Notes under the pieces: model-generated | The model's database searches: none | What the model was told of the DNA's origin: nothing | What the model saw: the letters and a program-made list of their open reading frames with translations, nothing else | Shown: positions 1 to 64,000 of the stretch, piece by piece | Position numbering within the stretch: position 1 is the first letter of the stretch | How the letters are laid out: every line of letters begins with the position of its first letter | Made by a program: the position numbers and the translations under genes | Origin: a virus | Taxonomy: Duplodnaviria; Heunggongvirae; Uroviricota; Caudoviricetes | Strand: one strand, 5' to 3' | Virus record (IMG/VR): IMGVR_UViG_3300037484_000445 | Coordinates: 259,863 to 323,862 of that record | DNA length: 64,000 nucleotides

Positions 1-124
1 ACACCATCGCGCCAACCACCGTGGGTCAAGCACAGAACTGGGGTATCGCCATTAGCAGTAGATTTGGTAGTCTTGGTGCGACATACCGAATCTACTGCCA
101 GCGCGTAAAGGTGCAGGCCTTCTA

Positions 125-880
125 CTAGGAGTGGTTGGCTATCCTAAGGAGCTCTTGTTCCAAGCCGCTCTCCAGCATCAGCTTCTGCGTCAACATCGAG
201 TCCTCGACGGGCACTTGCACCCTTGGGTGGATGCACAGAGTCTTGAGGACTCGACCGTTAGGATCGATCTGTTGAATGTTCTGCGACCATTTCCGGTTGA
301 TTCGGTACTTCTTACGCGATCCATCCTGACTTAAGACGTCGAGATCGAAGAAGCCCTTATTTGCTAGGTCGTGACGTTGGGCGTCGTCCAAGTGGCCTTG
401 GAGTAGGACCGTAGCTCGATCACGAGCGACGGCCTTCTCTCCTTCGACCTGAAGTCTTCGCTGGTCAGCCGCTTCCCTATCTCGCAACCTTTGTTGGACT
501 TCAGCCTCAGTTGGCTGCCGTATGGTGTTACCGGCAGTATACGAATCCATGATATGGACGTGGGTATCTGCCCAATTTGCCCAAATGACCGAGGTATCAC
601 AAGTCCCTGTGGCGGTTATGGTCCCCGTCGTACCAACCGTATGCTCGCACCAGTTAGTCCAAATGATGGACGCCCCGGACATTATCGTCGGCATATCGAC
701 GATCGTAGCCGAGGTTGCCGTCACGACTTTTTGAACCCAATGAGGCCAAGGAGTGGTGAAAGTGGTTGGCGTCACGGTCGGCGTCACGGTCGGCACCTCA
801 TCCTCCTTGAAGGGGCGGGGAGAAGATGTAGGACTCGAGATTGGGGTCGAATTCCTTGATCTGAGTGCTCTTCTCTCCAT
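125..880 (-). CDS. hypothetical protein, Thr/Pro-rich N-terminus (TVTPTVTPT)
   Basis: Long ORF. Its 5' end overlaps ORF 798..1082, so the true start may be an internal Met near 694. Confidence 0.45.
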   Translation of the reverse strand: MERRALRSRNSTPISSPTSSPRPFKEDEVPTVTPTVTPTTFTTPWPHWVQKVVTATSATIVDMPTIMSGASIIWTNWCEHTVGTTGTITATGTCDTSVIWANWADTHVHIMDSYTAGNTIRQPTEAEVQQRLRDREAADQRRLQVEGEKAVARDRATVLLQGHLDDAQRHDLANKGFFDLDVLSQDGSRKKYRINRKWSQNIQQIDPNGRVLKTLCIHPRVQVPVEDSMLTQKLMLESGLEQELLRIANHS

Positions 881-1082
881 CAGGCTTGACCGAGAAAGCC
901 AGGTACTTCTTGTCCTTCACGAGAGTATTGAACAGAACTCGCGCCGCTTCGACCTCTTCCGGCTTGGTTTTGTCCCAGATGTGCTTGGTATCACCATTTT
1001 CCCCCATGATAGCCAGGATGCCCATGCCGGAGGGAGGCGTCGTGTTGTCTTCGATCTTAGGTAGTGTAGTTTCCATCTTCAT
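798..1082 (-). CDS. hypothetical protein (94 aa, ends ..LQGG)
   Basis: ORF with a half-motif CGGTGTATG about 30 nt upstream. Confidence 0.4.
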   Translation of the reverse strand: MKMETTLPKIEDNTTPPSGMGILAIMGENGDTKHIWDKTKPEEVEAARVLFNTLVKDKKYLAFSVKPDGEKSTQIKEFDPNLESYIFSPPLQGG

Positions 1083-1280
1083 TTGCCCTTGGTTTTAGGG
1101 TGCATCTTCCCATACACCGATTAGATTAGACGTGCATGGACTATTCTTCGAAGTTCTTCGTTTTCCAGACAACCTCGGCAAAAATAGGTGGGCCAGTCGC
1201 TCCTCCGACAGCCGAGGATTGGCGGTTCGTTTCAATGCAAGTCGACGACGGAAGCATTGTCGTCCTATGGGCCAAAGCGG

Positions 1281-1610
1281 CTAAACACTAGTTCGGGTCC
1301 GGACCAAAGGCTTCCCTTGCACGAACTCTTGTCGTAAGCTTTGGATCCAGTGCTTAGGGAAGCTAAGGTCCGTCACGTGGAAGTCCCAAACCGAACGTGT
1401 CACATAGGTCAAGTATGTCGTTCGGGAGTAGACGAACCCAGCCATGGCCAATTCGTCCTTGGTAGCCCGCCGGCTCATAGCCCCCCAATGAGAGTTCGAC
1501 GTGAAGAACAAGGCCTTACACTCAGCACCCACAATCTCGAGGATGACCGCGTGGTGCTGCCCAAACTCATCGTTGTGGACAGCCACCATACCAGGAGCAA
1601 GGTCGGGCAT
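1281..1610 (-). CDS. hypothetical protein
   Basis: 109-aa ORF. Confidence 0.4.
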   Translation of the reverse strand: MPDLAPGMVAVHNDEFGQHHAVILEIVGAECKALFFTSNSHWGAMSRRATKDELAMAGFVYSRTTYLTYVTRSVWDFHVTDLSFPKHWIQSLRQEFVQGKPLVRTRTSV

Positions 1611-2327
1611 AACCTTAGATTACACACTCATGATGATTTGTCGCTAGTTATGTGCATACACCTGAGTTAGAATGTGTCCCTAACCGACGGCCGAGAAGGT
1701 GTTCTATGCGTGGTGCCGATCTTGTGGGAACTTGTGGCCGAGCCTGGTTGTTGAAACCCGAAAAGCCCAATCCTTCCACATTGTGCAGCTGGTTGGTGAA
1801 TCGTCCGGGGGCCCATCCTTGTTGGGAGTGGTGGCTTGTTGGATTGATCACCCTTAAGGATATCCTAGGGATCCGACCTGCTCGTAAGTCCTGTCCTGAG
1901 TCCGAATACGAGCTGATGATCTATGCCATAGACCCCAGAACTTGCGCTTCACCCGAACCTGACGATCCCAATGGCTATCCACCTCTCCTACCCTTGGATG
2001 TCGTAGAGCAGTTCCACGGTATCTCAGAGGTCGACGCCAAACATCTAACTGAGTTAGTAGTCCAGACCATTGTCTCTGGTAGGATTTCCCCAGATCAGGA
2101 CTTTCGTCGCACCTGGGGAGACGTCATTGCGGGAACGGTACAACACCTGCGAGAAGGCCGACACACTCTCAATTAGGGGCCTGTCTTTTGGCTGTCTGCG
2201 GTTTCAAACTTCTTGAGAATGGTTTGGAGTTGCATCCAAGTTCCCTTATCGTACGTTCCACTTGCGGCTTTACCCCAGAGTTTGTGAAATAGTCGCCAGA
2301 CCTCTACCCAGGCATCTCGGTTCATAG

Positions 2328-2837
2328 TTAGGACTCAGAGTTGTCGGCCTTGTCTTTCGACGCCAGCTCTTTGAGAGCCCTGACATACCACACACTTTCA
2401 ATGTCGGCATCCGTGATTTCTTTGAGATCCTCTGCCGATTTGAGTGGCTTCCACCAAGACTCACAACCCCAAACTAGACGATCTATCTCCGGTACAAAGA
2501 TCGCCGGATTAGTCACGGGTTGTAGGGTCAAAGTCTTCTTGACCTTGTGGTACATTGCGTGAACATCGATAGTCAGATCCCCTAAGTAAACACCCAGAAG
2601 GGTCTTATCACTTTTCGCTAGGCGTACGGCTACCAAAGTACCAAACATGGGATTCTGCCTAGTCTTCAAGCACGGACCGCGTTCCACGGTTGAAATCTCG
2701 ATCGTGGCTCCATGTAAACTTTCCCCCGTGAGGACATTCTTCTCGAAGTCCTCGAGATAGGCGGATAATCCGGCAAGCTCCTTAGAAAGGCTTGGTTCTT
2801 CTGTCTTGTCGGAGGTATTCTCTGTCGTTTCTTCCAT
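2328..2837 (-). CDS. hypothetical protein (start moved to ATG, MEETTEN..)
   Basis: Track ORF is 2328..2861 from GTG. The in-frame ATG at 2837 is preceded by CGGTGTATACC plus 6 nt. Confidence 0.5.
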   Translation of the reverse strand: MEETTENTSDKTEEPSLSKELAGLSAYLEDFEKNVLTGESLHGATIEISTVERGPCLKTRQNPMFGTLVAVRLAKSDKTLLGVYLGDLTIDVHAMYHKVKKTLTLQPVTNPAIFVPEIDRLVWGCESWWKPLKSAEDLKEITDADIESVWYVRALKELASKDKADNSES

Positions 2838-2882
2838 ACCAGAGGTATACACCGTGAGCACCTTTTGGTGTAGGGTGACCTC

Positions 2883-3287
2883 GTGGCACGACGCCTAATA
2901 GTTTGCCTCGGCTCTATATACCCATTTCTTTGGGCGTTACGTCACATGAAGGTTTCACAGTCCTGGGCTACTGGCTTTGAGGACTGGGTTCTACTACTGA
3001 TCGGGGCCTGCTTCACGATCGACTACGTCATCCAGAGGCTATTTCACATCGGTGAAACCCCAATGGGTCCTTTCAGACGACCAATTCAAACGGAACCTGA
3101 CGGTGATGAAGAGGAGGAACCTCCAGGAGTACCTGAATCTCGTTGGGAATATGAGAGACGGATGAAGCAGGAGCGTAAGGCTGCCGAAAGGCGAGAGCGT
3201 AGAGCTGTTCTTCGGCGGATGAAGAAAGAGGCTAGCTACCCCAACCTAGTCGAGAGAATTCTCAACAAGGACGACGATTCGGTGTAG
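2883..3287 (+). CDS. membrane-anchored protein with charged Arg/Glu-rich C-terminus
   Basis: GTG start preceded by GGTGTAGGG plus 7 nt; hydrophobic N-terminal segment. Confidence 0.5.
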   Translation: MARRLIVCLGSIYPFLWALRHMKVSQSWATGFEDWVLLLIGACFTIDYVIQRLFHIGETPMGPFRRPIQTEPDGDEEEEPPGVPESRWEYERRMKQERKAAERRERRAVLRRMKKEASYPNLVERILNKDDDSV

Positions 3288-3295
3288 GATCCCTC

Positions 3296-3946
3296 ATGGG
3301 CATCTTTCCTGTAAAGCAACCAAACGGCCTCTACGCCCTCTTTTCGACTTTCACGGACAGATACCTAGAGCAGAACCTGACTGAGCAAGATCTGCTCACT
3401 AACAGCCTTCTAGAGGATGGTTTGGCCCACGGGGAAGATATTGCTCGACGTAGCATCGAACGGGCCAACATGAGCTCTAGCCTTTGGGAGGACAGGCTCC
3501 GCGTTATGGCTCGGCAACACGGCCAGGATGACGTCTATGACGAGGTTGTCCAGTTAGGCACCCAACCCTTCGAAGTTCCCCCGGACGCCGACAGAGGTCA
3601 AATCTGGGCCCTTGTGGGCATCCTTTGGGTGAATGCTTCTCGAGTCATGCCAGCGGAGGAAGTGTTAGCCGTTGAGGTCTATTGGCCGGTAAGTGAAACC
3701 GTGTCCAGCACGGGGGACTACAACATGAAGTTCATCCGGCACAACTTCATGTTACGACAGAGCGATGCCTGGTTGGGGGCGGTCCATTGGAAGAATCCTA
3801 GTGACCAACAATACCTTCGGGTGCGAAACCAAACCTTCAAGGTGTTAGCCAATAATGGTCAAATCGAAGGGGAGGGAATGGTTCTCTACGCCAATCTTCC
3901 AAAAGAAGTCGTTGAGGCTTACTCCCAAGTGCCTATCGGTAGCTAG
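3296..3946 (+). CDS. hypothetical protein (216 aa)
   Basis: ATG preceded by CGGTGTAGGATCCCTC. Confidence 0.55.
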   Translation: MGIFPVKQPNGLYALFSTFTDRYLEQNLTEQDLLTNSLLEDGLAHGEDIARRSIERANMSSSLWEDRLRVMARQHGQDDVYDEVVQLGTQPFEVPPDADRGQIWALVGILWVNASRVMPAEEVLAVEVYWPVSETVSSTGDYNMKFIRHNFMLRQSDAWLGAVHWKNPSDQQYLRVRNQTFKVLANNGQIEGEGMVLYANLPKEVVEAYSQVPIGS

Positions 3947-3963
3947 TTCCTTATTGGCATCGC

Positions 3964-4575
3964 TTGAGCATGAAGGATAAGCCCAACTGGTTACGTCTCC
4001 TGGATATCCTCACATTCGGAGGACTTACACTTTTGGCTGGGGTTATAGCGCTCTACGCTAGCCTGGCCACGATAACGACACCACATGCCAAAGAGGGATT
4101 GACCTTGTTGTGGGTGGTGGCCCTAACCTTTGCTGGTATTTGGGGTCGATTGACGTGGTTGCGTAAGAAGGAGCTCGATCAATTTACTTGGTTCCCAAAG
4201 CACGGCTTCATGGTCAATCCCGGAGGTTATCTCCTACCGTCGCAAGAGATTTTCAACAAAAGTGTGGAGATGATCATTGCTGCTTGGGAGAGACACTTTC
4301 CACAAGCCTCTAGAATCGTTGACGATGGAGAGGTGATCTGGGTTTGGATGTCCAAAGAGCTAAGTGAGAAACCCAACGAATTGACTGGAAGAACTGTCAA
4401 AGGGTTCGTGATCGCGGCCACTAGAACGATGGCTGTTGACTATGACCTATCGGGTGAAGACTGGGACAAGACGGCTTTTAGGCACGAGTTAGGCCACATC
4501 ATTATGGGTGAGGCCACTCGGGATTGGAATCAAGACACTCACCATACCTTCGCTGCGGCTAACGGCCTACCATGA
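3964..4575 (+). CDS. membrane-anchored putative Zn-metallopeptidase (HExxH: HELGH)
   Basis: Two N-terminal transmembrane segments; HELGHIIMGE motif near the C-terminus. Confidence 0.45.
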   Translation: MSMKDKPNWLRLLDILTFGGLTLLAGVIALYASLATITTPHAKEGLTLLWVVALTFAGIWGRLTWLRKKELDQFTWFPKHGFMVNPGGYLLPSQEIFNKSVEMIIAAWERHFPQASRIVDDGEVIWVWMSKELSEKPNELTGRTVKGFVIAATRTMAVDYDLSGEDWDKTAFRHELGHIIMGEATRDWNQDTHHTFAAANGLP

Positions 4576-4915
4576 ACGGTTGCTCGGGTTCAGGTGGAAT
4601 CGACTGAACAACGAAACCAAGACTTGCCCGTCGAGCCATGAGTCTCTTTCGGAACTGAGTGTCTTCCAAGAACGCAGCTAGCTTGGCTTTACCCTGGACG
4701 TAGGCTTCGTCTTCGAAGCAGAACCCCTCTGGGTCATCTCGTACGTCCAACACACTCATAGGACTGACGAGGACGCCTCCTTCTGGAGCGTCCTCACCTG
4801 GTACCTCAACAGCTATGGCTAAGCCTAGAGGGTGCAAGATCCTTCGGTTTATCTCGAACAACAAGCCAGAATCAACCAAGAAGGTTGCTGGATCCTTAAC
4901 GTACTTTGTTTCCAT
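4559..4915 (-). CDS. hypothetical protein
   Basis: 118-aa ORF. Confidence 0.4.
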   Translation of the reverse strand: METKYVKDPATFLVDSGLLFEINRRILHPLGLAIAVEVPGEDAPEGGVLVSPMSVLDVRDDPEGFCFEDEAYVQGKAKLAAFLEDTQFRKRLMARRASLGFVVQSIPPEPEQPFMVGR

Positions 4916-4941
4916 GCCACCATTCTACACCAAGGTAGAAT

Positions 4942-6108
4942 CTATGGCGTGGCAAAGCTCATGATGGGTGTGGCAAATACGCTGTTGTCGAAGTTCCAAG
5001 CATCTCCAGTGTTGCCCTGGTAAATGAAGACACGACTGCCCGCATTGACCAGTACAATAGAAGAGTTCACAGGAACAGCATTAATGTCGTAGTTTGGCAC
5101 TCTTAGTACTTGGGACATGATCCAACTGAGGCCGCCATCCTCACTCAGGTAAGTGTAGATCTGTGCGTAAGATCCGTTGAATCCACCGACTGCAAGGATG
5201 TAACGACCTTCGACGTCTAGACGTTCCAAGTGGGAATTTGGAGCCCAGGAGAAGAAGGATTGGCTAGCAAACGTGATCCATCGACCATTGTCCCAAGAAG
5301 TACCGTTAGTTGTCGAGGAGTAGATTGCGTTGCTGGCACTATTGATAATGGCCCAACGATTGAACTTCTTGGAGTAGGTAACATCCTTGATGGGGTATGC
5401 TAGTGGCACCGATATGGTGCTCCAGGTCACGCCACCGTCAAGAGACCGGTAAGTAGACGCCCCAAAGAACATCAGGTGAACAGCGCCTGAGTCACTCACG
5501 CCATAAGCGGTTGGAGAACCCCCTGGCACGACGACCGTAGCACAGATGTTAGTGAAGGGACTCGTGGCATTCGTACCTCGCATAACCATCAAGTTGCCAC
5601 CTGGGTCTATAGCGGGGTAGTAGATGTAACCAGCGTCCTTGGCATACCTTATGAGCGACAAGGACACAGGATAGCCTGGTAAGTCGACAGAACGATCAAT
5701 GTAGTTAGGTGGGCCTTCTAGAGCATTGCCACCTAGAATAGCAAGAATCTTCCCGAGACCACTAGTGTCACCGCCTAAGATCCAAAGATAGTTATCGATG
5801 AACATCAACGAGTTGATGTTGGCGAAAGCCGTGCCAGGTCCGATGGTGAAGTCATTCTCATAGAAGTCCGCAAACGACTCGGACCTGATGATGCTAGGAG
5901 AACTTCCTAGAGAGGGCCCGCGTAGCATCACTGTCGTAAGGGTGTTGCCTTGGAAATGACAAGCACCTCTTCTTGCGTCGTCGCCCCGGATGGAATAGTG
6001 TCCGTAGGTGCTGGAAATCGGTACGTTGATTTCGGATATCCGAGTGAAGCTGGAAGCCGCCTGGAGGACAACGGGGTTGGTTACAGAGACATTTCTGAAA
6101 TGTGGCAT
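4942..6108 (-). CDS. BNR/Asp-box repeat protein (sialidase-like beta-propeller)
   Basis: SxDxGxTW Asp-box motifs (SLDGGVTWS, SEDGGLSWI); Gly/Ser/Thr/Asn/Tyr-rich. Confidence 0.65.
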   Translation of the reverse strand: MPHFRNVSVTNPVVLQAASSFTRISEINVPISSTYGHYSIRGDDARRGACHFQGNTLTTVMLRGPSLGSSPSIIRSESFADFYENDFTIGPGTAFANINSLMFIDNYLWILGGDTSGLGKILAILGGNALEGPPNYIDRSVDLPGYPVSLSLIRYAKDAGYIYYPAIDPGGNLMVMRGTNATSPFTNICATVVVPGGSPTAYGVSDSGAVHLMFFGASTYRSLDGGVTWSTISVPLAYPIKDVTYSKKFNRWAIINSASNAIYSSTTNGTSWDNGRWITFASQSFFSWAPNSHLERLDVEGRYILAVGGFNGSYAQIYTYLSEDGGLSWIMSQVLRVPNYDINAVPVNSSIVLVNAGSRVFIYQGNTGDAWNFDNSVFATPIMSFATP

Positions 6109-6111
6109 AGA

Positions 6112-7209
6112 TTACCCAACTATCGTCATTTTGGTAAGATTGTCCTGGAATATCCCTGCTTGGTGTGGAGACTCACCTGGCCTAGTAGCTACTTCGATAT
6201 GAGTACCAAAATAATTAGCAACCGTTGTTGCGGGTTTCCAAGTGGTCCCACCGTCGGGACTGTAGAGAACGTTGGATCCACCACCAGCTTCTGCGGAGAT
6301 GATCATCCCGATGAAGACTTCATTCATGGCCGCTAGGCTCCCAAACTGCGTACCCGATGCAAAGCGGTGCATTAGGGACCAACTGGTACCGCTGAAGGAG
6401 TAATAGGCGGCTGGTCCCGTAGCATCAGATCCAATAGCCAAAAAGCCGTTGACTAGTGATCCACCAACTTTTCCGTAGGCCATGCTTGTCACTACGAAGC
6501 TGTTGGGGAATGTACGGGTGCTCCAACTACTACCCGTAGTCGTGGTGTAATAGGTGCTACCTGTTTGGGCGTAAGCGACGACCAGATTGCCATTGTTAGT
6601 ACAAAGGTTGTTTGGCGACGACGGATTCGACATGGTTAGCATCAAGTTGTACGAACCCGAGTCTCCTGTGAGGCTCCAATGAATGTCGTTGCCTATGCGA
6701 GCAAGATAACCGAAGGACGCGAAGGCCATGGCCGTGACGAAAGAGGTGTCTGCCACGCCTATGAGAATGTCTTCCCAAGTAGTCCCAAGATCTGGGCTAC
6801 GCTTGATCTTGTAGGCGGTACCTCCAGGACTCAACCCCCCTGCAACGGTAACGTACTCGGGCCCCGTAGCATGGGAATCACGTAGGGCACAAACCCCTTG
6901 AAAACCGCCGATAGCTCCTCGGTAATACCAATCGGATCCATCGGCGGACATAGCGTATGGTGTAGTAGTACCGTTAGTTCCGAACGTGAACCATGTTTGG
7001 GCCGTTTGTTGGTAAAAACCCACACTTCCGAGATCCGTTATGGTCTGAGCGGTATGCCAGTTCTTGGCTATGTACTCACCCTTAGAAGGGCCTGCGAGGT
7101 CGATACCTCGTTCGAACCTGGTGTTCTGTTTGAAGATGGGCATTCTGCTATCTCCGGGCCATAAGTAGGAAAACGCGTCCTTACTCACGGCTGTCTTAGT
7201 GCCGACCAA
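6112..7209 (-). CDS. BNR/Asp-box repeat protein, paralog of 4942..6108
   Basis: Asp-box motifs (SPDLGTTWED, SPDGGTTWKP); tandem with the previous gene. Confidence 0.65.
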   Translation of the reverse strand: MVGTKTAVSKDAFSYLWPGDSRMPIFKQNTRFERGIDLAGPSKGEYIAKNWHTAQTITDLGSVGFYQQTAQTWFTFGTNGTTTPYAMSADGSDWYYRGAIGGFQGVCALRDSHATGPEYVTVAGGLSPGGTAYKIKRSPDLGTTWEDILIGVADTSFVTAMAFASFGYLARIGNDIHWSLTGDSGSYNLMLTMSNPSSPNNLCTNNGNLVVAYAQTGSTYYTTTTGSSWSTRTFPNSFVVTSMAYGKVGGSLVNGFLAIGSDATGPAAYYSFSGTSWSLMHRFASGTQFGSLAAMNEVFIGMIISAEAGGGSNVLYSPDGGTTWKPATTVANYFGTHIEVATRPGESPHQAGIFQDNLTKMTIVG

Positions 7210-7254
7210 TGGGCCAAAATAACGATACCTCTGGCAGGTGTATGAAGATCACAA

Positions 7255-7761
7255 ATGAAGAAGCTGAAAGTTTGGCAGTACACCTTACCACCACTCAAGG
7301 GCGAAGGGTGGGCCATTATCATCCTGCGAGAGGATGGGTACTTCTCCACAGTGAGCGACTTTGGAAATTACGCTTATATGTGGACCTGCACCGGATGTAA
7401 GGACTTTCGAGAATTCCTTCTTAGGGCGGACAAGGATTGGCACTACTTCGCCAAAAAGCTAAAACCCGACACACACGTAGACAGCAGGGAATCAATCAAG
7501 AACCTCCTCGAGGGACTTCTCCGTAGGCGGCATCAACGAGAGATCTCGAAGGAGAGTGCCCGTGACATTTTCGAGACCATTCATCGATACGATGAGGACT
7601 GGGAAGGACTTCTGCGAGACCAAGATGCTGATCTAATGAGAGAATTTCCTGAACCTTGGGAGTACACGATCTCAAGTCTTGATTCGGATGTCATAGGCTT
7701 TTGCCAGAAGATCTTCCCTCGTCTCAATGCAATTCTCCGAAAACAGCTGAAAATGTGTTAA
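7255..7761 (+). CDS. hypothetical protein (168 aa)
   Basis: ORF. Confidence 0.5.
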   Translation: MKKLKVWQYTLPPLKGEGWAIIILREDGYFSTVSDFGNYAYMWTCTGCKDFREFLLRADKDWHYFAKKLKPDTHVDSRESIKNLLEGLLRRRHQREISKESARDIFETIHRYDEDWEGLLRDQDADLMREFPEPWEYTISSLDSDVIGFCQKIFPRLNAILRKQLKMC

Positions 7762-7807
7762 CACACGTATATACACAGTCCGGTGTATAGTAGGTTACAG
7801 GCAGCAT

Positions 7808-8128
7808 ATGGAACCTACTAAAACTCCCTTGAAGTCAATCAACAAAACACAATTGGTCCAGGTCATCTCCGACCGTTTGGACATCACACGGATACAAGCG
7901 GCCAGGTTCTTGGAGGTCCTGTCCGATATTGCCGTAGAGGCTTTGACTCGAGATCATATTCTGATCATTCCCGATCTAGTACAGCTGACTATTCGAGAAA
8001 CCGCAGCCAGACCCGCCAGAAGGGGTATCGGTTTCGACAAACAGATGAAAGACTTCCCCGCGACGCCAGCAAAAAAGAAGGTCGCCGCCAAGCCCGTCGG
8101 TCAAACCAAAAAGGTTTCGCTAGGTTAG
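7808..8128 (+). CDS. HU/IHF-family DNA-binding protein with Lys/Ala-rich C-terminal tail
   Basis: NKTQLVQVISDRLDITRIQAARFLEVL.. and IPDLVQLTIRETAARPARRG match the HU fold signature. A tail-to-tail motif lies upstream. Confidence 0.75.
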   Translation: MEPTKTPLKSINKTQLVQVISDRLDITRIQAARFLEVLSDIAVEALTRDHILIIPDLVQLTIRETAARPARRGIGFDKQMKDFPATPAKKKVAAKPVGQTKKVSLG

Positions 8129-8166
8129 GGTCTGTTCAAGAAGGCCGTTTATGCTAACACTACTGA

Positions 8167-8565
8167 GTGTCGGAAAAGCGGTCCCCACCCAGTAAGCCCC
8201 CATTTGGTACAGGCAACAGGAGGAGCCTAACCCCTCCTGTTGTGACCAAGCGAGTCCTTACGCCTAGCCCAAGTGGGCCCCCGTTACCTCGAGTTCCCTT
8301 TCCACCCTCTCTCTTCCCAGATGAGCTCCCAACGCTTAAAAAAGGAGAGACCGTCGTGGTGTACCAAAGCCTCCTATCGATCTTCGATTCGATGGGTCCA
8401 AATGAACGTTTGGAGTTCATCGAACTAGCCACGGCCTTCCGAGATCTGAGCCCAGAAGACCGTGCGTACCTAGTTGAAGAGGCTAACGGTCTGGTGTGTC
8501 TCGGAAAACCTCAGAAAGACCAAGGGCCTGGATCTTCTTCTGGAGATCTGGGGTCATCCCCGTAA
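8167..8565 (+). CDS. hypothetical Pro-rich protein
   Basis: ORF, partly overlapping the opposite-strand ORF 8160..8432. Confidence 0.35.
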   Translation: MSEKRSPPSKPPFGTGNRRSLTPPVVTKRVLTPSPSGPPLPRVPFPPSLFPDELPTLKKGETVVVYQSLLSIFDSMGPNERLEFIELATAFRDLSPEDRAYLVEEANGLVCLGKPQKDQGPGSSSGDLGSSP

Positions 8566-9394
8566 AGCTTAGGGCTCCACCTTTCTTGCCAAAGCGGTCA
8601 ATCCCCAAGTTGCTCTTACAGCCGACAACCACATCGGCGATGGCCTTCAACCAAGCTTCAACGGGCTGAGGACATCCCAGAGTGAAGTCCAGTGTGATGT
8701 AGGGGGTATGCTTCAGAATACCTGGGTGGTAGTCCTCCCAAGCCAGAGTGATCAGCTTTCGCAAGCCTTCAAGGTCCGGATCTGTCGGAGGGTAATCGAA
8801 GAACCTGAATTGGCTGGATACTGACCCCTTGTTGGCAACGATACAGGGGTAGCCATAAGCTAGAGCCATGTACTTTGCACGCTCGTAAAGAGCGTAGGCT
8901 TCGCAGCTGTCGCTATGTTTGTAGTACTCATCAATGAAGAGAGTCCTAAGGACGTCAGCCAATCCTTGAAACCCCTTGTACCCTAAGGCTGCACTGAACC
9001 TGGTGCATCCTCGATAGAACGCGGGAAAGATCCATTCCTCCGCAAACCCCTCGAAGTAGCAAGGGCTCAAATAGGAAGACGTGTTCCCCGCTACAATCCC
9101 CCAAAGGTCCGTGTCTAGGGGATCTGGTGCTCTCACGCTGACCTTGATATCGTGGAAATTGTCTCGCGTGATGATCTCAACACCGCAAGCCATCGTGTAT
9201 TTGACCACGGGAAGAGAGATGCTTTTTGACGTGTGCGAGCCAACTACCTCGAGTTTGCTCTCGGTGATACGAGCAAAAGCTTCAAACATATCCATCGATC
9301 CCCGAGCGGAATCCTTCCAAATGAACTTTTCGATGTCTTCAGTGAACTTGGTGAGCTGAGGGTCGGTTGCCTTAGGTAGTTCTTTTGGGGGCAT
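8483..9394 (-). CDS. hypothetical protein (start moved to ATG, MPPKELPK..)
   Basis: Track ORF extends to 9481 from GTG. The ATG at 9394 is preceded by CGGTGTATATACCGAC. Confidence 0.5.
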   Translation of the reverse strand: MPPKELPKATDPQLTKFTEDIEKFIWKDSARGSMDMFEAFARITESKLEVVGSHTSKSISLPVVKYTMACGVEIITRDNFHDIKVSVRAPDPLDTDLWGIVAGNTSSYLSPCYFEGFAEEWIFPAFYRGCTRFSAALGYKGFQGLADVLRTLFIDEYYKHSDSCEAYALYERAKYMALAYGYPCIVANKGSVSSQFRFFDYPPTDPDLEGLRKLITLAWEDYHPGILKHTPYITLDFTLGCPQPVEAWLKAIADVVVGCKSNLGIDRFGKKGGALSFTGMTPDLQKKIQALGLSEVFRDTPDR

Positions 9395-9582
9395 GTCGGT
9401 ATATACACCGACCTGAATCAGCTCTGGGCTTAAGCTTTCCACGGGAGCCCTCGTACCACTCCTCATGGGAAACGTCATCACCTGGGAAGCCCTCCAAGCC
9501 GCCGCGTCCGAACCTGATGTTCAGATTCTTTACCGGGATGGCTGGGGAAACCTTTGGGGAATCCCGTATGATTTGAAGTCGG

Positions 9583-10074
9583 GTGAACAGCCGATGTATA
9601 TACAGGACCGTTCAAGTTGGACGTTACTTGACAGCACCGACCCAATCGTCGCAGACTTCTTGTCCCAGTACCATCGGGATGTGCCAACCCAGATTAATGC
9701 CTGGGCGTACTTGCCTGAAAATTGAACCCATCCAAATGAACCTCCATCGAAGACTCTACCCGAGCACCGAGAAGCAAGTCCTCCAGCACATTGACGCCCA
9801 AGGTCGAATCCACGGATCAACCGTTCGGGACTTCTTTATTGAATTCGCCAAGGGCCGATTCGCCGTAGACGACCACGCCGAGAAGCTCCTCAAAGAACTT
9901 GTGGAGGCAGGGGTAATTGAGATCCTATACCGGGAGCCCACCCACTCTCAAGCCGCTTTTGCGGGGCTCTACCACTCCAGCAAGAGCTACAAGAACACCC
10001 CATGGGGTCCCGGTACCATCGAGCACTACTGGTATCGCAAAGTCACGCCCCAAAATTCGCCAGACAGCCCTTAA
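9583..10074 (+). CDS. hypothetical protein
   Basis: ORF upstream of the sigma factor. Confidence 0.35.
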   Translation: MNSRCIYRTVQVGRYLTAPTQSSQTSCPSTIGMCQPRLMPGRTCLKIEPIQMNLHRRLYPSTEKQVLQHIDAQGRIHGSTVRDFFIEFAKGRFAVDDHAEKLLKELVEAGVIEILYREPTHSQAAFAGLYHSSKSYKNTPWGPGTIEHYWYRKVTPQNSPDSP

Positions 10075-10105
10075 GTTTCAACCCCCAACCTCTCGTACTA
10101 CCCCT

Positions 10106-10669
10106 ATGGCTACCCAAGACCAACTCAACAAGCTAAGGGATTTCACTCAGATAGTTCATCGTATCGTCGGTGGGTTTCAGAAGAGACTCCCGAGAAATGT
10201 CCTTCGCGAGGACCTCATGGCCGCTGGCATGTCGGGTCTCTGGGATGCTATCCAACGCCATACAGGGGATGACGAGCACTTCGAGTGGTACGCACGAATC
10301 AAGATTCGTGGTGCCATCTTGGATGAGCTCAGGTCTCAAGATTGGCTGTCCCGCCGCGCTCGTTGGCTCATGGCTGAGGACAACCCCATTTCGGTCGTCC
10401 GCCTCGATGATGTGTCGGACTTCGAGCAGAACAAGGCCCTTGCCGTAGAGATCGAGTATTGCTCGGAGACCAGCCGCAAGCGCCAACTACTCCGAAAAGC
10501 TATCACTCACTTGCCTGAGCGTGAACAGTTCATCATCAACCTACACGATCTGCAGGGGATTGATCTCAAAGAGATTGCTAGACAACTTGGAGTCTCTGAA
10601 CCTCGGATCTCACAACTTCGGTCACGCGCCGTGAATCAACTCAAAACCTTGATGGTCCAGGCTTCATGA
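10106..10669 (+). CDS. RNA polymerase sigma factor, sigma-70 family (regions 2 and 4 only)
   Basis: Region 2: LMAAGMSGLWDAIQRH..YARIKIRGAILDELR. Region 4.2: LPEREQFIINLHDLQGIDLKEIARQLGVSEPRISQLRSRAVNQLK. ATG at 10106 (MATQDQ). Confidence 0.8.
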   Translation: MATQDQLNKLRDFTQIVHRIVGGFQKRLPRNVLREDLMAAGMSGLWDAIQRHTGDDEHFEWYARIKIRGAILDELRSQDWLSRRARWLMAEDNPISVVRLDDVSDFEQNKALAVEIEYCSETSRKRQLLRKAITHLPEREQFIINLHDLQGIDLKEIARQLGVSEPRISQLRSRAVNQLKTLMVQAS

Positions 10670-11052
10670 CTTCCGAACTCTCCGTCACTGAGCTCAAGAC
10701 TTTACTTCACCAGGCCCACGCCGCCCTTCGTAAGGTCGATGCCTCCGATACGACAATTCCCCAGCTACCGCCCACTCTCGATGCCGTTAGCGATGCGATT
10801 CAAGCCATGGAAGAGGCCCTTCCCTCTCTCCGTTCGGATCCATCGTGGCCACCTTCTCAGGAAGTAACCGAACCAGAGGCCAAACAGGTCGTCGAAGATG
10901 CCATAGCCGCCATTTGGAAGGATATGACGGACAGGCGTGGTATCAAGTGGGAGTTGCAAAACTGCGACCCAGACATTCAAGAGGAAATTCGCGACGTCTG
11001 GCGTAGGCAATTCAACAAAGTTCTCGAAGCAAGTTTGACACCTTCAGAGTAA
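10666..11052 (+). CDS. hypothetical acidic protein (possible sigma partner or anti-sigma)
   Basis: ATGA overlap with the sigma gene. Confidence 0.45.
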   Translation: MTSELSVTELKTLLHQAHAALRKVDASDTTIPQLPPTLDAVSDAIQAMEEALPSLRSDPSWPPSQEVTEPEAKQVVEDAIAAIWKDMTDRRGIKWELQNCDPDIQEEIRDVWRRQFNKVLEASLTPSE

Positions 11053-11844
11053 ATGAACCTTGGGGGAGACACCGAAAAACACGCCGTAGGGGTCACTTCC
11101 TCGGGACATCCCCAGCATGAAGGTCCCTGAGAACGCCCAGGACTTACTGGGAGCCCAAGCAAGGCTCGCCGCCGTATGAAGTTGCCGAGGGTCCGTAGAG
11201 AAGAAGTAGACTCCACCGATCTCGGTTGAAATGTTCCAGGTATCGGTTAGGTCCCGGTCAAAGCTAAGACCCCCTTCGTAGCCACATGGCCTGGAAGTAT
11301 TTTCCACCGTGGGATCGACTAGACCGCCTACGTTAGCAATGAAATGTGTTTGAGTGTAGGAGAGCCCAAACAAGAAGAGCCCTTCTAGACCCAGCCCTTG
11401 AGCTTGGCGGGCTATAGGAAGCTTGGGGCCTAGCTGTAGCCCCATCAACAGAACCCGGCTTCTGGAGGCATTCTGGAAAGAAAGAAGGCCAGCTTTGAGG
11501 GCCACCCACAGGTTGTCGGGAGATACCCGGTAACCTGCAGCACCGTCAAGGGTGAAGGCCCCATCCACGTCAAGTTCCAGTTGGTCTGTAAGACCAAGGT
11601 CGAACTCGGCATCGGGCACAACTATCCGACTCGAGTCGACCCCCTTCACCGCTCCGACTTCAAGATCCAGCTCGACCACACCAGCCCCCTCCAGCTCTAG
11701 ATCCGTAGGTTCAAACAACCTACGGATCGGTCTAGCCTCGGCAGCAGAGGCCGTCAGCAAGCAAAGGAGTAGGATTCTAGATCTTTTTGCCACCGTGCTT
11801 GTACGGACGGGTCCGGTTGTAGGCCGTCTTGAGCTCGATAGCAC
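11044..11844 (-). CDS. secreted protein, possible beta-barrel
   Basis: N-terminal signal-like hydrophobic segment (LLLCLLTASAAEA); alternating beta-like pattern. Confidence 0.45.
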   Translation of the reverse strand: MLSSSRRPTTGPVRTSTVAKRSRILLLCLLTASAAEARPIRRLFEPTDLELEGAGVVELDLEVGAVKGVDSSRIVVPDAEFDLGLTDQLELDVDGAFTLDGAAGYRVSPDNLWVALKAGLLSFQNASRSRVLLMGLQLGPKLPIARQAQGLGLEGLFLFGLSYTQTHFIANVGGLVDPTVENTSRPCGYEGGLSFDRDLTDTWNISTEIGGVYFFSTDPRQLHTAASLAWAPSKSWAFSGTFMLGMSRGSDPYGVFFGVSPKVHLL

Positions 11845-12568
11845 TTACCAGGTCAATGTCGAACTGACGAGCAAGGGCGAATGTCCGAAGAACGGCACAC
11901 TTCAAGTATGCCCGGAAGTCAAACTGGGGGATAAGCGTACCATCTGCTTGCTCGTACATGGACCGTACGACGCAAGAAGTGGCCTTAAATAACCCCTCCA
12001 TGAAGGTCCCCTTCAAAGGCGGAATCGCACTTAGATCCAGCGTAAATGCGTCCCCCTCTGTCTCGGATAGCTTGTAGGGTAAGGGTTTGCTGATGTCGTC
12101 CAATCTCCCAACAGTGTCTGCGATTCGAATCACCAGATCTGCAAGTTCTGAGGGTATCCCGCAAGGCTTATCTCCAGGATTTCCTCGAACAGACATCTCT
12201 ACGCCGCCCTCAGAGTGTGTTAGCATGAACCACATCTCGTTGGGGGCGTGGTTCTTACGGTAGTCCTCGATGGCTTCAGACACCTCAGACACCATGAGCA
12301 TAATGAGGTCCACCAAGGGTCGCTCATCTTCCCACCAACCATGTTCAACAGCTATAGCGTACGAGATCTTTGGTAGTTCACGGAGGTTCATGCCTCGTGG
12401 GTACACCGTGTGTTGAACCAAAGATTGTGTGATTTGGTGTATTTCTAGCCCTTGACGTCCAAATAGAACCGGGTTACTCTTTCCAAACATCGCCGACGAG
12501 GGATGATCGTACGGTTTAACCCACCCCTGAATTGGGGTGAAGGACATCCCCTGTGCAAAATATAACAA
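11777..12568 (-). CDS. hypothetical protein (263 aa; TTG/alternative start)
   Basis: ORF with an internal ATG near 12546. Confidence 0.5.
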   Translation of the reverse strand: MLYFAQGMSFTPIQGWVKPYDHPSSAMFGKSNPVLFGRQGLEIHQITQSLVQHTVYPRGMNLRELPKISYAIAVEHGWWEDERPLVDLIMLMVSEVSEAIEDYRKNHAPNEMWFMLTHSEGGVEMSVRGNPGDKPCGIPSELADLVIRIADTVGRLDDISKPLPYKLSETEGDAFTLDLSAIPPLKGTFMEGLFKATSCVVRSMYEQADGTLIPQFDFRAYLKCAVLRTFALARQFDIDLVSAIELKTAYNRTRPYKHGGKKI

Positions 12569-12873
12569 TCGGCAGATTCGAGAAAGACCCTCAGGCCCAA
12601 GGCTGCATCGAGCCCGCGGATAAGCGTTGGCAACTCGTCATCGACAAGGACGGCTACCCGCATCTCTACGTCGAAGTCAACATAGCCGACGACAACGGTG
12701 TGAAGACCAAAGGCATGTTCTGCCTCGAGGACATGATGAACATCACCGTCAAGGAACTCATGGATGAGGGTGAGTTTGGCGGTGCTCTTCCCCCCGAAGA
12801 AGAGGAAGAGGCCATGGCCGAGTACCTAGCCTCACGAGAAAAGACTGGGATCCCGTGTCCCAGAAAGCTCTAG
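12553..12873 (+). CDS. hypothetical acidic protein
   Basis: GTG start. Confidence 0.4.
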   Translation: MQNITIGRFEKDPQAQGCIEPADKRWQLVIDKDGYPHLYVEVNIADDNGVKTKGMFCLEDMMNITVKELMDEGEFGGALPPEEEEEAMAEYLASREKTGIPCPRKL

Positions 12874-13397
12874 TCGAGCTTGGATAGGTATTGGACGGGC
12901 ACACGATCTGTGAGCCACACACCATTGGTGGACAGATAAAATGTGTGCCCGTCGATGAACATGTTCCGGGCCTTGACCAGCAGGACGTGAGGCAAGGGCC
13001 GTCGCTTGGCCACTTTGATGGCCGTCTCCGTGTCCGCCGAAAGGTGGACGTGGTGGCGGTTCATCTTCCTCAGGCCCTCTTTGAGGATCATCCCCAAAAA
13101 GTGGCCTGAGGTACCATGGTAGAGTAACTCAGGTGGCTGAGTAGCCTCATACCCTAGGTCAACTTCAACCGAATGCCCTTGGCAAGCACGGATCTTGTCG
13201 CCGTTGAACTCGTAGCGCTTCTTCTGGTCCGTGTTGACGATTTCGTACAATTCCCCCGTAGTCATTGAAGCCGCTTTTACAAGCTCTTCAATCGACACCC
13301 AGCCGGAAGCGTCGAGGGTTAGCCCAACGCTCCCAGGGTCATGCCTGAGGATCAGGCTGAGGTGTTTGCTCTTGCGTGTGCGAGTCTTGTTGTCCAT
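12870..13397 (-). CDS. kptA: RNA 2'-phosphotransferase, Tpt1/KptA family
   Basis: SKHLSLILRHDPGSVGLTLDASGWVSIEEL..HGTS..HVHL is the hallmark of Tpt1/KptA. Confidence 0.85.
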   Translation of the reverse strand: MDNKTRTRKSKHLSLILRHDPGSVGLTLDASGWVSIEELVKAASMTTGELYEIVNTDQKKRYEFNGDKIRACQGHSVEVDLGYEATQPPELLYHGTSGHFLGMILKEGLRKMNRHHVHLSADTETAIKVAKRRPLPHVLLVKARNMFIDGHTFYLSTNGVWLTDRVPVQYLSKLD

Positions 13398-13968
13398 CGG
13401 GGATTGCTTTGAAGAATTGAGGTATGGTGCCGACGGCTGTCCCGTTCTCGATCATCATCTGGTGAATAATCTTCTCGGGTACGAACCGATTACGGCCCTT
13501 CGGGCACTTCATCTTCCGTGTGTGTCCAAAGAGTTGGCAAAGCAAGGGTCTCACAACGTGAACCTTACAGGAGCCCTCTTGGAAGAAGGGGCATGTCAGA
13601 TGTCCTGTGTACTTCGGTACTACTTGATGCTTTTCGACATAAGCCTTCAAGCGATGAAGCTCCGTGGCTGTGATGGGCACAGGACCACAACAGTCGCCAC
13701 AACCGGGCACACACGTGATAACAGGTAGACTTACTCGCACTGGTTTCTCTTCGGTTAGTTCTTCGGGGACCGTCTGCAGAAGGTCTTTGCCTCGTATCGT
13801 GATTGTGTAGTCAAAGACCGCCTCAGTCTCTCGAAGAGTGGCCCTAAGGTATCTCATTGACACCAAGGCATCTTTGGTAGCTTGAGTACCTGTAAGTGTT
13901 CCTGTTCGGCTAAAGTCTCGAAGGGCGCGAATCATGACCTTTGAGACACGGTAATGATCACTCTGCAC
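13339..13968 (-). CDS. YkgJ-like Zn/Fe-chelating Cys-cluster protein
   Basis: CVPGCGDCCG resembles the CxxCGxCC motif of PF03692; additional Cys follow. Confidence 0.5.
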   Translation of the reverse strand: MQSDHYRVSKVMIRALRDFSRTGTLTGTQATKDALVSMRYLRATLRETEAVFDYTITIRGKDLLQTVPEELTEEKPVRVSLPVITCVPGCGDCCGPVPITATELHRLKAYVEKHQVVPKYTGHLTCPFFQEGSCKVHVVRPLLCQLFGHTRKMKCPKGRNRFVPEKIIHQMMIENGTAVGTIPQFFKAIPDGQQDSHTQEQTPQPDPQA

Positions 13969-13978
13969 GCCCTTCTTT

Positions 13979-15334
13979 TTACACCGACGCCGCCACCTCC
14001 GGAATCAAACCCAACAGTTTTTCTTCGGAGTTCAAGGTAGGATCTTCAGTTACCCTTTCCAACAGCTCGGCCAAGATGTTTCCAACCTTGGGCCCTGGGG
14101 GGATGTTGAGCAACGTCATCACGTGGTGGCCACTCACCGCCAACATGCTGGACGACGTGGGGATGGTGCCCACGCTGTCGATCCGGTGCTTGAGCTCGTT
14201 GATAGTGGTGATCTCCAGAGGAATGAAGGCGTTACCCTTACCTACGATGTCCGCTATAGCCAACGTGGTTAGGTGTGGGATGTGCTCGACTCCGACACTT
14301 CGCATCCATCTACGGACGGCGGCATCACTCCAATCGGATTCATATCGAACGAAGTGGTGCCGGACCAAGTGGGCCACTCGGGCGACTTCGTCGCTCGAAA
14401 ACCTCAAGCGGGTCATCAAGTCCTGCGTCATAGCGGCCCCGATATGTTCGTGGTCGTAGAACGTAGCGTCCCCGTGTTGTGGGTGGGGCTTCTTCGAATC
14501 TGGCTTGCCGATGTCGTGAAACAATGCTGCAAACCTGAGCATGGGGTCGCTGGCCGGGCAAGTATCCACCACCTTCATGGTGTGATTCCAGACATCGAAC
14601 TCATGGTACCGATTCTGGCCACACCCCACCATAGGGAGCATCTCCGGCAGAATCATTCCAAGCATCCCCGTGGAGGCCATCAGGTTGAAAGCTCTCGAGG
14701 GTTCAGCAGCGGCCATGGTCTTGGTCAATTCATCTCGGATCCGCTCAATAGAAACCCTCCCCAGTTGGTCTAGGGTATGGGCTAGGGCAATCCGAGTGGA
14801 GTCGATCAGGGTCAAGTTGTGCGTGGCCGAAAAGCGGATGGCTCGAAGAAGACGAATACCATCCTCACGGAACCGGTCAAATGAGTTTCCAACCGTACGC
14901 AAAATCCCTGCTTTGAGGTCCTGCCGTCCGTTGTAGGGGTCGAAGTAGTAGCCGCCACCCTCGACAAGAGGGTCGAAGGCTATGGCATTGACCGTGAAGT
15001 CCCGCCGGGCTAGGTCATCGTGGATGCTCGTGGAGAACTCGACGCTATCCGGCCTTCGACCGTCGGAATAGGTGCCATCCTTACGGTAGGTTGTAACCTC
15101 AAATCCTTCGCCCTCGAGACGGACCGTGATAGTCCCGTGCTTGGCTCCGATGTCCAACGAATGGCTGAAGCACCGTTGAGTCTGTTCGGGGGTGGCATTG
15201 GTCGCAAAGTCCCAATCATGGACGGACCTTTGAAGCAATAGATCTCGAACGGCACCACCTACAAGCCACGCTTCGAAACCCTTATCCTGTAGAGTCTGGC
15301 AAATGGCTATGACTTTTGGGGGGATGGAGTTCAT
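13979..15334 (-). CDS. cca: CCA-adding tRNA nucleotidyltransferase (class II) with HD domain
   Basis: GGAVRDLLL, DWDFAT, ARRDFTVNAIAF in the head domain; HD motifs HTMKVVD..FHDIGKP. Confidence 0.85.
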   Translation of the reverse strand: MNSIPPKVIAICQTLQDKGFEAWLVGGAVRDLLLQRSVHDWDFATNATPEQTQRCFSHSLDIGAKHGTITVRLEGEGFEVTTYRKDGTYSDGRRPDSVEFSTSIHDDLARRDFTVNAIAFDPLVEGGGYYFDPYNGRQDLKAGILRTVGNSFDRFREDGIRLLRAIRFSATHNLTLIDSTRIALAHTLDQLGRVSIERIRDELTKTMAAAEPSRAFNLMASTGMLGMILPEMLPMVGCGQNRYHEFDVWNHTMKVVDTCPASDPMLRFAALFHDIGKPDSKKPHPQHGDATFYDHEHIGAAMTQDLMTRLRFSSDEVARVAHLVRHHFVRYESDWSDAAVRRWMRSVGVEHIPHLTTLAIADIVGKGNAFIPLEITTINELKHRIDSVGTIPTSSSMLAVSGHHVMTLLNIPPGPKVGNILAELLERVTEDPTLNSEEKLLGLIPEVAASV

Positions 15335-15600
15335 AAGGCTATCTCTTCGTAGGCATCTTTGGTGACATTCAACTGCATTTTGGAGACATCTTGGCCGGTG
15401 TGATCCGTCAAGTAGATGATGCCTCCAGAGTCAAGGTGACTTTCGGAGTTTTCGAAGCTTAATTGGTCGGCTATGAAACACCGTCCTTGGGCATCACGAT
15501 CAAGCAAGAGGCCGCCGGCCCAAGATATGAATTGTAGTCGATTGAACCGCAACACAACTGGCTTGGTGGCTGATGGGGTATCTTTGACGTGCCGCGGCAT
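15331..15600 (-). CDS. hypothetical protein, first gene of the cca-kptA operon
   Basis: ATG start with TGA/ATG overlap onto cca. Confidence 0.45.
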   Translation of the reverse strand: MPRHVKDTPSATKPVVLRFNRLQFISWAGGLLLDRDAQGRCFIADQLSFENSESHLDSGGIIYLTDHTGQDVSKMQLNVTKDAYEEIAL

Positions 15601-15655
15601 GATTCTAGTACGGCGGGGTTGAAGTAGAACTTAAGGACCTGGTGTAAGGTTTGAC

Positions 15656-15814
15656 ATGAGCTCAATACACCTGACCATTTGCGATCATTGCGGGAACCCT
15701 GAGCATGGAATCCCCACGATAGATATATGGTTCAAGGTGGGCCAGAGCTACACATCTGTTCGACGTGCCAGTCGAAGCCCTTTCGACGTATATCCCCACA
15801 CCCCAAGATGGTAG
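15656..15814 (+). CDS. small ORF (52 aa) with CDHCGNPEH knuckle
   Basis: Below the track threshold, but preceded by GGTGTAAGG plus 7 nt like other genes. Confidence 0.25.
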   Translation: MSSIHLTICDHCGNPEHGIPTIDIWFKVGQSYTSVRRASRSPFDVYPHTPRW

Positions 15815-15839
15815 CCCTAAAGGAGCTTCTTAGCGAGGT

Positions 15840-15946
15840 ATGGCGTGGAGGAGTTGAACCTCCGTCCGCAGGATGAACCCCACGTGCTTTAGTCCGTGTC
15901 TAAGAGGGTCAAGCGCTTGACCCTCGGAGATCCAAGCTAACGCCAT
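15840..15946 (-). ncRNA. tRNA-like element with extended non-canonical body
   Basis: On the minus strand the 5' end ATGGCGT pairs perfectly with the 3' end ACGCCAT (7 bp), followed by discriminator A. A canonical T-arm GGAGG-TTCAACT-CCTCC sits directly before the 3' acceptor strand. U8/A9 are present. The body is 76 nt rather than about 45 and contains the perfect palindrome GAGGGTCAAGC|GCTTGACCCTC (15904..15925). Confidence 0.35.
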
Positions 15947-16230
15947 GGGTTCAACCTATCAAACCCTTGAAGCCAAGTCAAAAGCTCACAACAGGACTTA
16001 GCGGGGCTCCCGGCTCAACAATCAGTAGGGCACCATGTTGGCTGCCAATCACGGTATTTGCAGGGACCTCGCGAATTTCCACCGGCTTTTTGCAGATGGG
16101 GCACGAGGTCTCTGACGGCTCAAGGATTACGACGTCACAGACGCCACAGACAGATAGGTTGAACATGAGGCTACCCTAAGTGAGAAGGGTAGTATACAGC
16201 ATCCTCAAAGACTTGCCACTCTGCCCCCAG

Positions 16231-17127
16231 TTACGAACCGGGGAAGTGAGGCATCACTTTGGACTGCCGAATCAGGTCTCCCGTTGCAGAGCGCCTGCCG
16301 CCGATGCTCTCGTTGAGCCAACAACGGACCTCAACACCTTGCTTCCATGTGAGGGCCCACACGAAGAGTGTGCCACTGACTAGCATTTTCTGGCCTGTGT
16401 ACTTAGACTTCTTCAATACCGGCGGGATCACAAGTTCGAAGTCATTGAAGTCTCTGGAGAGGTGGACAGCACGTCCTTCATGTCTCACTAGGATTTCGGA
16501 CTTCGAGGAGTACACAATCCCATCAGAATAAGAGGCGGCAAGGTTCCAATCAACCCCTTGTCCATGCATCTTCCACGAAGCTATAGCGTAGTAACGATTC
16601 CCCTCGAACACAAATTCCTTCCACAAGAACTTCGGGAATTTGTCGAGGGTAGACTTCTCCCAGCATCGATCTAGAAGTGGTATGAGGAATGGAACAAGCG
16701 GCGACTCAGTCTCTTGAGACAGAGGGCCTTCAAGATCGACAATACCGTCATCCTCGACGGACGTACCTAAAAAGTCTAAGGGATCGTCTGTGAGAAGACC
16801 TCCCCCAAGATCGAGGGTGAGTTTGTCCTCGGGATCAATTCGCTTTTTGACGGCATCCAGCTCAGGAACGACGCAGGTCACTCCTTCTCGAGGTGTGTGC
16901 TTCAACGCCAACAGCTCAGGAGTTAGTTGGACCTCTTTGATCTCGAGGTAGTCCAGGAACTGTTGGACGACTTCTTGTATGGTGCCCTTGGGAGTTTTTT
17001 CGTGAACCATCCTAGCGACTAAGATGGGGAGAAACTCAACCAGTTCCTCAGTACTACGGGTTTTGAACGTAGCAAACACATAGGAACGCAAAGCACGGCT
17101 ACGAGTCTTTGACTCACGCTCTGACAT
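16231..17127 (-). CDS. hypothetical protein (298 aa)
   Basis: ORF. Confidence 0.55.
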   Translation of the reverse strand: MSERESKTRSRALRSYVFATFKTRSTEELVEFLPILVARMVHEKTPKGTIQEVVQQFLDYLEIKEVQLTPELLALKHTPREGVTCVVPELDAVKKRIDPEDKLTLDLGGGLLTDDPLDFLGTSVEDDGIVDLEGPLSQETESPLVPFLIPLLDRCWEKSTLDKFPKFLWKEFVFEGNRYYAIASWKMHGQGVDWNLAASYSDGIVYSSKSEILVRHEGRAVHLSRDFNDFELVIPPVLKKSKYTGQKMLVSGTLFVWALTWKQGVEVRCWLNESIGGRRSATGDLIRQSKVMPHFPGS

Positions 17128-17150
17128 ACTAACCTACTTTCTGCGGGACA

Positions 17151-17192
17151 CTACGGGGTGTTGAGGTTCACTGCAGAACATTCAACACCCCG
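17151..17192. terminator. long imperfect inverted repeat GGGGTGTTGAGGTTCACTGCAG/AACATTCAACACCCC
   Basis: Intergenic between two minus-strand genes; no U-tract. Confidence 0.35.
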
Positions 17193-17241
17193 GCCACATA
17201 ACACAGTAGCCCACAGATAGCAACACTCATCTGACTTTCGG

Positions 17242-17745
17242 CTAGTTATCAGGCTTTTGCTGTCGAGCCCACACCAATCGATTGAGGTTAGCAGCGGCTT
17301 TTCGATGTGTTGGGTCGATCTCCAAAAGTTCCCGCCAGGTCAGCTCGGCGATCTCGGGATTGACTTCGCGGAGTCGGAGGCCCAGTTCGAAGAGCCAGGT
17401 CACCCGAGCTAGAAGGACCAATTGTTGGTCCACAATCCGGACGTTGAACTGTCGTTCGGGCGTCTGGTTCACATGGTCAGCCCAAATCTCTGGGACCCGT
17501 TGCACCGTGGCTTCTTGTTGGGCCTTGGCTACTTTACAGAGCTTTGAAGCAAAGCCCGCCTTCATCACATGCTCGGCGTAGTTGCGTTCGATCCTACGGA
17601 TGCAATGGCCGTCGACGAGGACATTGGTAACCAAAAGGCACTTCGCCGCAAAGTCTTCTGTCTGTACGTGTATGACAACTTCACCTACTGTGACGTTGCT
17701 ATTCAACCCGACCAGACATGAGGTTTTTTCGACTGGAATGTTCAT
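17242..17745 (-). CDS. hypothetical protein (167 aa)
   Basis: ORF. Confidence 0.5.
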   Translation of the reverse strand: MNIPVEKTSCLVGLNSNVTVGEVVIHVQTEDFAAKCLLVTNVLVDGHCIRRIERNYAEHVMKAGFASKLCKVAKAQQEATVQRVPEIWADHVNQTPERQFNVRIVDQQLVLLARVTWLFELGLRLREVNPEIAELTWRELLEIDPTHRKAAANLNRLVWARQQKPDN

Positions 17746-17809
17746 TTGGCCCTCGTGGATAGTACGAGGTAGCTAGCCCCAACATTAACAGACTTCGGTG
17801 AGGGGTAGC

Positions 17810-18148
17810 CTAAAGGAGGCGCAACTGTAGGGCCCTGTCGAGATCAAACGCAGCTTCCTTCAAAGCTCTCTCAAGAAGAGGCATAGCCTCTTTTGGGTCA
17901 AGAGCTGAGAATTCTTGGGAAATCTGCAAGCCAAAGAAATGGACCAGGTACTCGACACCTGTCTTCTGTTGCCCGTCCCAATGCACTTTAAGAGTACCCT
18001 TCAAGGCTCCGTAGGCATAGACGTACTCATCAACAGCTCCACCGCAATCGGCGTAACATTGGGGCTTGGTCGGAATGAAGAAGATCTCTAGGACTGCCCC
18101 TTTTTTGGGGGCCTTTTTCGTGGAGGTCTTTCGGTTACTCATACACAC
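17810..18148 (-). CDS. hypothetical protein
   Basis: ORF abutting the next gene. Confidence 0.45.
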   Translation of the reverse strand: MCMSNRKTSTKKAPKKGAVLEIFFIPTKPQCYADCGGAVDEYVYAYGALKGTLKVHWDGQQKTGVEYLVHFFGLQISQEFSALDPKEAMPLLERALKEAAFDLDRALQLRLL

Positions 18149-18586
18149 CTAAGCATTCTGTGCTTGAAGTTTGGGGTTGTTCGCTTGACTCCGCATCTTC
18201 TCAACAAGGCCACTGTAGCTCTCTTGAGCCAGACTCACACCGGTTTCTTTCTCGAAGAGGTTCCGAAGCGCCATTGCTTCCAACTTAGTCTTCCGGCATT
18301 TGGTCGTAAATCGAAGCGACTCACCCGGCACGTAGGCCATCTTGGCGAAGCGGATCGAATAGGTGTCGTCAGAGGCTAAGTCGATTCGACAATAGTTGGC
18401 CTCATTGGCCGAGCTACCTAGACAAAAACTCAATCCAGTCCGAAAAGTCAAGAATGTCTTGGCCTTGACCTTCAACATCAAAGTGGCCACCGTCGCGTCT
18501 AGGGCACCCATGATTTTCTGAGCCGCTGAGCTGTGTTGGACTTGCCCCACTTGAGGGAATACCGCCGAAATGAACTCGTCTTTCAT
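18149..18586 (-). CDS. hypothetical protein, paralog family A
   Basis: Its C-terminus (..NLFEKETG) is shared with 18603..18935 (..SLFERETG). Confidence 0.5.
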   Translation of the reverse strand: MKDEFISAVFPQVGQVQHSSAAQKIMGALDATVATLMLKVKAKTFLTFRTGLSFCLGSSANEANYCRIDLASDDTYSIRFAKMAYVPGESLRFTTKCRKTKLEAMALRNLFEKETGVSLAQESYSGLVEKMRSQANNPKLQAQNA

Positions 18587-18602
18587 AACGCCCCCGAAGG
18601 AA

Positions 18603-18935
18603 CTAGACTCGGACTATGCGAGGGATCCTCAAAGCCAAACCCGTTTCACGCTCGAACAACGAGATAAGGTCGTCAGCGTAAATGTCGGTGAAAGTGCTCT
18701 TAACCTTGACGCTTGTGCCACGGATCGATACGAACTTGACAGTATATACATCGGACGGCTCCAGGTCAACGACGCAGCAATTCGAGCTGTTCGAAGCGCG
18801 AGCCTTGAACCGGAAGCTGAGACCCGTCTCAGTGGCATCAATGTTGTAGGCGCCCAGCATGGCGGTCAGACGGCCACCGAGTTGTTGAATGATGGTGTTG
18901 GCGATTGCGAGGCGTTCTTCTGAAGTGCGGGTCAT
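18603..18935 (-). CDS. hypothetical protein, paralog family A
   Basis: Paralog of 18149..18586. Confidence 0.5.
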   Translation of the reverse strand: MTRTSEERLAIANTIIQQLGGRLTAMLGAYNIDATETGLSFRFKARASNSSNCCVVDLEPSDVYTVKFVSIRGTSVKVKSTFTDIYADDLISLFERETGLALRIPRIVRV

Positions 18936-19067
18936 GGGGATAGTACGAAAGGAGGCCCTTATAGGTTAAGACCAAAATGGCCTTAACTTTTACCGTCTAG
19001 CCCCGTATTACCCCCACAACGAATTCAACCGAATCTGGACACCGTAACCCTTCGAGACGTACATACT

Positions 19068-28795: not shown

Positions 28796-29175
28796 ATCTT
28801 CTTACGATATTGCAAGCCATTTCTTCTGAGGGCTACCTCCATCTTTGGCTTCCTCTTACTCAAGGTTTCGGCAAACTCGTCGGGAGAACACTCTGGTAAG
28901 GGCTTCTTCAAAGGGTAAACACGCTCCTCGATTGCTCGACTCATTTGCCTTTGAAGGGCTTCCTGGTTCTGCCGGGCTTTTCTCGCCAAAGAAGCCCCAG
29001 GCAACTCCTCTGGGCAGTTGCAGCGCCCCTTTCCACATTGAGGGCACTTCTGACACCCGCCCTTACATCCTACGGATCCGCAGTGCTCACAAAAATCATA
29101 CCTCCTGCACTCACCGTGGCATTCCATCGAGCCACAGAGGTCGCAGTAGATGACGACTTCCTCTTCGTCTTCCAT
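28792..29175 (-). CDS. Cys-rich Zn-ribbon protein
   Basis: CDLCGS..CHGEC..CEHCGS..CKGGCQKCPQCGKGRCNC. Confidence 0.5.
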   Translation of the reverse strand: MEDEEEVVIYCDLCGSMECHGECRRYDFCEHCGSVGCKGGCQKCPQCGKGRCNCPEELPGASLARKARQNQEALQRQMSRAIEERVYPLKKPLPECSPDEFAETLSKRKPKMEVALRRNGLQYRKKI

Positions 29176-29654
29176 TAGATGGTTCCATCGAGAACGGCTC
29201 GCATGGTCTTGACAGCTCGCACAAAGCAGTTGTCGATGGGCTGAGCTAGGGAACTGGGAAGCATCAGATTGTCCTCTAGGCCGAAATTCTCAATGAGCAA
29301 CCCGTCCTCAAGACCCAAAATCCGAACCTTTTCGGCATAGAGATGCTTGTCCGCGGAATAGGCCACCACAGGCTTTCCAAGGCCGTAAGCAAAGCCGATC
29401 TCCCAGGCTGTCCCCACATCGGTCGAGGGCCCCCGAAAGGGCGTCATATTGGCAATTACGCCCTTTGCTTGGCGTATGAGGGCCACATTGGCTTCAAAGA
29501 TGGCCTTGGGGTCGGCCTTGGGTCCCAGCTCGACGTCCAAGGGAAACAAGCCCTTCAAGCCATTCTTGGCACAGATTTGCTTGAGCTCCTCACCAATCTC
29601 CTTTGCGTCTGAAGCAAACACTTCAGGACCCGCCAAATAGACTTCGTAAATCAT
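29175..29654 (-). CDS. nucleoside 2-deoxyribosyltransferase-like protein
   Basis: YLAGPEVF .. STDVGTAWEIGFAYGLGKPVVAY matches the PF05014 catalytic-Glu region. Confidence 0.7.
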   Translation of the reverse strand: MIYEVYLAGPEVFASDAKEIGEELKQICAKNGLKGLFPLDVELGPKADPKAIFEANVALIRQAKGVIANMTPFRGPSTDVGTAWEIGFAYGLGKPVVAYSADKHLYAEKVRILGLEDGLLIENFGLEDNLMLPSSLAQPIDNCFVRAVKTMRAVLDGTI

Positions 29655-29683
29655 GAGCACACAATACACCATTGGTGTAGGGT

Positions 29684-30550
29684 TTGAGCATGCTAGAAGA
29701 GAATGGAACTATTACACTTGACGCGAAGTTGGTTCTGAAAGGGATCACAGGGGAGTCGGATGAAATAAAGGCCTTGACGGTCTTGTGCCATCCTGTTGCA
29801 CCTCCTCCAATTGCTGAACTCTGTCCAGAATGGGCTTCAAAGGGCGTCGTTGACCCACCCAAAACCCTCACAGATGAAGAGAGGGCCTCGTTCAAAGATA
29901 GCTTAGGGCGAGAGCTTGAGGCTCAAGGGGGTGTCGTAGTTCCTAATGAGGGTGTTATCCTAACTGGTACAGTTTCGGGACCCTACAAGGAATCAATATG
30001 TGGGACTTCCTTCGTTCGAAGGGCTTCTCGAGAAAGAGACCTCTCAAAGTTGGATTTTGGCTGGCTACCTTTGGAAGAATACGCGGAGTTTCGAGGCCGC
30101 CAGTACACGGCAGATGGCAAAACCTTAAGGACTGAACGAGCTGAGCCTAGGGTCCTTGACACAGCAACATTCGTGTCGGCTCTCGTGCAATTACGAGACA
30201 GGGTTCCAGGTCATCTGGAACTGCTGATTTTCAGCGACCCAGTCGTCAAAGCTTCAGACGAAACGACCACAATCAAAGTCGTTTTCGTCTTTACTCGTGA
30301 GATGCACGAGACAGCCTTGAATCGACCACAGTGGCTGGTTGAGATCCTCGACCAAGAGTTCCACAAGGTGGCCCGCACCTTTAAGACACCCCAAAAGCTT
30401 GACATGAACATAAGCCACCGCCTAACAAAAGACGGTGGCTGGCAAGCCATAAGGAAAGTGGAGGAAGTCGTCGATGAAGGTGATGGAGAGGACCCCATCA
30501 TAACCAGCACCGAAGAAAAAGTGGGTGAGCCCTTTCAAACTCCACGTTAG
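29684..30550 (+). CDS. hypothetical protein (288 aa)
   Basis: ORF. Confidence 0.55.
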   Translation: MSMLEENGTITLDAKLVLKGITGESDEIKALTVLCHPVAPPPIAELCPEWASKGVVDPPKTLTDEERASFKDSLGRELEAQGGVVVPNEGVILTGTVSGPYKESICGTSFVRRASRERDLSKLDFGWLPLEEYAEFRGRQYTADGKTLRTERAEPRVLDTATFVSALVQLRDRVPGHLELLIFSDPVVKASDETTTIKVVFVFTREMHETALNRPQWLVEILDQEFHKVARTFKTPQKLDMNISHRLTKDGGWQAIRKVEEVVDEGDGEDPIITSTEEKVGEPFQTPR

Positions 30551-31116
30551 GGACTCTCTAGAAGCTTGATCGTGTTCTTGAAGATGGCCACCAGGTCATC
30601 GCTCATGTTGAAGCGCTTCTGGTTGATCTCGATGCTCCGGTTGATGTCACCGTCAGCGTGTCGCTTGGTAGAAGCCATCCAATCACAAAAGAGCTCAAGG
30701 ATATCGACTAGGTTCATACCCCTAATACCTGAATCGAAGTGCTCCGGATGATGGCGGCTGCACTTGTAATGATGCTCCAAAGCTGGCGCGATCTCGGCTA
30801 GATACCGCTTGTATTCATCGCTGCCGTAGGTACAGGTCTTGAGCTTGGGGGTATACTCCGTGAAGGCATCGACCTCTTCAGGGCTCATCTTCGACAGATC
30901 GTGGGTTTCTCCTCGTTTTAGGAGTTCTACCGCTATTACCCGGAGGAACACTCGAACAAGATTGATGTGCTCTTGAGTAGCGGCGTTGGTTTGAAGGACT
31001 TCGTAAGATAGATTCATTTGGATAGTAGTGTTGGGCCAAATAGACGTGGAAGTTGGTAGTCCGGACTGGTCGGCTACTCGTGCGTCTACTAGTTTGGGTA
31101 TATTGAGCACATACAC
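30547..31116 (-). CDS. HD-domain phosphohydrolase
   Basis: H..HD (..RGETHDLSK) and downstream His/Asp residues; GTG start overlapping the half-motif CGGTGTAT. Confidence 0.5.
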   Translation of the reverse strand: MYVLNIPKLVDARVADQSGLPTSTSIWPNTTIQMNLSYEVLQTNAATQEHINLVRVFLRVIAVELLKRGETHDLSKMSPEEVDAFTEYTPKLKTCTYGSDEYKRYLAEIAPALEHHYKCSRHHPEHFDSGIRGMNLVDILELFCDWMASTKRHADGDINRSIEINQKRFNMSDDLVAIFKNTIKLLESP

Positions 31117-31149
31117 CGATTCTGTGAGCTGCCGGTGTATACATCCCCC

Positions 31150-31431
31150 ATGATTCTTGAGCGTGCTCTATTCCTGTTGGCATTAGGGGTCGGCATCTGG
31201 CTAGGGGTTCGATATCTCGTGACCCCGTTGTTGAGTTGGACATTTGCGCCAACCATTCGCATCATTGAAGCCAAACAGCGACGTAGAGTGGCCGAAGCTG
31301 AGTTACGTGCCGCGGAAGAGGAAGCAAAAACTTTTCGAGTGGAGACTCAGACGGAGCAAGTGCTCACAGAAACTATCGACGAGCTGACTCAACCCGGCTC
31401 ACACAAGAAAGGGAACTATGAAGATCGTTAG
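31150..31431 (+). CDS. small membrane protein
   Basis: ATG preceded by CGGTGTATACATCCCCC; transmembrane segment. Confidence 0.45.
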   Translation: MILERALFLLALGVGIWLGVRYLVTPLLSWTFAPTIRIIEAKQRRRVAEAELRAAEEEAKTFRVETQTEQVLTETIDELTQPGSHKKGNYEDR

Positions 31432-32617
31432 AATCGTAGGTATCGTAATAGCCGTTGCTCTGACAATACTCTTCGGGGCCGAAACTTTCACGACGGTAGC
31501 GGCTGACGAAATCGTCGTTAAACAAGGGTTCTTCACGGGGGCTCTCACCGTTTGGACCGATCCAGGGCCCAAGTTCCAGAATTTTGGAACTCTTACACGG
31601 TACAAGAAGTCGTCTCAATACTCGTTTTCAGCGGTAAAAGATCAAGGTAAGGAAAAAGACGAATCCATCAAGGCCCGCTTCAACGACGGTGGCCACGGTA
31701 ATATCTCGGGCACACTTCAGGTTGATCTACCTCTTGACGCCAAAAACATGTCCGAACTTCACATGAAGTTTCACAGCCAAGAGGCTATCGAACAACGCTT
31801 GGTTCGTACGGCCGTCGAGCGAGCCATTTATATGTCGGGTCCTCTCATGTCTTCCAAGGAGAGCGCCGCCGAACGTCGTTCGGATCTCTTGAAGTTTATC
31901 GAAGACCAAGTTCGATTCGGGGTTTACCAAACCTTAACCAAGAGCGAAAAGGTCCAGGATGAGGTTTCAGGCAAAGAGAAGACTGTTGCCCGAGTTGAGT
32001 TGATCCCAGACGGTAAGGGTGGATTTGCACGTCAAGAGGCTTCATCCCTTCAGCAGTACGGAATTCGAACCTATAGCTACAACATCAATGGCATCAAGTA
32101 TGAGGATTTGGTTGAGGCCCAGATCGCGGAACAACAGAAGCTGGCCATGAAGATCCAGACGGCTATGGCTCAATCGAAGGAAGCCGAGCAACGAGCGATC
32201 ACGGCAGCCAAAGAGGGTGAGGCTTCCGCGGCTAAGGCTAAGGCCGACCAAGAGGTGTTGAAAGCGACTGAAGTCACCAAGGCCGAGCAGGAAAAGGCCG
32301 TAGCTCTGACCAACGCCCAACGTGAGAAGGAAGTGGCCCAGCTCGCACTAGAGACAGCCGAGCTCAAGAAGAAGGAACAAATCCTCTTAGGTGAAGGTGA
32401 AGCGTCACGTGCTCGGGCTATGATGCAAGCTACAGGGTTCTTGCCTGAGCGCTTGGAGGCTTGGACAAAGGTTGCCTTGGTCTATGCCGAGCAGTCCGGC
32501 AAGCAGCGCCAAACTCCGGACGTCGTAATGGGTGGCGGCGGGAACAAGCCCGACCTATCCGACATCATGCAGATGAGCCTTGCTCGTCAGCTAGGTCTTG
32601 GGTCTCTAGGAAAATAG
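31418..32617 (+). CDS. SPFH/flotillin-like membrane protein with Ala/Glu/Lys-rich coiled coil
   Basis: N-terminal TM, globular domain, then a long AEQ/KAE coiled coil as in YqiK/flotillin. Confidence 0.45.
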   Translation: MKIVRIVGIVIAVALTILFGAETFTTVAADEIVVKQGFFTGALTVWTDPGPKFQNFGTLTRYKKSSQYSFSAVKDQGKEKDESIKARFNDGGHGNISGTLQVDLPLDAKNMSELHMKFHSQEAIEQRLVRTAVERAIYMSGPLMSSKESAAERRSDLLKFIEDQVRFGVYQTLTKSEKVQDEVSGKEKTVARVELIPDGKGGFARQEASSLQQYGIRTYSYNINGIKYEDLVEAQIAEQQKLAMKIQTAMAQSKEAEQRAITAAKEGEASAAKAKADQEVLKATEVTKAEQEKAVALTNAQREKEVAQLALETAELKKKEQILLGEGEASRARAMMQATGFLPERLEAWTKVALVYAEQSGKQRQTPDVVMGGGGNKPDLSDIMQMSLARQLGLGSLGK

Positions 32618-32950
32618 CCCCAATAACCAACGGATGAAGGAGGGGGTTGTAGATCGGCCTCCTCCTTCATCATTTTGTCGACGCCTAAGCCAAATTTTCC
32701 TAGAAGGGAGTGTAGCCCAACACCTAGGTCTATCCGCGTCTTTTAGGTCAGTCTCAAGGCCACAACCAGGACACGTAATGGTTGGGTAGTAAAAGTCCTC
32801 AGTATCCCCACAATGATCGGTCAAGTAGAGGTCTTCGACTCGAACCAAAAGAATGGCACCACAACCACCATTCGTCTCGTGCCCCCAACCAGTGCATTCG
32901 ATCTCTAAAGACCAATCTTTCGGATCATGTCCAGGTTTCAAAATGTCCAT
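32606..32950 (-). CDS. Cys-rich small protein, paralog family B
   Basis: CTGWGHETNGGCGAILLV..CPGCGLETDL is shared with the next gene. Confidence 0.5.
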   Translation of the reverse strand: MDILKPGHDPKDWSLEIECTGWGHETNGGCGAILLVRVEDLYLTDHCGDTEDFYYPTITCPGCGLETDLKDADRPRCWATLPSRKIWLRRRQNDEGGGRSTTPSFIRWLLGLFS

Positions 32951-32953
32951 GGG

Positions 32954-33301
32954 TTACTCAACAGGGGGCGTTACGAGTTGAACTCTTCGAGCTTTCGCCT
33001 TCTTACGCTTCTTCAACCACTGCTCTTTGCTCGGAATGTCCCTGTTCAGGCTGGGTTCCTCCTTCTTACTCAGGTCCGTCTCAACTCCACACGCACAACA
33101 TTTGAACGTGATGTAGCGATCGGTCTCACCCATACAGGAGCTTTCGGTACGGTACAGGTCACCCTCTTCGACAAGAAGAACAGCGCCACAGCCGCCACCA
33201 CCATTACCGTTGCCGGTACATTTGAATTGCTTGGACCAACCTTTTTGTTCTCGACCTGGCTTAACGACTTTCATATCCTTCGTCCTCTTGGTGCTTGACA
33301 A
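32954..33301 (-). CDS. Cys-rich small protein, paralog family B
   Basis: CTGNGNGGGGCGAVLLV..CCACGVETDL. Confidence 0.5.
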   Translation of the reverse strand: MSSTKRTKDMKVVKPGREQKGWSKQFKCTGNGNGGGGCGAVLLVEEGDLYRTESSCMGETDRYITFKCCACGVETDLSKKEEPSLNRDIPSKEQWLKKRKKAKARRVQLVTPPVE

Positions 33302-34562
33302 CGCTCTCAGCTATTACACCGAGAGCTCGGGTGAAGTCTCGATGTAATGGCCATTCTCCGAACTGAGGGCCTATGGGACCGGCGGGGTGCCACTGATACC
33401 GCAGAAGATTCAGCATGCGTTGAACATGGAGGGTTTCGCTCACAGTATCGAGGAAGTCCGTGAGTTCAGACTCTGTTAGGTTCTTTTCGAGCATGAGACC
33501 GAAGTGCGTCCCAAGACTGTAAACAAGCTTGTCCCTAAGGATCAAAGCCACAGGGTTTGTGTCGACTTCTCCCTTGAGCACCCACAACTCCCCCTGAGGG
33601 AGAGTCGAAGACGCTTGTTTGGCCTTTAGTCGCTTTTCCCAGTGCTCTCGAACCAAACTCTTGAACCCATCACAATCCGAGGGAACCTTGTCATTCCAAG
33701 ATTTGTGGCTCAGGTTGCAGAGCGCCTGCCAAACATCCTCACGGATCATGGCTTGAGCTACTCTCAAATCCTCACGCCTAATCTCTGGTTGGTCTCTGAA
33801 ATACGAGCTGTAGGCATCTTTCAGATTCAAGGGCTTTGGGGCTACGGACATTTCGGCAGAATCAGCATACGCCCCGGTTCCAATCGTAATCATGGTGGCA
33901 AACCGGTCGGACAGCAGGGTTTGGACCTTAACCAATATTTCAGCATGATCCTCCCCATAGCTGCACCACCGCACTCGAACAAACCGATTGCTTTCGTAAA
34001 GGCTCACCAAGTACCCTGGGGTGTGGTTCCCATCGGAAAGGGGCATTCCCGCGTCCAGGATGGCCTTCCTAACGCGGTTCACGGTGGGGATGCCCGGATG
34101 TAGCACCTCCTCGGAGCGTGCTAGCAGCCCCGCCAAAGCGACCCGATCCACCACAACCTCACTAACCCTCAAGAAGTCTAGGTTCTTGAGCATCTCAGCG
34201 TTCATTCTATCGTGGACTTGGACTCTTTCCTCCCAAAGAGCCGTGAGAATTCGCTCGAAGTCCATGTTCTTGCGAACAGCGACATCGTGGCAAGTGTTAT
34301 CTCCGGGACCAGTCTCGACGAGGTCCTTCTGTAGGCCCTCAAGCCAGATGTCCTGAGCGGGACCCTCTTGTAGCTTGTCTACACTCCCGTAATCATTGTA
34401 GAACCCTCGAAGAGGGAACGTTCGCTGGACCCAAAGGCTATCCAAGTCTCTAACCCTTCTTTCATCGCTAGGAACTTGTTTGGTCAGCAAAAGGTAACGG
34501 ATAGGATCCCCAGACTCGATAGGAAGGCCGGAGATGCAACAGGTGAAGGCAAAAGAACCCAT
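33261..34562 (-). CDS. hypothetical protein (about 433 aa, start moved to ATG)
   Basis: The ATG at 34562 is preceded by TCGGTGTATATACAAGGC. Confidence 0.55.
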   Translation of the reverse strand: MGSFAFTCCISGLPIESGDPIRYLLLTKQVPSDERRVRDLDSLWVQRTFPLRGFYNDYGSVDKLQEGPAQDIWLEGLQKDLVETGPGDNTCHDVAVRKNMDFERILTALWEERVQVHDRMNAEMLKNLDFLRVSEVVVDRVALAGLLARSEEVLHPGIPTVNRVRKAILDAGMPLSDGNHTPGYLVSLYESNRFVRVRWCSYGEDHAEILVKVQTLLSDRFATMITIGTGAYADSAEMSVAPKPLNLKDAYSSYFRDQPEIRREDLRVAQAMIREDVWQALCNLSHKSWNDKVPSDCDGFKSLVREHWEKRLKAKQASSTLPQGELWVLKGEVDTNPVALILRDKLVYSLGTHFGLMLEKNLTESELTDFLDTVSETLHVQRMLNLLRYQWHPAGPIGPQFGEWPLHRDFTRALGVIAESVVKHQEDEGYESR

Positions 34563-34580
34563 GCCTTGTATATACACCGA

Positions 34581-34907
34581 CTAGGCGACTTTGCCCAAAA
34601 TTCTTGCGTCGAACAGAAGTCGGTGAACTCCGTCCTCACTACTCGGCCGGAGACTGGCACTAGTAGCCCAGCTCTCAATGAGGAGCTCATAGACAGAGAA
34701 TTCCAATGGATTCCACTGCGTGTAGGCTTTGAAGTCCGGTCCATGCAGGAAGCTTTGCGCTTCTTCTAGGGATCGCCAGATCCAACCGCCCTCATAACCC
34801 TCGGGGAATTCCTTGCAAGGAGATCTGGAACCAAGTTTTTGAGGGTTATCCTCGGCCAAATACTTGTCGTAGGACGTCGTACGGCCCAAGGTAAAAGCTT
34901 TTTCCAT
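34581..34907 (-). CDS. hypothetical protein
   Basis: ORF. Confidence 0.45.
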   Translation of the reverse strand: MEKAFTLGRTTSYDKYLAEDNPQKLGSRSPCKEFPEGYEGGWIWRSLEEAQSFLHGPDFKAYTQWNPLEFSVYELLIESWATSASLRPSSEDGVHRLLFDARILGKVA

Positions 34908-34908
34908 G

Positions 34909-35169
34909 CTAGCCGTCTAATCCAGTCCTCGGAGGGAGCCTCCAATTTGAGCCGTCCTCCCCTTCGAGTAGCGTACCCTGTATGGCCAAAGCCCGTATAA
35001 CCCCATCTTCTGTGGCTAGGGGCTCGTCCAGTAGTACGATGTACCTGTAAACGACGTGGAACTCTGCTATGCCAATGACCGTCCCCTTACGAGAGGTTCC
35101 TATGGACGCCGGTACAACAACGCGGGTTTCCATAGGGATTGGCCGGTGCAAAACGGGTCCTGACTTCAC
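34909..35169 (-). CDS. hypothetical protein
   Basis: GTG start preceded by GGTGGTGTATAGGGAGTC. Confidence 0.4.
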   Translation of the reverse strand: MKSGPVLHRPIPMETRVVVPASIGTSRKGTVIGIAEFHVVYRYIVLLDEPLATEDGVIRALAIQGTLLEGEDGSNWRLPPRTGLDG

Positions 35170-35223
35170 GACTCCCTATACACCACCCCTTAATTTGGGT
35201 AAAGGTCTCACCGTATTGCAACC

Positions 35224-35931
35224 ATGGAAACTGCTTCCAAAAAGTACCCCCGGTCGCCCCACCTACCGTGGTCCCCCGGCGGTACCTCGGATGATCGGCG
35301 AATGCTCGACGTCTCGAGTCTTCTTGGGAAGGCGATCGTTTTCACCGAGAAATGTGATGGTAGCAACCTGACTTATACCCGAGACGCCATCTTTGCTCGA
35401 TCGCATAATGGGCCACCAACTCACGATAGCTTTGATCTGGCCAAGGCAACCCACGCCCATCTCAAGTACAAGATCCCCGCAGGGCTCTCAATCTTCTGCG
35501 AATATTGCTACGCCATCCATTCAATTGAATATGTAGCACTCCCGAGCTACTCTCTCGTATTTGGCGTCCGGGACGATAGCACCCGAGAGTGGTGGGGTTG
35601 GGAAATGGTCGAAGCCATGGCCCAAGATTTGGGACTTCCCACCGTCCCTGAGATCTGCCGCGGCGTTCTTCACACGGAAGCAGATCTTAGGGAAGTGTCC
35701 GAGGCATTTGCTCTACGACCCTCGGATTTTGGTGGAACCCGTGAAGGAGTTGTAGTCCGAGTGCTTGACGGCTTCCGTGATGAGGACTTCGATCAGAGTT
35801 TGGCTAAATGGGTCCGCAAAGGTCATGTCCAAACGGATGAGCATTGGACCAAGATGGTCATCAGACCCCAAAGGCTCAGTACTTCGGCTCGGGCAGTGTC
35901 CTGCAATACGCTAGAATTTCTAGCCAATTGA
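35224..35931 (+). CDS. ATP-dependent RNA ligase, Rnl2/DRB0094-like nucleotidyltransferase domain
   Basis: Motif I TEKCDGSN (KxDGxN), motif IV EGVVVR, motif V KWVRK. Confidence 0.6.
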   Translation: METASKKYPRSPHLPWSPGGTSDDRRMLDVSSLLGKAIVFTEKCDGSNLTYTRDAIFARSHNGPPTHDSFDLAKATHAHLKYKIPAGLSIFCEYCYAIHSIEYVALPSYSLVFGVRDDSTREWWGWEMVEAMAQDLGLPTVPEICRGVLHTEADLREVSEAFALRPSDFGGTREGVVVRVLDGFRDEDFDQSLAKWVRKGHVQTDEHWTKMVIRPQRLSTSARAVSCNTLEFLAN

Positions 35932-36322
35932 TGGGACGCAACGGGTAGTTACGATCGTCGATGAAAAGGTCTGCTGACACCTTCCCCTGTCCACCATCGT
36001 CAATGAAAGCGAATACGTTGGGGAGGTTATCCTCGACGAATTGAAGCATTTGGGCATAGCGCCGTTGGTTCACCATGTTGTCCACCCAAACAGGCCCCCC
36101 CTCTGTCTTCCACAGAGGGTTCAACTTGAAGTCAAACCGCCCGGCGCGGTTAGCTCGTCCGCTGTAAAGGATGAGATCGTGGCCCCAAGCCTTTAGCTGT
36201 AAGAGCGCTTCTTTGGCGTTTGGTAGGAACTCTAGTGGTGTGGTGACGTCGTCGTACGTCTTCCGGTTCCCGTTGATGCCGCCAACTACGATGGTGTCGT
36301 CAAAGTCTATGGCTATTCTCAC
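35876..36322 (-). CDS. HAD-superfamily phosphatase (DxDxT)
   Basis: IAIDFDDTIV at the N-terminus; size similar to Pnkp-type 3'-phosphatase domains. Confidence 0.5.
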   Translation of the reverse strand: MRIAIDFDDTIVVGGINGNRKTYDDVTTPLEFLPNAKEALLQLKAWGHDLILYSGRANRAGRFDFKLNPLWKTEGGPVWVDNMVNQRRYAQMLQFVEDNLPNVFAFIDDGGQGKVSADLFIDDRNYPLRPINWLEILAYCRTLPEPKY

Positions 36323-36346
36323 AGTGTTGGTCCTTTGCCCCTGTTG

Positions 36347-36841
36347 TTACACCAAAGGAACACCGTCGTCTATCAATCGAACGTTAGAATATCGAGGATC
36401 ACCTGTTACTTCAGGCCCTAACCATGGAGGTATTTCCACAGTGGCGAACTGTGATTCTATCTCTACTTCGGCCATTCGAAACCCGTCCAGGCTTCCCTGA
36501 AAATCATCGAGAGCCCATACGCGGCCCTCGTAAGAAAACTGGTGCCTGACCTTGATGATGGTCTTCGGGCACATCTTGATGAGTTGCTCGCCGTCGCCCC
36601 TGGGGATCTCGTATTCAAACTCATCCCGGACTAGCGTGCCGGGACCCTTGATGGTCAAGTAGGCAAGATGTCTCCCCCTAAGTCGTACCCTAACAAGAGG
36701 GTCCTTACTGAGAAACCCTTGAACTATGCGTGTCCCACCCTCCAGGATGGTGTTCGTGGGGATGTCAGAGCGAAGTAGGAACTTACGTTCGATCTCTTTG
36801 GCCATTCCTCTGGTAACACCACAGGAATGGATACCACCCAC
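36347..36841 (-). CDS. CYTH-domain triphosphate tunnel metalloenzyme
   Basis: EIERKFLL signature (ExExK) and conserved downstream Arg/Glu residues. Confidence 0.7.
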   Translation of the reverse strand: MGGIHSCGVTRGMAKEIERKFLLRSDIPTNTILEGGTRIVQGFLSKDPLVRVRLRGRHLAYLTIKGPGTLVRDEFEYEIPRGDGEQLIKMCPKTIIKVRHQFSYEGRVWALDDFQGSLDGFRMAEVEIESQFATVEIPPWLGPEVTGDPRYSNVRLIDDGVPLV

Positions 36842-36869
36842 ACCTCTCGGGGTATTTGTCAGAAATCGT

Positions 36870-37469
36870 CTATTCTTGGACTCTAGATTGCAGGGGTTGA
36901 GATGCCCACCGCTGTGTCCAGCTCCGTTCGAAATTCTTGAGTTGTTCTAGGCCCCTTCTAGCTAAACGATCCAAGTCCAACAAGGAAACATCAAGCTTGG
37001 ATACGACGTAGCCATGCAAGTCATTAGAGGCGATTTGGAACGAGAGATAGTAGGCGTTCTCGCCCGTAGGGAGCTTGTGGCTTATCACCACATAGGACGT
37101 GCTATTGGCGTTACTAAGAGCCCTGAGAGTTAGTGCAGGCTCAACGCTGACCAAAGCAAGAGCGTTGTGCAAAAGCTCCATCGGGTTACCTTCTTGAGAA
37201 AGAGCCTCCAACTCTTTGAGCACACGGCGGTCCTCTTCCGGAAGGAGCGCTGAAAACTCCTTCAGCTTGAAAGCTGTCCCTATAACGTCATTGACGAATA
37301 GGACAGCGTACTTGCCCAGGGCTAGGGTAACAATACCGTCAGACTCCTCGAGAAAAATCCTAGGGTATGTGCTAGCGAGTACGTGAGCTTTTTCAATCAA
37401 AGTCGACAAGAGGGACTCCTGGGTTTGGTGGAGGCATGGTAGCCGAACGAATCGCGGAGCCGTAGGCAA
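36870..37469 (-). CDS. hypothetical protein
   Basis: ORF. Confidence 0.5.
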   Translation of the reverse strand: MPTAPRFVRLPCLHQTQESLLSTLIEKAHVLASTYPRIFLEESDGIVTLALGKYAVLFVNDVIGTAFKLKEFSALLPEEDRRVLKELEALSQEGNPMELLHNALALVSVEPALTLRALSNANSTSYVVISHKLPTGENAYYLSFQIASNDLHGYVVSKLDVSLLDLDRLARRGLEQLKNFERSWTQRWASQPLQSRVQE

Positions 37470-38028
37470 CCGAACGTGGCGTGTGTGACTGAAGTAGGCA
37501 CAGAGACGCGAAATTCAGTAAAGCGGCGTAGGGTTCTACGACCTCAGCCGGCAAGGGCTTGGATGCGCTGTTCAAGATGTAGCGCCCGTCCAAATCCCAA
37601 GCCTCGAAAACAGCTTCGACGACGTTATTGAAATGCAGCTCGATCGTAACCATCTCCCTTGAAGAAGACATACCGGAGATCGTCAAGTGCTCGGGGTGGG
37701 TATCCACCAGATTTAAAGCCCTCCTAATCAAGTTAGGCTCTAGCTTGGGCCCACTCACATCGTACTTGAAAAGGGCCATTTCACGGACAATCCTACGCAA
37801 GTTCTCTGGAATGCCGTTGGGATAAGTGGCCCAAAAACTGAATTCAACCTCAACTCCGGTAATAACCAGGGAAATCAAAGAGACTGACTTCTCATCACTG
37901 AGGTCCAAACGCCAGTAGTTGTCACGAGTTTCCAAGATCAACAAAGAGGACTTTGGCGCGATCCCTCTGGCCTTGTCGACCAGGTAGTCGTGGTTCCTAA
38001 CAGGTTGCTCAGCTACTTCGGATGTCAT
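37393..38028 (-). CDS. hypothetical protein
   Basis: ORF. Confidence 0.5.
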   Translation of the reverse strand: MTSEVAEQPVRNHDYLVDKARGIAPKSSLLILETRDNYWRLDLSDEKSVSLISLVITGVEVEFSFWATYPNGIPENLRRIVREMALFKYDVSGPKLEPNLIRRALNLVDTHPEHLTISGMSSSREMVTIELHFNNVVEAVFEAWDLDGRYILNSASKPLPAEVVEPYAALLNFASLCLLQSHTPRSVAYGSAIRSATMPPPNPGVPLVDFD

Positions 38029-38069
38029 GAGGTCCTTAACTTACACCGGGGATGGTGTATATACCCTAG

Positions 38070-38486
38070 ATGTCTAAGTACGACGACCACATCAAAGAGT
38101 ACCTAGCTAAAGTAGGCTCCCCGTATGGTAAGTGTAGGGAAGCGGCCAAAGAGATGAAAGAGGCCTTTCCTGAGCTCACGATCGTACGCGGTTTCATTAT
38201 CGACATGTTATGGGGTGAACGAAATCATTGGTGGTTAGTCGATACTGAAGGTAAGATTGTCGATCCGACGAAGACTCAATTCCCTTGCGTATTCTCCTAC
38301 AATGCTTGGAGACCAGGAGACCCTGTTAGGTTTGGAACCTGCATGGAGTGCGGTGCTGGTGTCTATCGTAGAGTCTCGGATTTGGACATCGAGGATTCAT
38401 TTTGCGACGAACCCGGAGGGTATATCCCCGGCACGTTCTGCAGCCAAAGCTGTGAAGACTCCTTCGTGCTAGCTCAAGGCGGATAG
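38070..38486 (+). CDS. Cys-containing hypothetical protein
   Basis: ATG preceded by GGTGTATATACCCTAG. Confidence 0.5.
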   Translation: MSKYDDHIKEYLAKVGSPYGKCREAAKEMKEAFPELTIVRGFIIDMLWGERNHWWLVDTEGKIVDPTKTQFPCVFSYNAWRPGDPVRFGTCMECGAGVYRRVSDLDIEDSFCDEPGGYIPGTFCSQSCEDSFVLAQGG

Positions 38487-38745
38487 AACTTCGAAGACGT
38501 ACGTTTCACCCGAGAAACCTACGCCAGCCGATACCAGTTGAGCGTCGCCAACAACAGTGGAGTTCCTAGCGTAGGCCATGCCCGTAGCATAAGCCTCCTT
38601 TATGGCCAAATGAAGGCCGTGGTCCATCAACTCTCGAGGAAAAGGGGCCTGTTCCCGGAGGTTGGTTCCCGAAAACTTGGCGGTCAGTATACCCCCGAAG
38701 TCTTGAACGTGAGATGGTAGGTCTAGGGTAACTTCGTGGACAACT

Positions 38746-39078
38746 CTAACTTTGACCTTCATGGGACCTCAGAGCTTGTTCGACCTCTTGCGTAGGTCGA
38801 AGGGTGAGTTCGTAACCAACACGAGACAGCCAGTCCTGTTCCACGGGATCCGGCAGACCTTCCCCGGTCACACAGAACTCGCCGGACTTGAGCACTTCAA
38901 TCTTGAAGCCGACCCCCTTGAAGAAAAGATGCTGGTTTTCCGTGTCCGCCGTGGGACGCTCAGCTAGTACGAGCGTAATTGGCATGTCCCGCTCAAGCTT
39001 TACAAGTCTAGACTTGCATAAGGTCTCAAGCCTTCGAACTAACTTGGAAATTCCGAGCATACCCCCCAATACGGTCAA
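38746..39078 (-). CDS. hypothetical protein
   Basis: ORF. Confidence 0.4.
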   Translation of the reverse strand: MTVLGGMLGISKLVRRLETLCKSRLVKLERDMPITLVLAERPTADTENQHLFFKGVGFKIEVLKSGEFCVTGEGLPDPVEQDWLSRVGYELTLRPTQEVEQALRSHEGQS

Positions 39079-39090
39079 TCTACCAGGATC

Positions 39091-39321
39091 TTAAGGCTCG
39101 GCCCCGCGATAGCGAAGTATTTCAAGGTAGGAGCTATAAGCGCTATGCCACTGACTGACCACTTCGTCTTCGTCGAGAGAGTTGTCCAGGGTCTTTTGGA
39201 TGATGACTTGCCGAACGTCAGCCACAGCAACCCCCAAGCGCTGAGCCAATGTCCTCTCGAGGGCCGCAAGTTCCTCGAGAGTTTGCTCATCGGTCTGGAT
39301 GAGGTCCTCGAAGTCCTTCAT
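39091..39321 (-). CDS. small acidic protein
   Basis: ORF. Confidence 0.4.
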   Translation of the reverse strand: MKDFEDLIQTDEQTLEELAALERTLAQRLGVAVADVRQVIIQKTLDNSLDEDEVVSQWHSAYSSYLEILRYRGAEP

Positions 39322-40058
39322 TGGATGAAGTGCATCATTTCTACCCAGCGATCGACGATCATCTGCGTGTACAAGACGGGGTCCATACCATAGGACCCAA
39401 GAGCCCAGGCATCGTTGACTTCGACGATGAGGGTGCGACCATCACCGCCCGTAACACCCACGTCAAGGGAGTAGCCACAAGGAGCATTCTTGAAAGAGGC
39501 TATTGCTTCGTGAGCAATCCTCCTTTCCGGGAATATCTCGAAGTCCCCGGCGTAGTGCCGGCAGCCGATCATCAGCTGGTTGTGGACGAAATAGCGATAT
39601 TCCGATACGAAGGAGACCGGATCTGAGGCTACTACCTCCATATCGTCAGGATGATCCGCTAAGGCCACCAAATCCGGGATGGTGCCGTTGAAAACGAACC
39701 CCGTGAAAGCCTTTTGTGCCTTGAGGGGTTTGATGAAGACGGGCCCAGACGTCTTACGTATCTCCCCCAAAGTTGTGGTCCAAGTCTTTCGCCCAAAAAG
39801 GGGCTCTATCTGGGGCGGTACTTCAGGTAGTTCTGGGATCTGCTTACCCAGGCACTTGATGGCTGACTTGACATGGGAGATGTAGCCGTGGACTAGGGTC
39901 TCTGGCTTCAGGTTATCCCGAATGTCCGAGAAGAATGAAAAGAACTGGGTCTCAATATCAAGCCTTTGACAGCCCAACCACAAGCAGTAGGCTGTCTCAT
40001 TGATGGGCAGCTTGGTGTTGTAGTCCACCTGAATGTAAGCAAGCTCAACAGTACTCAT
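39318..40058 (-). CDS. ATP-grasp-fold enzyme
   Basis: VFIKP..G, SEYRYFV, and LIVEVNDAWALGSYG (Mg-binding E-x-N) fit an ATP-grasp C-terminal domain. Confidence 0.5.
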   Translation of the reverse strand: MSTVELAYIQVDYNTKLPINETAYCLWLGCQRLDIETQFFSFFSDIRDNLKPETLVHGYISHVKSAIKCLGKQIPELPEVPPQIEPLFGRKTWTTTLGEIRKTSGPVFIKPLKAQKAFTGFVFNGTIPDLVALADHPDDMEVVASDPVSFVSEYRYFVHNQLMIGCRHYAGDFEIFPERRIAHEAIASFKNAPCGYSLDVGVTGGDGRTLIVEVNDAWALGSYGMDPVLYTQMIVDRWVEMMHFIQ

Positions 40059-40312
40059 GGTGTGCCCAATTTTGGTTGTAGAACTTCAACGGCCGCTAAT
40101 ATCGCTACCTTACCCTCTTCCGTGATCGTGTGGCCTGTCGTGTAATTGAACATCGCACTAGGCTCACTAGACTTCCTAAGAAACCCGTGTTTAATAAGAG
40201 GCGCCAACTCTTCCAACCGCTCATCCTTTGAGCGTAACACTTGAATACCGTTCACTTCGCACTCAATGTAGAAGATCAGCAAATCCTTAAGATTCTCGGC
40301 TGTAAGCTTCAT
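40055..40312 (-). CDS. small hypothetical protein
   Basis: ORF. Confidence 0.4.
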   Translation of the reverse strand: MKLTAENLKDLLIFYIECEVNGIQVLRSKDERLEELAPLIKHGFLRKSSEPSAMFNYTTGHTITEEGKVAILAAVEVLQPKLGTP

Positions 40313-41208
40313 TGAGCAAGAACCTTCTCGAAGCCAGCCATGTTGAGAGCGATCATGATTTGCACGGGTTCGGGAATCTGAGGCATGATGGCCGTAGTTT
40401 CATTGAAGGGGTTGCAACCCCATTCACCAGTTTTGGCCCGGTATGGGTCAACAGCAACCCAAGTCCCAATAGATGGGGTGAGTGCCGCTGCTGCAGCAAC
40501 CACATCATGAAGGGCTTTCCCCATAGGGTGCTTCTTGAAGTAGTAGCGCATCCCCTCCTTGATGAAGTCGAGCCCTGGATGCGCCCCTGATGGAACCTTG
40601 TCATTGAATTCCGGTGGCCAGAATATCCCGTGACACACGTTCTTAGGAACAAGCCTACGATGGCGTATGACCGATAGAGGGTTGCACAGAAGGGCTTTAG
40701 CCGCAGTCGGATCCCCATTCAAATTGTACGTAGGACACGTAATAAGACCATTGAACTTTGGTAGCCTTAGGGGTTCAGGGACAACGTTATCCCCGGCGAA
40801 CCCTCCTTGGCAGGTCCAATGGTTGAAGAACCTAATGCAATCCCGAGCGGCGTTGGCGATGTTCGTCAAAGCAGCACCCGTGACTAGTTGGACGTCTGGG
40901 AACTTCCAAAGAGCATCCTGGATGACGCTCACGGCTGTGTCGTCGGGGGGACTGTCTGGGATCTTACCCAACCAATCATAGTGGAAGGCCGAAACCTTTG
41001 GGCCTGACTTCTTGGGGGTACCAGCGCCGACATAGATGCCTTTCACTCCCAGGCGGTCCAAAACATGACGAACCAGGCCTACCTGGTCATGCCCGCCCGG
41101 ATGAATTGTCACAGCAACGAGATTGGACCTTGGATGGGTCGCTAGGAGAGCTAAAGCGAAGACGTCGTCGGGATCGCTGGTCTCCATATCAAATACGTAA
41201 TTGGTCAT
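40309..41208 (-). CDS. nucleoside hydrolase-like protein (IU-NH family)
   Basis: N-terminal FDMETSDPDDVFALALL resembles the DxDxxxDD Ca-binding signature; 299 aa. Confidence 0.5.
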   Translation of the reverse strand: MTNYVFDMETSDPDDVFALALLATHPRSNLVAVTIHPGGHDQVGLVRHVLDRLGVKGIYVGAGTPKKSGPKVSAFHYDWLGKIPDSPPDDTAVSVIQDALWKFPDVQLVTGAALTNIANAARDCIRFFNHWTCQGGFAGDNVVPEPLRLPKFNGLITCPTYNLNGDPTAAKALLCNPLSVIRHRRLVPKNVCHGIFWPPEFNDKVPSGAHPGLDFIKEGMRYYFKKHPMGKALHDVVAAAAALTPSIGTWVAVDPYRAKTGEWGCNPFNETTAIMPQIPEPVQIMIALNMAGFEKVLAQ

Positions 41209-41247
41209 TTTGCTAATAGATACACCGATCAGTGTATAGGTGTAGAG

Positions 41248-41745
41248 ATGCCCGTAGATTCTTTAGGCCTGACGCCCAAGCAAATCCACGTTATTGCTGA
41301 AGCCTTTGCTCAAGAGGTCGACTTCCAGCCAGGGGATCGGATTGAACCTCTCATCGGGCGCCTTGGAGGAAGAATTCAATACCATGGTCTCAGGGATTCC
41401 TTGGAAGATGTGCCAACTATCGAAGTGCTGGGCGCTCAAATTTTCACAGTGCATACCGCTGGTTACTTGGGGCCGGAAAGGATTCGAGTACAGCTCGGAA
41501 TAGATTTAGGTATCTACGTCATGCACAGCAAGCGTGGCGAGGTCCCCTTAGTGTCCGGCAACCGCTATACCTTCGATCCAGCTCGTCGTGAGGCTTTTCA
41601 ATTCTCGTCAGCCTTCTGGATGCCGACCAAAAAGTTCCTCGAAGTGTATGGTAAGCGAAGTCCTAGCCAGGTGGCTTCAACGTTCCTTGTCACTGAAGCG
41701 ATGGTACTCAATCGAGCCTCAATCTTAGGGCTTCCGAAGGCGTAA
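41248..41745 (+). CDS. hypothetical protein
   Basis: ATG preceded by CAGTGTATAGGTGTAGAG. Confidence 0.5.
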   Translation: MPVDSLGLTPKQIHVIAEAFAQEVDFQPGDRIEPLIGRLGGRIQYHGLRDSLEDVPTIEVLGAQIFTVHTAGYLGPERIRVQLGIDLGIYVMHSKRGEVPLVSGNRYTFDPARREAFQFSSAFWMPTKKFLEVYGKRSPSQVASTFLVTEAMVLNRASILGLPKA

Positions 41746-41918
41746 GGCTTCGTCCAGAGAAGCTTCGACCTCCTCATGCGAGATTAGGCCATTGCCGGTC
41801 GGTAGGGGCCTTCCTGAGACCTCCCGGACCTTTTCAAGGCTCCAACCCCTCAGGTCCTCGATCGGCACGCCAGTGACCCGCTCAAGAGTCCGCTCCAGGG
41901 CTTGCCAGGCAGGGGACG

Positions 41919-42218
41919 TCATCCGTTACGACCTCGTTTTCGTTGGTCCTTCGACCGAATTGTTTTGACCTTGCCGCCCGGATCTTGCTTGGTGATGAAG
42001 GCCACCGTCCGCCGGAAGCGTTCATTTCCAAGCAAGGCTTCGACCGTTGAGTACTGGGCCTCGAGTTCCTTGTTCGAGAATTGGGCGTGAATGGCCCGGT
42101 GGCAATCGCAGCAGATTGGAAGCTTATTGGTCCCCCCTCGAGTCTTGGGGACCAGGTGGTGATCGCTCCAATGCAAAGCAGCTCTTGTGCAAAGGGGACA
42201 ACGGGCAGACTCAGTCAT
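41919..42218 (-). CDS. HNH endonuclease
   Basis: CPLC..HHLVPKTRGG..CCDCHRAIH. Confidence 0.75.
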   Translation of the reverse strand: MTESARCPLCTRAALHWSDHHLVPKTRGGTNKLPICCDCHRAIHAQFSNKELEAQYSTVEALLGNERFRRTVAFITKQDPGGKVKTIRSKDQRKRGRNG

Positions 42219-42466
42219 GGGACTCTCTCAAGCTTGACGTGACCTAGATTCACGGCCCATGCCCGGAATTGCCTTCGTACCATATCGTCCGGATGGTTAG
42301 CCCGTTCGGGCTCCAGAGCTACGCAATAGGCTCGCTTGGCAGCAATATTGGTGGGGTAGATCTCCGGGTAGTTCGAATCCGGAACCCAAACGAAAGGCTT
42401 TTTCTGTAAAGCTTCTAGCCCCTTGGAGTCAAGAGTTTTTCGTCGAAGGATTCGCCAACCGGGCAT
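42215..42466 (-). CDS. small hypothetical protein
   Basis: ATGA overlap with the HNH gene. Confidence 0.4.
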   Translation of the reverse strand: MPGWRILRRKTLDSKGLEALQKKPFVWVPDSNYPEIYPTNIAAKRAYCVALEPERANHPDDMVRRQFRAWAVNLGHVKLERVP

Positions 42467-42496
42467 GAGGTAAGTACGTGATCTAAGCCACCAAGG

Positions 42497-42802
42497 TTAA
42501 GCCTCGAGACGAAACAGATGGCCTACGGTCCCATTTAGCACAACACTGCCGACGTGTGGGCCAAGCGGACCAGAATAGGTTTCCCCGTGAACCCACAGAA
42601 GAAAGCGTTGCATTACAAAGCCGGCTGTCTTCTTACGCCAATTTGGCCCCTCGTAGTAGAAGTACAGCCAAGGGGTTGAGCCTGAGGCTATTATGTTGAA
42701 GACGACGGCACCCGGGGGAAGTAGAACCTCGATCGGAGCCGGGTCACCGTCATAACTAAACTCTCCGGGGTCTATCTTGATGCGCCCCAACTTCCTGATC
42801 AT
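42497..42802 (-). CDS. hypothetical protein (start moved to ATG)
   Basis: The ATG is immediately preceded by the perfect palindrome CGGTGTATATACACCG. Confidence 0.45.
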   Translation of the reverse strand: MIRKLGRIKIDPGEFSYDGDPAPIEVLLPPGAVVFNIIASGSTPWLYFYYEGPNWRKKTAGFVMQRFLLWVHGETYSGPLGPHVGSVVLNGTVGHLFRLEA

Positions 42803-42803
42803 T

Positions 42804-42819
42804 CGGTGTATATACACCG
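42804..42819. promoter_or_regulatory. perfect 16-bp palindrome CGGTGTATATACACCG
   Basis: Best instance of the recurring start-proximal motif. Confidence 0.6.
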
Positions 42820-42853
42820 AGAAGCTTAACTTTTCCATCCGATTGGCGTAGTA

Positions 42854-43162
42854 GTGAATATGCCCTCAAGGACCTACAATGAGCTGAGAACTCTGATCCT
42901 CCCTTTCTGCAACGCCAGCGACCACGTACAATTCCGCACGGAAAATGAGACGGCCTCGGCTGATGTCGAGATGGCCCTCGTGACTTTCTGCACGGATCAA
43001 ACTCGGAAGGCTTCGGTAGTCTCGTTCAAGGTCTTCTTGGACTGCACCTACCGGGTTGGCCAGTCAACTTGCGTACCAACTCAAGGTTCTCGTGAGATCT
43101 TGAAGGCTTACGCACGGGCTAACGTTTTTCTCGCCAAGCTTGACCTTGAGCCGAAGGTATAG
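42854..43162 (+). CDS. hypothetical protein, paralog family C
   Basis: Similar to 45195..45527 (..VGQSTCVPTQGSREILKAYARANVFL). Confidence 0.5.
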   Translation: MNMPSRTYNELRTLILPFCNASDHVQFRTENETASADVEMALVTFCTDQTRKASVVSFKVFLDCTYRVGQSTCVPTQGSREILKAYARANVFLAKLDLEPKV

Positions 43163-43191
43163 GCTTAATCCTACCGTCCAGGAGACTAGAC

Positions 43192-43455
43192 GTGGACTCC
43201 TTCAAAAACGACGAAAAGCTGATTAGTGACGTAAAGGTAGGGGATCGCTACTACGAGTACGATTACAAGGGCCTTCAAAACCACACCGGAAATATCGTCA
43301 CTGTTGTTCGAGTTACCTCCCTTCAAGCGGTCTTGTTGAACGGTAAGCGCTTTAGCCGTATCACAGGCAACACCATTGGGCCTGACAAGTACACGGTCTT
43401 CTACCTGCCGATCACGCCCGCTCGCGAGGCTCGGCCGAACCACGACGCCTATTGA
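43192..43455 (+). CDS. hypothetical protein
   Basis: ORF. Confidence 0.45.
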   Translation: MDSFKNDEKLISDVKVGDRYYEYDYKGLQNHTGNIVTVVRVTSLQAVLLNGKRFSRITGNTIGPDKYTVFYLPITPAREARPNHDAY

Positions 43456-43820
43456 TGCTAAAAGTCATCCTATTCCTCGACGATAATCCGGCTCGACACA
43501 CCGTCATGGATGCCCGATACCCAAATGACTTGGTCGTGCATGCCTACAACATCCATGCTTTTCGAGCAGCGCTTGAGGAGCACGAACACTTTGACATGAT
43601 CAGCCTGGACCATGATCTCAATGATTTTGAGGCTCGGAGCTACATTGGAGATAGCGACGCCACAGGCCGTGACGCCTGTGGCTACATGATGAAGTACCGT
43701 GACAAGCTACCGCCAGTGATCATCATCCACTCGGGGAACGATGACGGATCTAAGGACATGGCGGAATTTCTAGCTAGTCGTGGAGTAGCCTCCCGCCGTC
43801 GGATCCTCTACCCCCTCTGA
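43452..43820 (+). CDS. CheY-like receiver (REC) domain-like protein
   Basis: ILFLDDNP, DMISLDHDL and PPVIIIHSGND occur in receiver-like positions. Confidence 0.4.
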   Translation: MMLKVILFLDDNPARHTVMDARYPNDLVVHAYNIHAFRAALEEHEHFDMISLDHDLNDFEARSYIGDSDATGRDACGYMMKYRDKLPPVIIIHSGNDDGSKDMAEFLASRGVASRRRILYPL

Positions 43821-43821
43821 A

Positions 43822-45225
43822 TCAATCGGCACCCTTGATGTTGGCCAATGGATATAATCTGTTGGCCACTCGGGCAATCTTGTTGTCCGTAAGGACACTA
43901 AGGACTTCGTCCAGGTCTTTGTAGACCCGGCAACATTCATCCAATGGAATATGAGGGTGGTTCGTGGCGATGCCCACCACCGTATCCCCTCCAAGGGTTC
44001 GCTCGACCGTTCGCATATCCTCATCAATTTGGTCCTGCTGGCTCTCGAGTTCACGTCGAGCTCGGCCTCGGGCCATCAAACGACCTGAGCCGTGATTGAC
44101 TGAGCACGCCGATTGAATAGCCCCTGATTGTGCGAAAAGAATAGCGGCCCCATCGTACATCGACCCCGGGATGAGACAGGGGTGGCCGGTCTTTTCCCAA
44201 ACGGTTCCCACGAGGTCAGGGTGGCCCCCTGGAAAAGCTCTAGTGGCCCCCTTACGATGAACAAATCCTTTCTTGGTGGAACCATCAGGAAGAAGCAAGG
44301 TTTCCTCCTGGACGAGGTTGTGACTGATCTCGTAGTAGACAGTAGAGTCTCCCTTGAAAACCTCTTGGAGAGCTTCCTGTATGCCTCTAACTATCACATG
44401 GCGATTAGCGATAGCAAAGTTGGCAGCTGAGTTGTGATAAGCCCAATATTCCTTACCCAGGGCTTCATCTATCCTTAACCAGGATTCCTCACGTCGATTA
44501 TCTGGCAACCCTCGAAGCTCAGCTCCGCGATGAAAGAAGTGATTGGCCGTTTGCCATCCATAACCTCTCGATCCACAGTGGACCATCACGAAGACGTCTC
44601 CTGTTGCCTGGTCCGCCAGAAGTTCTACGTAGTGATTACCTCCCCCGACGGAACCTAGTTGAGGAACAACCTTGTCATAGGCCTTCTCGATGGCCTCCAG
44701 GTCAAGGTCATCTGGGATGGGAATGTATTGTCGTTCACACAGATTGCTATTGACGCCTAAAGCCTTAGCTCCATATCGGAGGATCTCTTGAGCCTTCTTG
44801 TGGCTGAAGGCCGGCATCAACTCCGGACGATTCGAACCAACCCCCGTGGCAATACGCTTTTCTACCTCTCGAACCCAAAGCTCTCGCTTGGCAAAATCCT
44901 GAACATCCTGAGTCTTGAGAGTGGTTTTTAGGGCCACAATTCCACAACTCACATCGTAACCAGACCCCGCTTGAATGAGAACATTGTCCGTGACGATCAC
45001 ACAACCAATAGGTACGCCGAAGCCCATATGACCATCAGGCATACCGTAAACCCCAGTCACGCCTTCATATGAAGCTGCATCGTGAAGCTGACTCCAAAAG
45101 GCTTCTTCAGAAGCCTCATATAGAGTCTCTGAAAAGAACACGTGAGCCTCAACCCTCATCGTGCCTACCTTAGGTAGGACGTAATGACTAGGACTTACCG
45201 GTTGAGCAATGTACTTGAAGGACAT
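43822..45225 (-). CDS. rtcB: RtcB RNA 3'-phosphate/5'-OH ligase
   Basis: MPDGHMGFG, GGGNHYVEL, HCGSRGYG, HNLV and NHGSGR motifs. Confidence 0.9.
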   Translation of the reverse strand: MSFKYIAQPVSPSHYVLPKVGTMRVEAHVFFSETLYEASEEAFWSQLHDAASYEGVTGVYGMPDGHMGFGVPIGCVIVTDNVLIQAGSGYDVSCGIVALKTTLKTQDVQDFAKRELWVREVEKRIATGVGSNRPELMPAFSHKKAQEILRYGAKALGVNSNLCERQYIPIPDDLDLEAIEKAYDKVVPQLGSVGGGNHYVELLADQATGDVFVMVHCGSRGYGWQTANHFFHRGAELRGLPDNRREESWLRIDEALGKEYWAYHNSAANFAIANRHVIVRGIQEALQEVFKGDSTVYYEISHNLVQEETLLLPDGSTKKGFVHRKGATRAFPGGHPDLVGTVWEKTGHPCLIPGSMYDGAAILFAQSGAIQSACSVNHGSGRLMARGRARRELESQQDQIDEDMRTVERTLGGDTVVGIATNHPHIPLDECCRVYKDLDEVLSVLTDNKIARVANRLYPLANIKGAD

Positions 45226-45527
45226 AGAGGGTTCCGGGGCGTGAGGTCGTTCATGAGGAACTGTAGGAGAATAGAGGCCCTAGAATACGCCGCCAGGATA
45301 TCCAGAGCTTCAGGGGTTGTGACGCAAACGGATTGGCCGATGTAGAACGTGAAGTCCGCATTGATATAAACGGAAATCACCAGAAAACCTTTAGGCCCCG
45401 GCGTCCTAAATCGGATGACACACCACTCCAAGCCCTCCGCAACGTGTTCTGGACCGCCGTAGGTGATGCTATCCTGGGGTCGCGTCACGAGCCTATCGAT
45501 CAGGTCACGCATCTGAACGAGGTTCAC
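45195..45527 (-). CDS. hypothetical protein, paralog family C
   Basis: Paralog of 42854..43162. Confidence 0.5.
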   Translation of the reverse strand: MNLVQMRDLIDRLVTRPQDSITYGGPEHVAEGLEWCVIRFRTPGPKGFLVISVYINADFTFYIGQSVCVTTPEALDILAAYSRASILLQFLMNDLTPRNPLCPSSTLLNR

Positions 45528-46180
45528 GTGATCCTCTCATAGCGGAATCGCCGTTCAAAGGCCGTACCCTTTTGGGTCACGGTCAAGATCTTGTAAGTGG
45601 TGAAGCAACCAGCGAGAATAGCAATGATTACCAAGACCAAGATGAGTGCCCAAATACCGTCTTCGTCGGAATCCCCACCAAAGAATCCGGCCACACCATG
45701 AGAGGACTCAGCAATCTCGTATGACGCTGAGTAAATGTTCTCGAACATGGCGTAGGAGTTCCAAGCGGTCTCCGCTGCAGATCCGAAGGTCCGACGCCGC
45801 CAGAAGTACGACCAAGAATTCACCGTGATGACCAAACCGGAACCCAGCAACGGAACCACGATGGCTAAATAACCCAGTTGGTAGAACACCTTCAGGGTGT
45901 CAGCACTGAGGTAGGGCGCGTTGACGGTATGACCGTTGACTTCGTGCTCGAAGGGTATGTTGGCCCCTAGCTGCCCGAGAATCAGCAGATAGCACCAGGT
46001 GAAGCCGACGGCGGACATGATGGCCCCGCACCAGTTCAACAAATGCGGGAAACCACCATCGGCTTTGCTCTCCGTCCAGGACTTACCACAACCCCAAGCG
46101 TTGAAGCAGCTGATGACGAAGTTGATAATCCAAAGTAAGACCATGGTGACTACGCTACCTTCGCCTGCAGTTCTTTGCAA
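45524..46180 (-). CDS. polytopic membrane protein
   Basis: Multiple hydrophobic segments. Confidence 0.55.
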   Translation of the reverse strand: MQRTAGEGSVVTMVLLWIINFVISCFNAWGCGKSWTESKADGGFPHLLNWCGAIMSAVGFTWCYLLILGQLGANIPFEHEVNGHTVNAPYLSADTLKVFYQLGYLAIVVPLLGSGLVITVNSWSYFWRRRTFGSAAETAWNSYAMFENIYSASYEIAESSHGVAGFFGGDSDEDGIWALILVLVIIAILAGCFTTYKILTVTQKGTAFERRFRYERIT

Positions 46181-46902
46181 ACCCTGAAGAGTTCTGTTGC
46201 CTTGAAGTCCAGCACGAGGGGTTGAAGCGTCCGTCGAATCTCGTCAGCTAGTTGCAGAAACGGTTGGCCTTCCACCCTATGATAGATGTCCTCAACGGGG
46301 GAATTGTGATCGTGCATGAAGGGACTAACCCCTTCATGCATGCGGTTGGCCTTCTCAAGCAAGTCCCGCCACATCGCAATCTCGGGACCTCGCACGAGAG
46401 AAAAGGCTTCTTTGCCCCAGTTGCATTCATGCGTCCAGAAGTCGTCTGGCCCGATACTCGAAAGGTCCACGACCCTGCTCGGCGAATGCCCGTTCATCAT
46501 TCGGCCTATGTCGATGCTGTTACCCCAATACAGATTGCCGAAGAAAACGTGGTCCCGTATATCCTCTAAAGTGTGAGGTTCACACAGTTCAAGCCTCACG
46601 CGTTTATCCACGAGCATAAAACAGGCGTGTGGATCATGAGGGCGGTGTCCCTTTTCGTCGGGCTCACCCCATCTGAACGTCAGCCAACCCGAGCCCAAGT
46701 TGAAGTCCCAGGGCAAGCCCTCCTCACCAGATAGGGTTACATTCTGGTTGATTTGGCTGGGAGTACCTACGGGGCGCTCGCACACCTCACGAGTACAGTT
46801 GCAGATTTGATGTTCGTGCCGAGGTTGCGGGGGCCAAGACTCCGAGAAGCTCAAAGTCCCCTTAGGCCCTCGGAAGAAGCTGTTTCTACTTACTATGAGC
46901 AT
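46150..46902 (-). CDS. hypothetical protein (250 aa)
   Basis: ORF. Confidence 0.5.
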   Translation of the reverse strand: MLIVSRNSFFRGPKGTLSFSESWPPQPRHEHQICNCTREVCERPVGTPSQINQNVTLSGEEGLPWDFNLGSGWLTFRWGEPDEKGHRPHDPHACFMLVDKRVRLELCEPHTLEDIRDHVFFGNLYWGNSIDIGRMMNGHSPSRVVDLSSIGPDDFWTHECNWGKEAFSLVRGPEIAMWRDLLEKANRMHEGVSPFMHDHNSPVEDIYHRVEGQPFLQLADEIRRTLQPLVLDFKATELFRVCKELQAKVA

Positions 46903-47083
46903 TGCTTTGTCCTACTGCCAACGATAGACGATAGTGGGGTACCCTCGAGACGTAACGGTGTGGACGGGGACCCATTGAGGTTGGTAGAAAGAAGTCCACG
47001 CTTGTCGTGGGGGATGCTTGTAGTCCCAATAGCAGGCGCCCAACAAAAGCGGGATCATGAGAGCAATGAAGAGCTTCACCGCT

Positions 47084-47473
47084 TCAAGGACTCCAAGTTA
47101 TGTGGGTGACCTGTAGAGGTTTTGCCCGTCGGACCCGCTGGGGTCTAACAGGTCCGTAGCAGATCGACCAGTGATCCCGAACGAATCGCCAAACGGCGTC
47201 CGTAGCTCGCCGGATACCCTCTCCTCGAACCTTGGTAGCATCGGCAAAGACTTTGACATAGGTCCCGCCGACAGAAAACTCTGCCACGAGGACAAGAGTG
47301 CCTCTCTGGTTGACCACCTCGACATGAAAGCCCACACCTTCGAGGATGTTCGTGACGCCAATCTCAGAGGGGTACTGGACCTGTAAAAGACAGGCATTTC
47401 GGCACAGGACCTGAAACCTAGTGCCCTTGAGAACTCGCCGTCGTCTGGGGGGAGATTTTTTCACAGAGGTCAT
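47084..47473 (-). CDS. hypothetical protein
   Basis: ORF. Confidence 0.4.
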   Translation of the reverse strand: MTSVKKSPPRRRRVLKGTRFQVLCRNACLLQVQYPSEIGVTNILEGVGFHVEVVNQRGTLVLVAEFSVGGTYVKVFADATKVRGEGIRRATDAVWRFVRDHWSICYGPVRPQRVRRAKPLQVTHITWSP

Positions 47474-47520
47474 CGCCTGCCAATACGACCAGTCCTAGTG
47501 GGGGTTAAGGCCTGTTCCGG

Positions 47521-47832
47521 CTATATTGTAGGCTTAGGTGGCCCTTCAGCCCCGCTTAGTAGGTCGGCCAACTGTCGACCAAAGGTTTCAACCTGGAGTT
47601 CCAACTGCTTAGCGGCCTCCTCGGGAGATGGGTGACAACCGTAGCTAGGGCCCAAGGTCCTAAGTACGCCACCAGAAGCGGACTTGATGTACCCCATCCA
47701 AAGAGATCTCGGTTGTTGCTTGATCTCTAAGTGGAGGTCGCCGAAAGTACCCTCATACTTGTCAAAGACCTCAGGATTTTCAACGAGCGCCAGGACAGCC
47801 TTACCCACAGTAACGTGCGTCGGCTTGGTCAT
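47521..47832 (-). CDS. hypothetical protein
   Basis: ORF. Confidence 0.45.
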   Translation of the reverse strand: MTKPTHVTVGKAVLALVENPEVFDKYEGTFGDLHLEIKQQPRSLWMGYIKSASGGVLRTLGPSYGCHPSPEEAAKQLELQVETFGRQLADLLSGAEGPPKPTI

Positions 47833-48404
47833 ACGAACTTCCTGCCTTTTCTTAAGTCCTCAGCTAGGGTTATTCTACCTCCAGCAGTCGTGATTACAGG
47901 CATGAGGCTGTCTCTCAGGGCGTCAGACATCGACACACCCTGAACACGAACAGTCTCGCATATGCTAGTCTCCAAACCATTTTCAACAAAGTAAGCCGCA
48001 TACCCCCACAAGCGGCTCGAAATATCATCCAGGGGTATCACTTCTACCCCAGAATGCTCTTGCACGAAGGTCTGAATCTTCTGTAGTAATTCATCAAGAG
48101 TCTCACATGTTGGCGGATGCTTAGGAGTGGGCATGAGCTCATTCAAAGCATCCGTTATCGTTGTGGGTCGACTGGGGGTCTTTGGACTCACAAGCATGGT
48201 TGACTCGTCCCCGTGGATGTATCCGTCGCAGTACTGCTTGTTAGCAACATCCGTTAGCATGCTAGCCAAGGTAAGAGCCCCGTGAGCACACAAGGTTATG
48301 TCAACGCCCGGACCCCTTACGGCAAGATGCTCTTGGCCTACAGGATGCACCTCAATCGGGAAAGGTTTGTTAGGTACGGCAGCAAACTTGGGTTGTTCAG
48401 ACAC
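47829..48404 (-). CDS. hypothetical protein
   Basis: GTG start preceded by GGTGTATAGGGCCTAG. Confidence 0.5.
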   Translation of the reverse strand: MSEQPKFAAVPNKPFPIEVHPVGQEHLAVRGPGVDITLCAHGALTLASMLTDVANKQYCDGYIHGDESTMLVSPKTPSRPTTITDALNELMPTPKHPPTCETLDELLQKIQTFVQEHSGVEVIPLDDISSRLWGYAAYFVENGLETSICETVRVQGVSMSDALRDSLMPVITTAGGRITLAEDLRKGRKFV

Positions 48405-48411
48405 CTAGGCC

Positions 48412-48864
48412 CTATACACCAGAGGGCTTAAGTGCCTTGCGGATTTCCCGCATCATGTGGGCCAATTCCGTGACCATGTAGTCCTTGATGTCGTCCCGCG
48501 GCGGCCCCCGACGATACTCGAAGGGTAAGTGCGTAGAGGGATCGACTAATTGCACCTGGGGGATCCGCCCTGGTGTGTAGACGTCAAGGATTCTAGGAAG
48601 TGAAGAGAGTTCCTCGAATGGTTTCAACCATAGCCAGCTATGCTCACACATGCCGTAGTAGCCATCCGTGTAAGTCAGATCGGTGAACCGGGCCACAGCT
48701 CGAACCAACTCATGGCAACGAACGGGCGAGCCGTCCCATTCATAAGGCACACAGGCAACGAGTTCACAGGCTTTATTGTAGAAAGCACGTTCTCGCGCTG
48801 TGAATACCTCTTGATAGGCGTACCCTTGAAACTCAAGCACTTTCTGGCACCTTTCCAGTGTCAC
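48412..48864 (-). CDS. hypothetical protein
   Basis: ORF. Confidence 0.5.
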   Translation of the reverse strand: MTLERCQKVLEFQGYAYQEVFTARERAFYNKACELVACVPYEWDGSPVRCHELVRAVARFTDLTYTDGYYGMCEHSWLWLKPFEELSSLPRILDVYTPGRIPQVQLVDPSTHLPFEYRRGPPRDDIKDYMVTELAHMMREIRKALKPSGV

Positions 48865-49042
48865 GAACTTCCTTGAGGATTGCGATGGCTTTGGGCATTT
48901 GATCCGTCTTCACGTACATGTGAACCAACGTAGCAGCCCGAGACAAGGTGTCTTCTTCGGTCTTAGCTGGTTTACCCGCAAGCATCTCAACTAGGGATTG
49001 GGCTGCAACACCTTTCAACGAGATCGTCTTACCTTTTGCCAT
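48833..49042 (-). CDS. small hypothetical protein
   Basis: ATG preceded by GGTGTATATACCTTC. Confidence 0.4.
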   Translation of the reverse strand: MAKGKTISLKGVAAQSLVEMLAGKPAKTEEDTLSRAATLVHMYVKTDQMPKAIAILKEVRDTGKVPESA

Positions 49043-49060
49043 GAAGGTATATACACCAAA

Positions 49061-50134
49061 TCACGCTTCTATCTCGGCTGGGAAGTATCGATTGAACCAA
49101 CGTGAAGCAAATTCCCGGGCGGACTTCAAAGCACTTAGGCTCTCTGGCAGCTTCATCTCTATGTCGTTGCTGGGGCCATACCAAGAGAACTCCACGGTGC
49201 CCAATGAGCCATAACCTGAAGAGTTACCGAAGTCATCAAGGCACCCCAATTTGATTAGGGGTGAGGACGTCTGAGCCTCAACCACTACTAGATGCCCCGC
49301 GTGCTTGTCCACAAGGGTCAATGCCTCCAAGACCCTAGGACAGGGCTTGAGGTCGTTAGCCAGAAGCGCCAAGCGCCTGACCCTGTCACGTTGGACAGGC
49401 GTTAGGGTCTTAGTGTCGTAATGACTCACGCTGAGATGCACTCCGCATCGGGACAACTCGAGAGAAGCCAGCTTGTTCGAACTTCCTTTTTCCTCAAAGA
49501 GAGCGAAGTCTACGTTAGAGCTATCCGATCGCCCCTTAAACATATAGGAACCCTCAGGAAATGTGGCGGCTAAAGCCTCAATTCGTGCAACAGGGCTGAA
49601 GACTACAGGATCCGGGGGAGCGTCGCCTTCGATGATGTATTGGGCGGCCCATGCCTGAAGCCCCGTAATAGCGTCCTTGACAGTGCCTCTAACCAAGTCT
49701 GGATATCGCTCGGGATTGTCGATGTTTACATTGAATCCCTTCAACTCGAATGAAGCTAACACTGTAGAATCTACGTAGACTTCAAAGCTGAAGATCGATT
49801 TCTCTGTGTTGATGTGACAAACTCGGATGTTTTCGGGAAATCGATAAGCGAGATCCAAAGAGGCGTGGACCCGATCACGATTGGCCAGGTTGCCGTCCAC
49901 ATAGACCATAGCTCGAAGCAACTTCTTGTGTACTTCACCTAGGTGATTGACCGTTAGGTTACTGATCCACAATACCGTCGGACTTTCATCGTTGGGCATT
50001 CGCAGGGTGGCCATACTTGCGTTGACGTCTGGCACCCTAAGATTTAGCTCCAACAGGGCATCAAACTGATGAAGTCGGAGATCCTCCGGAAAGGTCTCTG
50101 CAATAGCTTTTGCAACAACATGAAGTCTGGACAT
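49061..50134 (-). CDS. hypothetical protein (357 aa)
   Basis: ORF. Confidence 0.55.
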   Translation of the reverse strand: MSRLHVVAKAIAETFPEDLRLHQFDALLELNLRVPDVNASMATLRMPNDESPTVLWISNLTVNHLGEVHKKLLRAMVYVDGNLANRDRVHASLDLAYRFPENIRVCHINTEKSIFSFEVYVDSTVLASFELKGFNVNIDNPERYPDLVRGTVKDAITGLQAWAAQYIIEGDAPPDPVVFSPVARIEALAATFPEGSYMFKGRSDSSNVDFALFEEKGSSNKLASLELSRCGVHLSVSHYDTKTLTPVQRDRVRRLALLANDLKPCPRVLEALTLVDKHAGHLVVVEAQTSSPLIKLGCLDDFGNSSGYGSLGTVEFSWYGPSNDIEMKLPESLSALKSAREFASRWFNRYFPAEIEA

Positions 50135-50139
50135 ATCTA

Positions 50140-50661
50140 TTACCGTGTGGGGTTGAAGCCTGGGACACCACTACCGTCATAATCGTCAACGCGAGGGACG
50201 TCCTTCGATGAAGGTGCGATTCCCTCTACGCCACCATGTCCATTCGGGCATGAAGCTCCGCTGGGGGTATTTACTTGGGGTTGCTTACAAATCGAACAAA
50301 TGAGGCCGTTTAAAGGCCAGCTCAACGGTGTCTTGTCCCGTGAGATTCCTGAGGGAGGTCTCGAGTGGCGGAGCTCGTAAGGCCCTCCTTCGTAGGGAAG
50401 AAAGGTGATAGTCCAAGACGCTTTCGAATCGAAGTGCCTGACGCTCTCCGCTATTCTCTGCAGCACATAGTAAACGAGATCCCGACCCACCAAAGTCTCA
50501 GGATCCTCGAGACTCAAGAGATCCGGGATCAGGTTCAGATGCTTTTGAATGGCCACCTGAAGCGCTGCCAGGGGGGCCTCTTCCTGGGCTCCTGTGACGG
50601 CCACTTCGAGCTGCAAGAGCGTGTCAGGGGACCGCTGATTGACGTGTACGATCAAAAGCAT
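50140..50661 (-). CDS. hypothetical protein (start moved to ATG)
   Basis: ATG preceded by GGTGTATACCACCCCC. Confidence 0.5.
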   Translation of the reverse strand: MLLIVHVNQRSPDTLLQLEVAVTGAQEEAPLAALQVAIQKHLNLIPDLLSLEDPETLVGRDLVYYVLQRIAESVRHFDSKASWTITFLPYEGGPYELRHSRPPSGISRDKTPLSWPLNGLICSICKQPQVNTPSGASCPNGHGGVEGIAPSSKDVPRVDDYDGSGVPGFNPTR

Positions 50662-50665
50662 GGGG

Positions 50666-50694
50666 GTGGTATACACCAGCCCGGTGTATATCCC
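50666..50694. promoter_or_regulatory. tail-to-tail motif pair GGTGGTATACACC-AGCC-CGGTGTATATCCC in a divergent intergenic region
   Basis: Serves the minus-strand gene 50140..50661 and the plus-strand ATG at 50701. Confidence 0.5.
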
Positions 50695-50700
50695 AAAAAT

Positions 50701-50904
50701 ATGCCTTTCGCTGGAGACGATGGTAAATCGCCGGATGACATGGACCTTGACGATAAACTCAAGGAACTAGCAGACTTACTCGAGATTCGGCCAGAGGTGT
50801 GGGGTGAGTTTGGCCCAACGAAGAGGGGTTTGGCCGCCGTGACCGAAGCAATTCGAAGATTCACTCAGGCACGAAATGAATTGTCAAATACATCGCAAAC
50901 ATAG
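50701..50904 (+). CDS. small acidic ORF (67 aa)
   Basis: C-terminal part of track ORF 50365..50904; the motif lies upstream of the ATG. Confidence 0.3.
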   Translation: MPFAGDDGKSPDDMDLDDKLKELADLLEIRPEVWGEFGPTKRGLAAVTEAIRRFTQARNELSNTSQT

Positions 50905-51310
50905 GTGATGTCTTGGCCCAACCATCCTTCTCGAGGCTGACTACCAAACTAGCTTCTCCGTTGGAGTAGTCCACGAGACGTCCGTACGTATCGGAATTGG
51001 AAATCCGACCCGTGAAGCGCGACCCTGGGTGTTCGTGGGTCAACATCAGAGCTGTCTTCATGAAATGACCCATCGGGGAGCGTTCATTGGCAATGGCCAC
51101 GAGCTCTCCAAACGTTTCTTGTTCCGCCGCAGACCAATACGCCGTTGAGTAGTCGATGAAAGTGAAGTCGACTTTACCCCCGTCGATGATGGTCAAGGAC
51201 AGGCCAGGCTTGAGATCCCATGTGAGAACGACATCTAGGCCGTTCTCTACGATGCTGATGCCAAGATGCCTCTCACGGATAGCCTGAAGACGTTTCTCGA
51301 GTAGGGTCAC
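50861..51310 (-). CDS. hypothetical protein
   Basis: GTG start preceded by GGTGTATACGTAGCAG. Confidence 0.5.
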   Translation of the reverse strand: MTLLEKRLQAIRERHLGISIVENGLDVVLTWDLKPGLSLTIIDGGKVDFTFIDYSTAYWSAAEQETFGELVAIANERSPMGHFMKTALMLTHEHPGSRFTGRISNSDTYGRLVDYSNGEASLVVSLEKDGWAKTSPMFAMYLTIHFVPE

Positions 51311-51735
51311 CTGCTACGTATACACCGCTTCTTTGTGGGCTTCTTGGTTGAGCGAACTTTTGTAGGTTTCTTGGGCGTCGGCCCTAGCACATTGAGGGTG
51401 TTTAGCTGATCGAACATGTCGTCGAGTGCCCGGGTAACTCGATTCTTCCCACGGTATATGAGATTGGTCTGAGTCAGGCCCTCCTCACGAGGGATGTTCC
51501 CGTTGCTCACAGCTTCTTGGACCTGATGCTCGGCGGCCTCGAGTAGACCAATCCCAGTGAGCCAAGAGGGACGGCAGGCGTTGACAGCCCAACTGTGGAG
51601 CTTGTCCCACTCCTCGTCCGTGAGGCTGTAAATCGAGTAGCCTTTCACGAACTTTGGCGGGGCCTTCCCCGTCATGGCCTTAAGGACGTCTCGTATAGGG
51701 TGAGCGGGTCTGTCGAGATAGCTAGGTTCGAGCAT
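51307..51735 (-). CDS. hypothetical protein with basic C-terminus
   Basis: ORF. Confidence 0.5.
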   Translation of the reverse strand: MLEPSYLDRPAHPIRDVLKAMTGKAPPKFVKGYSIYSLTDEEWDKLHSWAVNACRPSWLTGIGLLEAAEHQVQEAVSNGNIPREEGLTQTNLIYRGKNRVTRALDDMFDQLNTLNVLGPTPKKPTKVRSTKKPTKKRCIRSR

Positions 51736-51765
51736 ACCCCCTATACGGTTAGCCGACGATTTTAT

Positions 51766-52167
51766 TTAGGGTACCAGTAGCGTAATCGTGGTTTTGACTT
51801 CTGACGCGATCCTAGCCGCACGAAAGAACTGTTGAAGGACGAGAGCCGCTGGGCACTTGCGAAGAGTCACATGGACGTTGGGTAAAAGCTCACCCAACTT
51901 GCAGACCAAGTCCTGACGAGCTCTAGCTCGTTCCAAGACATGGTTCGTGTAGGGCACCAAACCTGCAGGGTCGACCTTTTGCCAAGAGAAGCTCAAGGCT
52001 TTGACGATGGTCTGGGTGAGCTCCAGATCTATGTCGTACAAATTCTTGCCACTACCGGCCAAAACGTCCAAGAGTAGGTCGGCGGGGTCCTCTTGGGACC
52101 AAAGAACCGTGATTTTCTTCTTTTGCGAAGGCTTGGGGCCTGGCTTGACTCTCATCGGATTGGACAT
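51766..52167 (-). CDS. hypothetical protein
   Basis: ORF. Confidence 0.45.
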   Translation of the reverse strand: MSNPMRVKPGPKPSQKKKITVLWSQEDPADLLLDVLAGSGKNLYDIDLELTQTIVKALSFSWQKVDPAGLVPYTNHVLERARARQDLVCKLGELLPNVHVTLRKCPAALVLQQFFRAARIASEVKTTITLLVP

Positions 52168-52436
52168 ATGCGAGCTTCGAGCTTGGGTAGTAATTGAACG
52201 TCGAACTTGAGAAGGTTCCCGTTGTTGTCGCGTACGTGGATCTCGTGCTTCCGGCCGTGGCCCTTATCTGAAAGCTCTAGGGCGTAGAGTCTGGCAGCAA
52301 ATTCCGGATCCTCACAGAACCAGTTCTTGGAGGGCAGGCCCGTACAGGACTTGGGATTGAAGGCACCTTCGGGCTCGGACTCAATACTCGGACACCAAAC
52401 TTTTGCAGCTAGAACTGGCGGAAGGCTCTTAGGCAT
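52152..52436 (-). CDS. hypothetical protein
   Basis: ORF. Confidence 0.4.
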   Translation of the reverse strand: MPKSLPPVLAAKVWCPSIESEPEGAFNPKSCTGLPSKNWFCEDPEFAARLYALELSDKGHGRKHEIHVRDNNGNLLKFDVQLLPKLEARICPIR

Positions 52437-52443
52437 AGAGCCG

Positions 52444-52956
52444 TTATAGCGCTTTTTCTAAGGTAGCACAGGGTAATACAGCCACTGGAACGTTTCGACG
52501 AGTTCGTCGGACCCTAACTTTTGCGGGAGTCTTGGGAACCTCTGGTTTTAGGTACAAGTTGCTCACGAATCGAAGCCATTCACGTACAACACTAATATGC
52601 TTTTCGGCCTCTTTTCGGGCATTAGGTAGAGCTTCAAGGGCATGGCGAGCTATGTGCTCAGGTGTCTCGTACTTACCCTCAGACCGCACATCTAGTTGAC
52701 CAACTAGCTCGTAAGCCGCAGCGAGTTTTTCTAAGGAGTCGACGGCCTTTTTATGGGCTGCTCGATCCTCAGCATCCACAGCATTCACCGCGGCGTTCAT
52801 TTCTCGTAGAGCCTTTCGGGCCGACTCCCTAGAAGAACAGTCTTCGATGAGATCCCCGTCCCACCACATCTCCCATTTCCCAAAGCCCTTACGACGGATG
52901 AAGCGCTGCTTGTTCCGGTGAAAGTACTCAACGTAGGGCTTTCCGTTGTCGGGCAT
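52444..52956 (-). CDS. hypothetical protein
   Basis: ORF. Confidence 0.5.
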   Translation of the reverse strand: MPDNGKPYVEYFHRNKQRFIRRKGFGKWEMWWDGDLIEDCSSRESARKALREMNAAVNAVDAEDRAAHKKAVDSLEKLAAAYELVGQLDVRSEGKYETPEHIARHALEALPNARKEAEKHISVVREWLRFVSNLYLKPEVPKTPAKVRVRRTRRNVPVAVLPCATLEKAL

Positions 52957-53076
52957 AAGTTAGGTCGGAGGTACACCACCCAAACTGAGCGGGACAGAGG
53001 GGGATGCCTGGATGGTGTGCCTCCTGAAGTTCGTTGTCTGCCCTCAATACGGCTAACCTCACGAGGGATTAAGGGC

Positions 53077-53544
53077 CTAAAACCATTCCGAGTCCGGGAA
53101 GATCTTGACTACGCCATGATCCATGACGATAACCGTAGGGACCGGTCCAGCTTCCCGGAGAATTTTGGCCTCTTCGGGATCAATCTCGCTCAAAAGGCTT
53201 TGGATCCCTTCGCGGCCGGCAAGTCCTCTGGCATAGGGTACCGCCCCAGTGTCCCGAATTGCTTGCCAGTCGAAGCCCGGCATCAGAATGTCCGCCAGGG
53301 CTTTCCCCATAGGGTTGTCCACGTTCAATAACGTGATGATGACGTCGGCCGGATTGAGGCCCTTCTCTTCGATCCGTTTCTCGAAGTATTTGACCCGATC
53401 AATATGCTGCATCAGCGTATTCTTGCAGTTGTGCTTTTTGACCGCTTGGAGAACGGCATACCCTACAGGGTCGTTCAGAACCAGCTTGCCGTCGACGACC
53501 TCAACTGTTGCCGTACAGGAATCTTGGGGGGATGCAGTAGCCAT
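53077..53544 (-). CDS. hypothetical protein
   Basis: ATG preceded by CGGTGTATATACCAACCC. Confidence 0.5.
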   Translation of the reverse strand: MATASPQDSCTATVEVVDGKLVLNDPVGYAVLQAVKKHNCKNTLMQHIDRVKYFEKRIEEKGLNPADVIITLLNVDNPMGKALADILMPGFDWQAIRDTGAVPYARGLAGREGIQSLLSEIDPEEAKILREAGPVPTVIVMDHGVVKIFPDSEWF

Positions 53545-53548
53545 GGGT

Positions 53549-53577
53549 TGGTATATACACCGATTCGGTGTATAACG
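53549..53577. promoter_or_regulatory. tail-to-tail motif pair TGGTATATACACCGATTCGGTGTATAACG in a divergent region
   Basis: Serves 53077..53544 (minus) and the GTG at 53583 (plus). Confidence 0.5.
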
Positions 53578-53582
53578 TCCAG

Positions 53583-54041
53583 GTGACCCAAGAAATCTCC
53601 GATAAACCCAAGGGGTGCCGATGCCCTAACTGTCCGGAACGCCTCGGAACAGGGGTATGTGCCTGCTGCGAAGACCGTCGTCTTAGCGAGCAGTTCCCGG
53701 ACCCACCGGACACGCTCATAGGGGACTCAGCACCCCCCGAGCCCTTCGATAACACCCCCACCGATCCGATAGGGGTCCCTTTTGGAGATCTCACGGAGTT
53801 GCACGGCGTCGAGCCCAAACCTAGGACGCACAAGCAGTTCGTAGAGGCTTCCAAGAGGGATGCTTACCGAAGTTCTCACGAGCACATCAACCAAGTCACC
53901 TTTGAGGACGCTTGGCGGGTCGCCGCACAGCTTGACGCTGGCCTACCCTTGTACCCCCCTGAGGATACCAAGGACTCTGCCAAACGGGCAATCTTGAGCC
54001 TTGCGCGTCGAGTGGTGGAGTTGGAACATGAGTGGAGTTAG
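53583..54041 (+). CDS. hypothetical protein, paralog family D
   Basis: C-terminal SLARRVVELEHEW resembles SLARRVAKLTSQVEAAE in the next gene. Confidence 0.5.
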   Translation: MTQEISDKPKGCRCPNCPERLGTGVCACCEDRRLSEQFPDPPDTLIGDSAPPEPFDNTPTDPIGVPFGDLTELHGVEPKPRTHKQFVEASKRDAYRSSHEHINQVTFEDAWRVAAQLDAGLPLYPPEDTKDSAKRAILSLARRVVELEHEWS

Positions 54042-54372
54042 TCAACCAAGCTTTGAGGTTGCTTGGGGGGTCCTTCGAAAGTTGGATTCCAACCTTCCAC
54101 CACCAGGAGATATTCCAGAATCTGCTCAAAAGTCCCTTCTGAGCCTAGCCCGTCGTGTGGCCAAGCTCACTTCTCAGGTCGAAGCAGCCGAGTGCTATCA
54201 TTGCAATTGCGTGACGTTGAACCCGACCTCTGACATTTGCACGTGTGGTAATGAGCTGTACCCTGTTAGTCGCATCGTTCCTTTAGGTGTCGCCACCGAT
54301 CGACTGACGTTTGGGCCTATGAAGAAAAAGTCGGAACCTTGTGCTACCGGCGAGACTCCTCCAAAATTCTAG
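54001..54372 (+). CDS. hypothetical Cys-containing protein, paralog family D
   Basis: Paralog of the previous gene. Confidence 0.45.
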   Translation: MRVEWWSWNMSGVSQPSFEVAWGVLRKLDSNLPPPGDIPESAQKSLLSLARRVAKLTSQVEAAECYHCNCVTLNPTSDICTCGNELYPVSRIVPLGVATDRLTFGPMKKKSEPCATGETPPKF

Positions 54373-54673
54373 TGTATTATCAAGAACACAAGCTATGGCT
54401 AAGAAGTCTTCTCCTCTCGAACAAGTCAAAGAACTGATCCTGAAGTACCCGAATGAACTCAACCTATCTTGGGAGGGGGAAGAGGGGGAGTTCACGGTCA
54501 CGCTCGGGGACAACACCGGTACCGAATACGGGGAGTTCGCCGTCACTCCTGGGGATCGCACCTGCTTTCTGGTGTCCACCGAGCAGAAGATCCCCAAGTC
54601 GTTCAAGCCAGCCTACGAAGCTCTCTTGAGCCTATCCACCCAGATTTTGGCGAAGACACCGGAGTTTGGATGA
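54341..54673 (+). CDS. hypothetical protein
   Basis: ORF. Confidence 0.45.
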   Translation: MLPARLLQNSSVLSRTQAMAKKSSPLEQVKELILKYPNELNLSWEGEEGEFTVTLGDNTGTEYGEFAVTPGDRTCFLVSTEQKIPKSFKPAYEALLSLSTQILAKTPEFG

Positions 54674-55086
54674 TCCACGAGACTGACGTGGAACTCATTG
54701 AGGCGGTACACGATCCAGCCCTGCACAAGCCTCTCGTTGAGTTGGCTGAGCTCGTGTCCTTTTACTCGGGTCGGATCAAGCTTTGGTACACCATTGACCG
54801 TTTAGTGCAGAATTGGCCTATCTTTTACTGCACTCCCATGGTGGGCCTGTCTATTGTCAGCTGCACGGTTAAAGACTTGGCGTGGTCCATAGCTGCCACG
54901 GTGGTGAGTCTCACGGGTGTGGTCCTCATATCCAGCTGGGCTAAGTGGGGAACCCTTCCGGGCCCTAAACGAAGGGCCAAGTACAGAGAAAAGTTGGATC
55001 GATGTGCGGAGATATCCCACCAATTGATCGACGGAAAGCTATCCTTGGAGGAGTTCGAAGCGGTGATAGGAACGCTTAAGCCGTGA
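54670..55086 (+). CDS. membrane protein
   Basis: ATGA overlap with the previous gene; hydrophobic segments. Confidence 0.45.
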   Translation: MIHETDVELIEAVHDPALHKPLVELAELVSFYSGRIKLWYTIDRLVQNWPIFYCTPMVGLSIVSCTVKDLAWSIAATVVSLTGVVLISSWAKWGTLPGPKRRAKYREKLDRCAEISHQLIDGKLSLEEFEAVIGTLKP

Positions 55087-55388
55087 AGGGCCTCAGTCTG
55101 CGGCTTGACCCTGAAACTGAGGAACAGTTGCGTCAGGATGCCCGGAGAATGGCTCAAGAGGCATGGCACGAGGTTCAGGTCCTCGAGGCTCAATTGACCG
55201 CCCAGCATCGACTGAAGGCTCTCGAGGCCGTATACGGATCAGGTCGAAGGGCCAGATAGAATAGGCTTGCTCTTTTGAGCAAGAGCTGTCAACTTGGGCT
55301 TGTCAGGTTCGGATTTGTGTTTCTTCTGGCAGTTGTGTGGGTTTGGCGTAGTTTTGGGAACGCTTGTGTGAACGAAGGGCTTCGCCTG

Positions 55389-55862
55389 CTAGTGGCGAGG
55401 CCCTTCGCCTTTTGAGCTCACCCGATCGTCAACCCGTGGACTTCGGGGCATCACAGACAAGTCGATGTACATGGAGGCCCCGGTGTGAATTGACCAGGCC
55501 ATCCGCCCATGGGGTTTGAGCGTCGGGTTCTTACCTTCTTGCCCTTCGATGATGATCCCGCCGACCACAACCATAACAGCTTCAACCAGTTTGAAGGGCT
55601 CAACAGCTTCGTCCGTCCATGGAATGGCGACCAGGTCGAAATCCCGGGAGATGGATCCGTGAACCGCAATCGCATAGCCACATTGGCGAGCAGCGTGAAT
55701 TATTGAAGGTAGAACGGATAGATAGCAAAGGGGTCGAAGGCGTAGCCCGTCCTTGTATTCGCGAGCAGCCTCAGCAATTTCGGCATCGTCCATAGCTTCG
55801 AAGTACACCGCCCCAAAACTTTCAAGGGGCCCAAACCATATCGACTCGAACTGTGGCTCCAA
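55389..55862 (-). CDS. hypothetical protein
   Basis: ORF. Confidence 0.45.
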   Translation of the reverse strand: MEPQFESIWFGPLESFGAVYFEAMDDAEIAEAAREYKDGLRLRPLCYLSVLPSIIHAARQCGYAIAVHGSISRDFDLVAIPWTDEAVEPFKLVEAVMVVVGGIIIEGQEGKNPTLKPHGRMAWSIHTGASMYIDLSVMPRSPRVDDRVSSKGEGPRH

Positions 55863-56574
55863 GTTTCTCGAGACTCAGCGCATCACCCCGAACGACGTCC
55901 TCATACATAGATCTGATGAGAACCTTCGGTAATTCACTGGGCAAAACCCCGAAATTCCGAAAGGTCATCTCGAACCGATCTCGCAAGCACTTGTACACAA
56001 CGCTCTTATTTGGACCTATGGCCACGAGGGTGAGTTGGTACTCATCGGGGTAATCGATGCAGTAGTTAGCTTCAAGAACCGTTACAACCCCAGTTCGACT
56101 CTTAAGCAACCCAAGCAAGTGTTGCCTACCAAGAACTCGCTCACCAATACCGGGATCTGGTAAGGGAGTGCCGCATCCGGGGCAATTGGAACCTACGTGC
56201 TTCCAAAAGCTAAAACCCGTGGTTCCCATGCCTGTGTACCAACCAGGTACCGGAGCCCCACTGTTGGTCCTTGAAGCTGGGAAAGGCCACAACCAAGTCA
56301 GGTAGTGTCCATCATCACAACAGGTCGGCCGTGGCCGTTCAACCGCCACTAAGCCTACGCTTTGCCCCACCTCGGGCTCTATTTCAGTACCCTCGACACC
56401 AAGAAGTTCAAGTTGCCACTCACCTGTGGGCGGTCCATAGCAGTGGCTGTTAGGTCCTACCAAGAACGTGGATGCCGTTGAATGTGTTGTGATGAGAAAG
56501 CCCTCATAAACTGAGGGATCCCCTTCTTCAGGTGTGGCCCAATAGAGGCAACCCTCTTTACGTGTGATGTGCAT
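55822..56574 (-). CDS. hypothetical protein (250 aa)
   Basis: ORF. Confidence 0.5.
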   Translation of the reverse strand: MHITRKEGCLYWATPEEGDPSVYEGFLITTHSTASTFLVGPNSHCYGPPTGEWQLELLGVEGTEIEPEVGQSVGLVAVERPRPTCCDDGHYLTWLWPFPASRTNSGAPVPGWYTGMGTTGFSFWKHVGSNCPGCGTPLPDPGIGERVLGRQHLLGLLKSRTGVVTVLEANYCIDYPDEYQLTLVAIGPNKSVVYKCLRDRFEMTFRNFGVLPSELPKVLIRSMYEDVVRGDALSLEKLGATVRVDMVWAP

Positions 56575-56898
56575 TTATGGATCCTGGGCTAATCGTCGAA
56601 CTGAATCCGTAGTATGCCTCGGTTGACCCCACGGGTTTAAAGGCTCCACGTCAGGAAGGCTTTCTACCACCTCCTTCGTAAGCAGGTAATGGAGGACGTT
56701 CTGCATGGCGCCACCTTGAGCCTCGTAGGATAAAGCCATTGCCAGAGCGTTGTAGGCGTTCTCTTGCCCCGCTTCATCGGCTCGATCTCTAGCCTCTTTT
56801 GCCGCTTTAAAGAACCCTGCGACGATTCCTCGAATGTTTTGAACGGCCTCGATCGAAACCAGTAAGGAAGCGCCGGGCACCGTGCTCAAGTCTTCCAA
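56575..56898 (-). CDS. hypothetical protein
   Basis: ORF. Confidence 0.45.
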   Translation of the reverse strand: MEDLSTVPGASLLVSIEAVQNIRGIVAGFFKAAKEARDRADEAGQENAYNALAMALSYEAQGGAMQNVLHYLLTKEVVESLPDVEPLNPWGQPRHTTDSVRRLAQDP

Positions 56899-57404
56899 GG
56901 ATTCACCTTTCTACCCGTGATGATACAGCAATCCTTCGCAGGTCGATCCTCAAAGGTGCAGCTTCGATCTCCCCGGCACTCAAGATAGTACGTCTCTAAG
57001 ATCCTGGTGTGTACATAGGGGTCTTCGTACTCGTAATCGCAATCACCTTTCTCGACGTAGCATCGAACATTCTCGGCCAAGATTGGCTCAAGGCAACGGA
57101 CTTCCCCTCCACAACCCTGACGAAAGATCTCCCCGTGCGTTGAGAGGAGTTCGAACCACAGGTCATTCTTAGCTGTCTGGTAGACGTTGTGTTCAGACAG
57201 AGGCCAACACCCGTTCTCACAATGCTCGTACTTCTTGAGAGTATGCCGATAGGTCACGCTCAAAGAACGTTCTACGGGGTCATTGAACTCGGTTATGATG
57301 TAGGGGCCAAGATCAAAGAAACCCTCTTCAGGCTCGCCGCAAACTCCCACAGCCATGGCTGGACTTGCCGACAGAAAGAGGCTCAAAGTCAGGAATCGCT
57401 TCAT
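56886..57404 (-). CDS. secreted Cys-rich protein, paralog family E
   Basis: Signal peptide MKRFLTLSLFLSASPAMA; shares LECRGD and GDCDY motifs with 57706..58164. Confidence 0.5.
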   Translation of the reverse strand: MKRFLTLSLFLSASPAMAVGVCGEPEEGFFDLGPYIITEFNDPVERSLSVTYRHTLKKYEHCENGCWPLSEHNVYQTAKNDLWFELLSTHGEIFRQGCGGEVRCLEPILAENVRCYVEKGDCDYEYEDPYVHTRILETYYLECRGDRSCTFEDRPAKDCCIITGRKVNPWKT

Positions 57405-57715
57405 TTTTCCCTGGACCTTCGACTCTTTGCCAGATGCTTAAGAAGACTCACCACGGGTATTCCAAGGCCACAGGTCATTACCCCAAGAGCTATCCAATCG
57501 AGTTCGCCGTAGGTCCCCTCTCCAAACATTTCGAGCTTTGAAAGTTTTGGTTGCTCCTTACGTCGGGCTTCCTCCAACCTAAACTCAGCTTCCTCCAACC
57601 TAAGGCATTCAGGGCAAGACGTTATTTCCGGGTCATCCGTAAGACAATCACCCCTAACAAGAAGCGCTCCACACCATGAATCCGAAAGACTCTTCCGTAA
57701 GTGGATCATGGCCAA
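57401..57715 (-). CDS. membrane-anchored small protein
   Basis: ORF with a hydrophobic segment. Confidence 0.4.
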   Translation of the reverse strand: MAMIHLRKSLSDSWCGALLVRGDCLTDDPEITSCPECLRLEEAEFRLEEARRKEQPKLSKLEMFGEGTYGELDWIALGVMTCGLGIPVVSLLKHLAKSRRSREK

Positions 57716-58164
57716 TAGGAGACCTTCCCATCGATCTCTCTAACTACCCGACAGCATTCCTCAGGGCGCATCAATTCCCTCTGACAAGCTATATCACCAC
57801 GGCACTCGAGAAGAAAAGTCTTGAGGACTTTTGGTTCTATGTGAGTGAAGTCACAATCGGTACGTTCGATGATACAAGCCACGTTAGGCGCCAAGAGCCC
57901 CAAGCAATCAACGACACCACCACAAGGAGCTCGACCTTTTACTCCATAGCTATCGACTACTTCAGGCCACAACCGCTCACCGGCAAGGGTTTGAACATTT
58001 AGGATAGCGTTGTAGTCGCAGTCCCCCTCGCAGCCGTAACGCTCAGTCGTGTACTGGAAGTACCAACCGACGACGGGAGCCGACTCTACGTAGTCAGCTG
58101 GCGAGCAAAACCAAGAACCAAGACACATCAAAGCTTGGACGACCGTATCCACGGGCAAGGGCAT
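57706..58164 (-). CDS. Cys-rich protein, paralog family E (start moved to ATG)
   Basis: ATG preceded by CCGGTGTATATACTGGCC. Confidence 0.5.
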   Translation of the reverse strand: MPLPVDTVVQALMCLGSWFCSPADYVESAPVVGWYFQYTTERYGCEGDCDYNAILNVQTLAGERLWPEVVDSYGVKGRAPCGGVVDCLGLLAPNVACIIERTDCDFTHIEPKVLKTFLLECRGDIACQRELMRPEECCRVVREIDGKVSYWP

Positions 58165-58182
58165 GGCCAGTATATACACCGG

Positions 58183-58701
58183 TCAGACGGAAGATTCAAT
58201 AGCCGGCAGTTTTGCCAGCTCGGACACAGGGAAGAGGGTCTCGAGGGCGCTCTGCAGGGCATCGGCGATTCCTTCGTGGGCCAAAGCCGTATCGAGGCAG
58301 CGAATCGTTGATTCCGGGTCATTAGCCAATTTGGCCTGATCCAGTTCTCGCGTAGCGATCTTCCGGTTGGTCGAGATCCTACGACGGATCTCGTTGATGT
58401 CGACGACTTGGGCTAAAAGAGCAACAGGGATGTCCATTTCAAAGTCTCCTGAGGGTATAACTGAAATGCTCGCTGGCGGTACGGTGCTTAGAATCCTTGG
58501 GGTGAACAGGGTCTCGAGAGCGCTTTGAAGCTCGAAAGCCATGGCCGCATGGTTCTTGGCTCGGGTGGAAGACGGGCCTTTTTCTTCCGAGAGGTCGGGG
58601 ATTTCTTGAAGGACCGAAACCACGCTCAGGTGCCCGACGATCATACCTCTGACGCATTGAACGGCATCTAGCCGGGCGAGCAGTTCTGTTTCATCGAACA
58701 T
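58183..58701 (-). CDS. hypothetical protein with internal duplication (ALQSALETLF twice)
   Basis: Internal repeat at both DNA and protein level, about 280 nt apart. Confidence 0.45.
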   Translation of the reverse strand: MFDETELLARLDAVQCVRGMIVGHLSVVSVLQEIPDLSEEKGPSSTRAKNHAAMAFELQSALETLFTPRILSTVPPASISVIPSGDFEMDIPVALLAQVVDINEIRRRISTNRKIATRELDQAKLANDPESTIRCLDTALAHEGIADALQSALETLFPVSELAKLPAIESSV

Positions 58702-58719
58702 GTTTGACCCCCACGGACA

Positions 58720-59019
58720 TCAGGCTTTAACTATTTTCAAACTACGTAGAGGTCGAGGACCATTACTAAATTCGACGTCTCTACGTGAGCTACCCATACG
58801 AAGACATCTCTCGAGATGTCCTTGCCAACAGTCAGAGGCTTTTTCGTCGAACTTCAGGTGTAAGTACCTCCCAGCAGGTGCTTGAATAATCGAGAAAATC
58901 CCACAATCCTGAAATTCGGCCGTTGCAGGAGCTACAGCCACGATTTCTAGGTCCAGAATGGTTGGATCATCAACACTAACGGTCATATTCAGGTTGTTGA
59001 TGTATGTCTGAATGTTCAT
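58720..59019 (-). CDS. hypothetical protein
   Basis: ORF. Confidence 0.4.
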   Translation of the reverse strand: MNIQTYINNLNMTVSVDDPTILDLEIVAVAPATAEFQDCGIFSIIQAPAGRYLHLKFDEKASDCWQGHLERCLRMGSSRRDVEFSNGPRPLRSLKIVKA

Positions 59020-59031
59020 TGGGGTCCCCCA

Positions 59032-59649
59032 TCACTCTCGGTAACCTGGGTGTTGTTCAACCATCTTGGCTGCCAATTCCGCGGCAGCTTCGAAGCTCGG
59101 CTTGACGTCGACTTGAGGCCCTAGCGTTCCGTGCCCCTTGTAGAGGGTGAAATTGCCCTTGAGGTCGTTGTAGATCGTGAAGTGTAGGGTTTCCCCCATG
59201 ACAGGATGAGAAGCTACAGAGCAGTGACAGCCACACTCGCAGTACTTGAAGTCGAGGGTGAAACCCGTTTCTTCGTCGCAATCCTCATCTTCATCGTCTT
59301 CCGTATGATCCGGTACGGGGATGTTGGGTTCCTCAGAAATGATGCACCACTCATGGCTGAGAACGTAGTGGCCTTCGTTTCCGCCGACCGTGGTATCGGC
59401 CGTAGCGTGGACATGAGCCTCTTCTTCGGAGGCTCCGCCAAGAATAGCTTGGTGATAGGCTTCGTTGACCTGTTCGTCGCAAAGGATGCCCGGCTTGTTG
59501 TCGACTATCCAGTCGATGGCCTCATTCAGAGCCTTGTCTAGGCTGTTGTCGAAGACTTCCAAATGCGTTTCACCGTAGGCGTCGAACCCGAGAACGTAGC
59601 GGGTCTTGGCCCAGCTCGCGTCCGTTTCGTTGACAGTGTAGGTGGTCAT
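59032..59649 (-). CDS. hypothetical acidic protein
   Basis: ORF with an acidic stretch EDDEDEDCDEE. Confidence 0.5.
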   Translation of the reverse strand: MTTYTVNETDASWAKTRYVLGFDAYGETHLEVFDNSLDKALNEAIDWIVDNKPGILCDEQVNEAYHQAILGGASEEEAHVHATADTTVGGNEGHYVLSHEWCIISEEPNIPVPDHTEDDEDEDCDEETGFTLDFKYCECGCHCSVASHPVMGETLHFTIYNDLKGNFTLYKGHGTLGPQVDVKPSFEAAAELAAKMVEQHPGYRE

Positions 59650-59891
59650 AGGGCCTCGTAGCCGAAGTCAGTGATGATTTGATCACGCTCAAGGGGTTGG
59701 GCTCCGAATCCGGGAGCTATACGGTTGCGGTGGCCACAGTAGAAAGCCACCAGACGGCCTTCGTGGGAGAGCACGATACCATTCGGGCCATGAGCTTTGG
59801 CGGCCACACAAGCTTCATACAGAGTGTTTCCGGTCGACTGCGTTCCTTGGCCGTCATCCCTAGCTACTTTGTACTGCTTGTCGTAGTCCAT
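59646..59891 (-). CDS. small hypothetical protein
   Basis: ATGA overlap. Confidence 0.4.
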   Translation of the reverse strand: MDYDKQYKVARDDGQGTQSTGNTLYEACVAAKAHGPNGIVLSHEGRLVAFYCGHRNRIAPGFGAQPLERDQIITDFGYEAL

Positions 59892-59936
59892 GCTTCTAGT
59901 ACGAAGGGCTTTGGGGGAGAGTTAAGCCCTTCAGCC

Positions 59937-60164
59937 TTATTCGATCCGAAAGACGTCGAGAACGCCGAGATAGGCGATTGAGACATTGCTCTGTTGGAAG
60001 TGCTCTGTGGCGTCCTGGCGAGCATTCTCAGGGGTCGAACCATAACCCCAAACGGCGTGGGATGATACCAGAACGTAATTGCCTACAGCAGCATTCCTAA
60101 GTCCTATGTGTTCGCTGTTGTAGCGCTTGAGTTCCTCAGGCCTAATTGTTTTGGGTCCAGACAT
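59937..60164 (-). CDS. small hypothetical protein
   Basis: ORF. Confidence 0.4.
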   Translation of the reverse strand: MSGPKTIRPEELKRYNSEHIGLRNAAVGNYVLVSSHAVWGYGSTPENARQDATEHFQQSNVSIAYLGVLDVFRIE

Positions 60165-60175
60165 GAACTACCCCC

Positions 60176-60619
60176 TCAAATCCCAAGCTCCTTTGGATCG
60201 ACCAGCTTGTAGAAGTCCTCTGAGGCACCGAAGGTTTGAAGCTTACGAGCATTCTGGCTCATGAATTCTTGAACCGCCGAAGTCCACCCTGAGTCGTGTG
60301 AGCATAGCAGCGTCCAAGGAGACGATCCTTCAACGTAGTCCTTGCCGGACTTGACGTACGAATCATCCTCTTCCTCGTTGTATTCGAGGTCCTCAAGGGG
60401 GATGACGTTCCAACGCTCACGTACATACACGCTCACGTAGTTGCATTCAGCGTAGAGAACCAGGTCAACGTACCTGTAGCCCTCTTCCTTATCGTGGTCA
60501 ATACTGGTCGAGAATCCAACGACGAACGCCTTGGGTTCAGGCTTCTTGGATTGCCACTTACCGGCTACACGTTCAAAGGTTCTACAGATGGCTGTTCCGA
60601 GTAGGTAGGCGAGGGACAT
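60176..60619 (-). CDS. hypothetical protein
   Basis: ORF. Confidence 0.5.
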   Translation of the reverse strand: MSLAYLLGTAICRTFERVAGKWQSKKPEPKAFVVGFSTSIDHDKEEGYRYVDLVLYAECNYVSVYVRERWNVIPLEDLEYNEEEDDSYVKSGKDYVEGSSPWTLLCSHDSGWTSAVQEFMSQNARKLQTFGASEDFYKLVDPKELGI

Positions 60620-60665
60620 GCCTACAATACGAGTGGAACCTCGTAGGACTTAATGGCCTTTTATC

Positions 60666-61061
60666 TTAGGCCCGCTCACCAGGGAATAGTTCGGGTGTCT
60701 TTCGAGTGATCCCCTCAGCCACATACCAAGCTAGGGCTAAGAGCCCGCCATGCAAGCGAGCCCATCCCTGGCCATCCTTACCCTCAGGGACGGCCTCGAG
60801 TCGAGCCCCAGGCGGTACGCTGGCGTCCCAAAGTGGCATATTAAGGCCATTCACACCATAGACGACGACATCTAACATCTGGAGATTACCTTCCCAGGTG
60901 GTCAAGTACGATTGGCCTTCGTGGTCAATCCAACCCAAGAGGTAAATATGATCCCAAGTTAGCTTTTCTGGAGGCACTAAGTCGCTCATGGCCTCACAAG
61001 CCATATCAGGAACAAGCCCAGCAAACAACCGACTAGAATGGCCACCACCGTAGGTCCCCAC
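60666..61061 (-). CDS. hypothetical protein
   Basis: ORF. Confidence 0.45.
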   Translation of the reverse strand: MGTYGGGHSSRLFAGLVPDMACEAMSDLVPPEKLTWDHIYLLGWIDHEGQSYLTTWEGNLQMLDVVVYGVNGLNMPLWDASVPPGARLEAVPEGKDGQGWARLHGGLLALAWYVAEGITRKTPELFPGERA

Positions 61062-61354
61062 TTTGAAGCTCGTAGATTTTCTAGCAGACGGGACTTAGAA
61101 GAAATGGCCTTGATCCTTACTTTCAACCGTGGAAACTCCGCAGACCGTACCCACTGGGCTGCAGAAATCGCCGGGATGGCTTTCACCTTCAACCGTGGAG
61201 GTCCGCAATTGGCTACGCACTCGTATCCGTCACTGACACTTCCTGTGCCGCAACGACAAGACGAACAAATGAGCCGACTACAGTTGTTGCAAGGATACAG
61301 ATCCTCAGCACTCCGACCACATCGCTTACAAGTTCCAGAACAACGTATGCCCAT
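60986..61354 (-). CDS. Cys-rich Zn-ribbon-like protein (start moved to ATG, MGIRCSG..)
   Basis: GAGGAA lies 8 nt upstream of the ATG, an SD-led exception; the motif CGGTGTATACG lies 26 nt upstream. Confidence 0.4.
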   Translation of the reverse strand: MGIRCSGTCKRCGRSAEDLYPCNNCSRLICSSCRCGTGSVSDGYECVANCGPPRLKVKAIPAISAAQWVRSAEFPRLKVRIKAISSKSRLLENLRASKWGPTVVAILVGCLLGLFLIWLVRP

Positions 61355-61456
61355 ATAGGATTCCTCAATTTCACTAAGCGTATACACCGAAGCCGTGTGA
61401 ATGGCTTTCTGGGATGATCCTGCATATCCCACGGTTTTCGGTGTATGTGCCAACCC

Positions 61457-62707
61457 ATGACGAGCACGAGAAAAAGTCGAGCCTACGACTACCTCAGGAA
61501 GGTCATGAAGGTGGCCGCAGATGTCAGCTCAAGACTACCCGAAAGTAAGGACGGTATCTTCACCAAAGCGGTCAAAATGCTTGGCGTCGTCGACTCGTTG
61601 AGCAACCACATTTGGGGCGAGGAAAACCTGACGGATCTAGGTAAGTACCTCAAGGATATACCCTATGAAGTCGAATCTGGAAAAAATTCTCGATTCATCG
61701 ATCTATTCTTTGCTTCTAGCTTGACCCGTATGTTTGACATCGAAGTCGTCAAGCTGACGAGCAACTCCAACATCATCAAAGCCTCGCACCCCACGATTGG
61801 TACCATACATTTCTATGAGCACAATGGGGCCACATCCAATTACCCCCTATATTGGTACCCCCCAGGCTTCAAATTCGATGAAGCCCTACGAGCAATTTGG
61901 GGAGACTTCAATGGGCGTATGCATCTTGGACAGGCCTTAGACAAGAACCGCAACGTCATCAGTGAGTACACGACGATACCTGAGCCCAAGGACCCGCTTT
62001 TAGGTGGAGCCCAAAAGCGCTTGGACGAATTCGTTACTCAGCACCGAGCGTATATTCGGGACGGGGTACCAAGGACCTACCTCATGTACGGCAAGCAAGG
62101 GGGTGGCAAAACGAGCTTTGCCCTTCGAATAGCTAACTTAGCCGAAGGCCACGTCCTCAGGATTGACGCCAACAGCCTGACCTCACTGGGCATGCAAGAG
62201 ATCGACTTTCTCATTGAGGGCCTCTGTCCGGATTTCATCATCGTTGATGATATCGATCGTGCTGCAGATCTAAAAATCTCCCTTCCAACACTGTTTGCGA
62301 TTCTAACGGACTTCAAAGGCAAGCATCCGAGCCTCACGGTCATTCTAACAATCAATGATATCAAGGAGCTCCCCCCGGCACTGTTGCGACCGGGTCGCAT
62401 AGACGTCCTTGTGGAATTTGATACTCCTACCGCCGAAGAACGTGAAGAGATCCTTCGAGGGTACCTCAAGGATTTCGGTATACCGGCGGACATGGACTTA
62501 GCCGACCTGGTGTATGAGACTGAAGGCCTGACCGCCGCCTACCTACGGGAAGTAGCCCTGCAGCTTAGGTACCGACCTCCAGCAGACGTCATCAAAATCA
62601 TCAAGAAAATGAACGAGTTGGCAGGTACTACTGTGAGGCCGAAAGATAAGGCCGAAGACAAAGATGTTGTGTGTGGTAAAACTACTGCTTCCGTGGAGCC
62701 GTCATGA
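61457..62707 (+). CDS. AAA+ family ATPase
   Basis: Walker A GKQGGGKTS, Walker B FIIVDDID, second region of homology ALLRPGRID. ATG preceded by CGGTGTATGTGCCAACCC. Confidence 0.8.
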   Translation: MTSTRKSRAYDYLRKVMKVAADVSSRLPESKDGIFTKAVKMLGVVDSLSNHIWGEENLTDLGKYLKDIPYEVESGKNSRFIDLFFASSLTRMFDIEVVKLTSNSNIIKASHPTIGTIHFYEHNGATSNYPLYWYPPGFKFDEALRAIWGDFNGRMHLGQALDKNRNVISEYTTIPEPKDPLLGGAQKRLDEFVTQHRAYIRDGVPRTYLMYGKQGGGKTSFALRIANLAEGHVLRIDANSLTSLGMQEIDFLIEGLCPDFIIVDDIDRAADLKISLPTLFAILTDFKGKHPSLTVILTINDIKELPPALLRPGRIDVLVEFDTPTAEEREEILRGYLKDFGIPADMDLADLVYETEGLTAAYLREVALQLRYRPPADVIKIIKKMNELAGTTVRPKDKAEDKDVVCGKTTASVEPS

Positions 62708-62973
62708 AAACTGACCAAATCGTCCGAGTGGCCACGAAATATGACGACTTGTTGGCTGACAAGAATGTCATCGCCGAGCGACAGGATATGTCCAGCTCTC
62801 GGTCCACCTCGGCTCAACGACTATCACACAGCAGGTGGATGTGTAAAGAGATCACACTCTTAGTAGAGAATGGTCACATTGACAAGGCAGAGCGTTGGGT
62901 CTGCTTCGTTCAAGGTGTCCTTTGGTGTGAGGGCCTTCGGTCCATCAACGAGATGCGAGACGACAACCGATGA
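62704..62973 (+). CDS. hypothetical protein
   Basis: ATGA overlap with the AAA gene. Confidence 0.45.
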   Translation: MKTDQIVRVATKYDDLLADKNVIAERQDMSSSRSTSAQRLSHSRWMCKEITLLVENGHIDKAERWVCFVQGVLWCEGLRSINEMRDDNR

Positions 62974-63197
62974 CCCGTGTTGTCCCCAAGATAGCTCAAG
63001 CGGTGCCCCTAAATGCAGAGGATGAGAGGTTGGTTGATGCCATGGTGGCACGCAAAATGGCAGACATGCACACTCGTCCGCTTCGACGAAAAACCCTAGA
63101 CTCTATGCGAAGGGTCCTCTACGTTATCGGGGTCTTGGCCGTTATCATTCTAGGAACAGCCATTTTGGTCTGGTCGGCCTTCTTCCCGCACAGGTAA
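62970..63197 (+). CDS. small membrane protein
   Basis: C-terminal TM segment. Confidence 0.4.
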   Translation: MTRVVPKIAQAVPLNAEDERLVDAMVARKMADMHTRPLRRKTLDSMRRVLYVIGVLAVIILGTAILVWSAFFPHR

Positions 63198-63202
63198 GAA
63201 AC

Positions 63203-63529
63203 GTGAGTAACTCCTCTTCATTAGTCCAAATACCTCGACAATTGTTAGAGGAACTCCAAGAGGCCATACCTATACGTTGTGTGATCTGCGGAAAACCAGC
63301 AGTTAGAGAATTAATCACCCCATCAGACCCTGGATTTGGCCCTTTCTTTTGTGACCTGCACGAAATCCAAAACTTACAGGAACTGAAGCATTATGCAGAT
63401 CTACCACCGTGGTACAGAGAAATAGCTCAAGCTTCTCTTGTTCGAAGACTTTCATATTGGGATCAACCCAAAAATGCTGTGCTTGAACTATCCTGTCTCG
63501 ATCGAATACTAGCCGGTAAGACTGTCTGA
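63203..63529 (+). CDS. Cys-containing hypothetical protein
   Basis: ORF. Confidence 0.45.
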   Translation: MSNSSSLVQIPRQLLEELQEAIPIRCVICGKPAVRELITPSDPGFGPFFCDLHEIQNLQELKHYADLPPWYREIAQASLVRRLSYWDQPKNAVLELSCLDRILAGKTV

Positions 63530-63573
63530 AAATAGTTCTTGCACCCCCAAGTGTTTCCTGATAGGAAACACCC

Positions 63574-63909
63574 GTGAAGACATTCGGTGAATGCCTTAGA
63601 GGTATTCGCGAGAGGAAAGGTCTGTCCGTACGCCAGTTGGCTTCTGCAGCTGGTGTTGAGCCTGGGTACGTATCCAAGCTTGAAAACGATCTATCCAATG
63701 CCTCCAACGACAAGTTGGAAGCACTAGCTACAGCTTTGGAAGTGAATCCTCACATCCTAATGCTGATGGCTGGACGTTTATCGGAAGAGGTCGTGGCTGT
63801 AGCAAGGAAGCACCCGGAAGCCCTAATGGCGCTCATGGACAGTATTCCCAAGTCCTCCGAGAAGACCCTTTTGAAGGCGGCTACTGCGGTTCGTGACGGA
63901 AAATGGTGA
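63574..63909 (+). CDS. XRE/Cro-C1-type helix-turn-helix transcriptional regulator
   Basis: LRGIRERKGLSVRQLASAAGVEPGYVSKLEN HTH signature. Confidence 0.65.
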   Translation: MKTFGECLRGIRERKGLSVRQLASAAGVEPGYVSKLENDLSNASNDKLEALATALEVNPHILMLMAGRLSEEVVAVARKHPEALMALMDSIPKSSEKTLLKAATAVRDGKW

Positions 63910-64000
63910 TGCAAATGTTGAATATTATTGGCGACCAACTGAGTTTCGAGTTCAGTGACGTTCATCCTGAGGCCAAACTGAAGATTAACTTTCAGCGGAC

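Follow-up and report, generated by a model that had tools for sequence, protein, structure and literature searches.

What reads the short sequence GGTGTA that stands just ahead of so many genes in this phage? The window, which is the whole 64,000-nucleotide stretch analysed, is a fragment from an uncultured huge phage, and in the fragment and its relatives the 7-base signal YGGTGTA is found about 10 bases ahead of roughly 30 gene starts. We favour, with a probability of about 0.7, the explanation that this phage and a clade of related uncultured huge phages would share a compact promoter with YGGTGTA as its core, and that the resulting mRNAs would be leaderless.

Distribution of the motif

GGTGTA is present in 54 copies in the window, and 25-26 of them are start-linked, meaning that exactly 9-11 nt past the final A (mode 10) there is an ATG or GTG that begins an ORF no shorter than 45-50 codons. 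A sequence-only reading had reported a recurring oriented motif before at least 25 starts, and this is borne out: GGTGTA ranks first in start-linkage among all 4096 hexamers, and the best unrelated hexamer reaches 6. The start-linked share is 46%, as compared with a mean of 2.7% for its 59 letter-permutations, and the reverse complement is start-linked in 0 of 54 cases. Longer forms are also over-represented, CGGTGTATATAC with six copies (0.01 expected) and GGTGTATA with 20 (0.85 expected). What is conserved is the core Y-GGTGTA, which occupies -17 to -11 relative to the start codon; if a gap of 8-13 nt is allowed, 29 of the 46 YGGTGTA copies are start-linked. The sites, whose start coordinates were all confirmed by a second check, are as follows (window coordinates and strand; the feature is a GGTGTA core unless another is named; gaps in nt).

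2848..2853, minus: ATG 2837, gap 10, 169 aa; orthologous copies in L039 and L040
2867..2872, plus: GTG 2883, gap 10, 134 aa; divergent partner of 2848 minus
3281..3286, plus: ATG 3296, gap 9, 216 aa; overlaps TAG stop of upstream gene
4926..4931, minus: ATG 4915, gap 10, 118 aa; kept in L039 and L040 despite diverged flanks
7237..7242, plus: ATG 7255, gap 12 (10 in L039 and L040), 168 aa
7782..7787, plus: HU gene, ATG 7808, gap 20 (19-21 in L039 and L040); implied leader about 10 nt
9404..9409, minus: ATG 9394, gap 9, 303 aa
12402..12407, minus: ATG 12391, gap 10, 204 aa, pyrophosphatase-like
13980..13985, minus: GTG 13968, gap 11, 209 aa; overlaps TAA stop of CCA-adding enzyme gene
15641..15646, plus: ATG 15656, gap 9, 52-aa small ORF (relatives have 73 aa)
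25000..25005, minus: ATG 24990, gap 9, ThiF-like, 239 aa; overlaps upstream TAA stop
29665..29670, minus: ATG 29654, gap 10, 159 aa
29674..29679, plus: ATG 29690, gap 10, 286 aa; tail-to-tail with 29665 minus, 3 nt apart
31112..31117, minus: at a divergent junction; no start codon assigned
31134..31139, plus: ATG 31150, gap 10, 93 aa
34573..34578, minus: ATG 34562, gap 10, 433 aa
35179..35184, minus: GTG 35169, gap 9, 86 aa
38042..38047, minus: ATG 38028, gap 13, 211 aa
38054..38059, plus: ATG 38070, gap 10, 138 aa
41221..41226, minus: ATG 41208, gap 12, nucleoside hydrolase-like, 299 aa
41231..41244, plus: AGTGTA variant (gap 11) then GGTGTA (gap 3); ATG 41248, 165 aa
42804..42819, both strands: the sole full palindrome, CGGTGTATATACACCG; minus copy, ATG 42802, gap 10; plus copy without a start at standard spacing
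48415..48420, minus: GTG 48404, gap 10, 191 aa; overlaps upstream TAG stop
49052..49057, minus: ATG 49042, gap 9, 69 aa
50672..50677, minus: ATG 50661, gap 10, 173 aa
50683..50688, plus: ATG 50701, gap 12, 67 aa
51321..51326, minus: GTG 51310, gap 10, 149 aa
52972..52977, minus: ATG 52956, gap 15 (short leader), 170 aa
53556..53561, minus: ATG 53544, gap 11, 155 aa
53567..53572, plus: GTG 53583, gap 10, 152 aa; entire divergent intergenic region is 38 bp
55804..55809, minus: ATG 55793, gap 10, 134 aa
58175..58180, minus: ATG 58164, gap 10, 152 aa
61383..61388, minus: GTG 61374, gap 8, small ORF of 53 aa
61440..61445, plus: ATG 61457, gap 11, AAA ATPase, 416 aa
1621..1626, minus: TGTGTA one-mismatch variant; ATG 1610, gap 10, 109 aa
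1113..1118, minus: nearest plausible ATG 1082, 30 nt off, 94-aa ORF; tentative assignment

Most of the sites listed in the sequence-only reading do have the standard spacing; the exceptions are 1111-1120 (30 nt), 7781-7790 (20 nt, the HU gene) and 31110-31124 (no clear start). That list was incomplete, leaving out about nine good sites with cores from 4926, 12402, 13980, 25000, 29665, 38042 and 55804 on the minus strand and from 7237 and 29674 on the plus strand. It also described the motif genes as often starting with GTG, which holds for only 7 of 26, and gave every instance an embedded TATATA. A functional role for this extension is not supported: TATATA or TATAC is present in only about eight copies and is confined to this phage and its close relatives, distant ones lacking it as a conserved feature. 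No conserved sequence other than the core was found between -40 and -3. Inside genes, YGGTGTA occurs about 11 times, which is the chance level (Markov expectation 11-13), and so it is not depleted there; this would imply either that the 7-mer alone is insufficient for promoter function or that spurious starts are tolerated.

Conservation in related phages

About 15 contigs from related huge phages (50-65% GC) carry the motif at an unchanged distance from the start, and among the genes concerned are orthologues with fully diverged flanks. An unbiased scan of k-mers by offset in 11 distant relatives (31-47% amino-acid identity, 50-66% GC) placed GGTGTA at offset 15-17 on top, with 55 occurrences as against 3.0 expected. 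For example, the orthologous gene for the 433-aa protein has the motif 9-11 nt upstream in several relatives with unalignable flanks, and the N-terminus of the protein, MGSF, is invariant across relatives from residue 1. The syntenic relatives L039, L040, L044 and L045 also keep the motif at many orthologous genes, and their independent gene calls often match the starts that the motif predicts. It was not seen in the one locus of the putative host lineage that was examined. The spacers downstream of the motif, which had been thought to hint at timing classes when held in common, differ at orthologous genes between close relatives, and that suggestion is not sustained. The distant cultured relatives of the clade are members of the T4-related jumbo myoviruses.

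Evidence for a transcription signal

In two independent cases, in L007 and L012, a tRNA gene has its 5' end 12 nt past the motif; a third tRNA gene that was checked, in L006, has no motif. All eight cases in L007 have a TTGATC at a distance of exactly 16 nt on the upstream side of TGTA, and one of them is the tRNA promoter, whose -10 part is GGTGTA. This fixed pairing is a sigma-type -35/-10 grammar. In this relative the GG prefix is missing from promoters that have a good -35 (TTGATC), and most GGTGTA promoters there have no -35.

The starts themselves have a leaderless signature. Only 3 of 57 pooled motif sites have SD-like sequences, and the start codons at these sites are 47 ATG, 10 GTG and no TTG. 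The earlier statement that motif genes lack a Shine-Dalgarno sequence agrees with the window, where 3 of 30 have one as compared with a 10% random background and 27% of the other genes. The base at -1 is C or T at 74% of the pooled sites, and C/T at -1 with a purine at +1 is a typical transcription-start signature. Together, the tRNA copies, the -35-like pairing, the lack of SD sequences, the start codons and the -1 base suggest that the motif directs transcription from a position about 10 nt further on, which would yield leaderless mRNAs.

It is quite unlikely that the motif serves translation initiation instead, at the mRNA level, where the ribosome or a phage RNA-binding protein would recognise it as a start-associated or non-SD ribosome-binding sequence. 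Such a role would account for the fixed distance to the start codon and for the many copies between co-directional genes, at least four of which overlap the upstream gene's stop codon; these overlapping copies would fit a post-transcriptional role equally well. A similar layout is known from the SAS elements of Cluster K mycobacteriophages, 13-bp sequences with the SD core AGGAG located 3-7 bp from the start, for which the authors propose a role in translation initiation (PMC3203893). Like SAS, YGGTGTA is an oriented, asymmetric, clade-specific repeat a few bases before many starts, sometimes over the upstream stop, with ATG preferred. Unlike SAS, it has no SD core, is 9-11 nt from the start, can stand ahead of a tRNA gene, where nothing is translated, and can be combined with a -35-like element at a constant 16 nt. 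Furthermore, pairing with the 16S 3' tail (CACC) would be limited to GGUG, and 12 nt to the AUG is too long for established SD geometry. Two orthologues with a longer gap between motif and start have a separate SD in the would-be leader (AAGAGGAGG in L003, GAGGA in L010). A translation signal would also require, at the shortest divergent junctions, an unseen promoter within the neighbouring gene.

Those junctions bear on a further possibility. A class-1 (YGGTGTA) or class-2 (described below) motif is present at 21 of 38 starts at divergent junctions, as compared with 20 of 77 co-directional starts, and some divergent intergenic regions are just 33-45 bp, a space in which another promoter would hardly fit. 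Longer transcripts might be cut about 10 nt past GGUGUA by a sequence-specific endoribonuclease to give leaderless mRNAs and tRNA precursors. Such processing would cover both the copies upstream of tRNAs and those between co-directional genes, and genes for RNA repair and RNA processing are abundant in the window. We consider it very unlikely, since it leaves unexplained the TTGATC pairing in L007, the enrichment at divergent junctions that are very short and must contain promoters, and the bases at -1 and +1; no candidate nuclease was identified.

Paired copies and hairpins

Inverted pairs of the motif occur at nine junctions, one of them forming the perfect 16-bp palindrome, and the window has HU and XRE-family genes. 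These observations could suggest an operator, bound by a phage regulator (a dimer on the palindromic pairs, HU or an XRE-family protein) that controls promoters elsewhere. This is unlikely. Most copies are single, each is oriented and placed by its own downstream start and not by other copies, and no other promoter-like sequence is conserved nearby. The distance between paired copies varies from 3 to 51 nt and so there is no fixed dimer geometry, which speaks against the dimeric operator offered in the sequence-only reading. A regulator might bind YGGTGTA in addition to its promoter role.

The same reading had offered an RNA hairpin. Six of 25 motif-centred 40-nt segments do fold significantly better than shuffled controls, but these are mostly inverted pairs from divergent junctions. 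Copies that stand alone have no common structure (mean z-score -0.9), distant relatives retain the 7-mer without a pairing partner and no complementary arm is conserved. A hairpin in RNA or DNA is hardly credible on these results, and we regard it as effectively refuted.

A second motif and the sigma factor

The window also has a second, bipartite motif class, CTTAAS-N17-CGTAyTA-N5-ATG. CTTAAS-N16-19-CGTA was seen 11 times as against 0.51 expected, with the ATG 8-9 nt past CGTA. Beyond the palindrome at 42804..42819, the gene at 42860 on the plus strand has a class-2 motif instead of a class-1 motif.

The window encodes a FliA/WhiG-like sigma factor, which had been linked to GGTGTA. Class 2, itself putatively leaderless, precedes the sigma gene and, among the relatives, is restricted to those with the sigma, and GGTGTA is conserved far more widely; the sigma thus better fits class 2. 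Sigma-28/FliA promoters have the consensus TAAA-N15-GCCGATAA, which class 2 resembles in both halves and in their spacing, whereas YGGTGTA has no -35 half and no match to GCCGATAA. Of the proposal that a phage promoter gives leaderless mRNAs, the promoter and leaderless parts would stand, supported indirectly by the tRNA-upstream copies, the -35-like pairing, the missing SD sequences, the exclusive use of ATG and GTG and the divergent-junction enrichment, and the link to this sigma factor would not.

Comparison with known promoters

YGGTGTA differs from the canonical sigma-70 -10 element in having no conserved T at -7 (the equivalent position is T in just 29 of 83 sites) and no -35, and canonical sigma-70 promoters are not enriched (11 as against 12.3 expected). 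In extended -10 promoters (TGnTATAAT), a missing -35 is made up for by additional duplex contacts immediately before the -10, and the exchange of the GG prefix and TTGATC in L007 is comparable. However, the TG of YGGTGTA abuts TA without the usual spacer base, and conservation does not extend to the downstream half of the hexamer.

In T4-type phages, gp55, acting together with gp33 and the sliding clamp, recognises the late promoters (TATAAATA). Like them, YGGTGTA is a phage-specific block of about 8 bp centred near -10, without a -35 and with dozens of copies per genome. The two sequences are unrelated, T4 late mRNAs have SD-bearing leaders, and neither a gp55 homologue nor a second sigma factor was found in the window or the relatives' loci examined, which are a fraction of each genome.

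Sevostyanova et al. reportedly described a related case in 2007, the middle and late promoters of Thermus phage phiYS40. In Deinococcus-Thermus, a promoter -10 motif directly adjoins ORFs and gives leaderless mRNAs (PMC12340547). Common to these systems and YGGTGTA are one short promoter element a fixed few bases before the start codons of many genes, the lack of a Shine-Dalgarno sequence and an optional -35. The Deinococcus-Thermus motif is TANNNT, and YGGTGTA, with no T at -7, is conserved through the phage clade but was not seen in that one host-lineage locus. The different sequence and missing T would make an ordinary primary sigma acting in its ordinary way an unlikely reader.

Conclusions

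We predict that an RNA polymerase holoenzyme, probably the host core with a sigma-type specificity factor, reads GGTG as duplex and that DNA melting would begin at the motif's TA, which is at -12/-11 if the start codon is +1. The -35 would be dispensable, the additional upstream GG(T) appearing to substitute for it. Two parts of this model we infer: transcription would start about 10 nt past the motif, which at most sites is the first base (A or G) of the start codon, giving an mRNA with neither a 5' leader nor a Shine-Dalgarno sequence, and translation would presumably be in the leaderless mode. Class 2 also abuts the ATG, and placing promoters at start codons would thus be a general feature of how this genome is laid out. 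The strategy, a promoter at the start codon and a leaderless mRNA, is a known one; the sequence that would carry it out, and the group of phages using it, are new.

A short oriented motif before start codons

The hexamer GGTGTA occurs 54 times in the window, and 25-26 of these copies are start-linked, that is, 9-11 nt (most often 10 nt) past the final A stands an ATG or GTG with an open reading frame of at least 45-50 codons. It ranks first of all 4096 hexamers for start linkage, the best unrelated hexamer reaching 6; the linked fraction is 46%, as against 2.7% for 59 permutations of the same letters and 0/54 for the reverse complement. An unbiased k-mer-by-offset scan before candidate starts is also topped by GGTGTA, at offset 16 (23 copies versus 0.35 expected). 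Longer strings are in excess as well, for example the 12-mer CGGTGTATATAC (6 copies versus 0.01 expected) and GGTGTATA (20 versus 0.85). If the form YGGTGTA is taken with a gap of 8-13 nt, 29 of 46 copies are start-linked, and intragenic copies number about 11, the level expected by chance under Markov models (11-13). Start-linked copies of this motif, which we call class 1, number about 33 in the 64 kb; every start coordinate was checked a second time. The sequence-only reading had described a recurring oriented motif before start codons, and the counts, the hexamer ranking and the controls bear this out and sharpen the motif to YGGTGTA.

A logo of the 26 window sites, and of 83 sites when relatives are included, confines conservation to t-Y-GGTGTA; no other position from -40 to -3 is conserved in the 83 sites. 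The core YGGTGTA lies at -17 to -11 from the start codon, and with the modal gap of 10 nt GGTGTA falls at -16 to -11 from the A of the ATG, with its TA at -12/-11. About eight window copies continue as TATA or TATAC, where distant relatives have G, A or C instead. Between the motif and the start codon there is a weak preference for C alone, and the suggestion that shared spacers mark timing classes gained no support.

At least four class-1 copies share bases with the stop codon of the preceding gene, as GGTGTAA, GGTGTAG or GGTGTATAG, and so the constraint on the motif acts at the nucleic-acid level and the coding sequence adapts to it.

Class-1 copies that overlap an upstream stop codon (core start, strand)
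3281 (+)
13980 (-)
25000 (-)
48415 (-)

Two observations concern the surroundings of the HU gene. A YGGTGTA copy at 8358-8363 (+) lies in the convergent gap after this gene and is kept in the close relative L040, where a 69-aa ORF is called across it; it may point to a small gene missed in annotation or to a transcript that is non-coding. Just 5' of the GGTGTA of the HU gene, GTATATACAC at about 7763-7775 (+) is kept in all four syntenic close relatives (L039, L040, L044 and L045). Read from the other strand it is a TGTGTATATAC variant directed into the upstream gene; an antisense start and a site for a regulator are possible roles.

The phage and its relatives

No close match to the window and no near-identical phage record was found among deposited phages, and protein searches against cultured phages returned only distant jumbo myoviruses (GAP32, CBB, fHe-Yen9-04 and Synechococcus B3/B23). 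Therefore, the window comes from an uncultured huge phage. The protein searches also matched one uncultured 485-kb phage, in which the motif is absent. The window reads normally under genetic code 11, and its genes include those for a 938-aa tail-fibre-like protein, CYTH, ThiF-like, ATP-grasp and nucleoside-hydrolase proteins, HU, an XRE-family regulator and one sigma factor. Genes that repair RNA or maintain tRNAs (Tpt1/KptA, a CCA-adding enzyme with an HD domain, RNA ligase, CYTH and RtcB) are dense, a set in keeping with counter-defence against tRNA nucleases of the host.

RNA repair and tRNA maintenance genes in the window
12870-15334 (-)
35224-35931 (+)
36347-36841 (-)
43822-45225 (-)

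More distant relatives were found through the 433-aa protein encoded by the motif gene at 34562 (-); they are IMG/VR contigs of 173-435 kb with 31-47% identity and 50-66% GC. In these, the top k-mer before candidate starts is GGTGTA, at offset 15-17 (55 versus 3.0 expected), and each 21-kb locus has 3-8 copies at 9-11 nt, with the exception of L011. Four orthologues of the 433-aa gene (in L001, L002, L007 and L009) have the motif 9-11 nt before the ATG within flanks that cannot be aligned. M1 and G2 are invariant in the protein alignment, and so the start codon of this gene is fixed. The four syntenic close relatives were found through their sigma factor (65-79% identity). Many of their orthologous genes retain the motif despite diverged flanks, and independent gene calls in these relatives often match the starts that the motif predicts.

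The start-linked pattern is absent in the more distant genomes searched. These are LR745208; three MAG contigs with a 433-aa homologue (Tessaracoccus, Saccharibacteria and Omnitrophota bins); and L042, a Polyangiaceae-like chromosomal locus of the putative host lineage, where none of 16 genes has a start-linked GGTGTA. A search of viral contigs with a 16-bp palindrome returned unrelated contigs only.

A second motif class

The window has a second start-proximal motif, class 2, with the full form (C)CTTAA(G/C)-N16-18-CGTA(C/T)T(A/G)-N5-ATG. CTTAAS-N16-19-CGTA occurs 11 times versus 0.51 expected, and the ATG lies 8-9 nt past CGTA at about 14 genes. Since class 2 is start-proximal as well, a promoter at the start codon would be a general design in this genome.

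Class-2 sites in the window (C of CGTA, strand)
9452 (+)
10094 (+)
15612 (-)
18947 (-)
22375 (-)
25577 (-)
35212 (+)
39073 (-)
42478 (-)
42847 (+)
47487 (-)
51747 (-)
59903 (-)
60631 (-)
17766 (-), with leader
19004 (+), with leader
53051 (-), with leader

Signs of leaderless mRNAs

The short gap of 9-11 nt is fixed at the 25-26 window sites and at 57 sites when window and relatives are pooled. The start codons at these 57 sites are 47 ATG, 10 GTG and no TTG, and the base at -1 is C or T in 74% of them; transcription starts typically have a pyrimidine at -1 and a purine at +1. The earlier remark that genes with the motif mostly lack a Shine-Dalgarno (SD) sequence holds: SD-like sequences precede 3 of 30 class-1 genes and none of 11 class-2 genes in the window, compared with a random background of 10% and with 27% of genes that have neither motif, and 3 of the 57 pooled class-1 sites. 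On the whole, this genome relies little on SD sequences. About 30 co-directional window genes overlap their upstream neighbour, many by 4 nt. In both classes a longer gap tends to go with an SD sequence in the would-be leader.

Long-gap sites with an SD sequence
L003, a related locus: class 1, GGTGTA-N26-TTG with AAGAGGAGG
L010, a related locus: class 1, ACGAGGAccaaATG
17766 (-) in the window and its orthologues: class 2, GAGGG

One could suppose that class 1 is itself an SD variant whose GGUG pairs with the CACC of the 16S tail. SD geometry sets the distance to the AUG for this register, and it needs a shorter distance than the 12 nt seen here; in addition, GGUG is the only part of the motif that could pair. 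An SD variant is therefore unlikely.

Signs of a transcription signal

In two relatives the class-1 motif lies 12 nt before the mature 5' end of a tRNA, tRNA(tca) in L007 and tRNA(cta) in L012, which argues for a signal in transcription and against one in translation. A third tRNA, in L006, has no motif. No further cases were gained: a combined pattern of motif and tRNA hit mostly sequences other than tRNAs, and one for the tRNA 3' half hit an unrelated phage; Rfam and tRNA scans of the window itself were empty. The three tRNAs are of the suppressor type, and stop codons may be reassigned or read through in part of the genomes of these relatives.

Suppressor-type tRNAs in related loci
L006 12788-12860 (-), anticodon CTA
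L007 17610-17682 (-), anticodon TCA
L012 13968-14042 (-), anticodon CTA

L007 also has a bipartite class of its own, GGTTGATC-N16-(n)TGTAGGAGA, with the ATG 3-6 nt further on and a spacer of exactly 16 nt in 7/7 gene-linked copies. The AGGAGA of this class could serve as an SD sequence for read-through transcripts.

Bipartite copies in L007
530-557 (+)
896-923 (+)
2865-2892 (-)
2902-2929 (+)
4747-4774 (-)
5100-5127 (+)
21431-21458 (-)

The promoter of the L007 tRNA is a hybrid, GGTTGATC-N14-GGTGTA, which is TTGATC-N16-TGTA again. Thus TTGATC stands exactly 16 nt 5' of TGTA in 8/8 L007 sites, one of which has GGTGTA. Fixed spacing between -35 and -10 elements is a hallmark of sigma-dependent promoter recognition, and the fixed pairing with TTGATC ties the TGTA core to a -10 role.

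In the window, a motif of either class is present at 21 of 38 gene starts of divergent junctions versus 20 of 77 co-directional starts, and some divergent intergenic regions are just 33-45 bp long, which leaves little space for other promoters. Canonical sigma-70 promoters are not enriched in the window (11 versus 12.3 expected), nor are intrinsic terminators clearly so. Both motif classes are absent from the divergent junction at about 25936-25978, which separates the gene at 25624-25935 (-) from that for the 938-aa tail-fibre-like protein (25979, +). An inverted repeat stands there instead, TTCGATAAAAGTTTCATCGAA on the minus strand (TTCGATGAAACTTTTATCGAA on the plus strand), and may be a third regulatory signal.

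The sequence-only reading had named two alternatives, an operator bound by a dimeric protein and an RNA hairpin. The first is improbable because the spacings within pairs (3, 5, 5, 6, 12, 13, 16, 28 and 51 nt) are not fixed and class-1 copies are mostly solitary. The second fares no better, as folding is mostly limited to the inverted pairs at divergent junctions and the mean z-score is -0.9. An RNA-processing signal would account for the tRNA cases and for copies inside operons, but it leaves the pairing with a -35-like element, the short divergent junctions and the pyrimidine/purine signature at -1/+1 unexplained, and we consider it very unlikely. The best-supported reading, to which we give a probability of about 0.7 on comparative and positional grounds, is that YGGTGTA is a promoter giving leaderless mRNAs.

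Comparison with known systems

The canonical sigma-70 -10 element, TAnnnT, has a near-invariant A at -11 and T at -7; in the extended form a TG at -15/-14 stands one base off the hexamer, and a -35 element at 17 +/- 1 bp is optional. The TA of class 1 is invariant, but the equivalent of -7 is T in just 29 of 83 sites, and the TG directly abuts the TA (GG-TG-TA) in all copies with no spacer base. Class 1 is thus -10-like by position and non-canonical in sequence. Promoters of the sigma-28/FliA type are bipartite (TAAA-N15-GCCGATAA-like), and YGGTGTA has no conserved -35 half. T4 late promoters (TATAAATA, read with the phage gp55-type sigma factor) are, like class 1, one short block without a -35 element; however, their sequence differs, T4 late mRNAs are not leaderless, and T4 gp55 as a phmmer query matched no ORF of the window or of the related loci, which cover part of each genome. 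In Thermus phage phiYS40, middle and late promoters reportedly offer a leaderless case similar to the one proposed here.

The start-associated sequences of Cluster K mycobacteriophages look alike on the map. However, these are 13-bp repeats that contain the SD core AGGAG, lie 3-7 bp from the start codon and have a proposed role in translation (PMC3203893), whereas class 1 is a 7-bp motif without AGGAG at a gap of 9-11 nt. In function, class 1 comes closest to a mode of leaderless expression in Deinococcus-Thermus, the "-10 motif adjacent to the ORF" (PMC12340547). A promoter element that adjoins the ORF and gives leaderless mRNAs is therefore known, and what is new is the sequence of the motif, as a variant. 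Our literature search found no report of a YGGTGTA motif or of leaderless promoter classes in huge phages.

Candidate readers of the two classes

The window sigma factor (10106-10669, +; 187 aa) comprises just regions 2 and 4, and FliA/WhiG models are its best match, yet below their cut-offs. Phage homologues have 65-98% identity and lie on contigs of up to 449 kb; a search of viral contigs by exact peptide words gave no match. The nearest cellular homologues (about 56% identity) are sigma factors of 260-290 aa from Polyangiaceae MAGs; the gene for one of them (in L042) lies beside pilMNOPQ. This hints at a possible myxobacterial (Myxococcota) host or donor.

The class-2 motif, TTAAG-N17-CGTAyTA, resembles the sigma-28 consensus TAAAG-N16-CGATAA in both halves and in spacing, and it looks like a -35/-10 promoter of the sigma-28/group-3 type that would likewise yield leaderless mRNAs. 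The sigma gene has a class-2 motif before it, both in the window and in the four close relatives, and class 2 is absent in distant relatives that retain GGTGTA. Because of the consensus likeness, the position of the sigma gene and the class-2 distribution, the window sigma factor is a better candidate for class 2 than for YGGTGTA; the link between YGGTGTA and this factor made in the sequence-only reading thus finds no support.

YGGTGTA is conserved more widely, which speaks for a reader that is itself more conserved and that comes from the host or is encoded by the phage. A second sigma factor was not found in the window or in the part-genome related loci, and PHROGs and Pfam searches of about 30 proteins gave no transcription factor beyond the sigma factor, HU and the XRE-family protein. 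All classes share a YGTA core, and related sigma region-2 domains may read all of them. A tentative and rather doubtful extension is that, in a clade of uncultured huge phages, a large share of genes is expressed as leaderless mRNAs from a minimal 7-bp promoter with a clade-conserved specificity factor, bypassing SD-dependent initiation in host takeover. Such a factor would either recognise the -10 region in a new way, with no need of a T at -7 or of a -35 element, or be of phage origin and retarget the polymerase of the host.

Implications

If correct, the promoter reading of YGGTGTA would provide a simple rule for locating gene starts and transcription units in huge phages of 170-450 kb that are known from metagenomes only, in which gene callers that rely on SD sequences may misplace starts. 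Two short candidate promoter classes are now defined, and a sigma factor is in hand as a candidate for one of them. The motif suggests that these phages largely avoid SD-dependent initiation, which bears on how they redirect the transcription and translation of their hosts.

Follow-up and report, generated by a model that had tools for sequence, protein, structure and literature searches.

CCA-adding enzymes accept minihelices made of an acceptor and a T-arm as well as tRNA-like RNAs, and in the E. coli CCA enzyme the HD domain acts as a 2',3'-cyclic phosphodiesterase, a 2'-nucleotidase and a phosphatase. Components of tRNA repair that have already been described in jumbo phages include KptA, a CCA-adding enzyme, RtcB and cRec (Iyer et al., 2021, PMC7824862; Iyer et al., 2022, PMC9503650). 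A putative RNA-repair cluster of Runella slithyformis comprises a ligase, HD-Pnk, Tpt1 and MTase-HIT (PMC6097658). The phage genome considered here shares with the jumbo-phage repertoire the presence of a CCA enzyme, KptA, RtcB, cRec and an ATP-dependent RNA ligase in one genome, but its repair genes are spread over 30 kb instead of forming one cassette, and neither survey describes a tRNA-like RNA gene linked to a CCA enzyme or a winged-helix-CxxCxxCC partner (PMC7824862; PMC9503650). Of the arrangement that an initial annotation took to be undescribed as a unit, KptA and the CCA enzyme are, like RtcB and cRec, known jumbo-phage tRNA-repair parts; undescribed is the tight, conserved linkage that joins the RNA to the CCA enzyme and to a winged-helix-CxxCxxCC protein.

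In a lineage of very large phage-like genomes, the gene for a tRNA-shaped RNA without anticodon is conserved and always adjoins the gene of the CCA enzyme. In the 64-kb stretch of DNA that was analyzed (the window), the locus consists of this separate RNA gene and a co-oriented operon that runs from orf89 through the CCA enzyme with its HD domain and a winged-helix-CxxCxxCC protein to a MazG-like pyrophosphatase; a KptA/Tpt1 cassette has been inserted into the CCA operon within one subclade. All the parts listed in the initial annotation are present in the window: Pfam supports the KptA/Tpt1, CxxCxxCC (YkgJ-like) and class-II CCA/HD assignments, and these genes and orf89 are all on the minus strand. 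Gene content was compared in seven genomes (the window, L001, L003, L004, L005, L013 and L014), and the conserved core is made up of orf298, the RNA gene and the genes of the CCA enzyme and the CxxCxxCC protein.

The RNA gene (15839..15946, minus strand; 108 nt to discriminator A15839) was defined by a covariance model, RNAalifold and a minimum-free-energy (MFE) fold. RNAalifold gives a four-arm cloverleaf with a 37-pair consensus, and the MFE fold of the exact transcript (15946-15839) is a four-way cloverleaf of -46.6 kcal/mol (z -4.4), with none of 200 shuffles as stable. In common with canonical tRNA and CCA-tailed tRNA mimics of the mascRNA type, the RNA has a 7-bp acceptor helix (AUGGCGU/ACGCCAU, by direct reading) stacked on a 5-bp T-arm with a UUCRANU loop, U8 after the acceptor stem, a four-way junction and a discriminator purine, and CCA is not encoded in any copy, the tails 3' of the acceptor stem being ACC, ACU, GCU and AUA across homologues. 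The T-arm (15847..15863, minus) reads directly as canonical, GGAGG-UUCAACU-CCUCC, with U54 U55 C56 R57 A58 and a G53:C61 pair. The RNA differs from these relatives in its length of 108 nt and in the 52-nt composite arm that takes the D-arm position (15886..15937, minus). This arm is built from GCUUGG/CYAAAGC, UCU/AGA and a 9-bp hairpin (15925-15904) whose GCGC loop is invariant, and it presents an invariant unpaired GG at the G18-G19 position. Unlike canonical tRNA, the phage RNA has in the anticodon-arm position a 7-bp hairpin (15867..15884, minus) with a variable loop of 4-6 nt, which is a tetraloop in the window copy; a 7-nt anticodon loop was found in none of the homologues. Since this closed hairpin replaces the anticodon arm, the RNA cannot decode. 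The tRNA-like element of the initial annotation thus exists, but it is not a tRNA.

Standard models make no at-threshold call on this RNA. ARAGORN called no tRNA in the whole 64-kb window and, in relaxed mode, gave mutually inconsistent anticodons, and neither the tRNA nor the tmRNA model nor any other Rfam family matched the element at gathering score. The sole sub-threshold Rfam match was a partial tmRNA hit of 20.8 bits (E 2e-4 for the whole window), in which the T-arm of the RNA and the GGAC motif before it align with the 3' part of the tRNA-like domain of tmRNA. The 5' segment, which contains UGGAU, is also shared with the tRNA-like domain of tmRNA (RF00023), and its motif UGGAUCUCCGA resembles, by direct reading, UGGAUUCGA, the D-loop analogue of tmRNA. 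These likenesses, together with the presence of two conserved neighboring proteins without assigned function, one of them with a fold of nucleic-acid-binding type, would fit an RNP scaffold akin to the tRNA-like domain of tmRNA or to bacterial Y RNAs, bound by the winged-helix-CxxCxxCC protein or by orf298 and not serving as a CCA substrate. Such a role is improbable. The match lies far under the tmRNA gathering score of 47 bits, the RNA has G3:C70 in place of the alanine identity pair G3:U70, and it lacks the mRNA-like domain, tag ORF and pseudoknots of tmRNA, with a four-way instead of a three-way junction. In addition, YrlA gave no match at E up to 10, the topology is tRNA-like as opposed to the permuted layout of Y RNAs, and none of the window proteins that were scanned was Ro/TROVE or SmpB.

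Six related contigs, the longest of 458 kb, have conserved copies of the RNA with covarying pairs. Scores of the covariance model are 129.5 bits in the window and 111-129 bits in L001, L003, L004, L005/L006 and L014, with exactly one site per genome, each between orf298 and the CCA gene. Paired cells amount to 97.3%, as compared to 34-52% when the partners are slid, 9 of the 37 pairs show compensatory changes, and none of 500 shuffles equaled the observed values; this support comes from six distinct sequences only, representing about 4-5 lineages. Compensatory changes occur in four of the five helices. They affect five pairs of the 9-bp hairpin, two pairs of the 7-bp hairpin (four others vary on one side) and one pair of the T-arm (G:C to A:U, in L005), and the basal helix of the long arm varies from G:U to G:C only, with no double-sided change. 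The RNA is 81% (L004) and 75% (L005) identical to the window copy, and the adjacent coding DNA 68% and 66%. L013, which is 94-96% identical to the window, has a TnpB insertion element in place of the promoter and the whole RNA gene and retains the orf89, CCA, CxxCxxCC and KptA genes. L013, at least, can thus do without the RNA, and the CCA operon does not depend on it in cis. More distant phage CCA genes (52-57% identity) showed no such RNA. The loss in L013 without visible consequence, the missing anticodon and the silence of tRNA finders could fit a decaying and now functionless relic of a tRNA or tmRNA, e.g. a one-time integration-site copy. That reading is very improbable in view of the compensatory changes, a degree of conservation above that of the flanking coding DNA, and a consensus promoter kept at fixed spacing across genomes that are 66-68% identical in neighboring genes.

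The promoter of the RNA gene is of sigma-70 type (15953..15981, minus), with a -35 box TTGACT (15981-15976) and an extended -10 element TGATAGGTT (15961-15953), the hexamer of which ends 6 nt before acceptor base A1. The pattern TTGAC-N15-17-TGNTANNNT has a single match in the 64-kb window, namely this promoter, and the boxes TTTGAC and TGATAG do not vary across five homologues and keep a fixed spacing to A1. From this geometry, transcription would start at 15946, i.e. at acceptor base 1. No intrinsic terminator was found 3' of the RNA, so that read-through into the operon is possible, and the stretch from the RNA to orf89 showed no further good sigma-70 promoter. Alternatively to a separate product, the RNA could act in cis for the CCA operon, as a 5' leader or as punctuation in a transcript running from A1 into orf89 and the CCA gene, its fold serving as a processing site (RNase P, RNase Z or RNase E) or as an autoregulatory site for the CCA enzyme. 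RNA and CCA gene share one orientation, the RNA invariably lying directly upstream; its distance to the first ORF is about 45 nt in L004, and in L005 about 100 nt, free of genes, separate its end from the CCA gene. A leader role is nevertheless rather unlikely; it would also be compatible with release of a stable tRNA-like product, and tRNA-mRNA co-transcripts are known. The operon is intact in L013 after loss of the RNA and promoter, and an antisense ORF lies between the RNA and orf89 in L001, L003, L014 and, as a frameshifted copy, the window. This Zn-ribbon ORF (MSSIHLTICDHCGNPEHG...CSTCQ...; 15656..15876, plus strand) overlaps the 3' half of the RNA with its 3' end; it is frameshifted in the window by a 1-nt deletion, intact in L001, L003, L013 and L014, and absent from L004 and L005. 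The RNA had been described as heading the operon, which is not established, as it lies 238 nt upstream of orf89 with the antisense ORF between them.

The operon begins with orf89 (15331..15600, minus; 89 aa), which has no Pfam, NCBIfam or PHROG match and is variable: L001, L004, L013 and L014 have it, L003 has lost it by deletion, and L005 is without it. With the start of the CCA gene it shares 4 nt (ATGA at 15331-15334). Overlapping stop and start codons had been proposed throughout the operon; this junction alone has them, as the gap from the CCA gene to the CxxCxxCC gene is 10-43 nt and the CxxCxxCC and KptA genes share 59 nt. The next gene (13979..15334, minus) encodes a CCA-adding tRNA nucleotidyltransferase of class II that carries an HD phosphohydrolase domain at its C-terminus (PF01743, PF12627, PF01966 for HD, PF13735; phrog_2244). 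The motifs GGAVRD, DWD and DDLARRD and the HD motif are present by alignment and direct reading, and motifs A-E and the HD motif are shared with bacterial CCA-adding and repair enzymes of the E. coli Cca type. Its best relative among solved structures is 1miv, the CCA enzyme of B. stearothermophilus, with which the head and neck domains align (E 9e-55). Scores against the NCBIfam equivalogs fall below the cut-offs (307.6 vs 438.8 and 272.8 vs 290); the specificity may be CCA-adding or else CC- or A-adding.

The CxxCxxCC (YkgJ-type) protein (13339..13935, minus; Pfam-scanned ORF 13339-13968; PF03692, E 1.5e-7) has an N-terminal winged-helix-like domain and a C-terminal Cys cluster, and its gene comes after the CCA gene in all relatives. 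Its AlphaFold2 model (pLDDT 86.8) has an HHEEH N-terminal domain with weak MarR/PadR-like fold matches only (E above 0.1), and homologues beyond this lineage are without this domain. On the other side of the RNA gene, immediately upstream, lies orf298 (16231..17127, minus), a conserved protein without assigned function; only five homologues were found in a set of 5.8 billion proteins, all within the same lineage, and its predicted structure (pLDDT 62.7) gave no fold match. The MazG-like NTP pyrophosphatase (11777..12568, minus; phrog_3301, E 1.5e-32), the true start of which is probably near 12440, is the next co-oriented gene in all relatives (tblastn: L001, L003, L004, L005 and L014).

KptA/Tpt1 RNA 2'-phosphotransferase (12870..13397, minus; PF01885, E 1.3e-44) is an accessory cassette gene. 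It matches Runella Tpt1 7kw8 (E 4e-49), and the catalytic tetrad Arg-His-Arg-Arg is aligned. A convergent 106-aa ORF (12553..12873, plus) inside the indel window 13320-12430 has no Pfam, NCBIfam or PHROG family match and is gained and lost along with KptA. The cassette occurs only in the window, L001 and L013; remnants of about 85 nt and about 20 nt are left in L003 and L014, and none in L004 and L005. In this lineage KptA is a recent addition that has been lost repeatedly, optional and outside the core. The initial annotation had proposed one module, in which the RNA, the CCA enzyme, the YkgJ-like protein and KptA serve tRNA healing or defense against an anticodon nuclease and either the RNA or tRNAs repaired with it are the substrate of KptA. 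The four parts are indeed adjacent and co-oriented in the window and L001 (L013 has the three protein genes but not the RNA gene), the catalytic tetrad of KptA is intact, the phage has RtcB, cREC and ATP-dependent RNA ligase (PF09414 type) genes in the same window, and Tpt1 is linked to an HD end-healing enzyme in Runella (PMC6097658). Such an integrated module is nonetheless quite unlikely. As an evolutionary unit it breaks down, with KptA present in three of the seven genomes, a remnant in two and absent from two; the relatives bear out the RNA/CCA/CxxCxxCC linkage, and nothing ties KptA to the RNA. The RNA offers no anticodon loop, therefore nothing indicates an anticodon-nuclease target. 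The module has no neighboring ligase of a kind that leaves 2'-phosphate junctions, the window ligases being RtcB and the PF09414 type, neither of which is known to leave a 2'-PO4. Annotations of KptA homologues exist in 98 phage records; in two such annotated regions that were inspected, the KptA and CCA genes do not adjoin each other. Compared to the Runella cluster, Tpt1 stands beside an HD-domain end-healing enzyme in both and Runella Tpt1 is the closest solved KptA relative, but here the fusion partner of HD is a CCA nucleotidyltransferase instead of a kinase, neither a ligase gene nor an MTase-HIT gene is a neighbor, and the linkage has been unstable in evolution. Runella Tpt1 removes terminal 2'- or 3'-phosphates only poorly (PMC6573784), which weakens a simple scheme of HD followed by KptA in 3'-end healing.

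It is proposed here, tentatively and at a little less than an even chance, that the RNA acts in trans as a tRNA mimic and that the neighboring proteins form a tRNA 3'-end repair set, with KptA optional. Host sigma-70 RNA polymerase would transcribe the RNA from A1, and the transcript would be trimmed after the discriminator base. A CCA-adding enzyme, for which the neighboring phage-encoded enzyme is the obvious candidate, would then put CCA on its 3' end; this is expected because the acceptor/T-arm minihelix is the determinant recognized by class-II CCA enzymes. The RNA could be a decoy or sponge for enzymes acting on tRNA acceptor ends or elbows, or alternatively it could work with, or regulate, the CCA enzyme and the winged-helix-CxxCxxCC protein. 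In the repair set, the HD domain would clear 2',3'-cyclic, 2' or 3' phosphates, the nucleotidyltransferase would rebuild CCA, and KptA, where present, would take off RNA 2'-phosphates using NAD+. What is new in these phage genomes is an anticodon-less tRNA mimic tied to a CCA enzyme, with a function that we infer.

The locus at window 15946-15839 on the minus strand is a conserved, structured gene for a tRNA-like RNA of 108 nt, which has its own promoter, lacks an anticodon and is held in a fixed position beside genes for a CCA-adding-type enzyme with an HD domain and a winged-helix-like protein with a CxxCxxCC cysteine cluster. The tRNA-like character proposed in the initial annotation is borne out by direct reading of the element. 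A 7-bp terminal acceptor helix (AUGGCGU/ACGCCAU), followed by an unpaired discriminator A (G in the related contig L004), abuts without a gap a canonical T-arm, GGAGG-UUCAACU-CCUCC, which has a 5-bp stem, the G53:C61 pair and a 7-nt loop containing U54 U55 C56 R57 A58. These T-loop positions are kept in 6/6 sequences. The minimum free energy fold of the exact transcript (15946-15838) is a four-way cloverleaf of -46.6 kcal/mol (z -4.4), and none of 200 shuffled sequences was as stable. The RNAalifold consensus runs from the 7-bp acceptor through UA, a composite arm and A to a 7-bp hairpin, GAC, the T-arm, the acceptor 3' strand and the discriminator A/G. The composite arm combines GCUUGG/CYAAAGC, UCU/AGA and a hairpin of 9 bp capped by an invariant GCGC loop. 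The D-arm position has a GCUU/AAGC stem and an unpaired GG, both invariant and located where a tRNA D-arm would carry them; however, the stem shows no double-sided covariation and its "loop" contains a 32-nt helix. An alternative UUAG/CUAA pairing from the first minimum free energy fold was rejected, being broken in 3/5 sequences.

The fold is supported by covariation among the relatives. Across 6 distinct sequences, standard pairs occupy 97.3% of cells, compared with 34-52% when partners are slid by 1-3 columns. Both-sided changes occur in 9/37 pairs of the same sequences, and 0/500 shuffles attain the observed values, a count that is not a probability and that comes from an alignment of 6 sequences (about 4-5 lineages) fitted to the model. 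Compensatory changes lie in the acceptor stem (one, G:C to A:U, in the contig L005), the T-stem, the 9-bp hairpin (5 pairs) and the hairpin at the anticodon position (2 pairs), and the basal helix of the long arm varies only from G:U to G:C. The terminal loop of the long arm (15912-15915, minus strand) is an invariant, self-complementary GCGC with invariant flanks (RGCGCUU), and could serve as a site for loop-loop dimerisation or protein binding.

Various tools were used to compare the RNA with known classes. ARAGORN reported no tRNA or tmRNA gene in the 64-kb window and none in any of the loci, and Rfam gave no match in the window at gathering score. The hairpin at the anticodon position has 5-7 bp and a variable loop of 4-6 nt, and a 7-nt anticodon loop was found in no homologue. 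Relaxed ARAGORN searches called Lys, Val or Leu, disagreeing between homologues; a tRNA was rejected, the default, relaxed and intron modes giving either no calls or inconsistent ones. Also rejected were a class-II tRNA bearing a long variable arm, a tRNA with an intron and a fold that puts the anticodon loop at CUCUUAG or ACACGGA, since the stems do not pair, U33 is missing or the "anticodon" differs between homologues. CCA is not encoded, and the 3' tails read ACC, ACU, GCU and AUA. From the missing anticodon loop, the inconsistent ARAGORN calls and the lack of an encoded CCA, the RNA is therefore structured and tRNA-shaped, yet non-decoding. A scaffold resembling tmRNA or Y RNA is less likely. 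The sole sub-threshold Rfam match in the whole window is to the tmRNA model, a 40-nt partial match over the T-arm region (20.8 bits vs 47); the RNA does not reach the RF00023 (tmRNA) gathering score, and the ARAGORN tmRNA search was also negative. The G3:U70 alanine identity pair is absent, all homologues having G3:C70, and there is no tag-peptide reading frame within 108 nt made up only of helices. Regarding Y RNA, the YrlA model had no match at E up to 10 in the region 15400-16400, and no TROVE domain (Ro/Rsr) was found among the roughly 50 window proteins scanned. Among tRNA mimics, which are a known kind of RNA, the element constitutes a new family.

Directly upstream of the RNA lies TTGACT-N15-TGATAGGTT, and the pattern TTGAC-N15-17-TGNTANNNT has only this one matching site in the window. 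The TTTGAC and TGATAG boxes are invariant across 5 homologues, and the end of the -10 hexamer is 6 nt from the first acceptor base, A1 (5 nt in L005). Transcription probably starts at this first acceptor base, and therefore no RNase P step would be needed. Between the RNA and the conserved upstream reading frame orf298 (16231-17127, minus strand) there is an ORF for a 62-aa Zn-ribbon protein (CGVC...CPIC; 15978-16166, minus strand), which occurs only in the window and in L001, L003 and L014. It is preceded by its own promoter-like site, GTGGCA-17-TATACT (16219-16191), and its TGA stop falls within the -35 box of the RNA promoter.

The RNA is present at the same site, between orf298 and the CCA gene, in the related contigs L001, L003, L004, L005/L006 and L014, with covariance-model scores of 111-129 bits and exactly one match per locus. 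Its identity to the window is higher than that of its coding neighbours (81% vs 68% in L004, 75% vs 66% in L005), and the reading that it is a dead relic is the less likely one. Outside these contigs, DNA-pattern scans of viral and metagenome contigs and blastn against 50,697 phage records gave no match. The single match in a scan of genome contigs (L007 2218-2315, a 5-kb contig binned as Rhizobiaceae) was rejected as a chance occurrence inside high-GC coding sequence. The RNA family is so far limited to one lineage.

This lineage was traced through the proteins of the locus. An exact look-up of the window's CCA protein returned no record, and its relatives lie on a 457,658-bp JGI contig (97% identity), a 448,843-bp contig (85%) and contigs of 75 and 33 kb (67%); a search with orf298 added one contig of 292,766 bp. 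Neighbouring genes encode a sigma factor, HU, ThiF and a Phage_phiTE_072 domain, among many small uncharacterised ORFs, and the window showed neither a capsid nor a terminase gene. The source is probably a lineage of huge phages. The conserved core consists of orf298, the RNA, the CCA enzyme, the CxxCxxCC protein and then a MazG-like pyrophosphatase (phrog_3301), and the RNA, CCA and CxxCxxCC genes occur together in 6/7 genomes. Among viral contigs, neither the CCA enzyme nor orf298 retrieved a locus, and the CxxCxxCC protein retrieved two distant loci without a CCA gene and without the RNA; among metagenome contigs, orf298 retrieved only L013. Around the CCA genes of more distant phages (L008-L010, L017 and L018; 52-57% identity), neither the RNA nor a CxxCxxCC protein nor KptA is encoded.

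The main rival explanation is that the RNA is a cis-acting leader or processing element of the operon downstream. No intrinsic terminator was found 3' of the RNA and no internal promoter was found after it, and the leader model stays viable because of these two results. Two observations argue that the operon is independent of the RNA. The first is the contig L013, which is 94-96% identical to the window and in which the segment corresponding to window 16190-15792 has been exchanged for a TnpB element of about 1.5 kb (L013 1310-2790). The element encodes a TnpB-like protein with PF07282 (Cas12f1-like TNB) and PF01385 (OrfB_IS605), followed by a non-coding stretch. With the exchange, the whole RNA is lost together with its promoter and the 62-aa Zn-ribbon ORF, and the operon stays intact, so that the RNA is dispensable in this natural variant. 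The second is an antisense Zn-ribbon ORF (CxxC...CxxC; 15656-15876, plus strand) between the RNA and orf89, an 89-aa reading frame (15331-15600, minus strand). The distance from the RNA end to the next ORF is 45-100 nt in L004 and L005; in the window's subclade it is a 238-nt spacer containing this antisense ORF, the C-terminal codons of which overlap the T-arm and acceptor 3' strand in the 3' half of the RNA. The antisense ORF is intact in L001, L003, L013 and L014; in the window, the loss of 1 nt near 15720-15730 breaks it into two frames. In L003, a deletion of about 190 nt (L003 ~5930-5990, corresponding to window 15559-15369) takes out most of orf89 and leaves a stub of about 20 codons joined to the sequence immediately before the CCA start, showing that orf89 can be dispensed with; L005 lacks it.

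Pfam searches supported the three protein assignments of the initial annotation, namely KptA, a CCA enzyme with HD domain and a YkgJ-like protein, with agreement from NCBIfam and PHROGs; orf89 had no Pfam match. The product of 13979-15334 (minus strand) is predicted to be a class-II CCA-adding-type enzyme with an HD domain. It matches PF01743, PF12627, PF01966 (HD) and PF13735, and its alignment to 1miv, the enzyme of Bacillus stearothermophilus, has E 9e-55. Motif A (GGAVRD, DWD) and motif D (DDLARRDFTVNA; DDLARRD) of the head domain are visible in the sequence itself, as is the HD motif. The NCBIfam equivalog cut-offs are missed (TIGR02692, 307.6 vs 438.8; NF009814, 272.8 vs 290). The YkgJ-like CxxCxxCC protein (13339-13968, minus strand) matches PF03692 (E 1.5e-7). 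Its AlphaFold2 model (pLDDT 86.8) has an N-terminal helix-helix-strand-strand-helix domain and a Cys-cluster domain; the former weakly resembles winged-helix DNA/RNA binders in the model (Foldseek E > 0.1) and the latter matched no solved structure. Outside the lineage, its homologues are short proteins without the N-terminal domain, and their genes do not adjoin CCA genes. The AlphaFold2 model of orf298 was of low confidence with no fold match, and PDB sequence searches with the neighbouring proteins gave no match. The overlapping stop and start codons described for the whole operon hold only for the junction of orf89 with the CCA gene. A gap of 10-43 nt separates the CCA gene from the CxxCxxCC gene, and the latter overlaps the KptA gene by 59 nt.

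The gene at 12870-13397 (minus strand) encodes a predicted Tpt1/KptA RNA 2'-phosphotransferase, matching PF01885 above its gathering score (E 1.3e-44; 152.7 bits vs 26) and phrog_5470 (E 6e-59). Its closest solved relative is Tpt1 of Runella slithyformis (7kw8, E 4e-49), and its LRH, IRACQGHS and KRR motifs align in 7kw8 with the catalytic tetrad R16, H17, R64 and R119, an Arg-His-Arg-Arg set whose residue roles in the Runella enzyme have been described (PMC6097658). Runella Tpt1 is located in a bacterial cluster of ligase, HD-Pnk, Tpt1 and MTase-HIT (PMC6097658) and is reported to be poor at removing terminal 2'- or 3'-phosphates (PMC6573784). The initial annotation joined the RNA, CCA enzyme, YkgJ-like protein and KptA into one suggested unit for tRNA healing or against anticodon nucleases. 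This integrated module is a less likely explanation: the gene order in the window is as observed there, and the four parts are not a conserved unit across the seven related genomes, KptA being present in 3/7, a remnant in 2/7 and absent in 2/7, and the RNA being replaced by the TnpB element in L013. KptA and a convergent 106-aa ORF (12553-12873) form one indel cassette of about 890 bp (window 13320-12430). The window, L001 and L013 carry it, and the site is empty in L004 and L005. Remnants of the KptA 5' end persist in L003 (about 85 nt, 7938-8024) and L014 (about 20 nt, ~10700-10725). Insertion of the cassette overwrote the original CxxCxxCC stop codon and added a 19-aa tail. From these presences, remnants and absences, KptA was therefore gained in one subclade and lost at least once; it is a recently acquired accessory cassette and not part of the core. 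Homologues occur in 98 phage records for KptA and 508 for the CCA enzyme, and no annotated CCA-enzyme gene lies within 5-9 kb on each side of KptA in two phage KptA neighbourhoods. The original observation is confirmed and its interpretation holds in part, without the integrated KptA module. What Tpt1 acts on physiologically in bacteria and phages has long been sought, and the linkage of KptA gives no pointer to that substrate.

Further RNA-repair genes are encoded in the window. Situated 28 kb from the CCA operon, an RtcB RNA ligase (43822-45225, minus strand; PF01139, E 5e-83) and, divergent to it, a protein with a cREC_REC cyclic-phosphate-processing receiver domain (43452-43820, plus strand; PF20274) make up a second module for RNA repair. 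An ATP-dependent RNA ligase (35224-35931, plus strand; PF09414, E 3e-26; phrog_24030) and a nearby CYTH-domain protein (36347-36841, minus strand) are further candidates for RNA end processing. KptA, the CCA-adding enzyme, RtcB and cRec are explicitly listed by Iyer et al. in the tRNA-repair repertoire of jumbo phages, and the window's RtcB, cREC, RNA ligase, CYTH protein, KptA and CCA enzyme correspond to the jumbo-phage repertoire of these authors (PMC7824862, PMC9503650). The protein parts are thus of known kinds, previously described in jumbo phages; as far as the literature consulted shows, the linkage of the RNA to a CCA enzyme has not been described. Other minus-strand genes at 17242-17745, 22415-23503, 24271-24990 and 39318-41208 comprise a RomY N-terminal-like protein (NF053858, below cut-off), DUF4419, ThiF, an R2K-clade ATP-grasp and an inosine-uridine nucleoside hydrolase. 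The nearest bacterial homologues of the CCA enzyme are from Polyangiaceae, Myxococcales and Lentisphaeria, and these together with the RomY-like match may hint at the host.

CCA-tailing of the RNA is proposed because the acceptor/T-arm minihelix is what class-II CCA enzymes recognise. Once trimmed after the discriminator base, the RNA would be CCA-tailed and would function in trans by mimicking tRNA, whether to serve as a decoy or sponge or to partner an enzyme. A wider claim is tentative and probably too strong: that the RNA founds a new class of phage non-decoding tRNA mimics, made leaderless from a strong promoter of their own and given a CCA tail by a phage enzyme dedicated to this, and that these RNAs would then act as decoys or sponges against host defence enzymes attacking tRNA acceptor ends or elbows, or as RNA cofactors of the winged-helix-CxxCxxCC protein. 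If true, this would be a means of counter-defence that differs in principle from the carriage of spare tRNAs for decoding. The system is compact and directly testable, with a single transcript of 108 nt and no more than two recombinant proteins. Large phages carry tRNAs and tRNA-repair enzymes that sustain translation under host attack. A non-decoding, tRNA-shaped RNA fixed beside a phage CCA enzyme suggests that they may also use tRNA mimicry of another kind, as a decoy, a regulator or an enzyme partner.

Follow-up and report, generated by a model that had tools for sequence, protein, structure and literature searches.

The known cargo of phage genomes includes tRNAs and enzymes for tRNA repair, along with a handful of unexplained tRNA-like RNAs, among them species 1 and 2 of T4 and the phage YrlA RNAs. 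Other tRNA mimics include mascRNA from MALAT1, the 3' TLS of plant viruses and tRNA-Other of B. cereus. These three are tRNA-shaped, are handled by RNase P, RNase Z or the CCA-adding enzyme, and are put to uses other than decoding. To our knowledge, none of them pairs a hairpin inserted into the D-loop with a sealed anticodon arm, and they differ from the RNA described here in organism, origin and architecture. Species 1 and 2 of T4 (rnaC and rnaD) are likewise phage-encoded, stable small RNAs without an assigned function, and rnaC ends in a T-arm-like hairpin, CCGGGUUCGAAUCCCGG; however, both are co-transcribed within a tRNA cluster and have neither a comparable cloverleaf nor a promoter of their own. 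The SegB/Septu paper deals with a subject other than rnaC or rnaD. YrlA and the other Y RNAs contain a tRNA-derived module of D- and T-arms, occur in phages and are linked to RNA-repair genes; the YrlA of M. smegmatis receives CCA, and YrlA acts through protein binding rather than decoding (PMC4201824). RNA-repair toolkits of the kind found at the present locus have been documented in jumbo phages (PMC7824862).

This study examined a 64-kb stretch of phage DNA, hereafter the window, and revealed a 107-nt tRNA-like RNA encoded on its minus strand (Table 1). The gene specifies a conserved, single-copy small RNA that is tRNA-derived, non-decoding and confined to one clade of very large phages. 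We rate it as a new family within a known kind, the tRNA mimics; neither Rfam 15 nor the literature searched contained a description of an equivalent architecture. What we rate as new is the combination of an open acceptor, a sealed anticodon arm, a conserved D-loop hairpin, a host-type promoter and an obligatory linkage to a CCA-adding enzyme.

Table 1. Positions in the window of the parts of the RNA, its promoter and the genes discussed in the text.
Feature	Position	Strand	Remarks
tRNA-like RNA, 107 nt	15840..15946	minus	sequence and covariance model R1
Acceptor stem, 5' strand	15940..15946	minus	nt 1-7, AUGGCGU; perfect 7 bp
Acceptor stem, 3' strand	15840-15846	minus	nt 101-107, ACGCCAU; partner of nt 1-7
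Discriminator	15839	minus	A
D-arm	15886..15937	minus	D-stem GCUU (nt 10-13) with AAGC (nt 58-61)
Inserted D-loop hairpin	15904..15925	minus	9-bp stem, nt 22-30 with nt 35-43
GCGC loop of inserted hairpin	15913-15916	minus	
Anticodon-position hairpin	15867..15884	minus	nt 63-80; 6-7 bp, 4-nt loop
Variable loop	15864-15866	minus	GAC, 3 nt; precedes T-arm
T-arm	15847..15863	minus	nt 84-100, GGAGG UUCAACU CCUCC; directly 5' of 3' acceptor strand
Promoter (predicted)	15953..15981	minus	-35 TTGACT 15976-15981; TG 15960-15961; -10 TAGGTT 15953-15958
298-aa protein, upstream neighbour	16231..17127	minus	no assigned function; distribution as narrow as that of the RNA
Antisense zinc-ribbon ORF	15656..15876	plus	4-Cys; converges on the RNA; split by a 1-nt deletion in the window
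CCA-adding enzyme	13979-15334	minus	Pfam PolyA_pol, PolyA_pol_RNAbd, HD, tRNA_NucTran2_2
Tpt1/KptA	12870-13397		RNA-repair/counter-defence gene
DarG-like macrodomain	19667-20125		RNA-repair/counter-defence gene
RNA ligase	35224-35931		PF09414; RNA-repair/counter-defence gene
RtcB	43822-45225		next to a cREC_REC protein

With nucleotide n of the RNA corresponding to window position 15947-n, the 5' half reads AUGGCGU UA GCUU GGAUCUCC GAGGGUCAA GCGC UUGACCCUC UUAGACACGGACUA AAGC A from 15946 onwards, and the 3' half continues as CGUGGGG UUCA UCCUGCG GAC GGAGG UUCAACU CCUCC ACGCCAU, with A as the next base. The perfect acceptor stem with U8 and A9 directly after its 5' strand, the T-arm adjoining the 3' acceptor strand, the perfect 22-nt palindrome (GAGGGTCAAGC followed by GCTTGACCCTC) and the 76 nt separating the 5' acceptor strand from the T-arm had all been described in a sequence-only reading of this DNA, and each was recovered in our analysis. 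Its further statement that the intervening segment does not fold into standard D and anticodon arms needs correction. A standard D-stem and a hairpin at the position of the anticodon arm are present, but the D-loop enclosed by that stem measures 44 nt (nt 14-57), and the second hairpin contains no 7-nt anticodon loop. The combination of a 5-bp T-stem, a TTCRANN loop and an adjoining 7-bp acceptor closure, with Watson-Crick pairing throughout, occurred in none of 300 order-1 Markov randomisations of the window. The only other T-arm-like motif in the window, at 49739-49755, lacks an acceptor stem, and a search of the 64 kb with the covariance model R1 found no second copy of the RNA. When the exact ends were supplied, single-sequence folding placed the cloverleaf at the minimum free energy or within about 2 kcal/mol of it.

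Relatives were sought by fetching the loci of the closest homologues of the CCA-adding enzyme and of the upstream 298-aa protein. Five further loci carry the RNA at the same place: L001, L003, L004 and L005, in which the CCA protein is 97%, 85%, 67% and 67% identical to that of the window, respectively, and L052, which was found via the 298-aa protein (78-80% identical). An identical copy of the RNA of L005 is present in L006. Close homologues of the CCA enzyme are encoded on phage-like contigs, the longest recorded for these proteins measuring 33 kb to 458 kb, which, along with the lack of a similar GenBank phage, fits a huge (mega)phage. R1, the covariance model of the six sequences, scores 130 bits on the window and 111-125 bits on the five relatives. 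In the alignment, which represents about five lineages and comprises 31 pairs or 186 pair cells, standard pairs fill 97.8% of the cells and double compensatory changes affect 9 of the 31 pairs (one in the acceptor, five in the inserted hairpin, two in the second hairpin and one in the T-stem). The observed values of pairing and covariation were reached by 0-1 of 500 column shuffles, and pairing fell to 38-53% when the 3' partners were slid by 1-3 columns. RNAalifold, run without a supplied structure, returned the same four-arm cloverleaf plus a few invariant pairs inside the D-region.

The four arms differ in how they have been conserved. Acceptor stem and T-stem, the pairings that the sequence-only reading had proposed to check in homologous phages, are both 100% paired in the six sequences, with one compensatory change from G:C to A:U each, in L005 (G4:C in the acceptor; GGAGG/CCUCC to GAAGG/CCUUC in the T-stem). 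The outcome of this check speaks for the element. The acceptor is otherwise nearly invariant in sequence, and the T-loop reads UUCRANU in all six. The D-stem is invariant and hence without covariation support; its support is one of homology, from the RNAalifold prediction, the alignment of R1 with the D-stems of T4 tRNAs and the match of the Rfam tRNA model to L005. In the inserted hairpin, where five of the nine pairs show double compensatory changes, the GCGC loop is invariant, as are the single-stranded flanks (GGAUCUC and CUUAG-CA-GG-C-A). The anticodon-position hairpin has two pairs with double and three with single changes, and its loop reads UUCA, GUCA, UUUA, GAAU or UGGC depending on the lineage.

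Non-Watson-Crick cells, read on the minus strand, comprise 13 G:U against 4 A:C, which indicates that the structure belongs to the minus strand and to RNA rather than to duplex DNA. The perfect palindrome of the window is just the fully paired state of a hairpin that wobbles in the relatives. This bears on the idea that the conserved object is a palindrome acting at the level of DNA, for instance as an operator or a site of recombination, which draws on the perfect 22 bp of the window copy: the repeat is imperfect in the relatives, and its G:U pairs are preserved on one strand only. A leaderless micro-ORF was considered as well, given that all six copies open with AUG at the predicted start and that many genes in this genome look leaderless. 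The frame is 38 codons long in three copies and stops at codon 10 in L003, L004 and L005. Both proposals, which taken together we regard as extremely improbable, were rejected: the first because G:U pairs suit only one strand, the second because the stop position is not conserved.

The relationship to tRNA is evident from several comparisons. With filters off, R1 aligns over its entire length with each of the eight T4 tRNAs (9-26 bits), acceptor with acceptor, UUAGCUU...AAGCA with the D-stem, the second hairpin with the anticodon arm and T-arm with T-arm, while the D-loops of the T4 tRNAs, 5-10 nt long, take the place of 42-46 model positions. The same model gives 10.3 bits (E 0.09) on rnaC of T4 and nothing on rnaD, i.e. 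no detectable homology. The checks that had been suggested for the window gave a divided answer: at gathering thresholds Rfam matched nothing in the 64 kb, and the window yielded no match to ARAGORN, whether run in default, intron, mitochondrial or tmRNA mode; under permissive filters only, the Rfam tRNA model (RF00005) matches L005 over its full length with 32.1 bits against a gathering score of 29. In that alignment the D-loop takes up a 44-nt insertion and the anticodon arm ends in a 6-nt loop; for the window and L004 the tRNA match ranked below weak tmRNA matches. The proposal of an insertion-bearing tRNA-like RNA is supported, as the covariance models align the RNA to tRNAs with a 44-nt D-loop. 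Judged from the alignments, U8, G10, Y11:R24, G15, A26, C48, G53:C61 and U54 U55 C56 R57 A58 of the tRNA numbering appear to be kept, GG and A seem to stand at the places of G18, G19 and A21, and among such positions only A14 appears to be replaced, by G.

Compared with canonical class I tRNAs (RF00005), the RNA shares the 7/5 acceptor/T configuration, the D-stem, the UUCRANU T-loop and a full-length covariance-model alignment. It departs from them in its D-loop (44 nt with an extra conserved 9-bp hairpin, versus 7-11 nt), in the replacement of the 5-bp anticodon stem and 7-nt loop (U33, anticodon, R37) by a hairpin of 6-7 bp with a variable tetraloop, in a 3-nt variable loop that ends in C48, and in having G for A14. 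The parts that have been kept are the surfaces that proteins read independently of the anticodon. Two parts have been rebuilt: the anticodon loop is closed into a hairpin, and the D-loop holds a conserved insertion of about 36 nt. Since the loops of the anticodon-position arm differ in both sequence and size, the RNA is a derivative of tRNA that cannot decode.

It could be argued that decoding is restored by splicing of an interrupted tRNA, or that the gene is a decaying tRNA pseudogene. The window does encode RtcB, an RNA ligase and Tpt1, and, with the threshold relaxed to 80%, ARAGORN suggests a "tRNA-Lys with a 16-nt intron". That model is spurious: at thresholds of 70-80% ARAGORN returns only models that disrupt the covarying helices, the intron model among them. 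The D-loop insert falls short of the size of a group I intron, shows no group I features and offers no 3-4-3 bulge-helix-bulge, its junction being a 3-bp helix with 1/2-nt and 2/6-nt loops according to RNAalifold. Moreover, any excision product retains the variable 4-nt loop in the anticodon arm, so that removal of the insert restores no anticodon loop. Decay is difficult to reconcile with nine compensated pairs distributed over four helices, invariant inserted loops and a conserved promoter at a distance at which the CCA proteins are only 67% identical. The intron-containing and degenerate tRNAs that the sequence-only reading had entertained are accordingly not supported, and we consider them very improbable.

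With regard to tmRNA, its tRNA-like domain (RF00023) resembles the phage RNA in the acceptor and T-arm, in a GGAC-type junction before the T-stem and in lacking an anticodon. The two also differ. tmRNA carries the G3:U70 alanine identity pair, whereas the phage RNA has G3:C70 in all six sequences; the phage RNA has a true D-stem but no mRNA-like domain, tag reading frame or pseudoknots; and the helix beside GGAC is a local hairpin in the phage RNA but the long-range P2 in tmRNA. Two local covarying hairpins account in full for the 107 nt, where tmRNA has its tag frame and pseudoknots between the two halves of the tRNA-like domain. The Rfam tmRNA matches are weak (10.7-20.8 bits against a gathering score of 47) and cover mainly GGAC and the T-arm, plus the stretch AGACAnnGACUAAAGCA. 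Identity with tmRNA was rejected on account of G3:C70, the missing tag and the lack of SmpB within the 64-kb window, and a tmRNA-like role also appears unlikely.

The RNA might nevertheless be charged after CCA addition, serving as an aminoacyl donor outside decoding or as a mimic directed at SmpB, EF-Tu or the ribosome. The intact acceptor/T minihelix with its nearly invariant acceptor sequence and the weak tmRNA matches speak for this, and a tRNA-dependent pathway of phage DNA modification has been reported (PMC13219725). Identity elements point the other way. The pair 3:70 is G:C throughout, hence no alanine identity; there is neither a long variable arm, as in tRNA-Ser, nor a G-1, as in tRNA-His; and the discriminator varies, being A in five copies and G in L004. 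The best tmRNA score, 20.8, lies far under 47, and no SmpB, Ro60/TROVE, aaRS or elongation-factor domains were found among the ORFs of the 64-kb window. Because of the G:C at 3:70, the short variable loop and the varying discriminator, charging is unlikely, and the role of an aminoacylated carrier or ribosome-directed mimic seems improbable.

Upstream of the RNA, the six loci keep TTGAC(A/T), a spacer of 16-17 nt, TGnTAnnnT and 5-6 nt to A1 (6 nt in the window), while the flanks diverge. The promoter of the RNA is the sole match to TTGAC-N14-16-TGNTANNNT in the 64 kb, with 0.17 expected. We infer a host-type sigma-70 promoter with an extended -10 element and a transcription start at nucleotide 1. 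A different motif, GGTGTATA, precedes many protein genes of the window (20 copies against 0.85 expected) and in most of the 20 copies ends 7-10 nt ahead of the start codon. In the window as well as in L004 and L005, variants of GGTGTATA stand ahead of the gene that lies downstream of the RNA. The presence of a promoter of its own together with a separate GGTGTATA-type motif downstream suggests that the RNA is its own transcription unit. In the distant relatives, conservation ends right after the 3' acceptor strand. No CCA is encoded. This agrees in substance with the sequence-only reading; after the stem the window has A-CC-T, and the CC is absent in L001, L052, L004 and L005. No intrinsic terminator was found after the RNA gene, so the 3' end must come from processing.

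The lack of a terminator, and the fact that the RNA always lies directly upstream of the CCA gene in the same orientation, would also suit an element acting in cis, either as RNase P/RNase Z punctuation or as a leader bound by the CCA enzyme, which controls the upstream 298-aa and 62-aa genes or the CCA operon. However, the RNA has a strong promoter with a predicted start at nucleotide 1, the downstream gene has its own promoter-like motif, a convergent antisense ORF separates the RNA from the CCA operon in four lineages, and a punctuation signal would not require a conserved D-loop insertion. We therefore regard control in cis as quite improbable, and continue with an RNA that is made as a separate unit and acts in trans.

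The conserved block consists of a protein of about 290 aa, the RNA, the CCA-adding enzyme and a CxxCxxCC protein. The CCA-adding enzyme had been noted next door in the sequence-only reading, an assignment that its PolyA_pol and HD domains uphold; the CCA tRNA nucleotidyltransferase models of NCBIfam are its best matches, below their cut-offs. Its gene lies 505 nt downstream of the RNA in the window and is found downstream of the RNA in all six loci (window, L001, L003, L004, L005 and L052). The upstream protein has an invariant arginine-rich N-terminus and only five homologues in a large protein database, all within the clade. Its predicted structure gave no informative match. Other neighbours vary with lineage, each missing somewhere: a 62-aa zinc-ribbon ORF upstream, the antisense 73-aa ORF and an 89-aa ORF. 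The last of these, which is coupled to the CCA gene in translation, was rejected as an obligate partner, being truncated in L003 and absent in L005. The antisense zinc-ribbon ORF is 73 aa long in L001, L052 and L003, 61 aa long in L035 and absent in L004 and L005; read in reverse complement, its last 13 or so codons correspond to the T-arm and the 3' acceptor strand.

The distribution of the RNA is narrower than that of the enzyme. At the loci of distant CCA-enzyme homologues (37-57% identity; L029-L031 and L036-L051) the RNA is absent, and the family thus seems confined to one clade. BLAST against 50,697 GenBank phages with the 6-kb neighbourhood and with the element gave nothing meaningful, exact and degenerate DNA patterns gave chance matches only in IMG/VR, JGI metagenomes and GTDB genomes, and protein-seeded locus searches in IMG/VR found no relatives. 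Within the clade, one natural variant has lost the RNA. In L035, at 96% identity to the window, a segment of 1.48 kb with a TnpB (Cas12f1-like TNB and OrfB_IS605 domains) replaces window positions 15792-16190, with the loss of the 62-aa ORF, the promoter and the RNA; the 298-aa gene is retained. The RNA is therefore accessory and dispensable for at least one natural variant, as is typically the case for accessory or counter-defence genes.

The best explanation overall, which we would accept about as readily as doubt, is that of a tRNA-derived, non-decoding RNA that is finished with CCA and acts as a decoy in trans. The RNA would be transcribed alone and early from the host-type promoter and, starting at nucleotide 1, would need no RNase P for its 5' end. 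Its 3' end would be trimmed and CCA added, a step that we infer because CCA is not encoded, and for which the phage enzyme encoded just downstream would be the natural candidate. The mature RNA would then tie up a factor by which the acceptor end and elbow of tRNAs are recognised, for example an immune effector that attacks tRNA 3' ends, and would do so without entering translation, with the D-loop hairpin providing a second, sequence-specific contact. It would belong to the gene set for tRNA repair and counter-defence that includes the CCA enzyme, Tpt1, RtcB and the RNA ligase. Immune effectors that remove the CCA tails of tRNAs do exist (PMC13594972). A role as a decoy or as a substrate for the adjacent repair enzymes, both of which the sequence-only reading had listed, is compatible with all findings. 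Two points count against this explanation: no terminator follows the gene, and the best-known tRNA-directed defences are anticodon nucleases, for which an RNA without an anticodon loop cannot compete.

The functional part of this explanation is held less firmly. We rank a decoy as the most likely function and a Y-RNA-like adaptor next. That the RNA works as a decoy in trans within a tRNA-repair/counter-defence module is a tentative proposal; similarly, it is possible, if somewhat doubtful, that an anticodon-less tRNA surrogate absorbs or redirects a factor that reads tRNA ends, or that its D-loop hairpin tethers such a factor to a phage protein. A decoy alone leaves the strict conservation of the D-loop insertion unexplained. 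In the alternative, an adaptor or RNP scaffold, the D-loop hairpin would bind a protein of the phage, possibly the 298-aa one, while enzymes that act on tRNA ends (the CCA enzyme, RtcB or nucleases, for instance) would be recruited by the tRNA-like body, so that two activities are tethered. Invariant single-stranded nucleotides and an invariant GCGC loop on covarying stems give the insertion the signature of a partner that recognises sequence. The 298-aa neighbour shares the narrow distribution of the RNA; this clade-specific protein could equally be a dedicated partner, which would favour the adaptor role. There is also a precedent in the CCA-tailed, enzyme-tethering YrlA tRNA-like modules of bacteria and phages (PMC4201824).

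The comparison with YrlA does not extend to the ends of the molecule. The "acceptor" of YrlA is a closed stem-loop (PMC4201824), whereas that of the phage RNA is open, and the phage RNA has an extra arm in the D-loop. In YrlA, the 5' and 3' ends pair into a stem that carries a GNCGAA motif and binds Ro60, and the gene lies beside that of Ro60; the motif is absent from the phage RNA, and no Rfam Y-RNA match was obtained at E up to 10. Identity with a Y RNA was rejected owing to the open acceptor and the lack of a Ro60 gene in the 64-kb window. As for an adaptor more generally, no Ro60/TROVE or known RNA-binding domain was found among the approximately 110 ORFs of the window, structure modelling of the 298-aa protein led to no informative match, and L035 retains the 298-aa gene although the RNA has been lost. 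An adaptor is thus rather unlikely, and the decoy remains our preferred function.

The RNA offers a clean case of a tRNA that has been stripped of decoding, has retained the surfaces for end processing and elbow recognition, and has gained a new conserved arm. Since ARAGORN and Rfam both miss it at default settings, similar genes have probably been missed in huge-phage genomes. If the decoy or adaptor role is true, an RNA player would be added to the phage-host conflict over tRNA, and the RNA would represent a new class of tRNA mimic and the first RNA to serve as a decoy or adaptor in tRNA-directed immunity. Phage CCA-adding enzymes in genomes without nearby tRNA genes would likewise gain a function; in the present case, ARAGORN found a canonical tRNA gene neither in the 64 kb nor in nine related loci.

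The window as a whole is densely packed with small ORFs, most of them without a family assignment, and also encodes a K1-lyase-type tailspike domain, an ECF-like sigma factor and ThiF. The region of the RNA had been singled out in the sequence-only reading as the only ORF-poor gap of 300 nt in the window. This did not hold, as similar gaps occur at about 55086-55389 and 60619-60986, and the gap itself contains the conserved antisense zinc-ribbon ORF, which is frameshifted in the window.

A natural deletion of the tRNA-like RNA, a 107-nt element without an anticodon loop, by a transposon-associated nuclease gene is found in L035, a relative that is 96% identical to the window. In place of window positions 15792-16190, L035 carries at 562-2041 (JGI Ga0184616_10000547) a 475-aa TnpB with a Cas12f1-like TNB and an OrfB_IS605 domain. 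The segment absent from L035 comprises a 62-aa ORF, the promoter of the RNA and the RNA itself. The upstream neighbour of the RNA, a 298-aa protein, is a candidate RNA-binding partner. Its first 21 residues (MSERESKTRSRALRSYVFATF) are arginine-rich and invariant in alignment A5, in which the homologues are only 65-67% identical overall. After this N-terminus come an acidic linker that varies and then a C-terminal domain that is beta-rich.

With regard to possible coding sequences, an AUG is located at the predicted transcription start of the RNA in all six copies, those of the window (15946-15830, minus strand) and of five relatives. The frame that it opens extends over 38 codons in the window, L001 and L052, and over only nine in L003, L004 and L005 (MALAWISED, MAFAWISGG and MTLAWISGS), and probably arises incidentally from the sequence of the RNA. 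Its position at the 5' end is notable given that the genome seems to use leaderless mRNAs. On the opposite strand, a zinc-ribbon ORF with four cysteines converges on the RNA; the T-arm and the 3' acceptor strand, in reverse complement, supply approximately 13 codons at its C-terminal end. This ORF encodes 73 aa in L001, L052 and L003. In the window, it is split by a 1-nt deletion near 15718-15727 into ORFs 15656-15814 and 15727-15876; either the ORF is a pseudogene here or the deletion is a sequencing error.

The motif GGTGTATA occurs 20 times in the window, against 0.85 copies expected by chance, and looks like the standard promoter of the phage. Most copies end 7-10 nt upstream of an ATG or GTG start that lacks a Shine-Dalgarno sequence, and they are frequently arranged as divergent back-to-back pairs. 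As a promoter, GGTGTATA would yield leaderless mRNAs starting at the A of the ATG. The variants GGCGTATAGA, AGCGTATAGT and CCGTACTAGA are found upstream of the gene downstream of the RNA.

Coordinates of selected features in the window
Feature	Position	Strand
Tpt1/KptA	12870-13397	
CCA-adding enzyme with HD domain	13979-15334	
4-Cys zinc-ribbon ORF	15656-15876	+
298-aa protein gene	16231-17127	-
DarG-like macrodomain	19667-20125	
Rnl2-type RNA ligase	35224-35931	
RtcB adjoining cREC_REC receiver protein	43452-45225	
GGTGTATA (example)	31134-31141	+
GGTGTATA (example)	38054-38061	+
GGTGTATA (example)	48413-48420	-
GGTGTATA (example pair)	53554-53561/53567-53574	-/+

RNA-repair and counter-defence genes are scattered over five sites, those of Tpt1/KptA, the CCA-adding enzyme, the DarG-like macrodomain, the RNA ligase and RtcB with its cREC_REC neighbour, and no canonical tRNA genes were found within the 64-kb window. 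AGACACGGACUAAAGC (15886-15901, minus strand; nucleotides 46-61 of the RNA), together with the AC that follows, resembles the conserved 3' segment AGACauaGACUAAGCAUGU of tmRNA, and GGAC precedes the T-stem in both RNAs. The tmRNA alignment scores of the RNA are far under threshold; these likenesses could be due to chance or to distant kinship with the tRNA-like domain of tmRNA. A second T-arm-like motif, CTTCA TTCGAGT TGAAG (49739-49755, minus strand), lies within a 357-aa ORF; this motif lacks an acceptor stem and was judged a chance occurrence. Two neighbouring paralogous genes (18149-18586 and 18603-18935, both on the minus strand) match phrog_9437.

Follow-up and report, generated by a model that had tools for sequence, protein, structure and literature searches.

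Do three neighbouring genes of a huge phage, encoding an ATP-dependent RNA ligase, a HAD-superfamily phosphatase and a CYTH protein, form a dedicated RNA-repair unit, or do they simply lie side by side? We addressed this question in a stretch of 64 kb (hereafter the window) from a phage genome of ~450 kb, for which genes were identified, folds and catalytic motifs assigned and statistics on gene neighbourhoods compiled. The three ORFs were found where the original prediction had placed them, together with the motifs it quoted (EKCDGSN, EGVVVR and KWVRK in the ligase, DxDxT in the HAD protein and EIERKFLL in the CYTH protein) and the convergent overlap of the ligase and HAD genes. It had also correctly recognised a CYTH protein, a HAD phosphatase with DxDxT and a ligase in which motifs I, IV and V occur, as PF09414 and PF01928 scored above their cutoffs and the HAD motifs are present. 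However, its proposal that the three genes act as a healing-and-sealing unit found no support, because they do not co-localise outside one phage lineage, the partner of the ligase family is a P-loop kinase and the ligase is encoded on the opposite strand. We consider it likely that the ligase is a lone ATP-dependent RNA ligase complementing RtcB, and that the two adjacent phosphohydrolases are not part of a joint machine.

The RNA ligase and its relatives

The ligase gene (35224..35931, plus strand) encodes a stand-alone ATP-dependent RNA (polynucleotide) ligase of 235 aa that comprises the adenylyltransferase domain only. It matches the PF09414 RNA_ligase profile with an E-value of 2.9e-26 over profile positions 3-171 of 171, and also matches phrog_34045 and phrog_24030, both of which are named 'RNA ligase'. 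Motif I (EKCDGSN, residues 42-48) contains the lysine K43; motif III is E93, motif IV is EGVVVR (174-179) and motif V is K195-WVR198 (KWVRK, 195-199). Alignments revealed that K43, D45, G46, E93, E174-G175, R179, K195 and R198 are invariant in phage and bacterial homologues and that N48 is conserved in at least 90% of them. The family is further marked by an N-terminal signature, KYPRxxHLPWSPGxxxDD, and a C-terminal one, GHVQTDEHW. The conserved part stops at about residue 217, and residues ~218-235 form a tail that lacks conservation and lies in the overlap with the HAD gene.

When the AF2 model of the ligase (pLDDT 84.6) was compared with the PDB using Foldseek, the best 40 matches were all RNA ligases. 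The E-values were 2.7e-6 for NgrRnl (Rnl5), ~3e-5 for Rnl3, 6.5e-5 for T4 Rnl2 and 6.9e-5 for Trl1-LIG; the probability was 1.00 for these four and for Rnl1, and the TM scores for NgrRnl, Rnl3 and T4 Rnl2 were ~0.4-0.5. DNA ligases ranked lower, with E-values of at least 2.7e-3. Because phmmer against PDB sequences gave spurious matches only, and a profile search of the same sequences gave marginal ones only (Trl1, E=0.024), the clade assignment rests on AF2 and Foldseek. The label 'Rnl2-like', used in the original prediction, stands at the level of the Pfam family, into which the N-domain of T4 Rnl2 also falls. It does not extend further, as the Rnl2 C-terminal domain is absent: the protein ends ~20-35 residues past motif V with no extra domain in the AF2 model, and, judged from that model, its structure resembles Rnl2 no more than it does Rnl5, Rnl3 or Trl1. 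Sequence and model thus describe a minimal single-domain RNA ligase of the PF09414 family with predicted sealing activity. The concern that it might be a DNA-ligase fragment was ruled out, given the profile score (93.1 bits against a cutoff of 27), the dominance of RNA ligases among the fold matches and the complete domain and motifs. We also rejected the name '2'-5' RNA ligase', which is used in the XacN1 annotation and belongs to the unrelated 2H family.

The closest cellular homologues of the ligase are from Polyangiaceae, and other viral homologues are 36-53% identical to it. The Polyangiaceae ligases nearest to the phage protein are paired with HD-Pnk, and an HD+AAA_33 (HD-Pnk) gene adjoins the ligase in 64 of 80 bacterial loci. 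Five bacterial lineages and a viral contig were confirmed by Pfam analysis to have this architecture, and ligase and kinase were detected within one ORF in the actinomycetes Streptomyces and Catenulispora. This adjacency and the actinomycete fusions therefore indicate that the ligase family relies on a kinase, and sequence comparison places the phage ligase in this bacterial HD-Pnk-associated family. In none of the 80 bacterial loci does KptA neighbour the ligase. The viral ligases have heterogeneous immediate neighbours, with Pnkp in only 2 of 67, and 12 of them carry an N-terminal extension, identified in the tabulated member as an HNH domain. No healing enzyme lies beside the ligase homologues of XacN1, Phosso and CcrSC, three annotated jumbo phages in which only HNH, HTH and capsid-like genes were seen at these sites. 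We infer that the ligase was probably exchanged with Polyangiaceae-like bacteria by horizontal transfer.

A relevant comparison is the LIG/HD-Pnk repair cluster of Runella slithyformis, reportedly the work of Munir and Shuman in 2017. The phage ligase is 60-67% identical to Polyangiaceae ligases encoded beside an HD+P-loop-kinase gene, some of the 64 bacterial pairings show the published order, with the ligase ORF directly upstream of and overlapping HD-Pnk, and the Tpt1/KptA gene of the Runella cluster has a counterpart in the phage window. In contrast to that cluster, the phage ligase is not beside HD-Pnk, no kinase lies within the 64-kb window and the phage KptA gene is 22 kb away from the ligase. 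The gene arrangement, rather than a direct alignment, suggests that the phage and Runella ligases are of the same family. The ligase-like protein of the Runella cluster is reported to adenylylate itself and to seal no standard substrate tested (PMC6097658), which, if this family assignment holds, is a point against the sealing role that we favour for the phage enzyme.

The neighbouring phosphohydrolases

The HAD gene (35876..36322, minus strand) encodes a small cap-less phosphatase of 148 aa, for which any role at the substrate level is a prediction. Motif I (D6-x-D8-x-T10; DFDDT, residues 6-10), motif II (S54), motif III (K114) and motif IV (D121/D122) are all present on a Rossmannoid fold, which makes it a member of the HAD superfamily. 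Pfam gave no match even at E<=10, including HAD_PNKP, PNK3P and HAD_SAK, and the protein is neither a Pnkp-type (PF25109/PF08645) nor a SAK-HAD (PF10307/PF18143) 3'-phosphatase. It is a BT0820-like HAD. The DFDxT and ADLFIDDRN motifs are common to the window protein and the BT0820 family (PDB 2obb; NCBIfam NF046079), and both are small and cap-less. However, the window protein scores 29.9 bits, far below the NCBIfam cutoff of 165 bits, and has ~40 helical residues inserted between its motifs II and III. A literature search found no paper that mentions BT0820.

Could the HAD protein alone serve the ligase as a 3'-phosphatase, like the SAK-HAD of jumbo phages, with the CYTH protein unrelated and a kinase provided from elsewhere? 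The cap-less form is often used on macromolecular substrates, the active site is complete and the HAD gene overlaps the ligase gene's 3' end in all members of the lineage. Moreover, stand-alone HAD phosphatases are known and accepted components of phage RNA repair (PMC7824862). We nevertheless regard this partial partnership as improbable. Apart from the missing Pfam matches, many small-molecule HADs are structurally closer to the protein than Pnkp is, and the HAD family was found beside the ligase in none of 80 viral and none of 80 bacterial loci; conversely, no ligase lies near the HAD homologues in contexts L004-L008 and L012. A peptidase (M14 or C39) is fused to 17 of 66 HAD family representatives and an RNA-repair domain to none, and homologues at ~50% identity follow portal and RyR genes in small phages. 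A rare family of small BT0820-like HADs with recurrent M14 and C39 peptidase fusions points away from RNA repair.

The CYTH protein, a triphosphate-tunnel metalloenzyme (36347..36841, minus strand), has 164 aa when translated from a GTG codon. Its start is more probably M13 at 36805, which would give 152 aa, the length at which its relatives are called. It matches PF01928 (E=8e-8, 32.7 bits, cutoff 23.2) and, in phmmer, NeuTTM, the inorganic triphosphatase (PPPase) of Nitrosomonas europaea (3typ/2fbl; E=3e-13). NeuTTM is likewise a single CYTH domain of ~150 aa, and its ExExK motif and every basic and acidic residue of its tunnel can be aligned with the window protein, every catalytic position being retained: E-x-E-x-K (EIERK), R-x-R, K, E-x-E, K-x-R and E-x-E. 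The two differ in that the window protein is phage-encoded. NeuTTM entries were the only solved CYTH relatives found by sequence, and no similarity to Cet1-type RNA triphosphatases was detectable. The protein is classed as a predicted NeuTTM-type triphosphatase. Its reading as a CyaB-type adenylate cyclase was rejected, since 'adenylate cyclase' is a generic JGI name and a triphosphatase is the nearest relative of solved structure. The neighbours of CYTH homologues in IMG/VR are homing endonucleases, AAA ATPases and genes of unknown function, and none of 20 IMG/VR contigs has an RNA-repair partner in the CYTH neighbourhood.

The original prediction had offered the CYTH protein as a substitute for a 5'-kinase. 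TTM enzymes hydrolyse triphosphates and thus cannot make a 5'-PO4 from a 5'-OH, which speaks against this suggestion for a NeuTTM-like protein.

It is possible, although we think it rather unlikely, that the CYTH and HAD proteins carry out a two-step degradation of nucleotides or polyphosphates (for example, NTP or PPPi by CYTH, followed by NMP or PPi by HAD), which would remodel the nucleotide pools of the host in concert with the nearby genes for a nucleoside hydrolase and a deoxyribosyltransferase-like protein; the ligase would be unrelated. The two genes are co-oriented with a short spacer, the CYTH protein is NeuTTM-like, and 5'(3')-deoxyribonucleotidases and a HAD pyrophosphatase are among the structural neighbours of the HAD protein. 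The window contains IU_nuc_hydro and Nuc_deoxyrib_tr genes, and CYTH triphosphatases, which are scattered over jumbo phages, have been read together with MazG as NTP-degrading (PMC7824862). However, CYTH and HAD were not found paired beyond the lineage, and the fusions of the HAD family suggest a peptidase-linked function over one in nucleotide metabolism.

Arrangement and conservation of the three genes

The ligase and HAD genes are convergent and have 56 nt in common (35876-35931). The CYTH gene lies 24 nt upstream of the HAD gene on the same strand (in contig L001 the two overlap by 1 nt), and the ligase is on the strand opposite to both. Upstream of and co-oriented with CYTH and HAD are two further minus-strand ORFs of 199 aa (36870..37469) and 211 aa (37393..38028) without Pfam, PHROG or NCBIfam match; homologues of both occupy the same position in L194, L193 and L001, and they may be operon mates of the CYTH and HAD genes. 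A promoter and terminator scan of 34.5-38.5 kb gave fewer sites than expected by chance, and a megablast of 16 kb against INPHARED phages gave no match.

We then compared the locus with related genomes, in which the original prediction expected the three genes to be conserved neighbours. This expectation largely failed: only one phage lineage of ~450 kb has retained the arrangement, in four contigs that are syntenic with each other, and each recovered contig of that lineage has it. Among 80 other viral ligase loci (each examined within +-10 kb) and 80 bacterial ones, the HAD gene was found in none, and the CYTH gene in one viral and no bacterial locus. Five huge-phage genomes encode both ligase and CYTH, 27-416 kb apart. 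The proximity of HAD and CYTH to the ligase probably reflects lineage synteny and not a dedicated module.

These data also bear on the full healing-and-sealing scheme, in which HAD would remove the 3'-phosphate, CYTH would replace the kinase at the 5' end and the ligase would seal. The adjacency in the four contigs, the intact catalytic motifs of all three proteins, the lack of a Pnk within the window and the nearby RtcB, cREC, KptA and macro genes are in its favour. We nonetheless consider it very improbable, since TTM enzymes have no means of phosphorylating the 5'-OH ends that RNA-cleaving toxins leave, the closest solved CYTH relative is an inorganic triphosphatase, the ligase family is tied to a true P-loop kinase in bacteria, and the HAD protein is of neither the Pnkp nor the SAK type and comes from a peptidase-fused family; in addition, co-occurrence of the three families is limited to the lineage, and convergent transcription leaves no operon. 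The T4 system of Pnkp with Rnl1 and Rnl2 shares with the phage an ATP-dependent RNA ligase that is phage-encoded and has motifs I-V, and a presumed role in countering RNA-cleaving host defences. Unlike T4, the window has no Pnkp (kinase plus HAD_PNKP phosphatase), and its ligase lacks the C-terminal domain of Rnl2. None of the features of a T4-type cassette, namely a 5'-OH kinase within the window, a Pnkp- or SAK-type HAD and co-localisation across lineages, was found.

A different joint function would be the remodelling of RNA 5' ends, in which CYTH turns 5'-ppp into 5'-pp, from which HAD makes 5'-p, and the ends are then joined or circularised by a kinase-independent ligase or ADP-ribose-capped by KptA. 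We give this idea hardly any chance. If true, it would be a previously undescribed route in which no polynucleotide kinase is needed, and it would fit the failure of the Runella ligase-like protein on standard substrates.

Several observations count against our preferred reading of a lone ligase beside two unrelated phosphohydrolases. The adjacency of the three genes was kept although the L001 proteins have diverged from those of the window (70% identity for the ligase, 87% for HAD and 61% for CYTH) and although flanking genes, including R2K, nucleoside hydrolase and SPFH genes, were gained or lost around the trio within the lineage; therefore, some selective linkage of the three is possible. 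In L001, the trio is only ~2.4 kb from cREC-RtcB. The cap-less form of the HAD protein and the HADs known from phage repair point in the same direction.

RNA-repair genes across the window and the role of the ligase

The window contains a rich RNA-repair set, as had been suggested. The KptA/Tpt1 RNA 2'-phosphotransferase (12870..13397, minus strand; PF01885, E=3.3e-43), the macro domain protein (19667..20125, plus strand, 152 aa) and the RtcB 3'-phosphate/5'-hydroxyl RNA ligase (43822..45225, minus strand; PF01139, E=2.8e-82) named by the original prediction are all present. They are joined by a CCA-adding enzyme or poly(A) polymerase-type tRNA nucleotidyltransferase with an HD domain (13979..15334, minus strand; PF01743, E=8.8e-36, with PF12627, PF01966 and PF13735) and, beside RtcB, a divergent cREC (cyclic-phosphate-processing receiver) domain protein (43452..43820, plus strand; PF20274, E=4.2e-11). 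Pfam missed the domain of the macro protein, which was recognized by phmmer against the PDB macrodomains 2fg1, 2afc and 5e3b (E~1e-47 to 3e-43) and against a Poa1p-type ADP-ribose 1''-phosphate phosphatase (7e-11); from its context, it is predicted to process ADP-ribose or Appr>p downstream of KptA. No tRNA gene was found within the window. Because the sole Walker-A ORF is an AAA ATPase (61445..62707), the 64-kb window of the ~450-kb genome contains no polynucleotide kinase, neither HD-Pnk nor any other P-loop kinase, in agreement with the original prediction.

The RtcB-cREC pair is retained in L001, L193 and L194. The swapping of RtcB alleles within the lineage suggests that RNA-repair genes are still under selection.

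In our favoured explanation, this huge phage carries a scattered RNA-repair and NAD/ADP-ribose toolkit, as other jumbo phages do. ATP would adenylylate K43 of the ligase, the AMP would be passed to a 5'-PO4 end, and attack by the 3'-OH would seal the break. We infer a division of labour in which the ligase would handle 5'-P/3'-OH breaks and RtcB would handle 2',3'-cyclic-P/5'-OH breaks. The ends used by the ligase might be made directly by metal-dependent nucleases or, alternatively, might arise after healing by a kinase or phosphoesterase that the host or another part of the phage genome encodes. HAD and CYTH, a co-oriented pair of their own on the strand opposite the ligase, are most likely small-molecule phosphohydrolases acting on a triphosphate, a nucleotide or another phospho-metabolite, or are otherwise unrelated to the ligase.

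The RNA-repair and NAD-ADPr repertoire of jumbo phages was described by Iyer et al. 2021 (PMC7824862). The window shares with it an Rnl2-family ligase (with HNH-fused relatives), RtcB, KptA with a macro protein, a CCA-adding enzyme and a cREC protein beside a ligase. It differs in that its HAD protein is in neither of the HAD families listed there (PNK-HAD and SAK), and in that its ligase is of the HD-Pnk-associated bacterial type, closest to myxobacterial sequences. The general picture of several RNA ligases, RtcB with cREC, KptA with macro and a CCA-adding enzyme deployed against tRNA- and RNA-cleaving host defences is known for jumbo phages; the window is one more example of this repertoire and opens no long-standing question. 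What the locus does add is an HD-Pnk-associated ligase that probably passed between myxobacteria-like hosts and a phage lineage of ~450 kb unaccompanied by its healing partner. If the orphan biochemistry of this ligase is solved, the phage copies would be useful comparators.

The ligase gene and its relatives

The ligase ORF (35224..35931, plus strand, 235 aa) and the HAD phosphatase ORF (35876..36322, minus strand, 148 aa) are convergent and have 56 nt in common, and the CYTH ORF (36347..36841) lies 24 nt upstream of the HAD gene on the same strand. This agrees with the original prediction, whose quoted motifs were all found in the three ORFs. Direct profile validation was obtained for two of the three proteins, the ligase (PF09414 RNA_ligase, E=2.9e-26, far over threshold) and CYTH (PF01928, over threshold). 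Public automated gene calls in relatives open the ligase at M27 (209 aa) and lose the invariant KYPRxxHLPWSPG..DD (35224..35301); the 235-aa reading is the correct one. For CYTH, the start is likely to be M13 (36805); the longer GTG reading, which adds the stretch 36806..36841, is probably an error.

The window is part of a huge phage, as indicated by its gene density, mixed strands, tail-fibre-like and sigma-factor genes, and by the best ligase matches, which lie in 460-735-kb 'uncultured phage' genomes. Since contigs of 448,843, 451,925 and 457,658 bp are near-identical or related to it, the window covers roughly a seventh of a genome of ~450 kb. A word-indexed search returned 755 ligase homologues. 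Motifs I (K43), III (E93), IV (EGVVVR) and V (KWVR) are invariant in the family, which also carries its own signatures, N-terminal KYPRxxHLPWSPGxxxDD and C-terminal GHVQTDEHW. Outside the phage lineage, the nearest homologues are 'RNA ligase family proteins' encoded on chromosomes of the Polyangiaceae genera Sorangium, Polyangium, Minicystis and Byssovorax (60-67% identity), followed by those of Bryobacteraceae (~55%), whereas other viral homologues share only 36-53%. This difference hints at exchange of the ligase gene between phage and myxobacteria-like hosts, and the Polyangiaceae likeness may point to the phage host. The GC content of the gene (54%) is like that of the phage and unlike that of a 70%-GC host.

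A sequence search against solved structures detected no similarity to the ligase. The top structural matches of its AF2 model (pLDDT 84.6) were all RNA ligases, namely Naegleria Rnl5 (2.7e-6), archaeal Rnl3 (about 3e-5), T4 Rnl2 (6.5e-5), fungal Trl1-LIG (6.9e-5) and T4 Rnl1 (3e-4), all with TM about 0.4-0.5, and DNA ligases ranked lower. These matches indicate that the modelled protein is a bare adenylyltransferase domain, without the C-domain of Rnl2 or the N-terminal OB domain of Rnl5. The label 'Rnl2-like' given to it earlier thus holds at the level of the Pfam family and fails beyond it, as the Rnl2 C-domain is absent; the defining features of the Rnl2 clade proper were tested and not found.

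Neighbours of the ligase in phages and bacteria

We found the three genes together in four syntenic contigs of the same lineage, L194 and L195 (~99% identical to the window), L193 (ligase 90, HAD 91, CYTH 86%) and L001 (70, 87 and 61%), in all of which CYTH and HAD point the same way, towards the ligase, and the 3' ends overlap. This constancy mostly reflects common descent, because the whole region is syntenic in those contigs. Among 80 IMG/VR ligase loci with ±10-kb flanks, the HAD family was found in none and CYTH in one, 5 kb off, and neither was found in any of 80 bacterial ligase loci. Five huge-phage genomes encode both ligase and CYTH, 27-416 kb apart. CYTH homologues in 20 viral contigs adjoin homing endonucleases, AAA ATPases and unknowns, and HAD homologues (~50% identity) in small phage contigs follow portal and RyR-domain genes, without ligase or CYTH. 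Among the loci examined, the trio therefore occurs in one syntenic lineage only, which largely refutes the proposal that the genes are conserved neighbours. The suggested healing-and-sealing logic of T4 Pnkp/Rnl is not supported; the defining features of a T4-type Pnkp/Rnl cassette were also tested and not found.

In bacteria, the ligase adjoins, in 64/80 loci, a gene for HD-Pnk, a protein that begins with an HD domain and ends in an AAA_33 P-loop kinase; this gene is divergent in Polyangiaceae and elsewhere directly downstream, overlapping the ligase. Pfam confirmed this domain order for five lineages of bacteria and for one viral contig. Two actinomycetes, Streptomyces (L141:3548-5776) and Catenulispora (L160:3605-5734), have ligase and AAA_33 kinase in one ORF of ~710-740 aa, that is, as a ligase-kinase fusion. 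In gene arrangement, the bacterial pairing matches the Runella slithyformis cluster of 'putative ATP-dependent ligase + HD-Pnk', whose ligase-like protein is reported to have formed ligase-AMP and to have sealed none of the tested standard substrates (PMC6097658). Given the adjacency, the fusions and the match to Runella, the ligase family depends on a conventional kinase/phosphoesterase healer.

The ligase stands mostly alone in viral contigs, where its immediate neighbour was a T4-type Pnkp in two and HD-Pnk in one of 67 non-redundant loci. The 64-kb window of the ~450-kb genome indeed contains no polynucleotide kinase, as had been noted, its sole Walker-A ORF being an AAA ATPase. Twelve ligases of viral loci bear an N-terminal extension, with an HNH domain in the tabulated member; an HNH extension was noted earlier on jumbo-phage 'Rnl2-family' ligases (PMC7824862).

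The HAD and CYTH proteins

Exhaustive profile searching returned 810 relatives of the HAD (E<=0.001), and 68 passed E<1e-30. Among the 66 best-scoring newly listed representatives, 17 are 303-459-aa fusions with the HAD domain, and 14 of these keep an intact N-terminal DxDxT. Ten long members were tested: seven have a C-terminal M14/AstE-AspA zinc peptidase, one has a C39 cysteine peptidase, and RNA-repair domains are absent from all ten. A dedicated polynucleotide 3'-phosphatase thus becomes less likely; the recurrent peptidase fusions suggest that the substrate of this rare BT0820-like HAD family may be peptide- or cell-envelope-related.

CYTH aligns over its full length with NeuTTM, the Nitrosomonas europaea inorganic triphosphatase (E=3e-13), and keeps all tunnel residues, which identifies it by homology as a NeuTTM-type enzyme. 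TTM chemistry is triphosphate hydrolysis, and RNA-cleaving toxins leave 5'-OH ends. CYTH would therefore be unable to make the 5'-PO4 required by the ligase from a 5'-OH, and the idea that it substitutes for a kinase on RNA 5' ends is not upheld. It is very improbable that CYTH and HAD instead remodel 5' ends without a kinase, turning pppRNA into pRNA that feeds the ligase or KptA capping. The two are best read as separate phosphohydrolases, which plausibly degrade nucleotides or triphosphates as a pair; the CYTH and MazG triphosphatases scattered among jumbo phages have been read as NTP-degrading enzymes (PMC7824862).

RNA-repair genes of the phage lineage

As originally predicted, the window also encodes KptA (12870..13397, minus strand), a macro domain protein (19667..20125, plus strand) and RtcB (43822..45225, minus strand). 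The macro protein gave no Pfam match at E<=0.01 and matches PDB macrodomains 2fg1, 2afc and 5e3b (~1e-47). Divergent from RtcB is a cyclic-phosphate-processing receiver, cREC (PF20274; 43452..43820, plus strand). L001, L193 and L194 have the same back-to-back pairing, which fits the published prediction that cREC acts with RNA ligases. The window RtcB is only 61.5% identical to that of L194/L195 (L194:964-2367), yet the flanking genes are 96-100% identical, and it shares 86% identity with RtcB of the more distant L001 (L001:11996-13399), a pattern suggesting that RtcB was swapped by recombination within the lineage.

Further window genes encode a CCA-adding enzyme, an R2K ATP-grasp enzyme, a nucleoside hydrolase and a deoxyribosyltransferase-like protein. 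The block at 39318..41208 (minus strand), comprising the R2K-clade ATP-grasp gene (PF18299/PF14243), a small ORF and an inosine-uridine nucleoside hydrolase, is variable: L193 is missing the hydrolase, and L001 the ATP-grasp gene, small ORF, hydrolase and adjoining M78 gene. Two tandem paralogous small Cys-rich (zinc-ribbon-like) proteins (32606..32950, 114 aa; 32954..33301, 115 aa; both minus strand) are likewise duplicated in L001 and L193. At 22415..24990, a DUF4419 protein (E=5e-77) and, close by, a ThiF/E1-like enzyme (E=6e-63) possibly make up a phage system of ubiquitin-like or adenylation type. L193 (NCBI JBFOMY010000030.1, 449 kb) carries two genes absent from the window, a second PF09414 ligase (311 aa, L193:230-1165) near RtcB and a TnpB/Cas12f-like gene (L193:17329-18678) at the position of the window's deoxyribosyltransferase/tail-fibre region.

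From these gene identities, folds and neighbourhood statistics we infer that the ligase is most likely a lone ATP-dependent RNA (polynucleotide) ligase. Its K43 would be adenylylated, AMP would pass to a 5'-PO4, and a 3'-OH would then attack. The 5'-P/3'-OH breaks sealed in this way could come directly from metal-dependent nucleases, or be left after healing by a kinase/phosphoesterase of the host or of another part of the phage genome. RtcB and cREC would handle 2',3'-cyclic-P/5'-OH breaks, and the rest of end clean-up would fall to KptA with the macro protein and to the CCA-adding enzyme. Since the gene set matches the jumbo-phage repertoire of Iyer et al. (2021; PMC7824862) and the ligase fits the LIG/HD-Pnk family of bacteria, the window is a further example of something known, the repertoire having been described for jumbo phages and the ligase family for bacteria.
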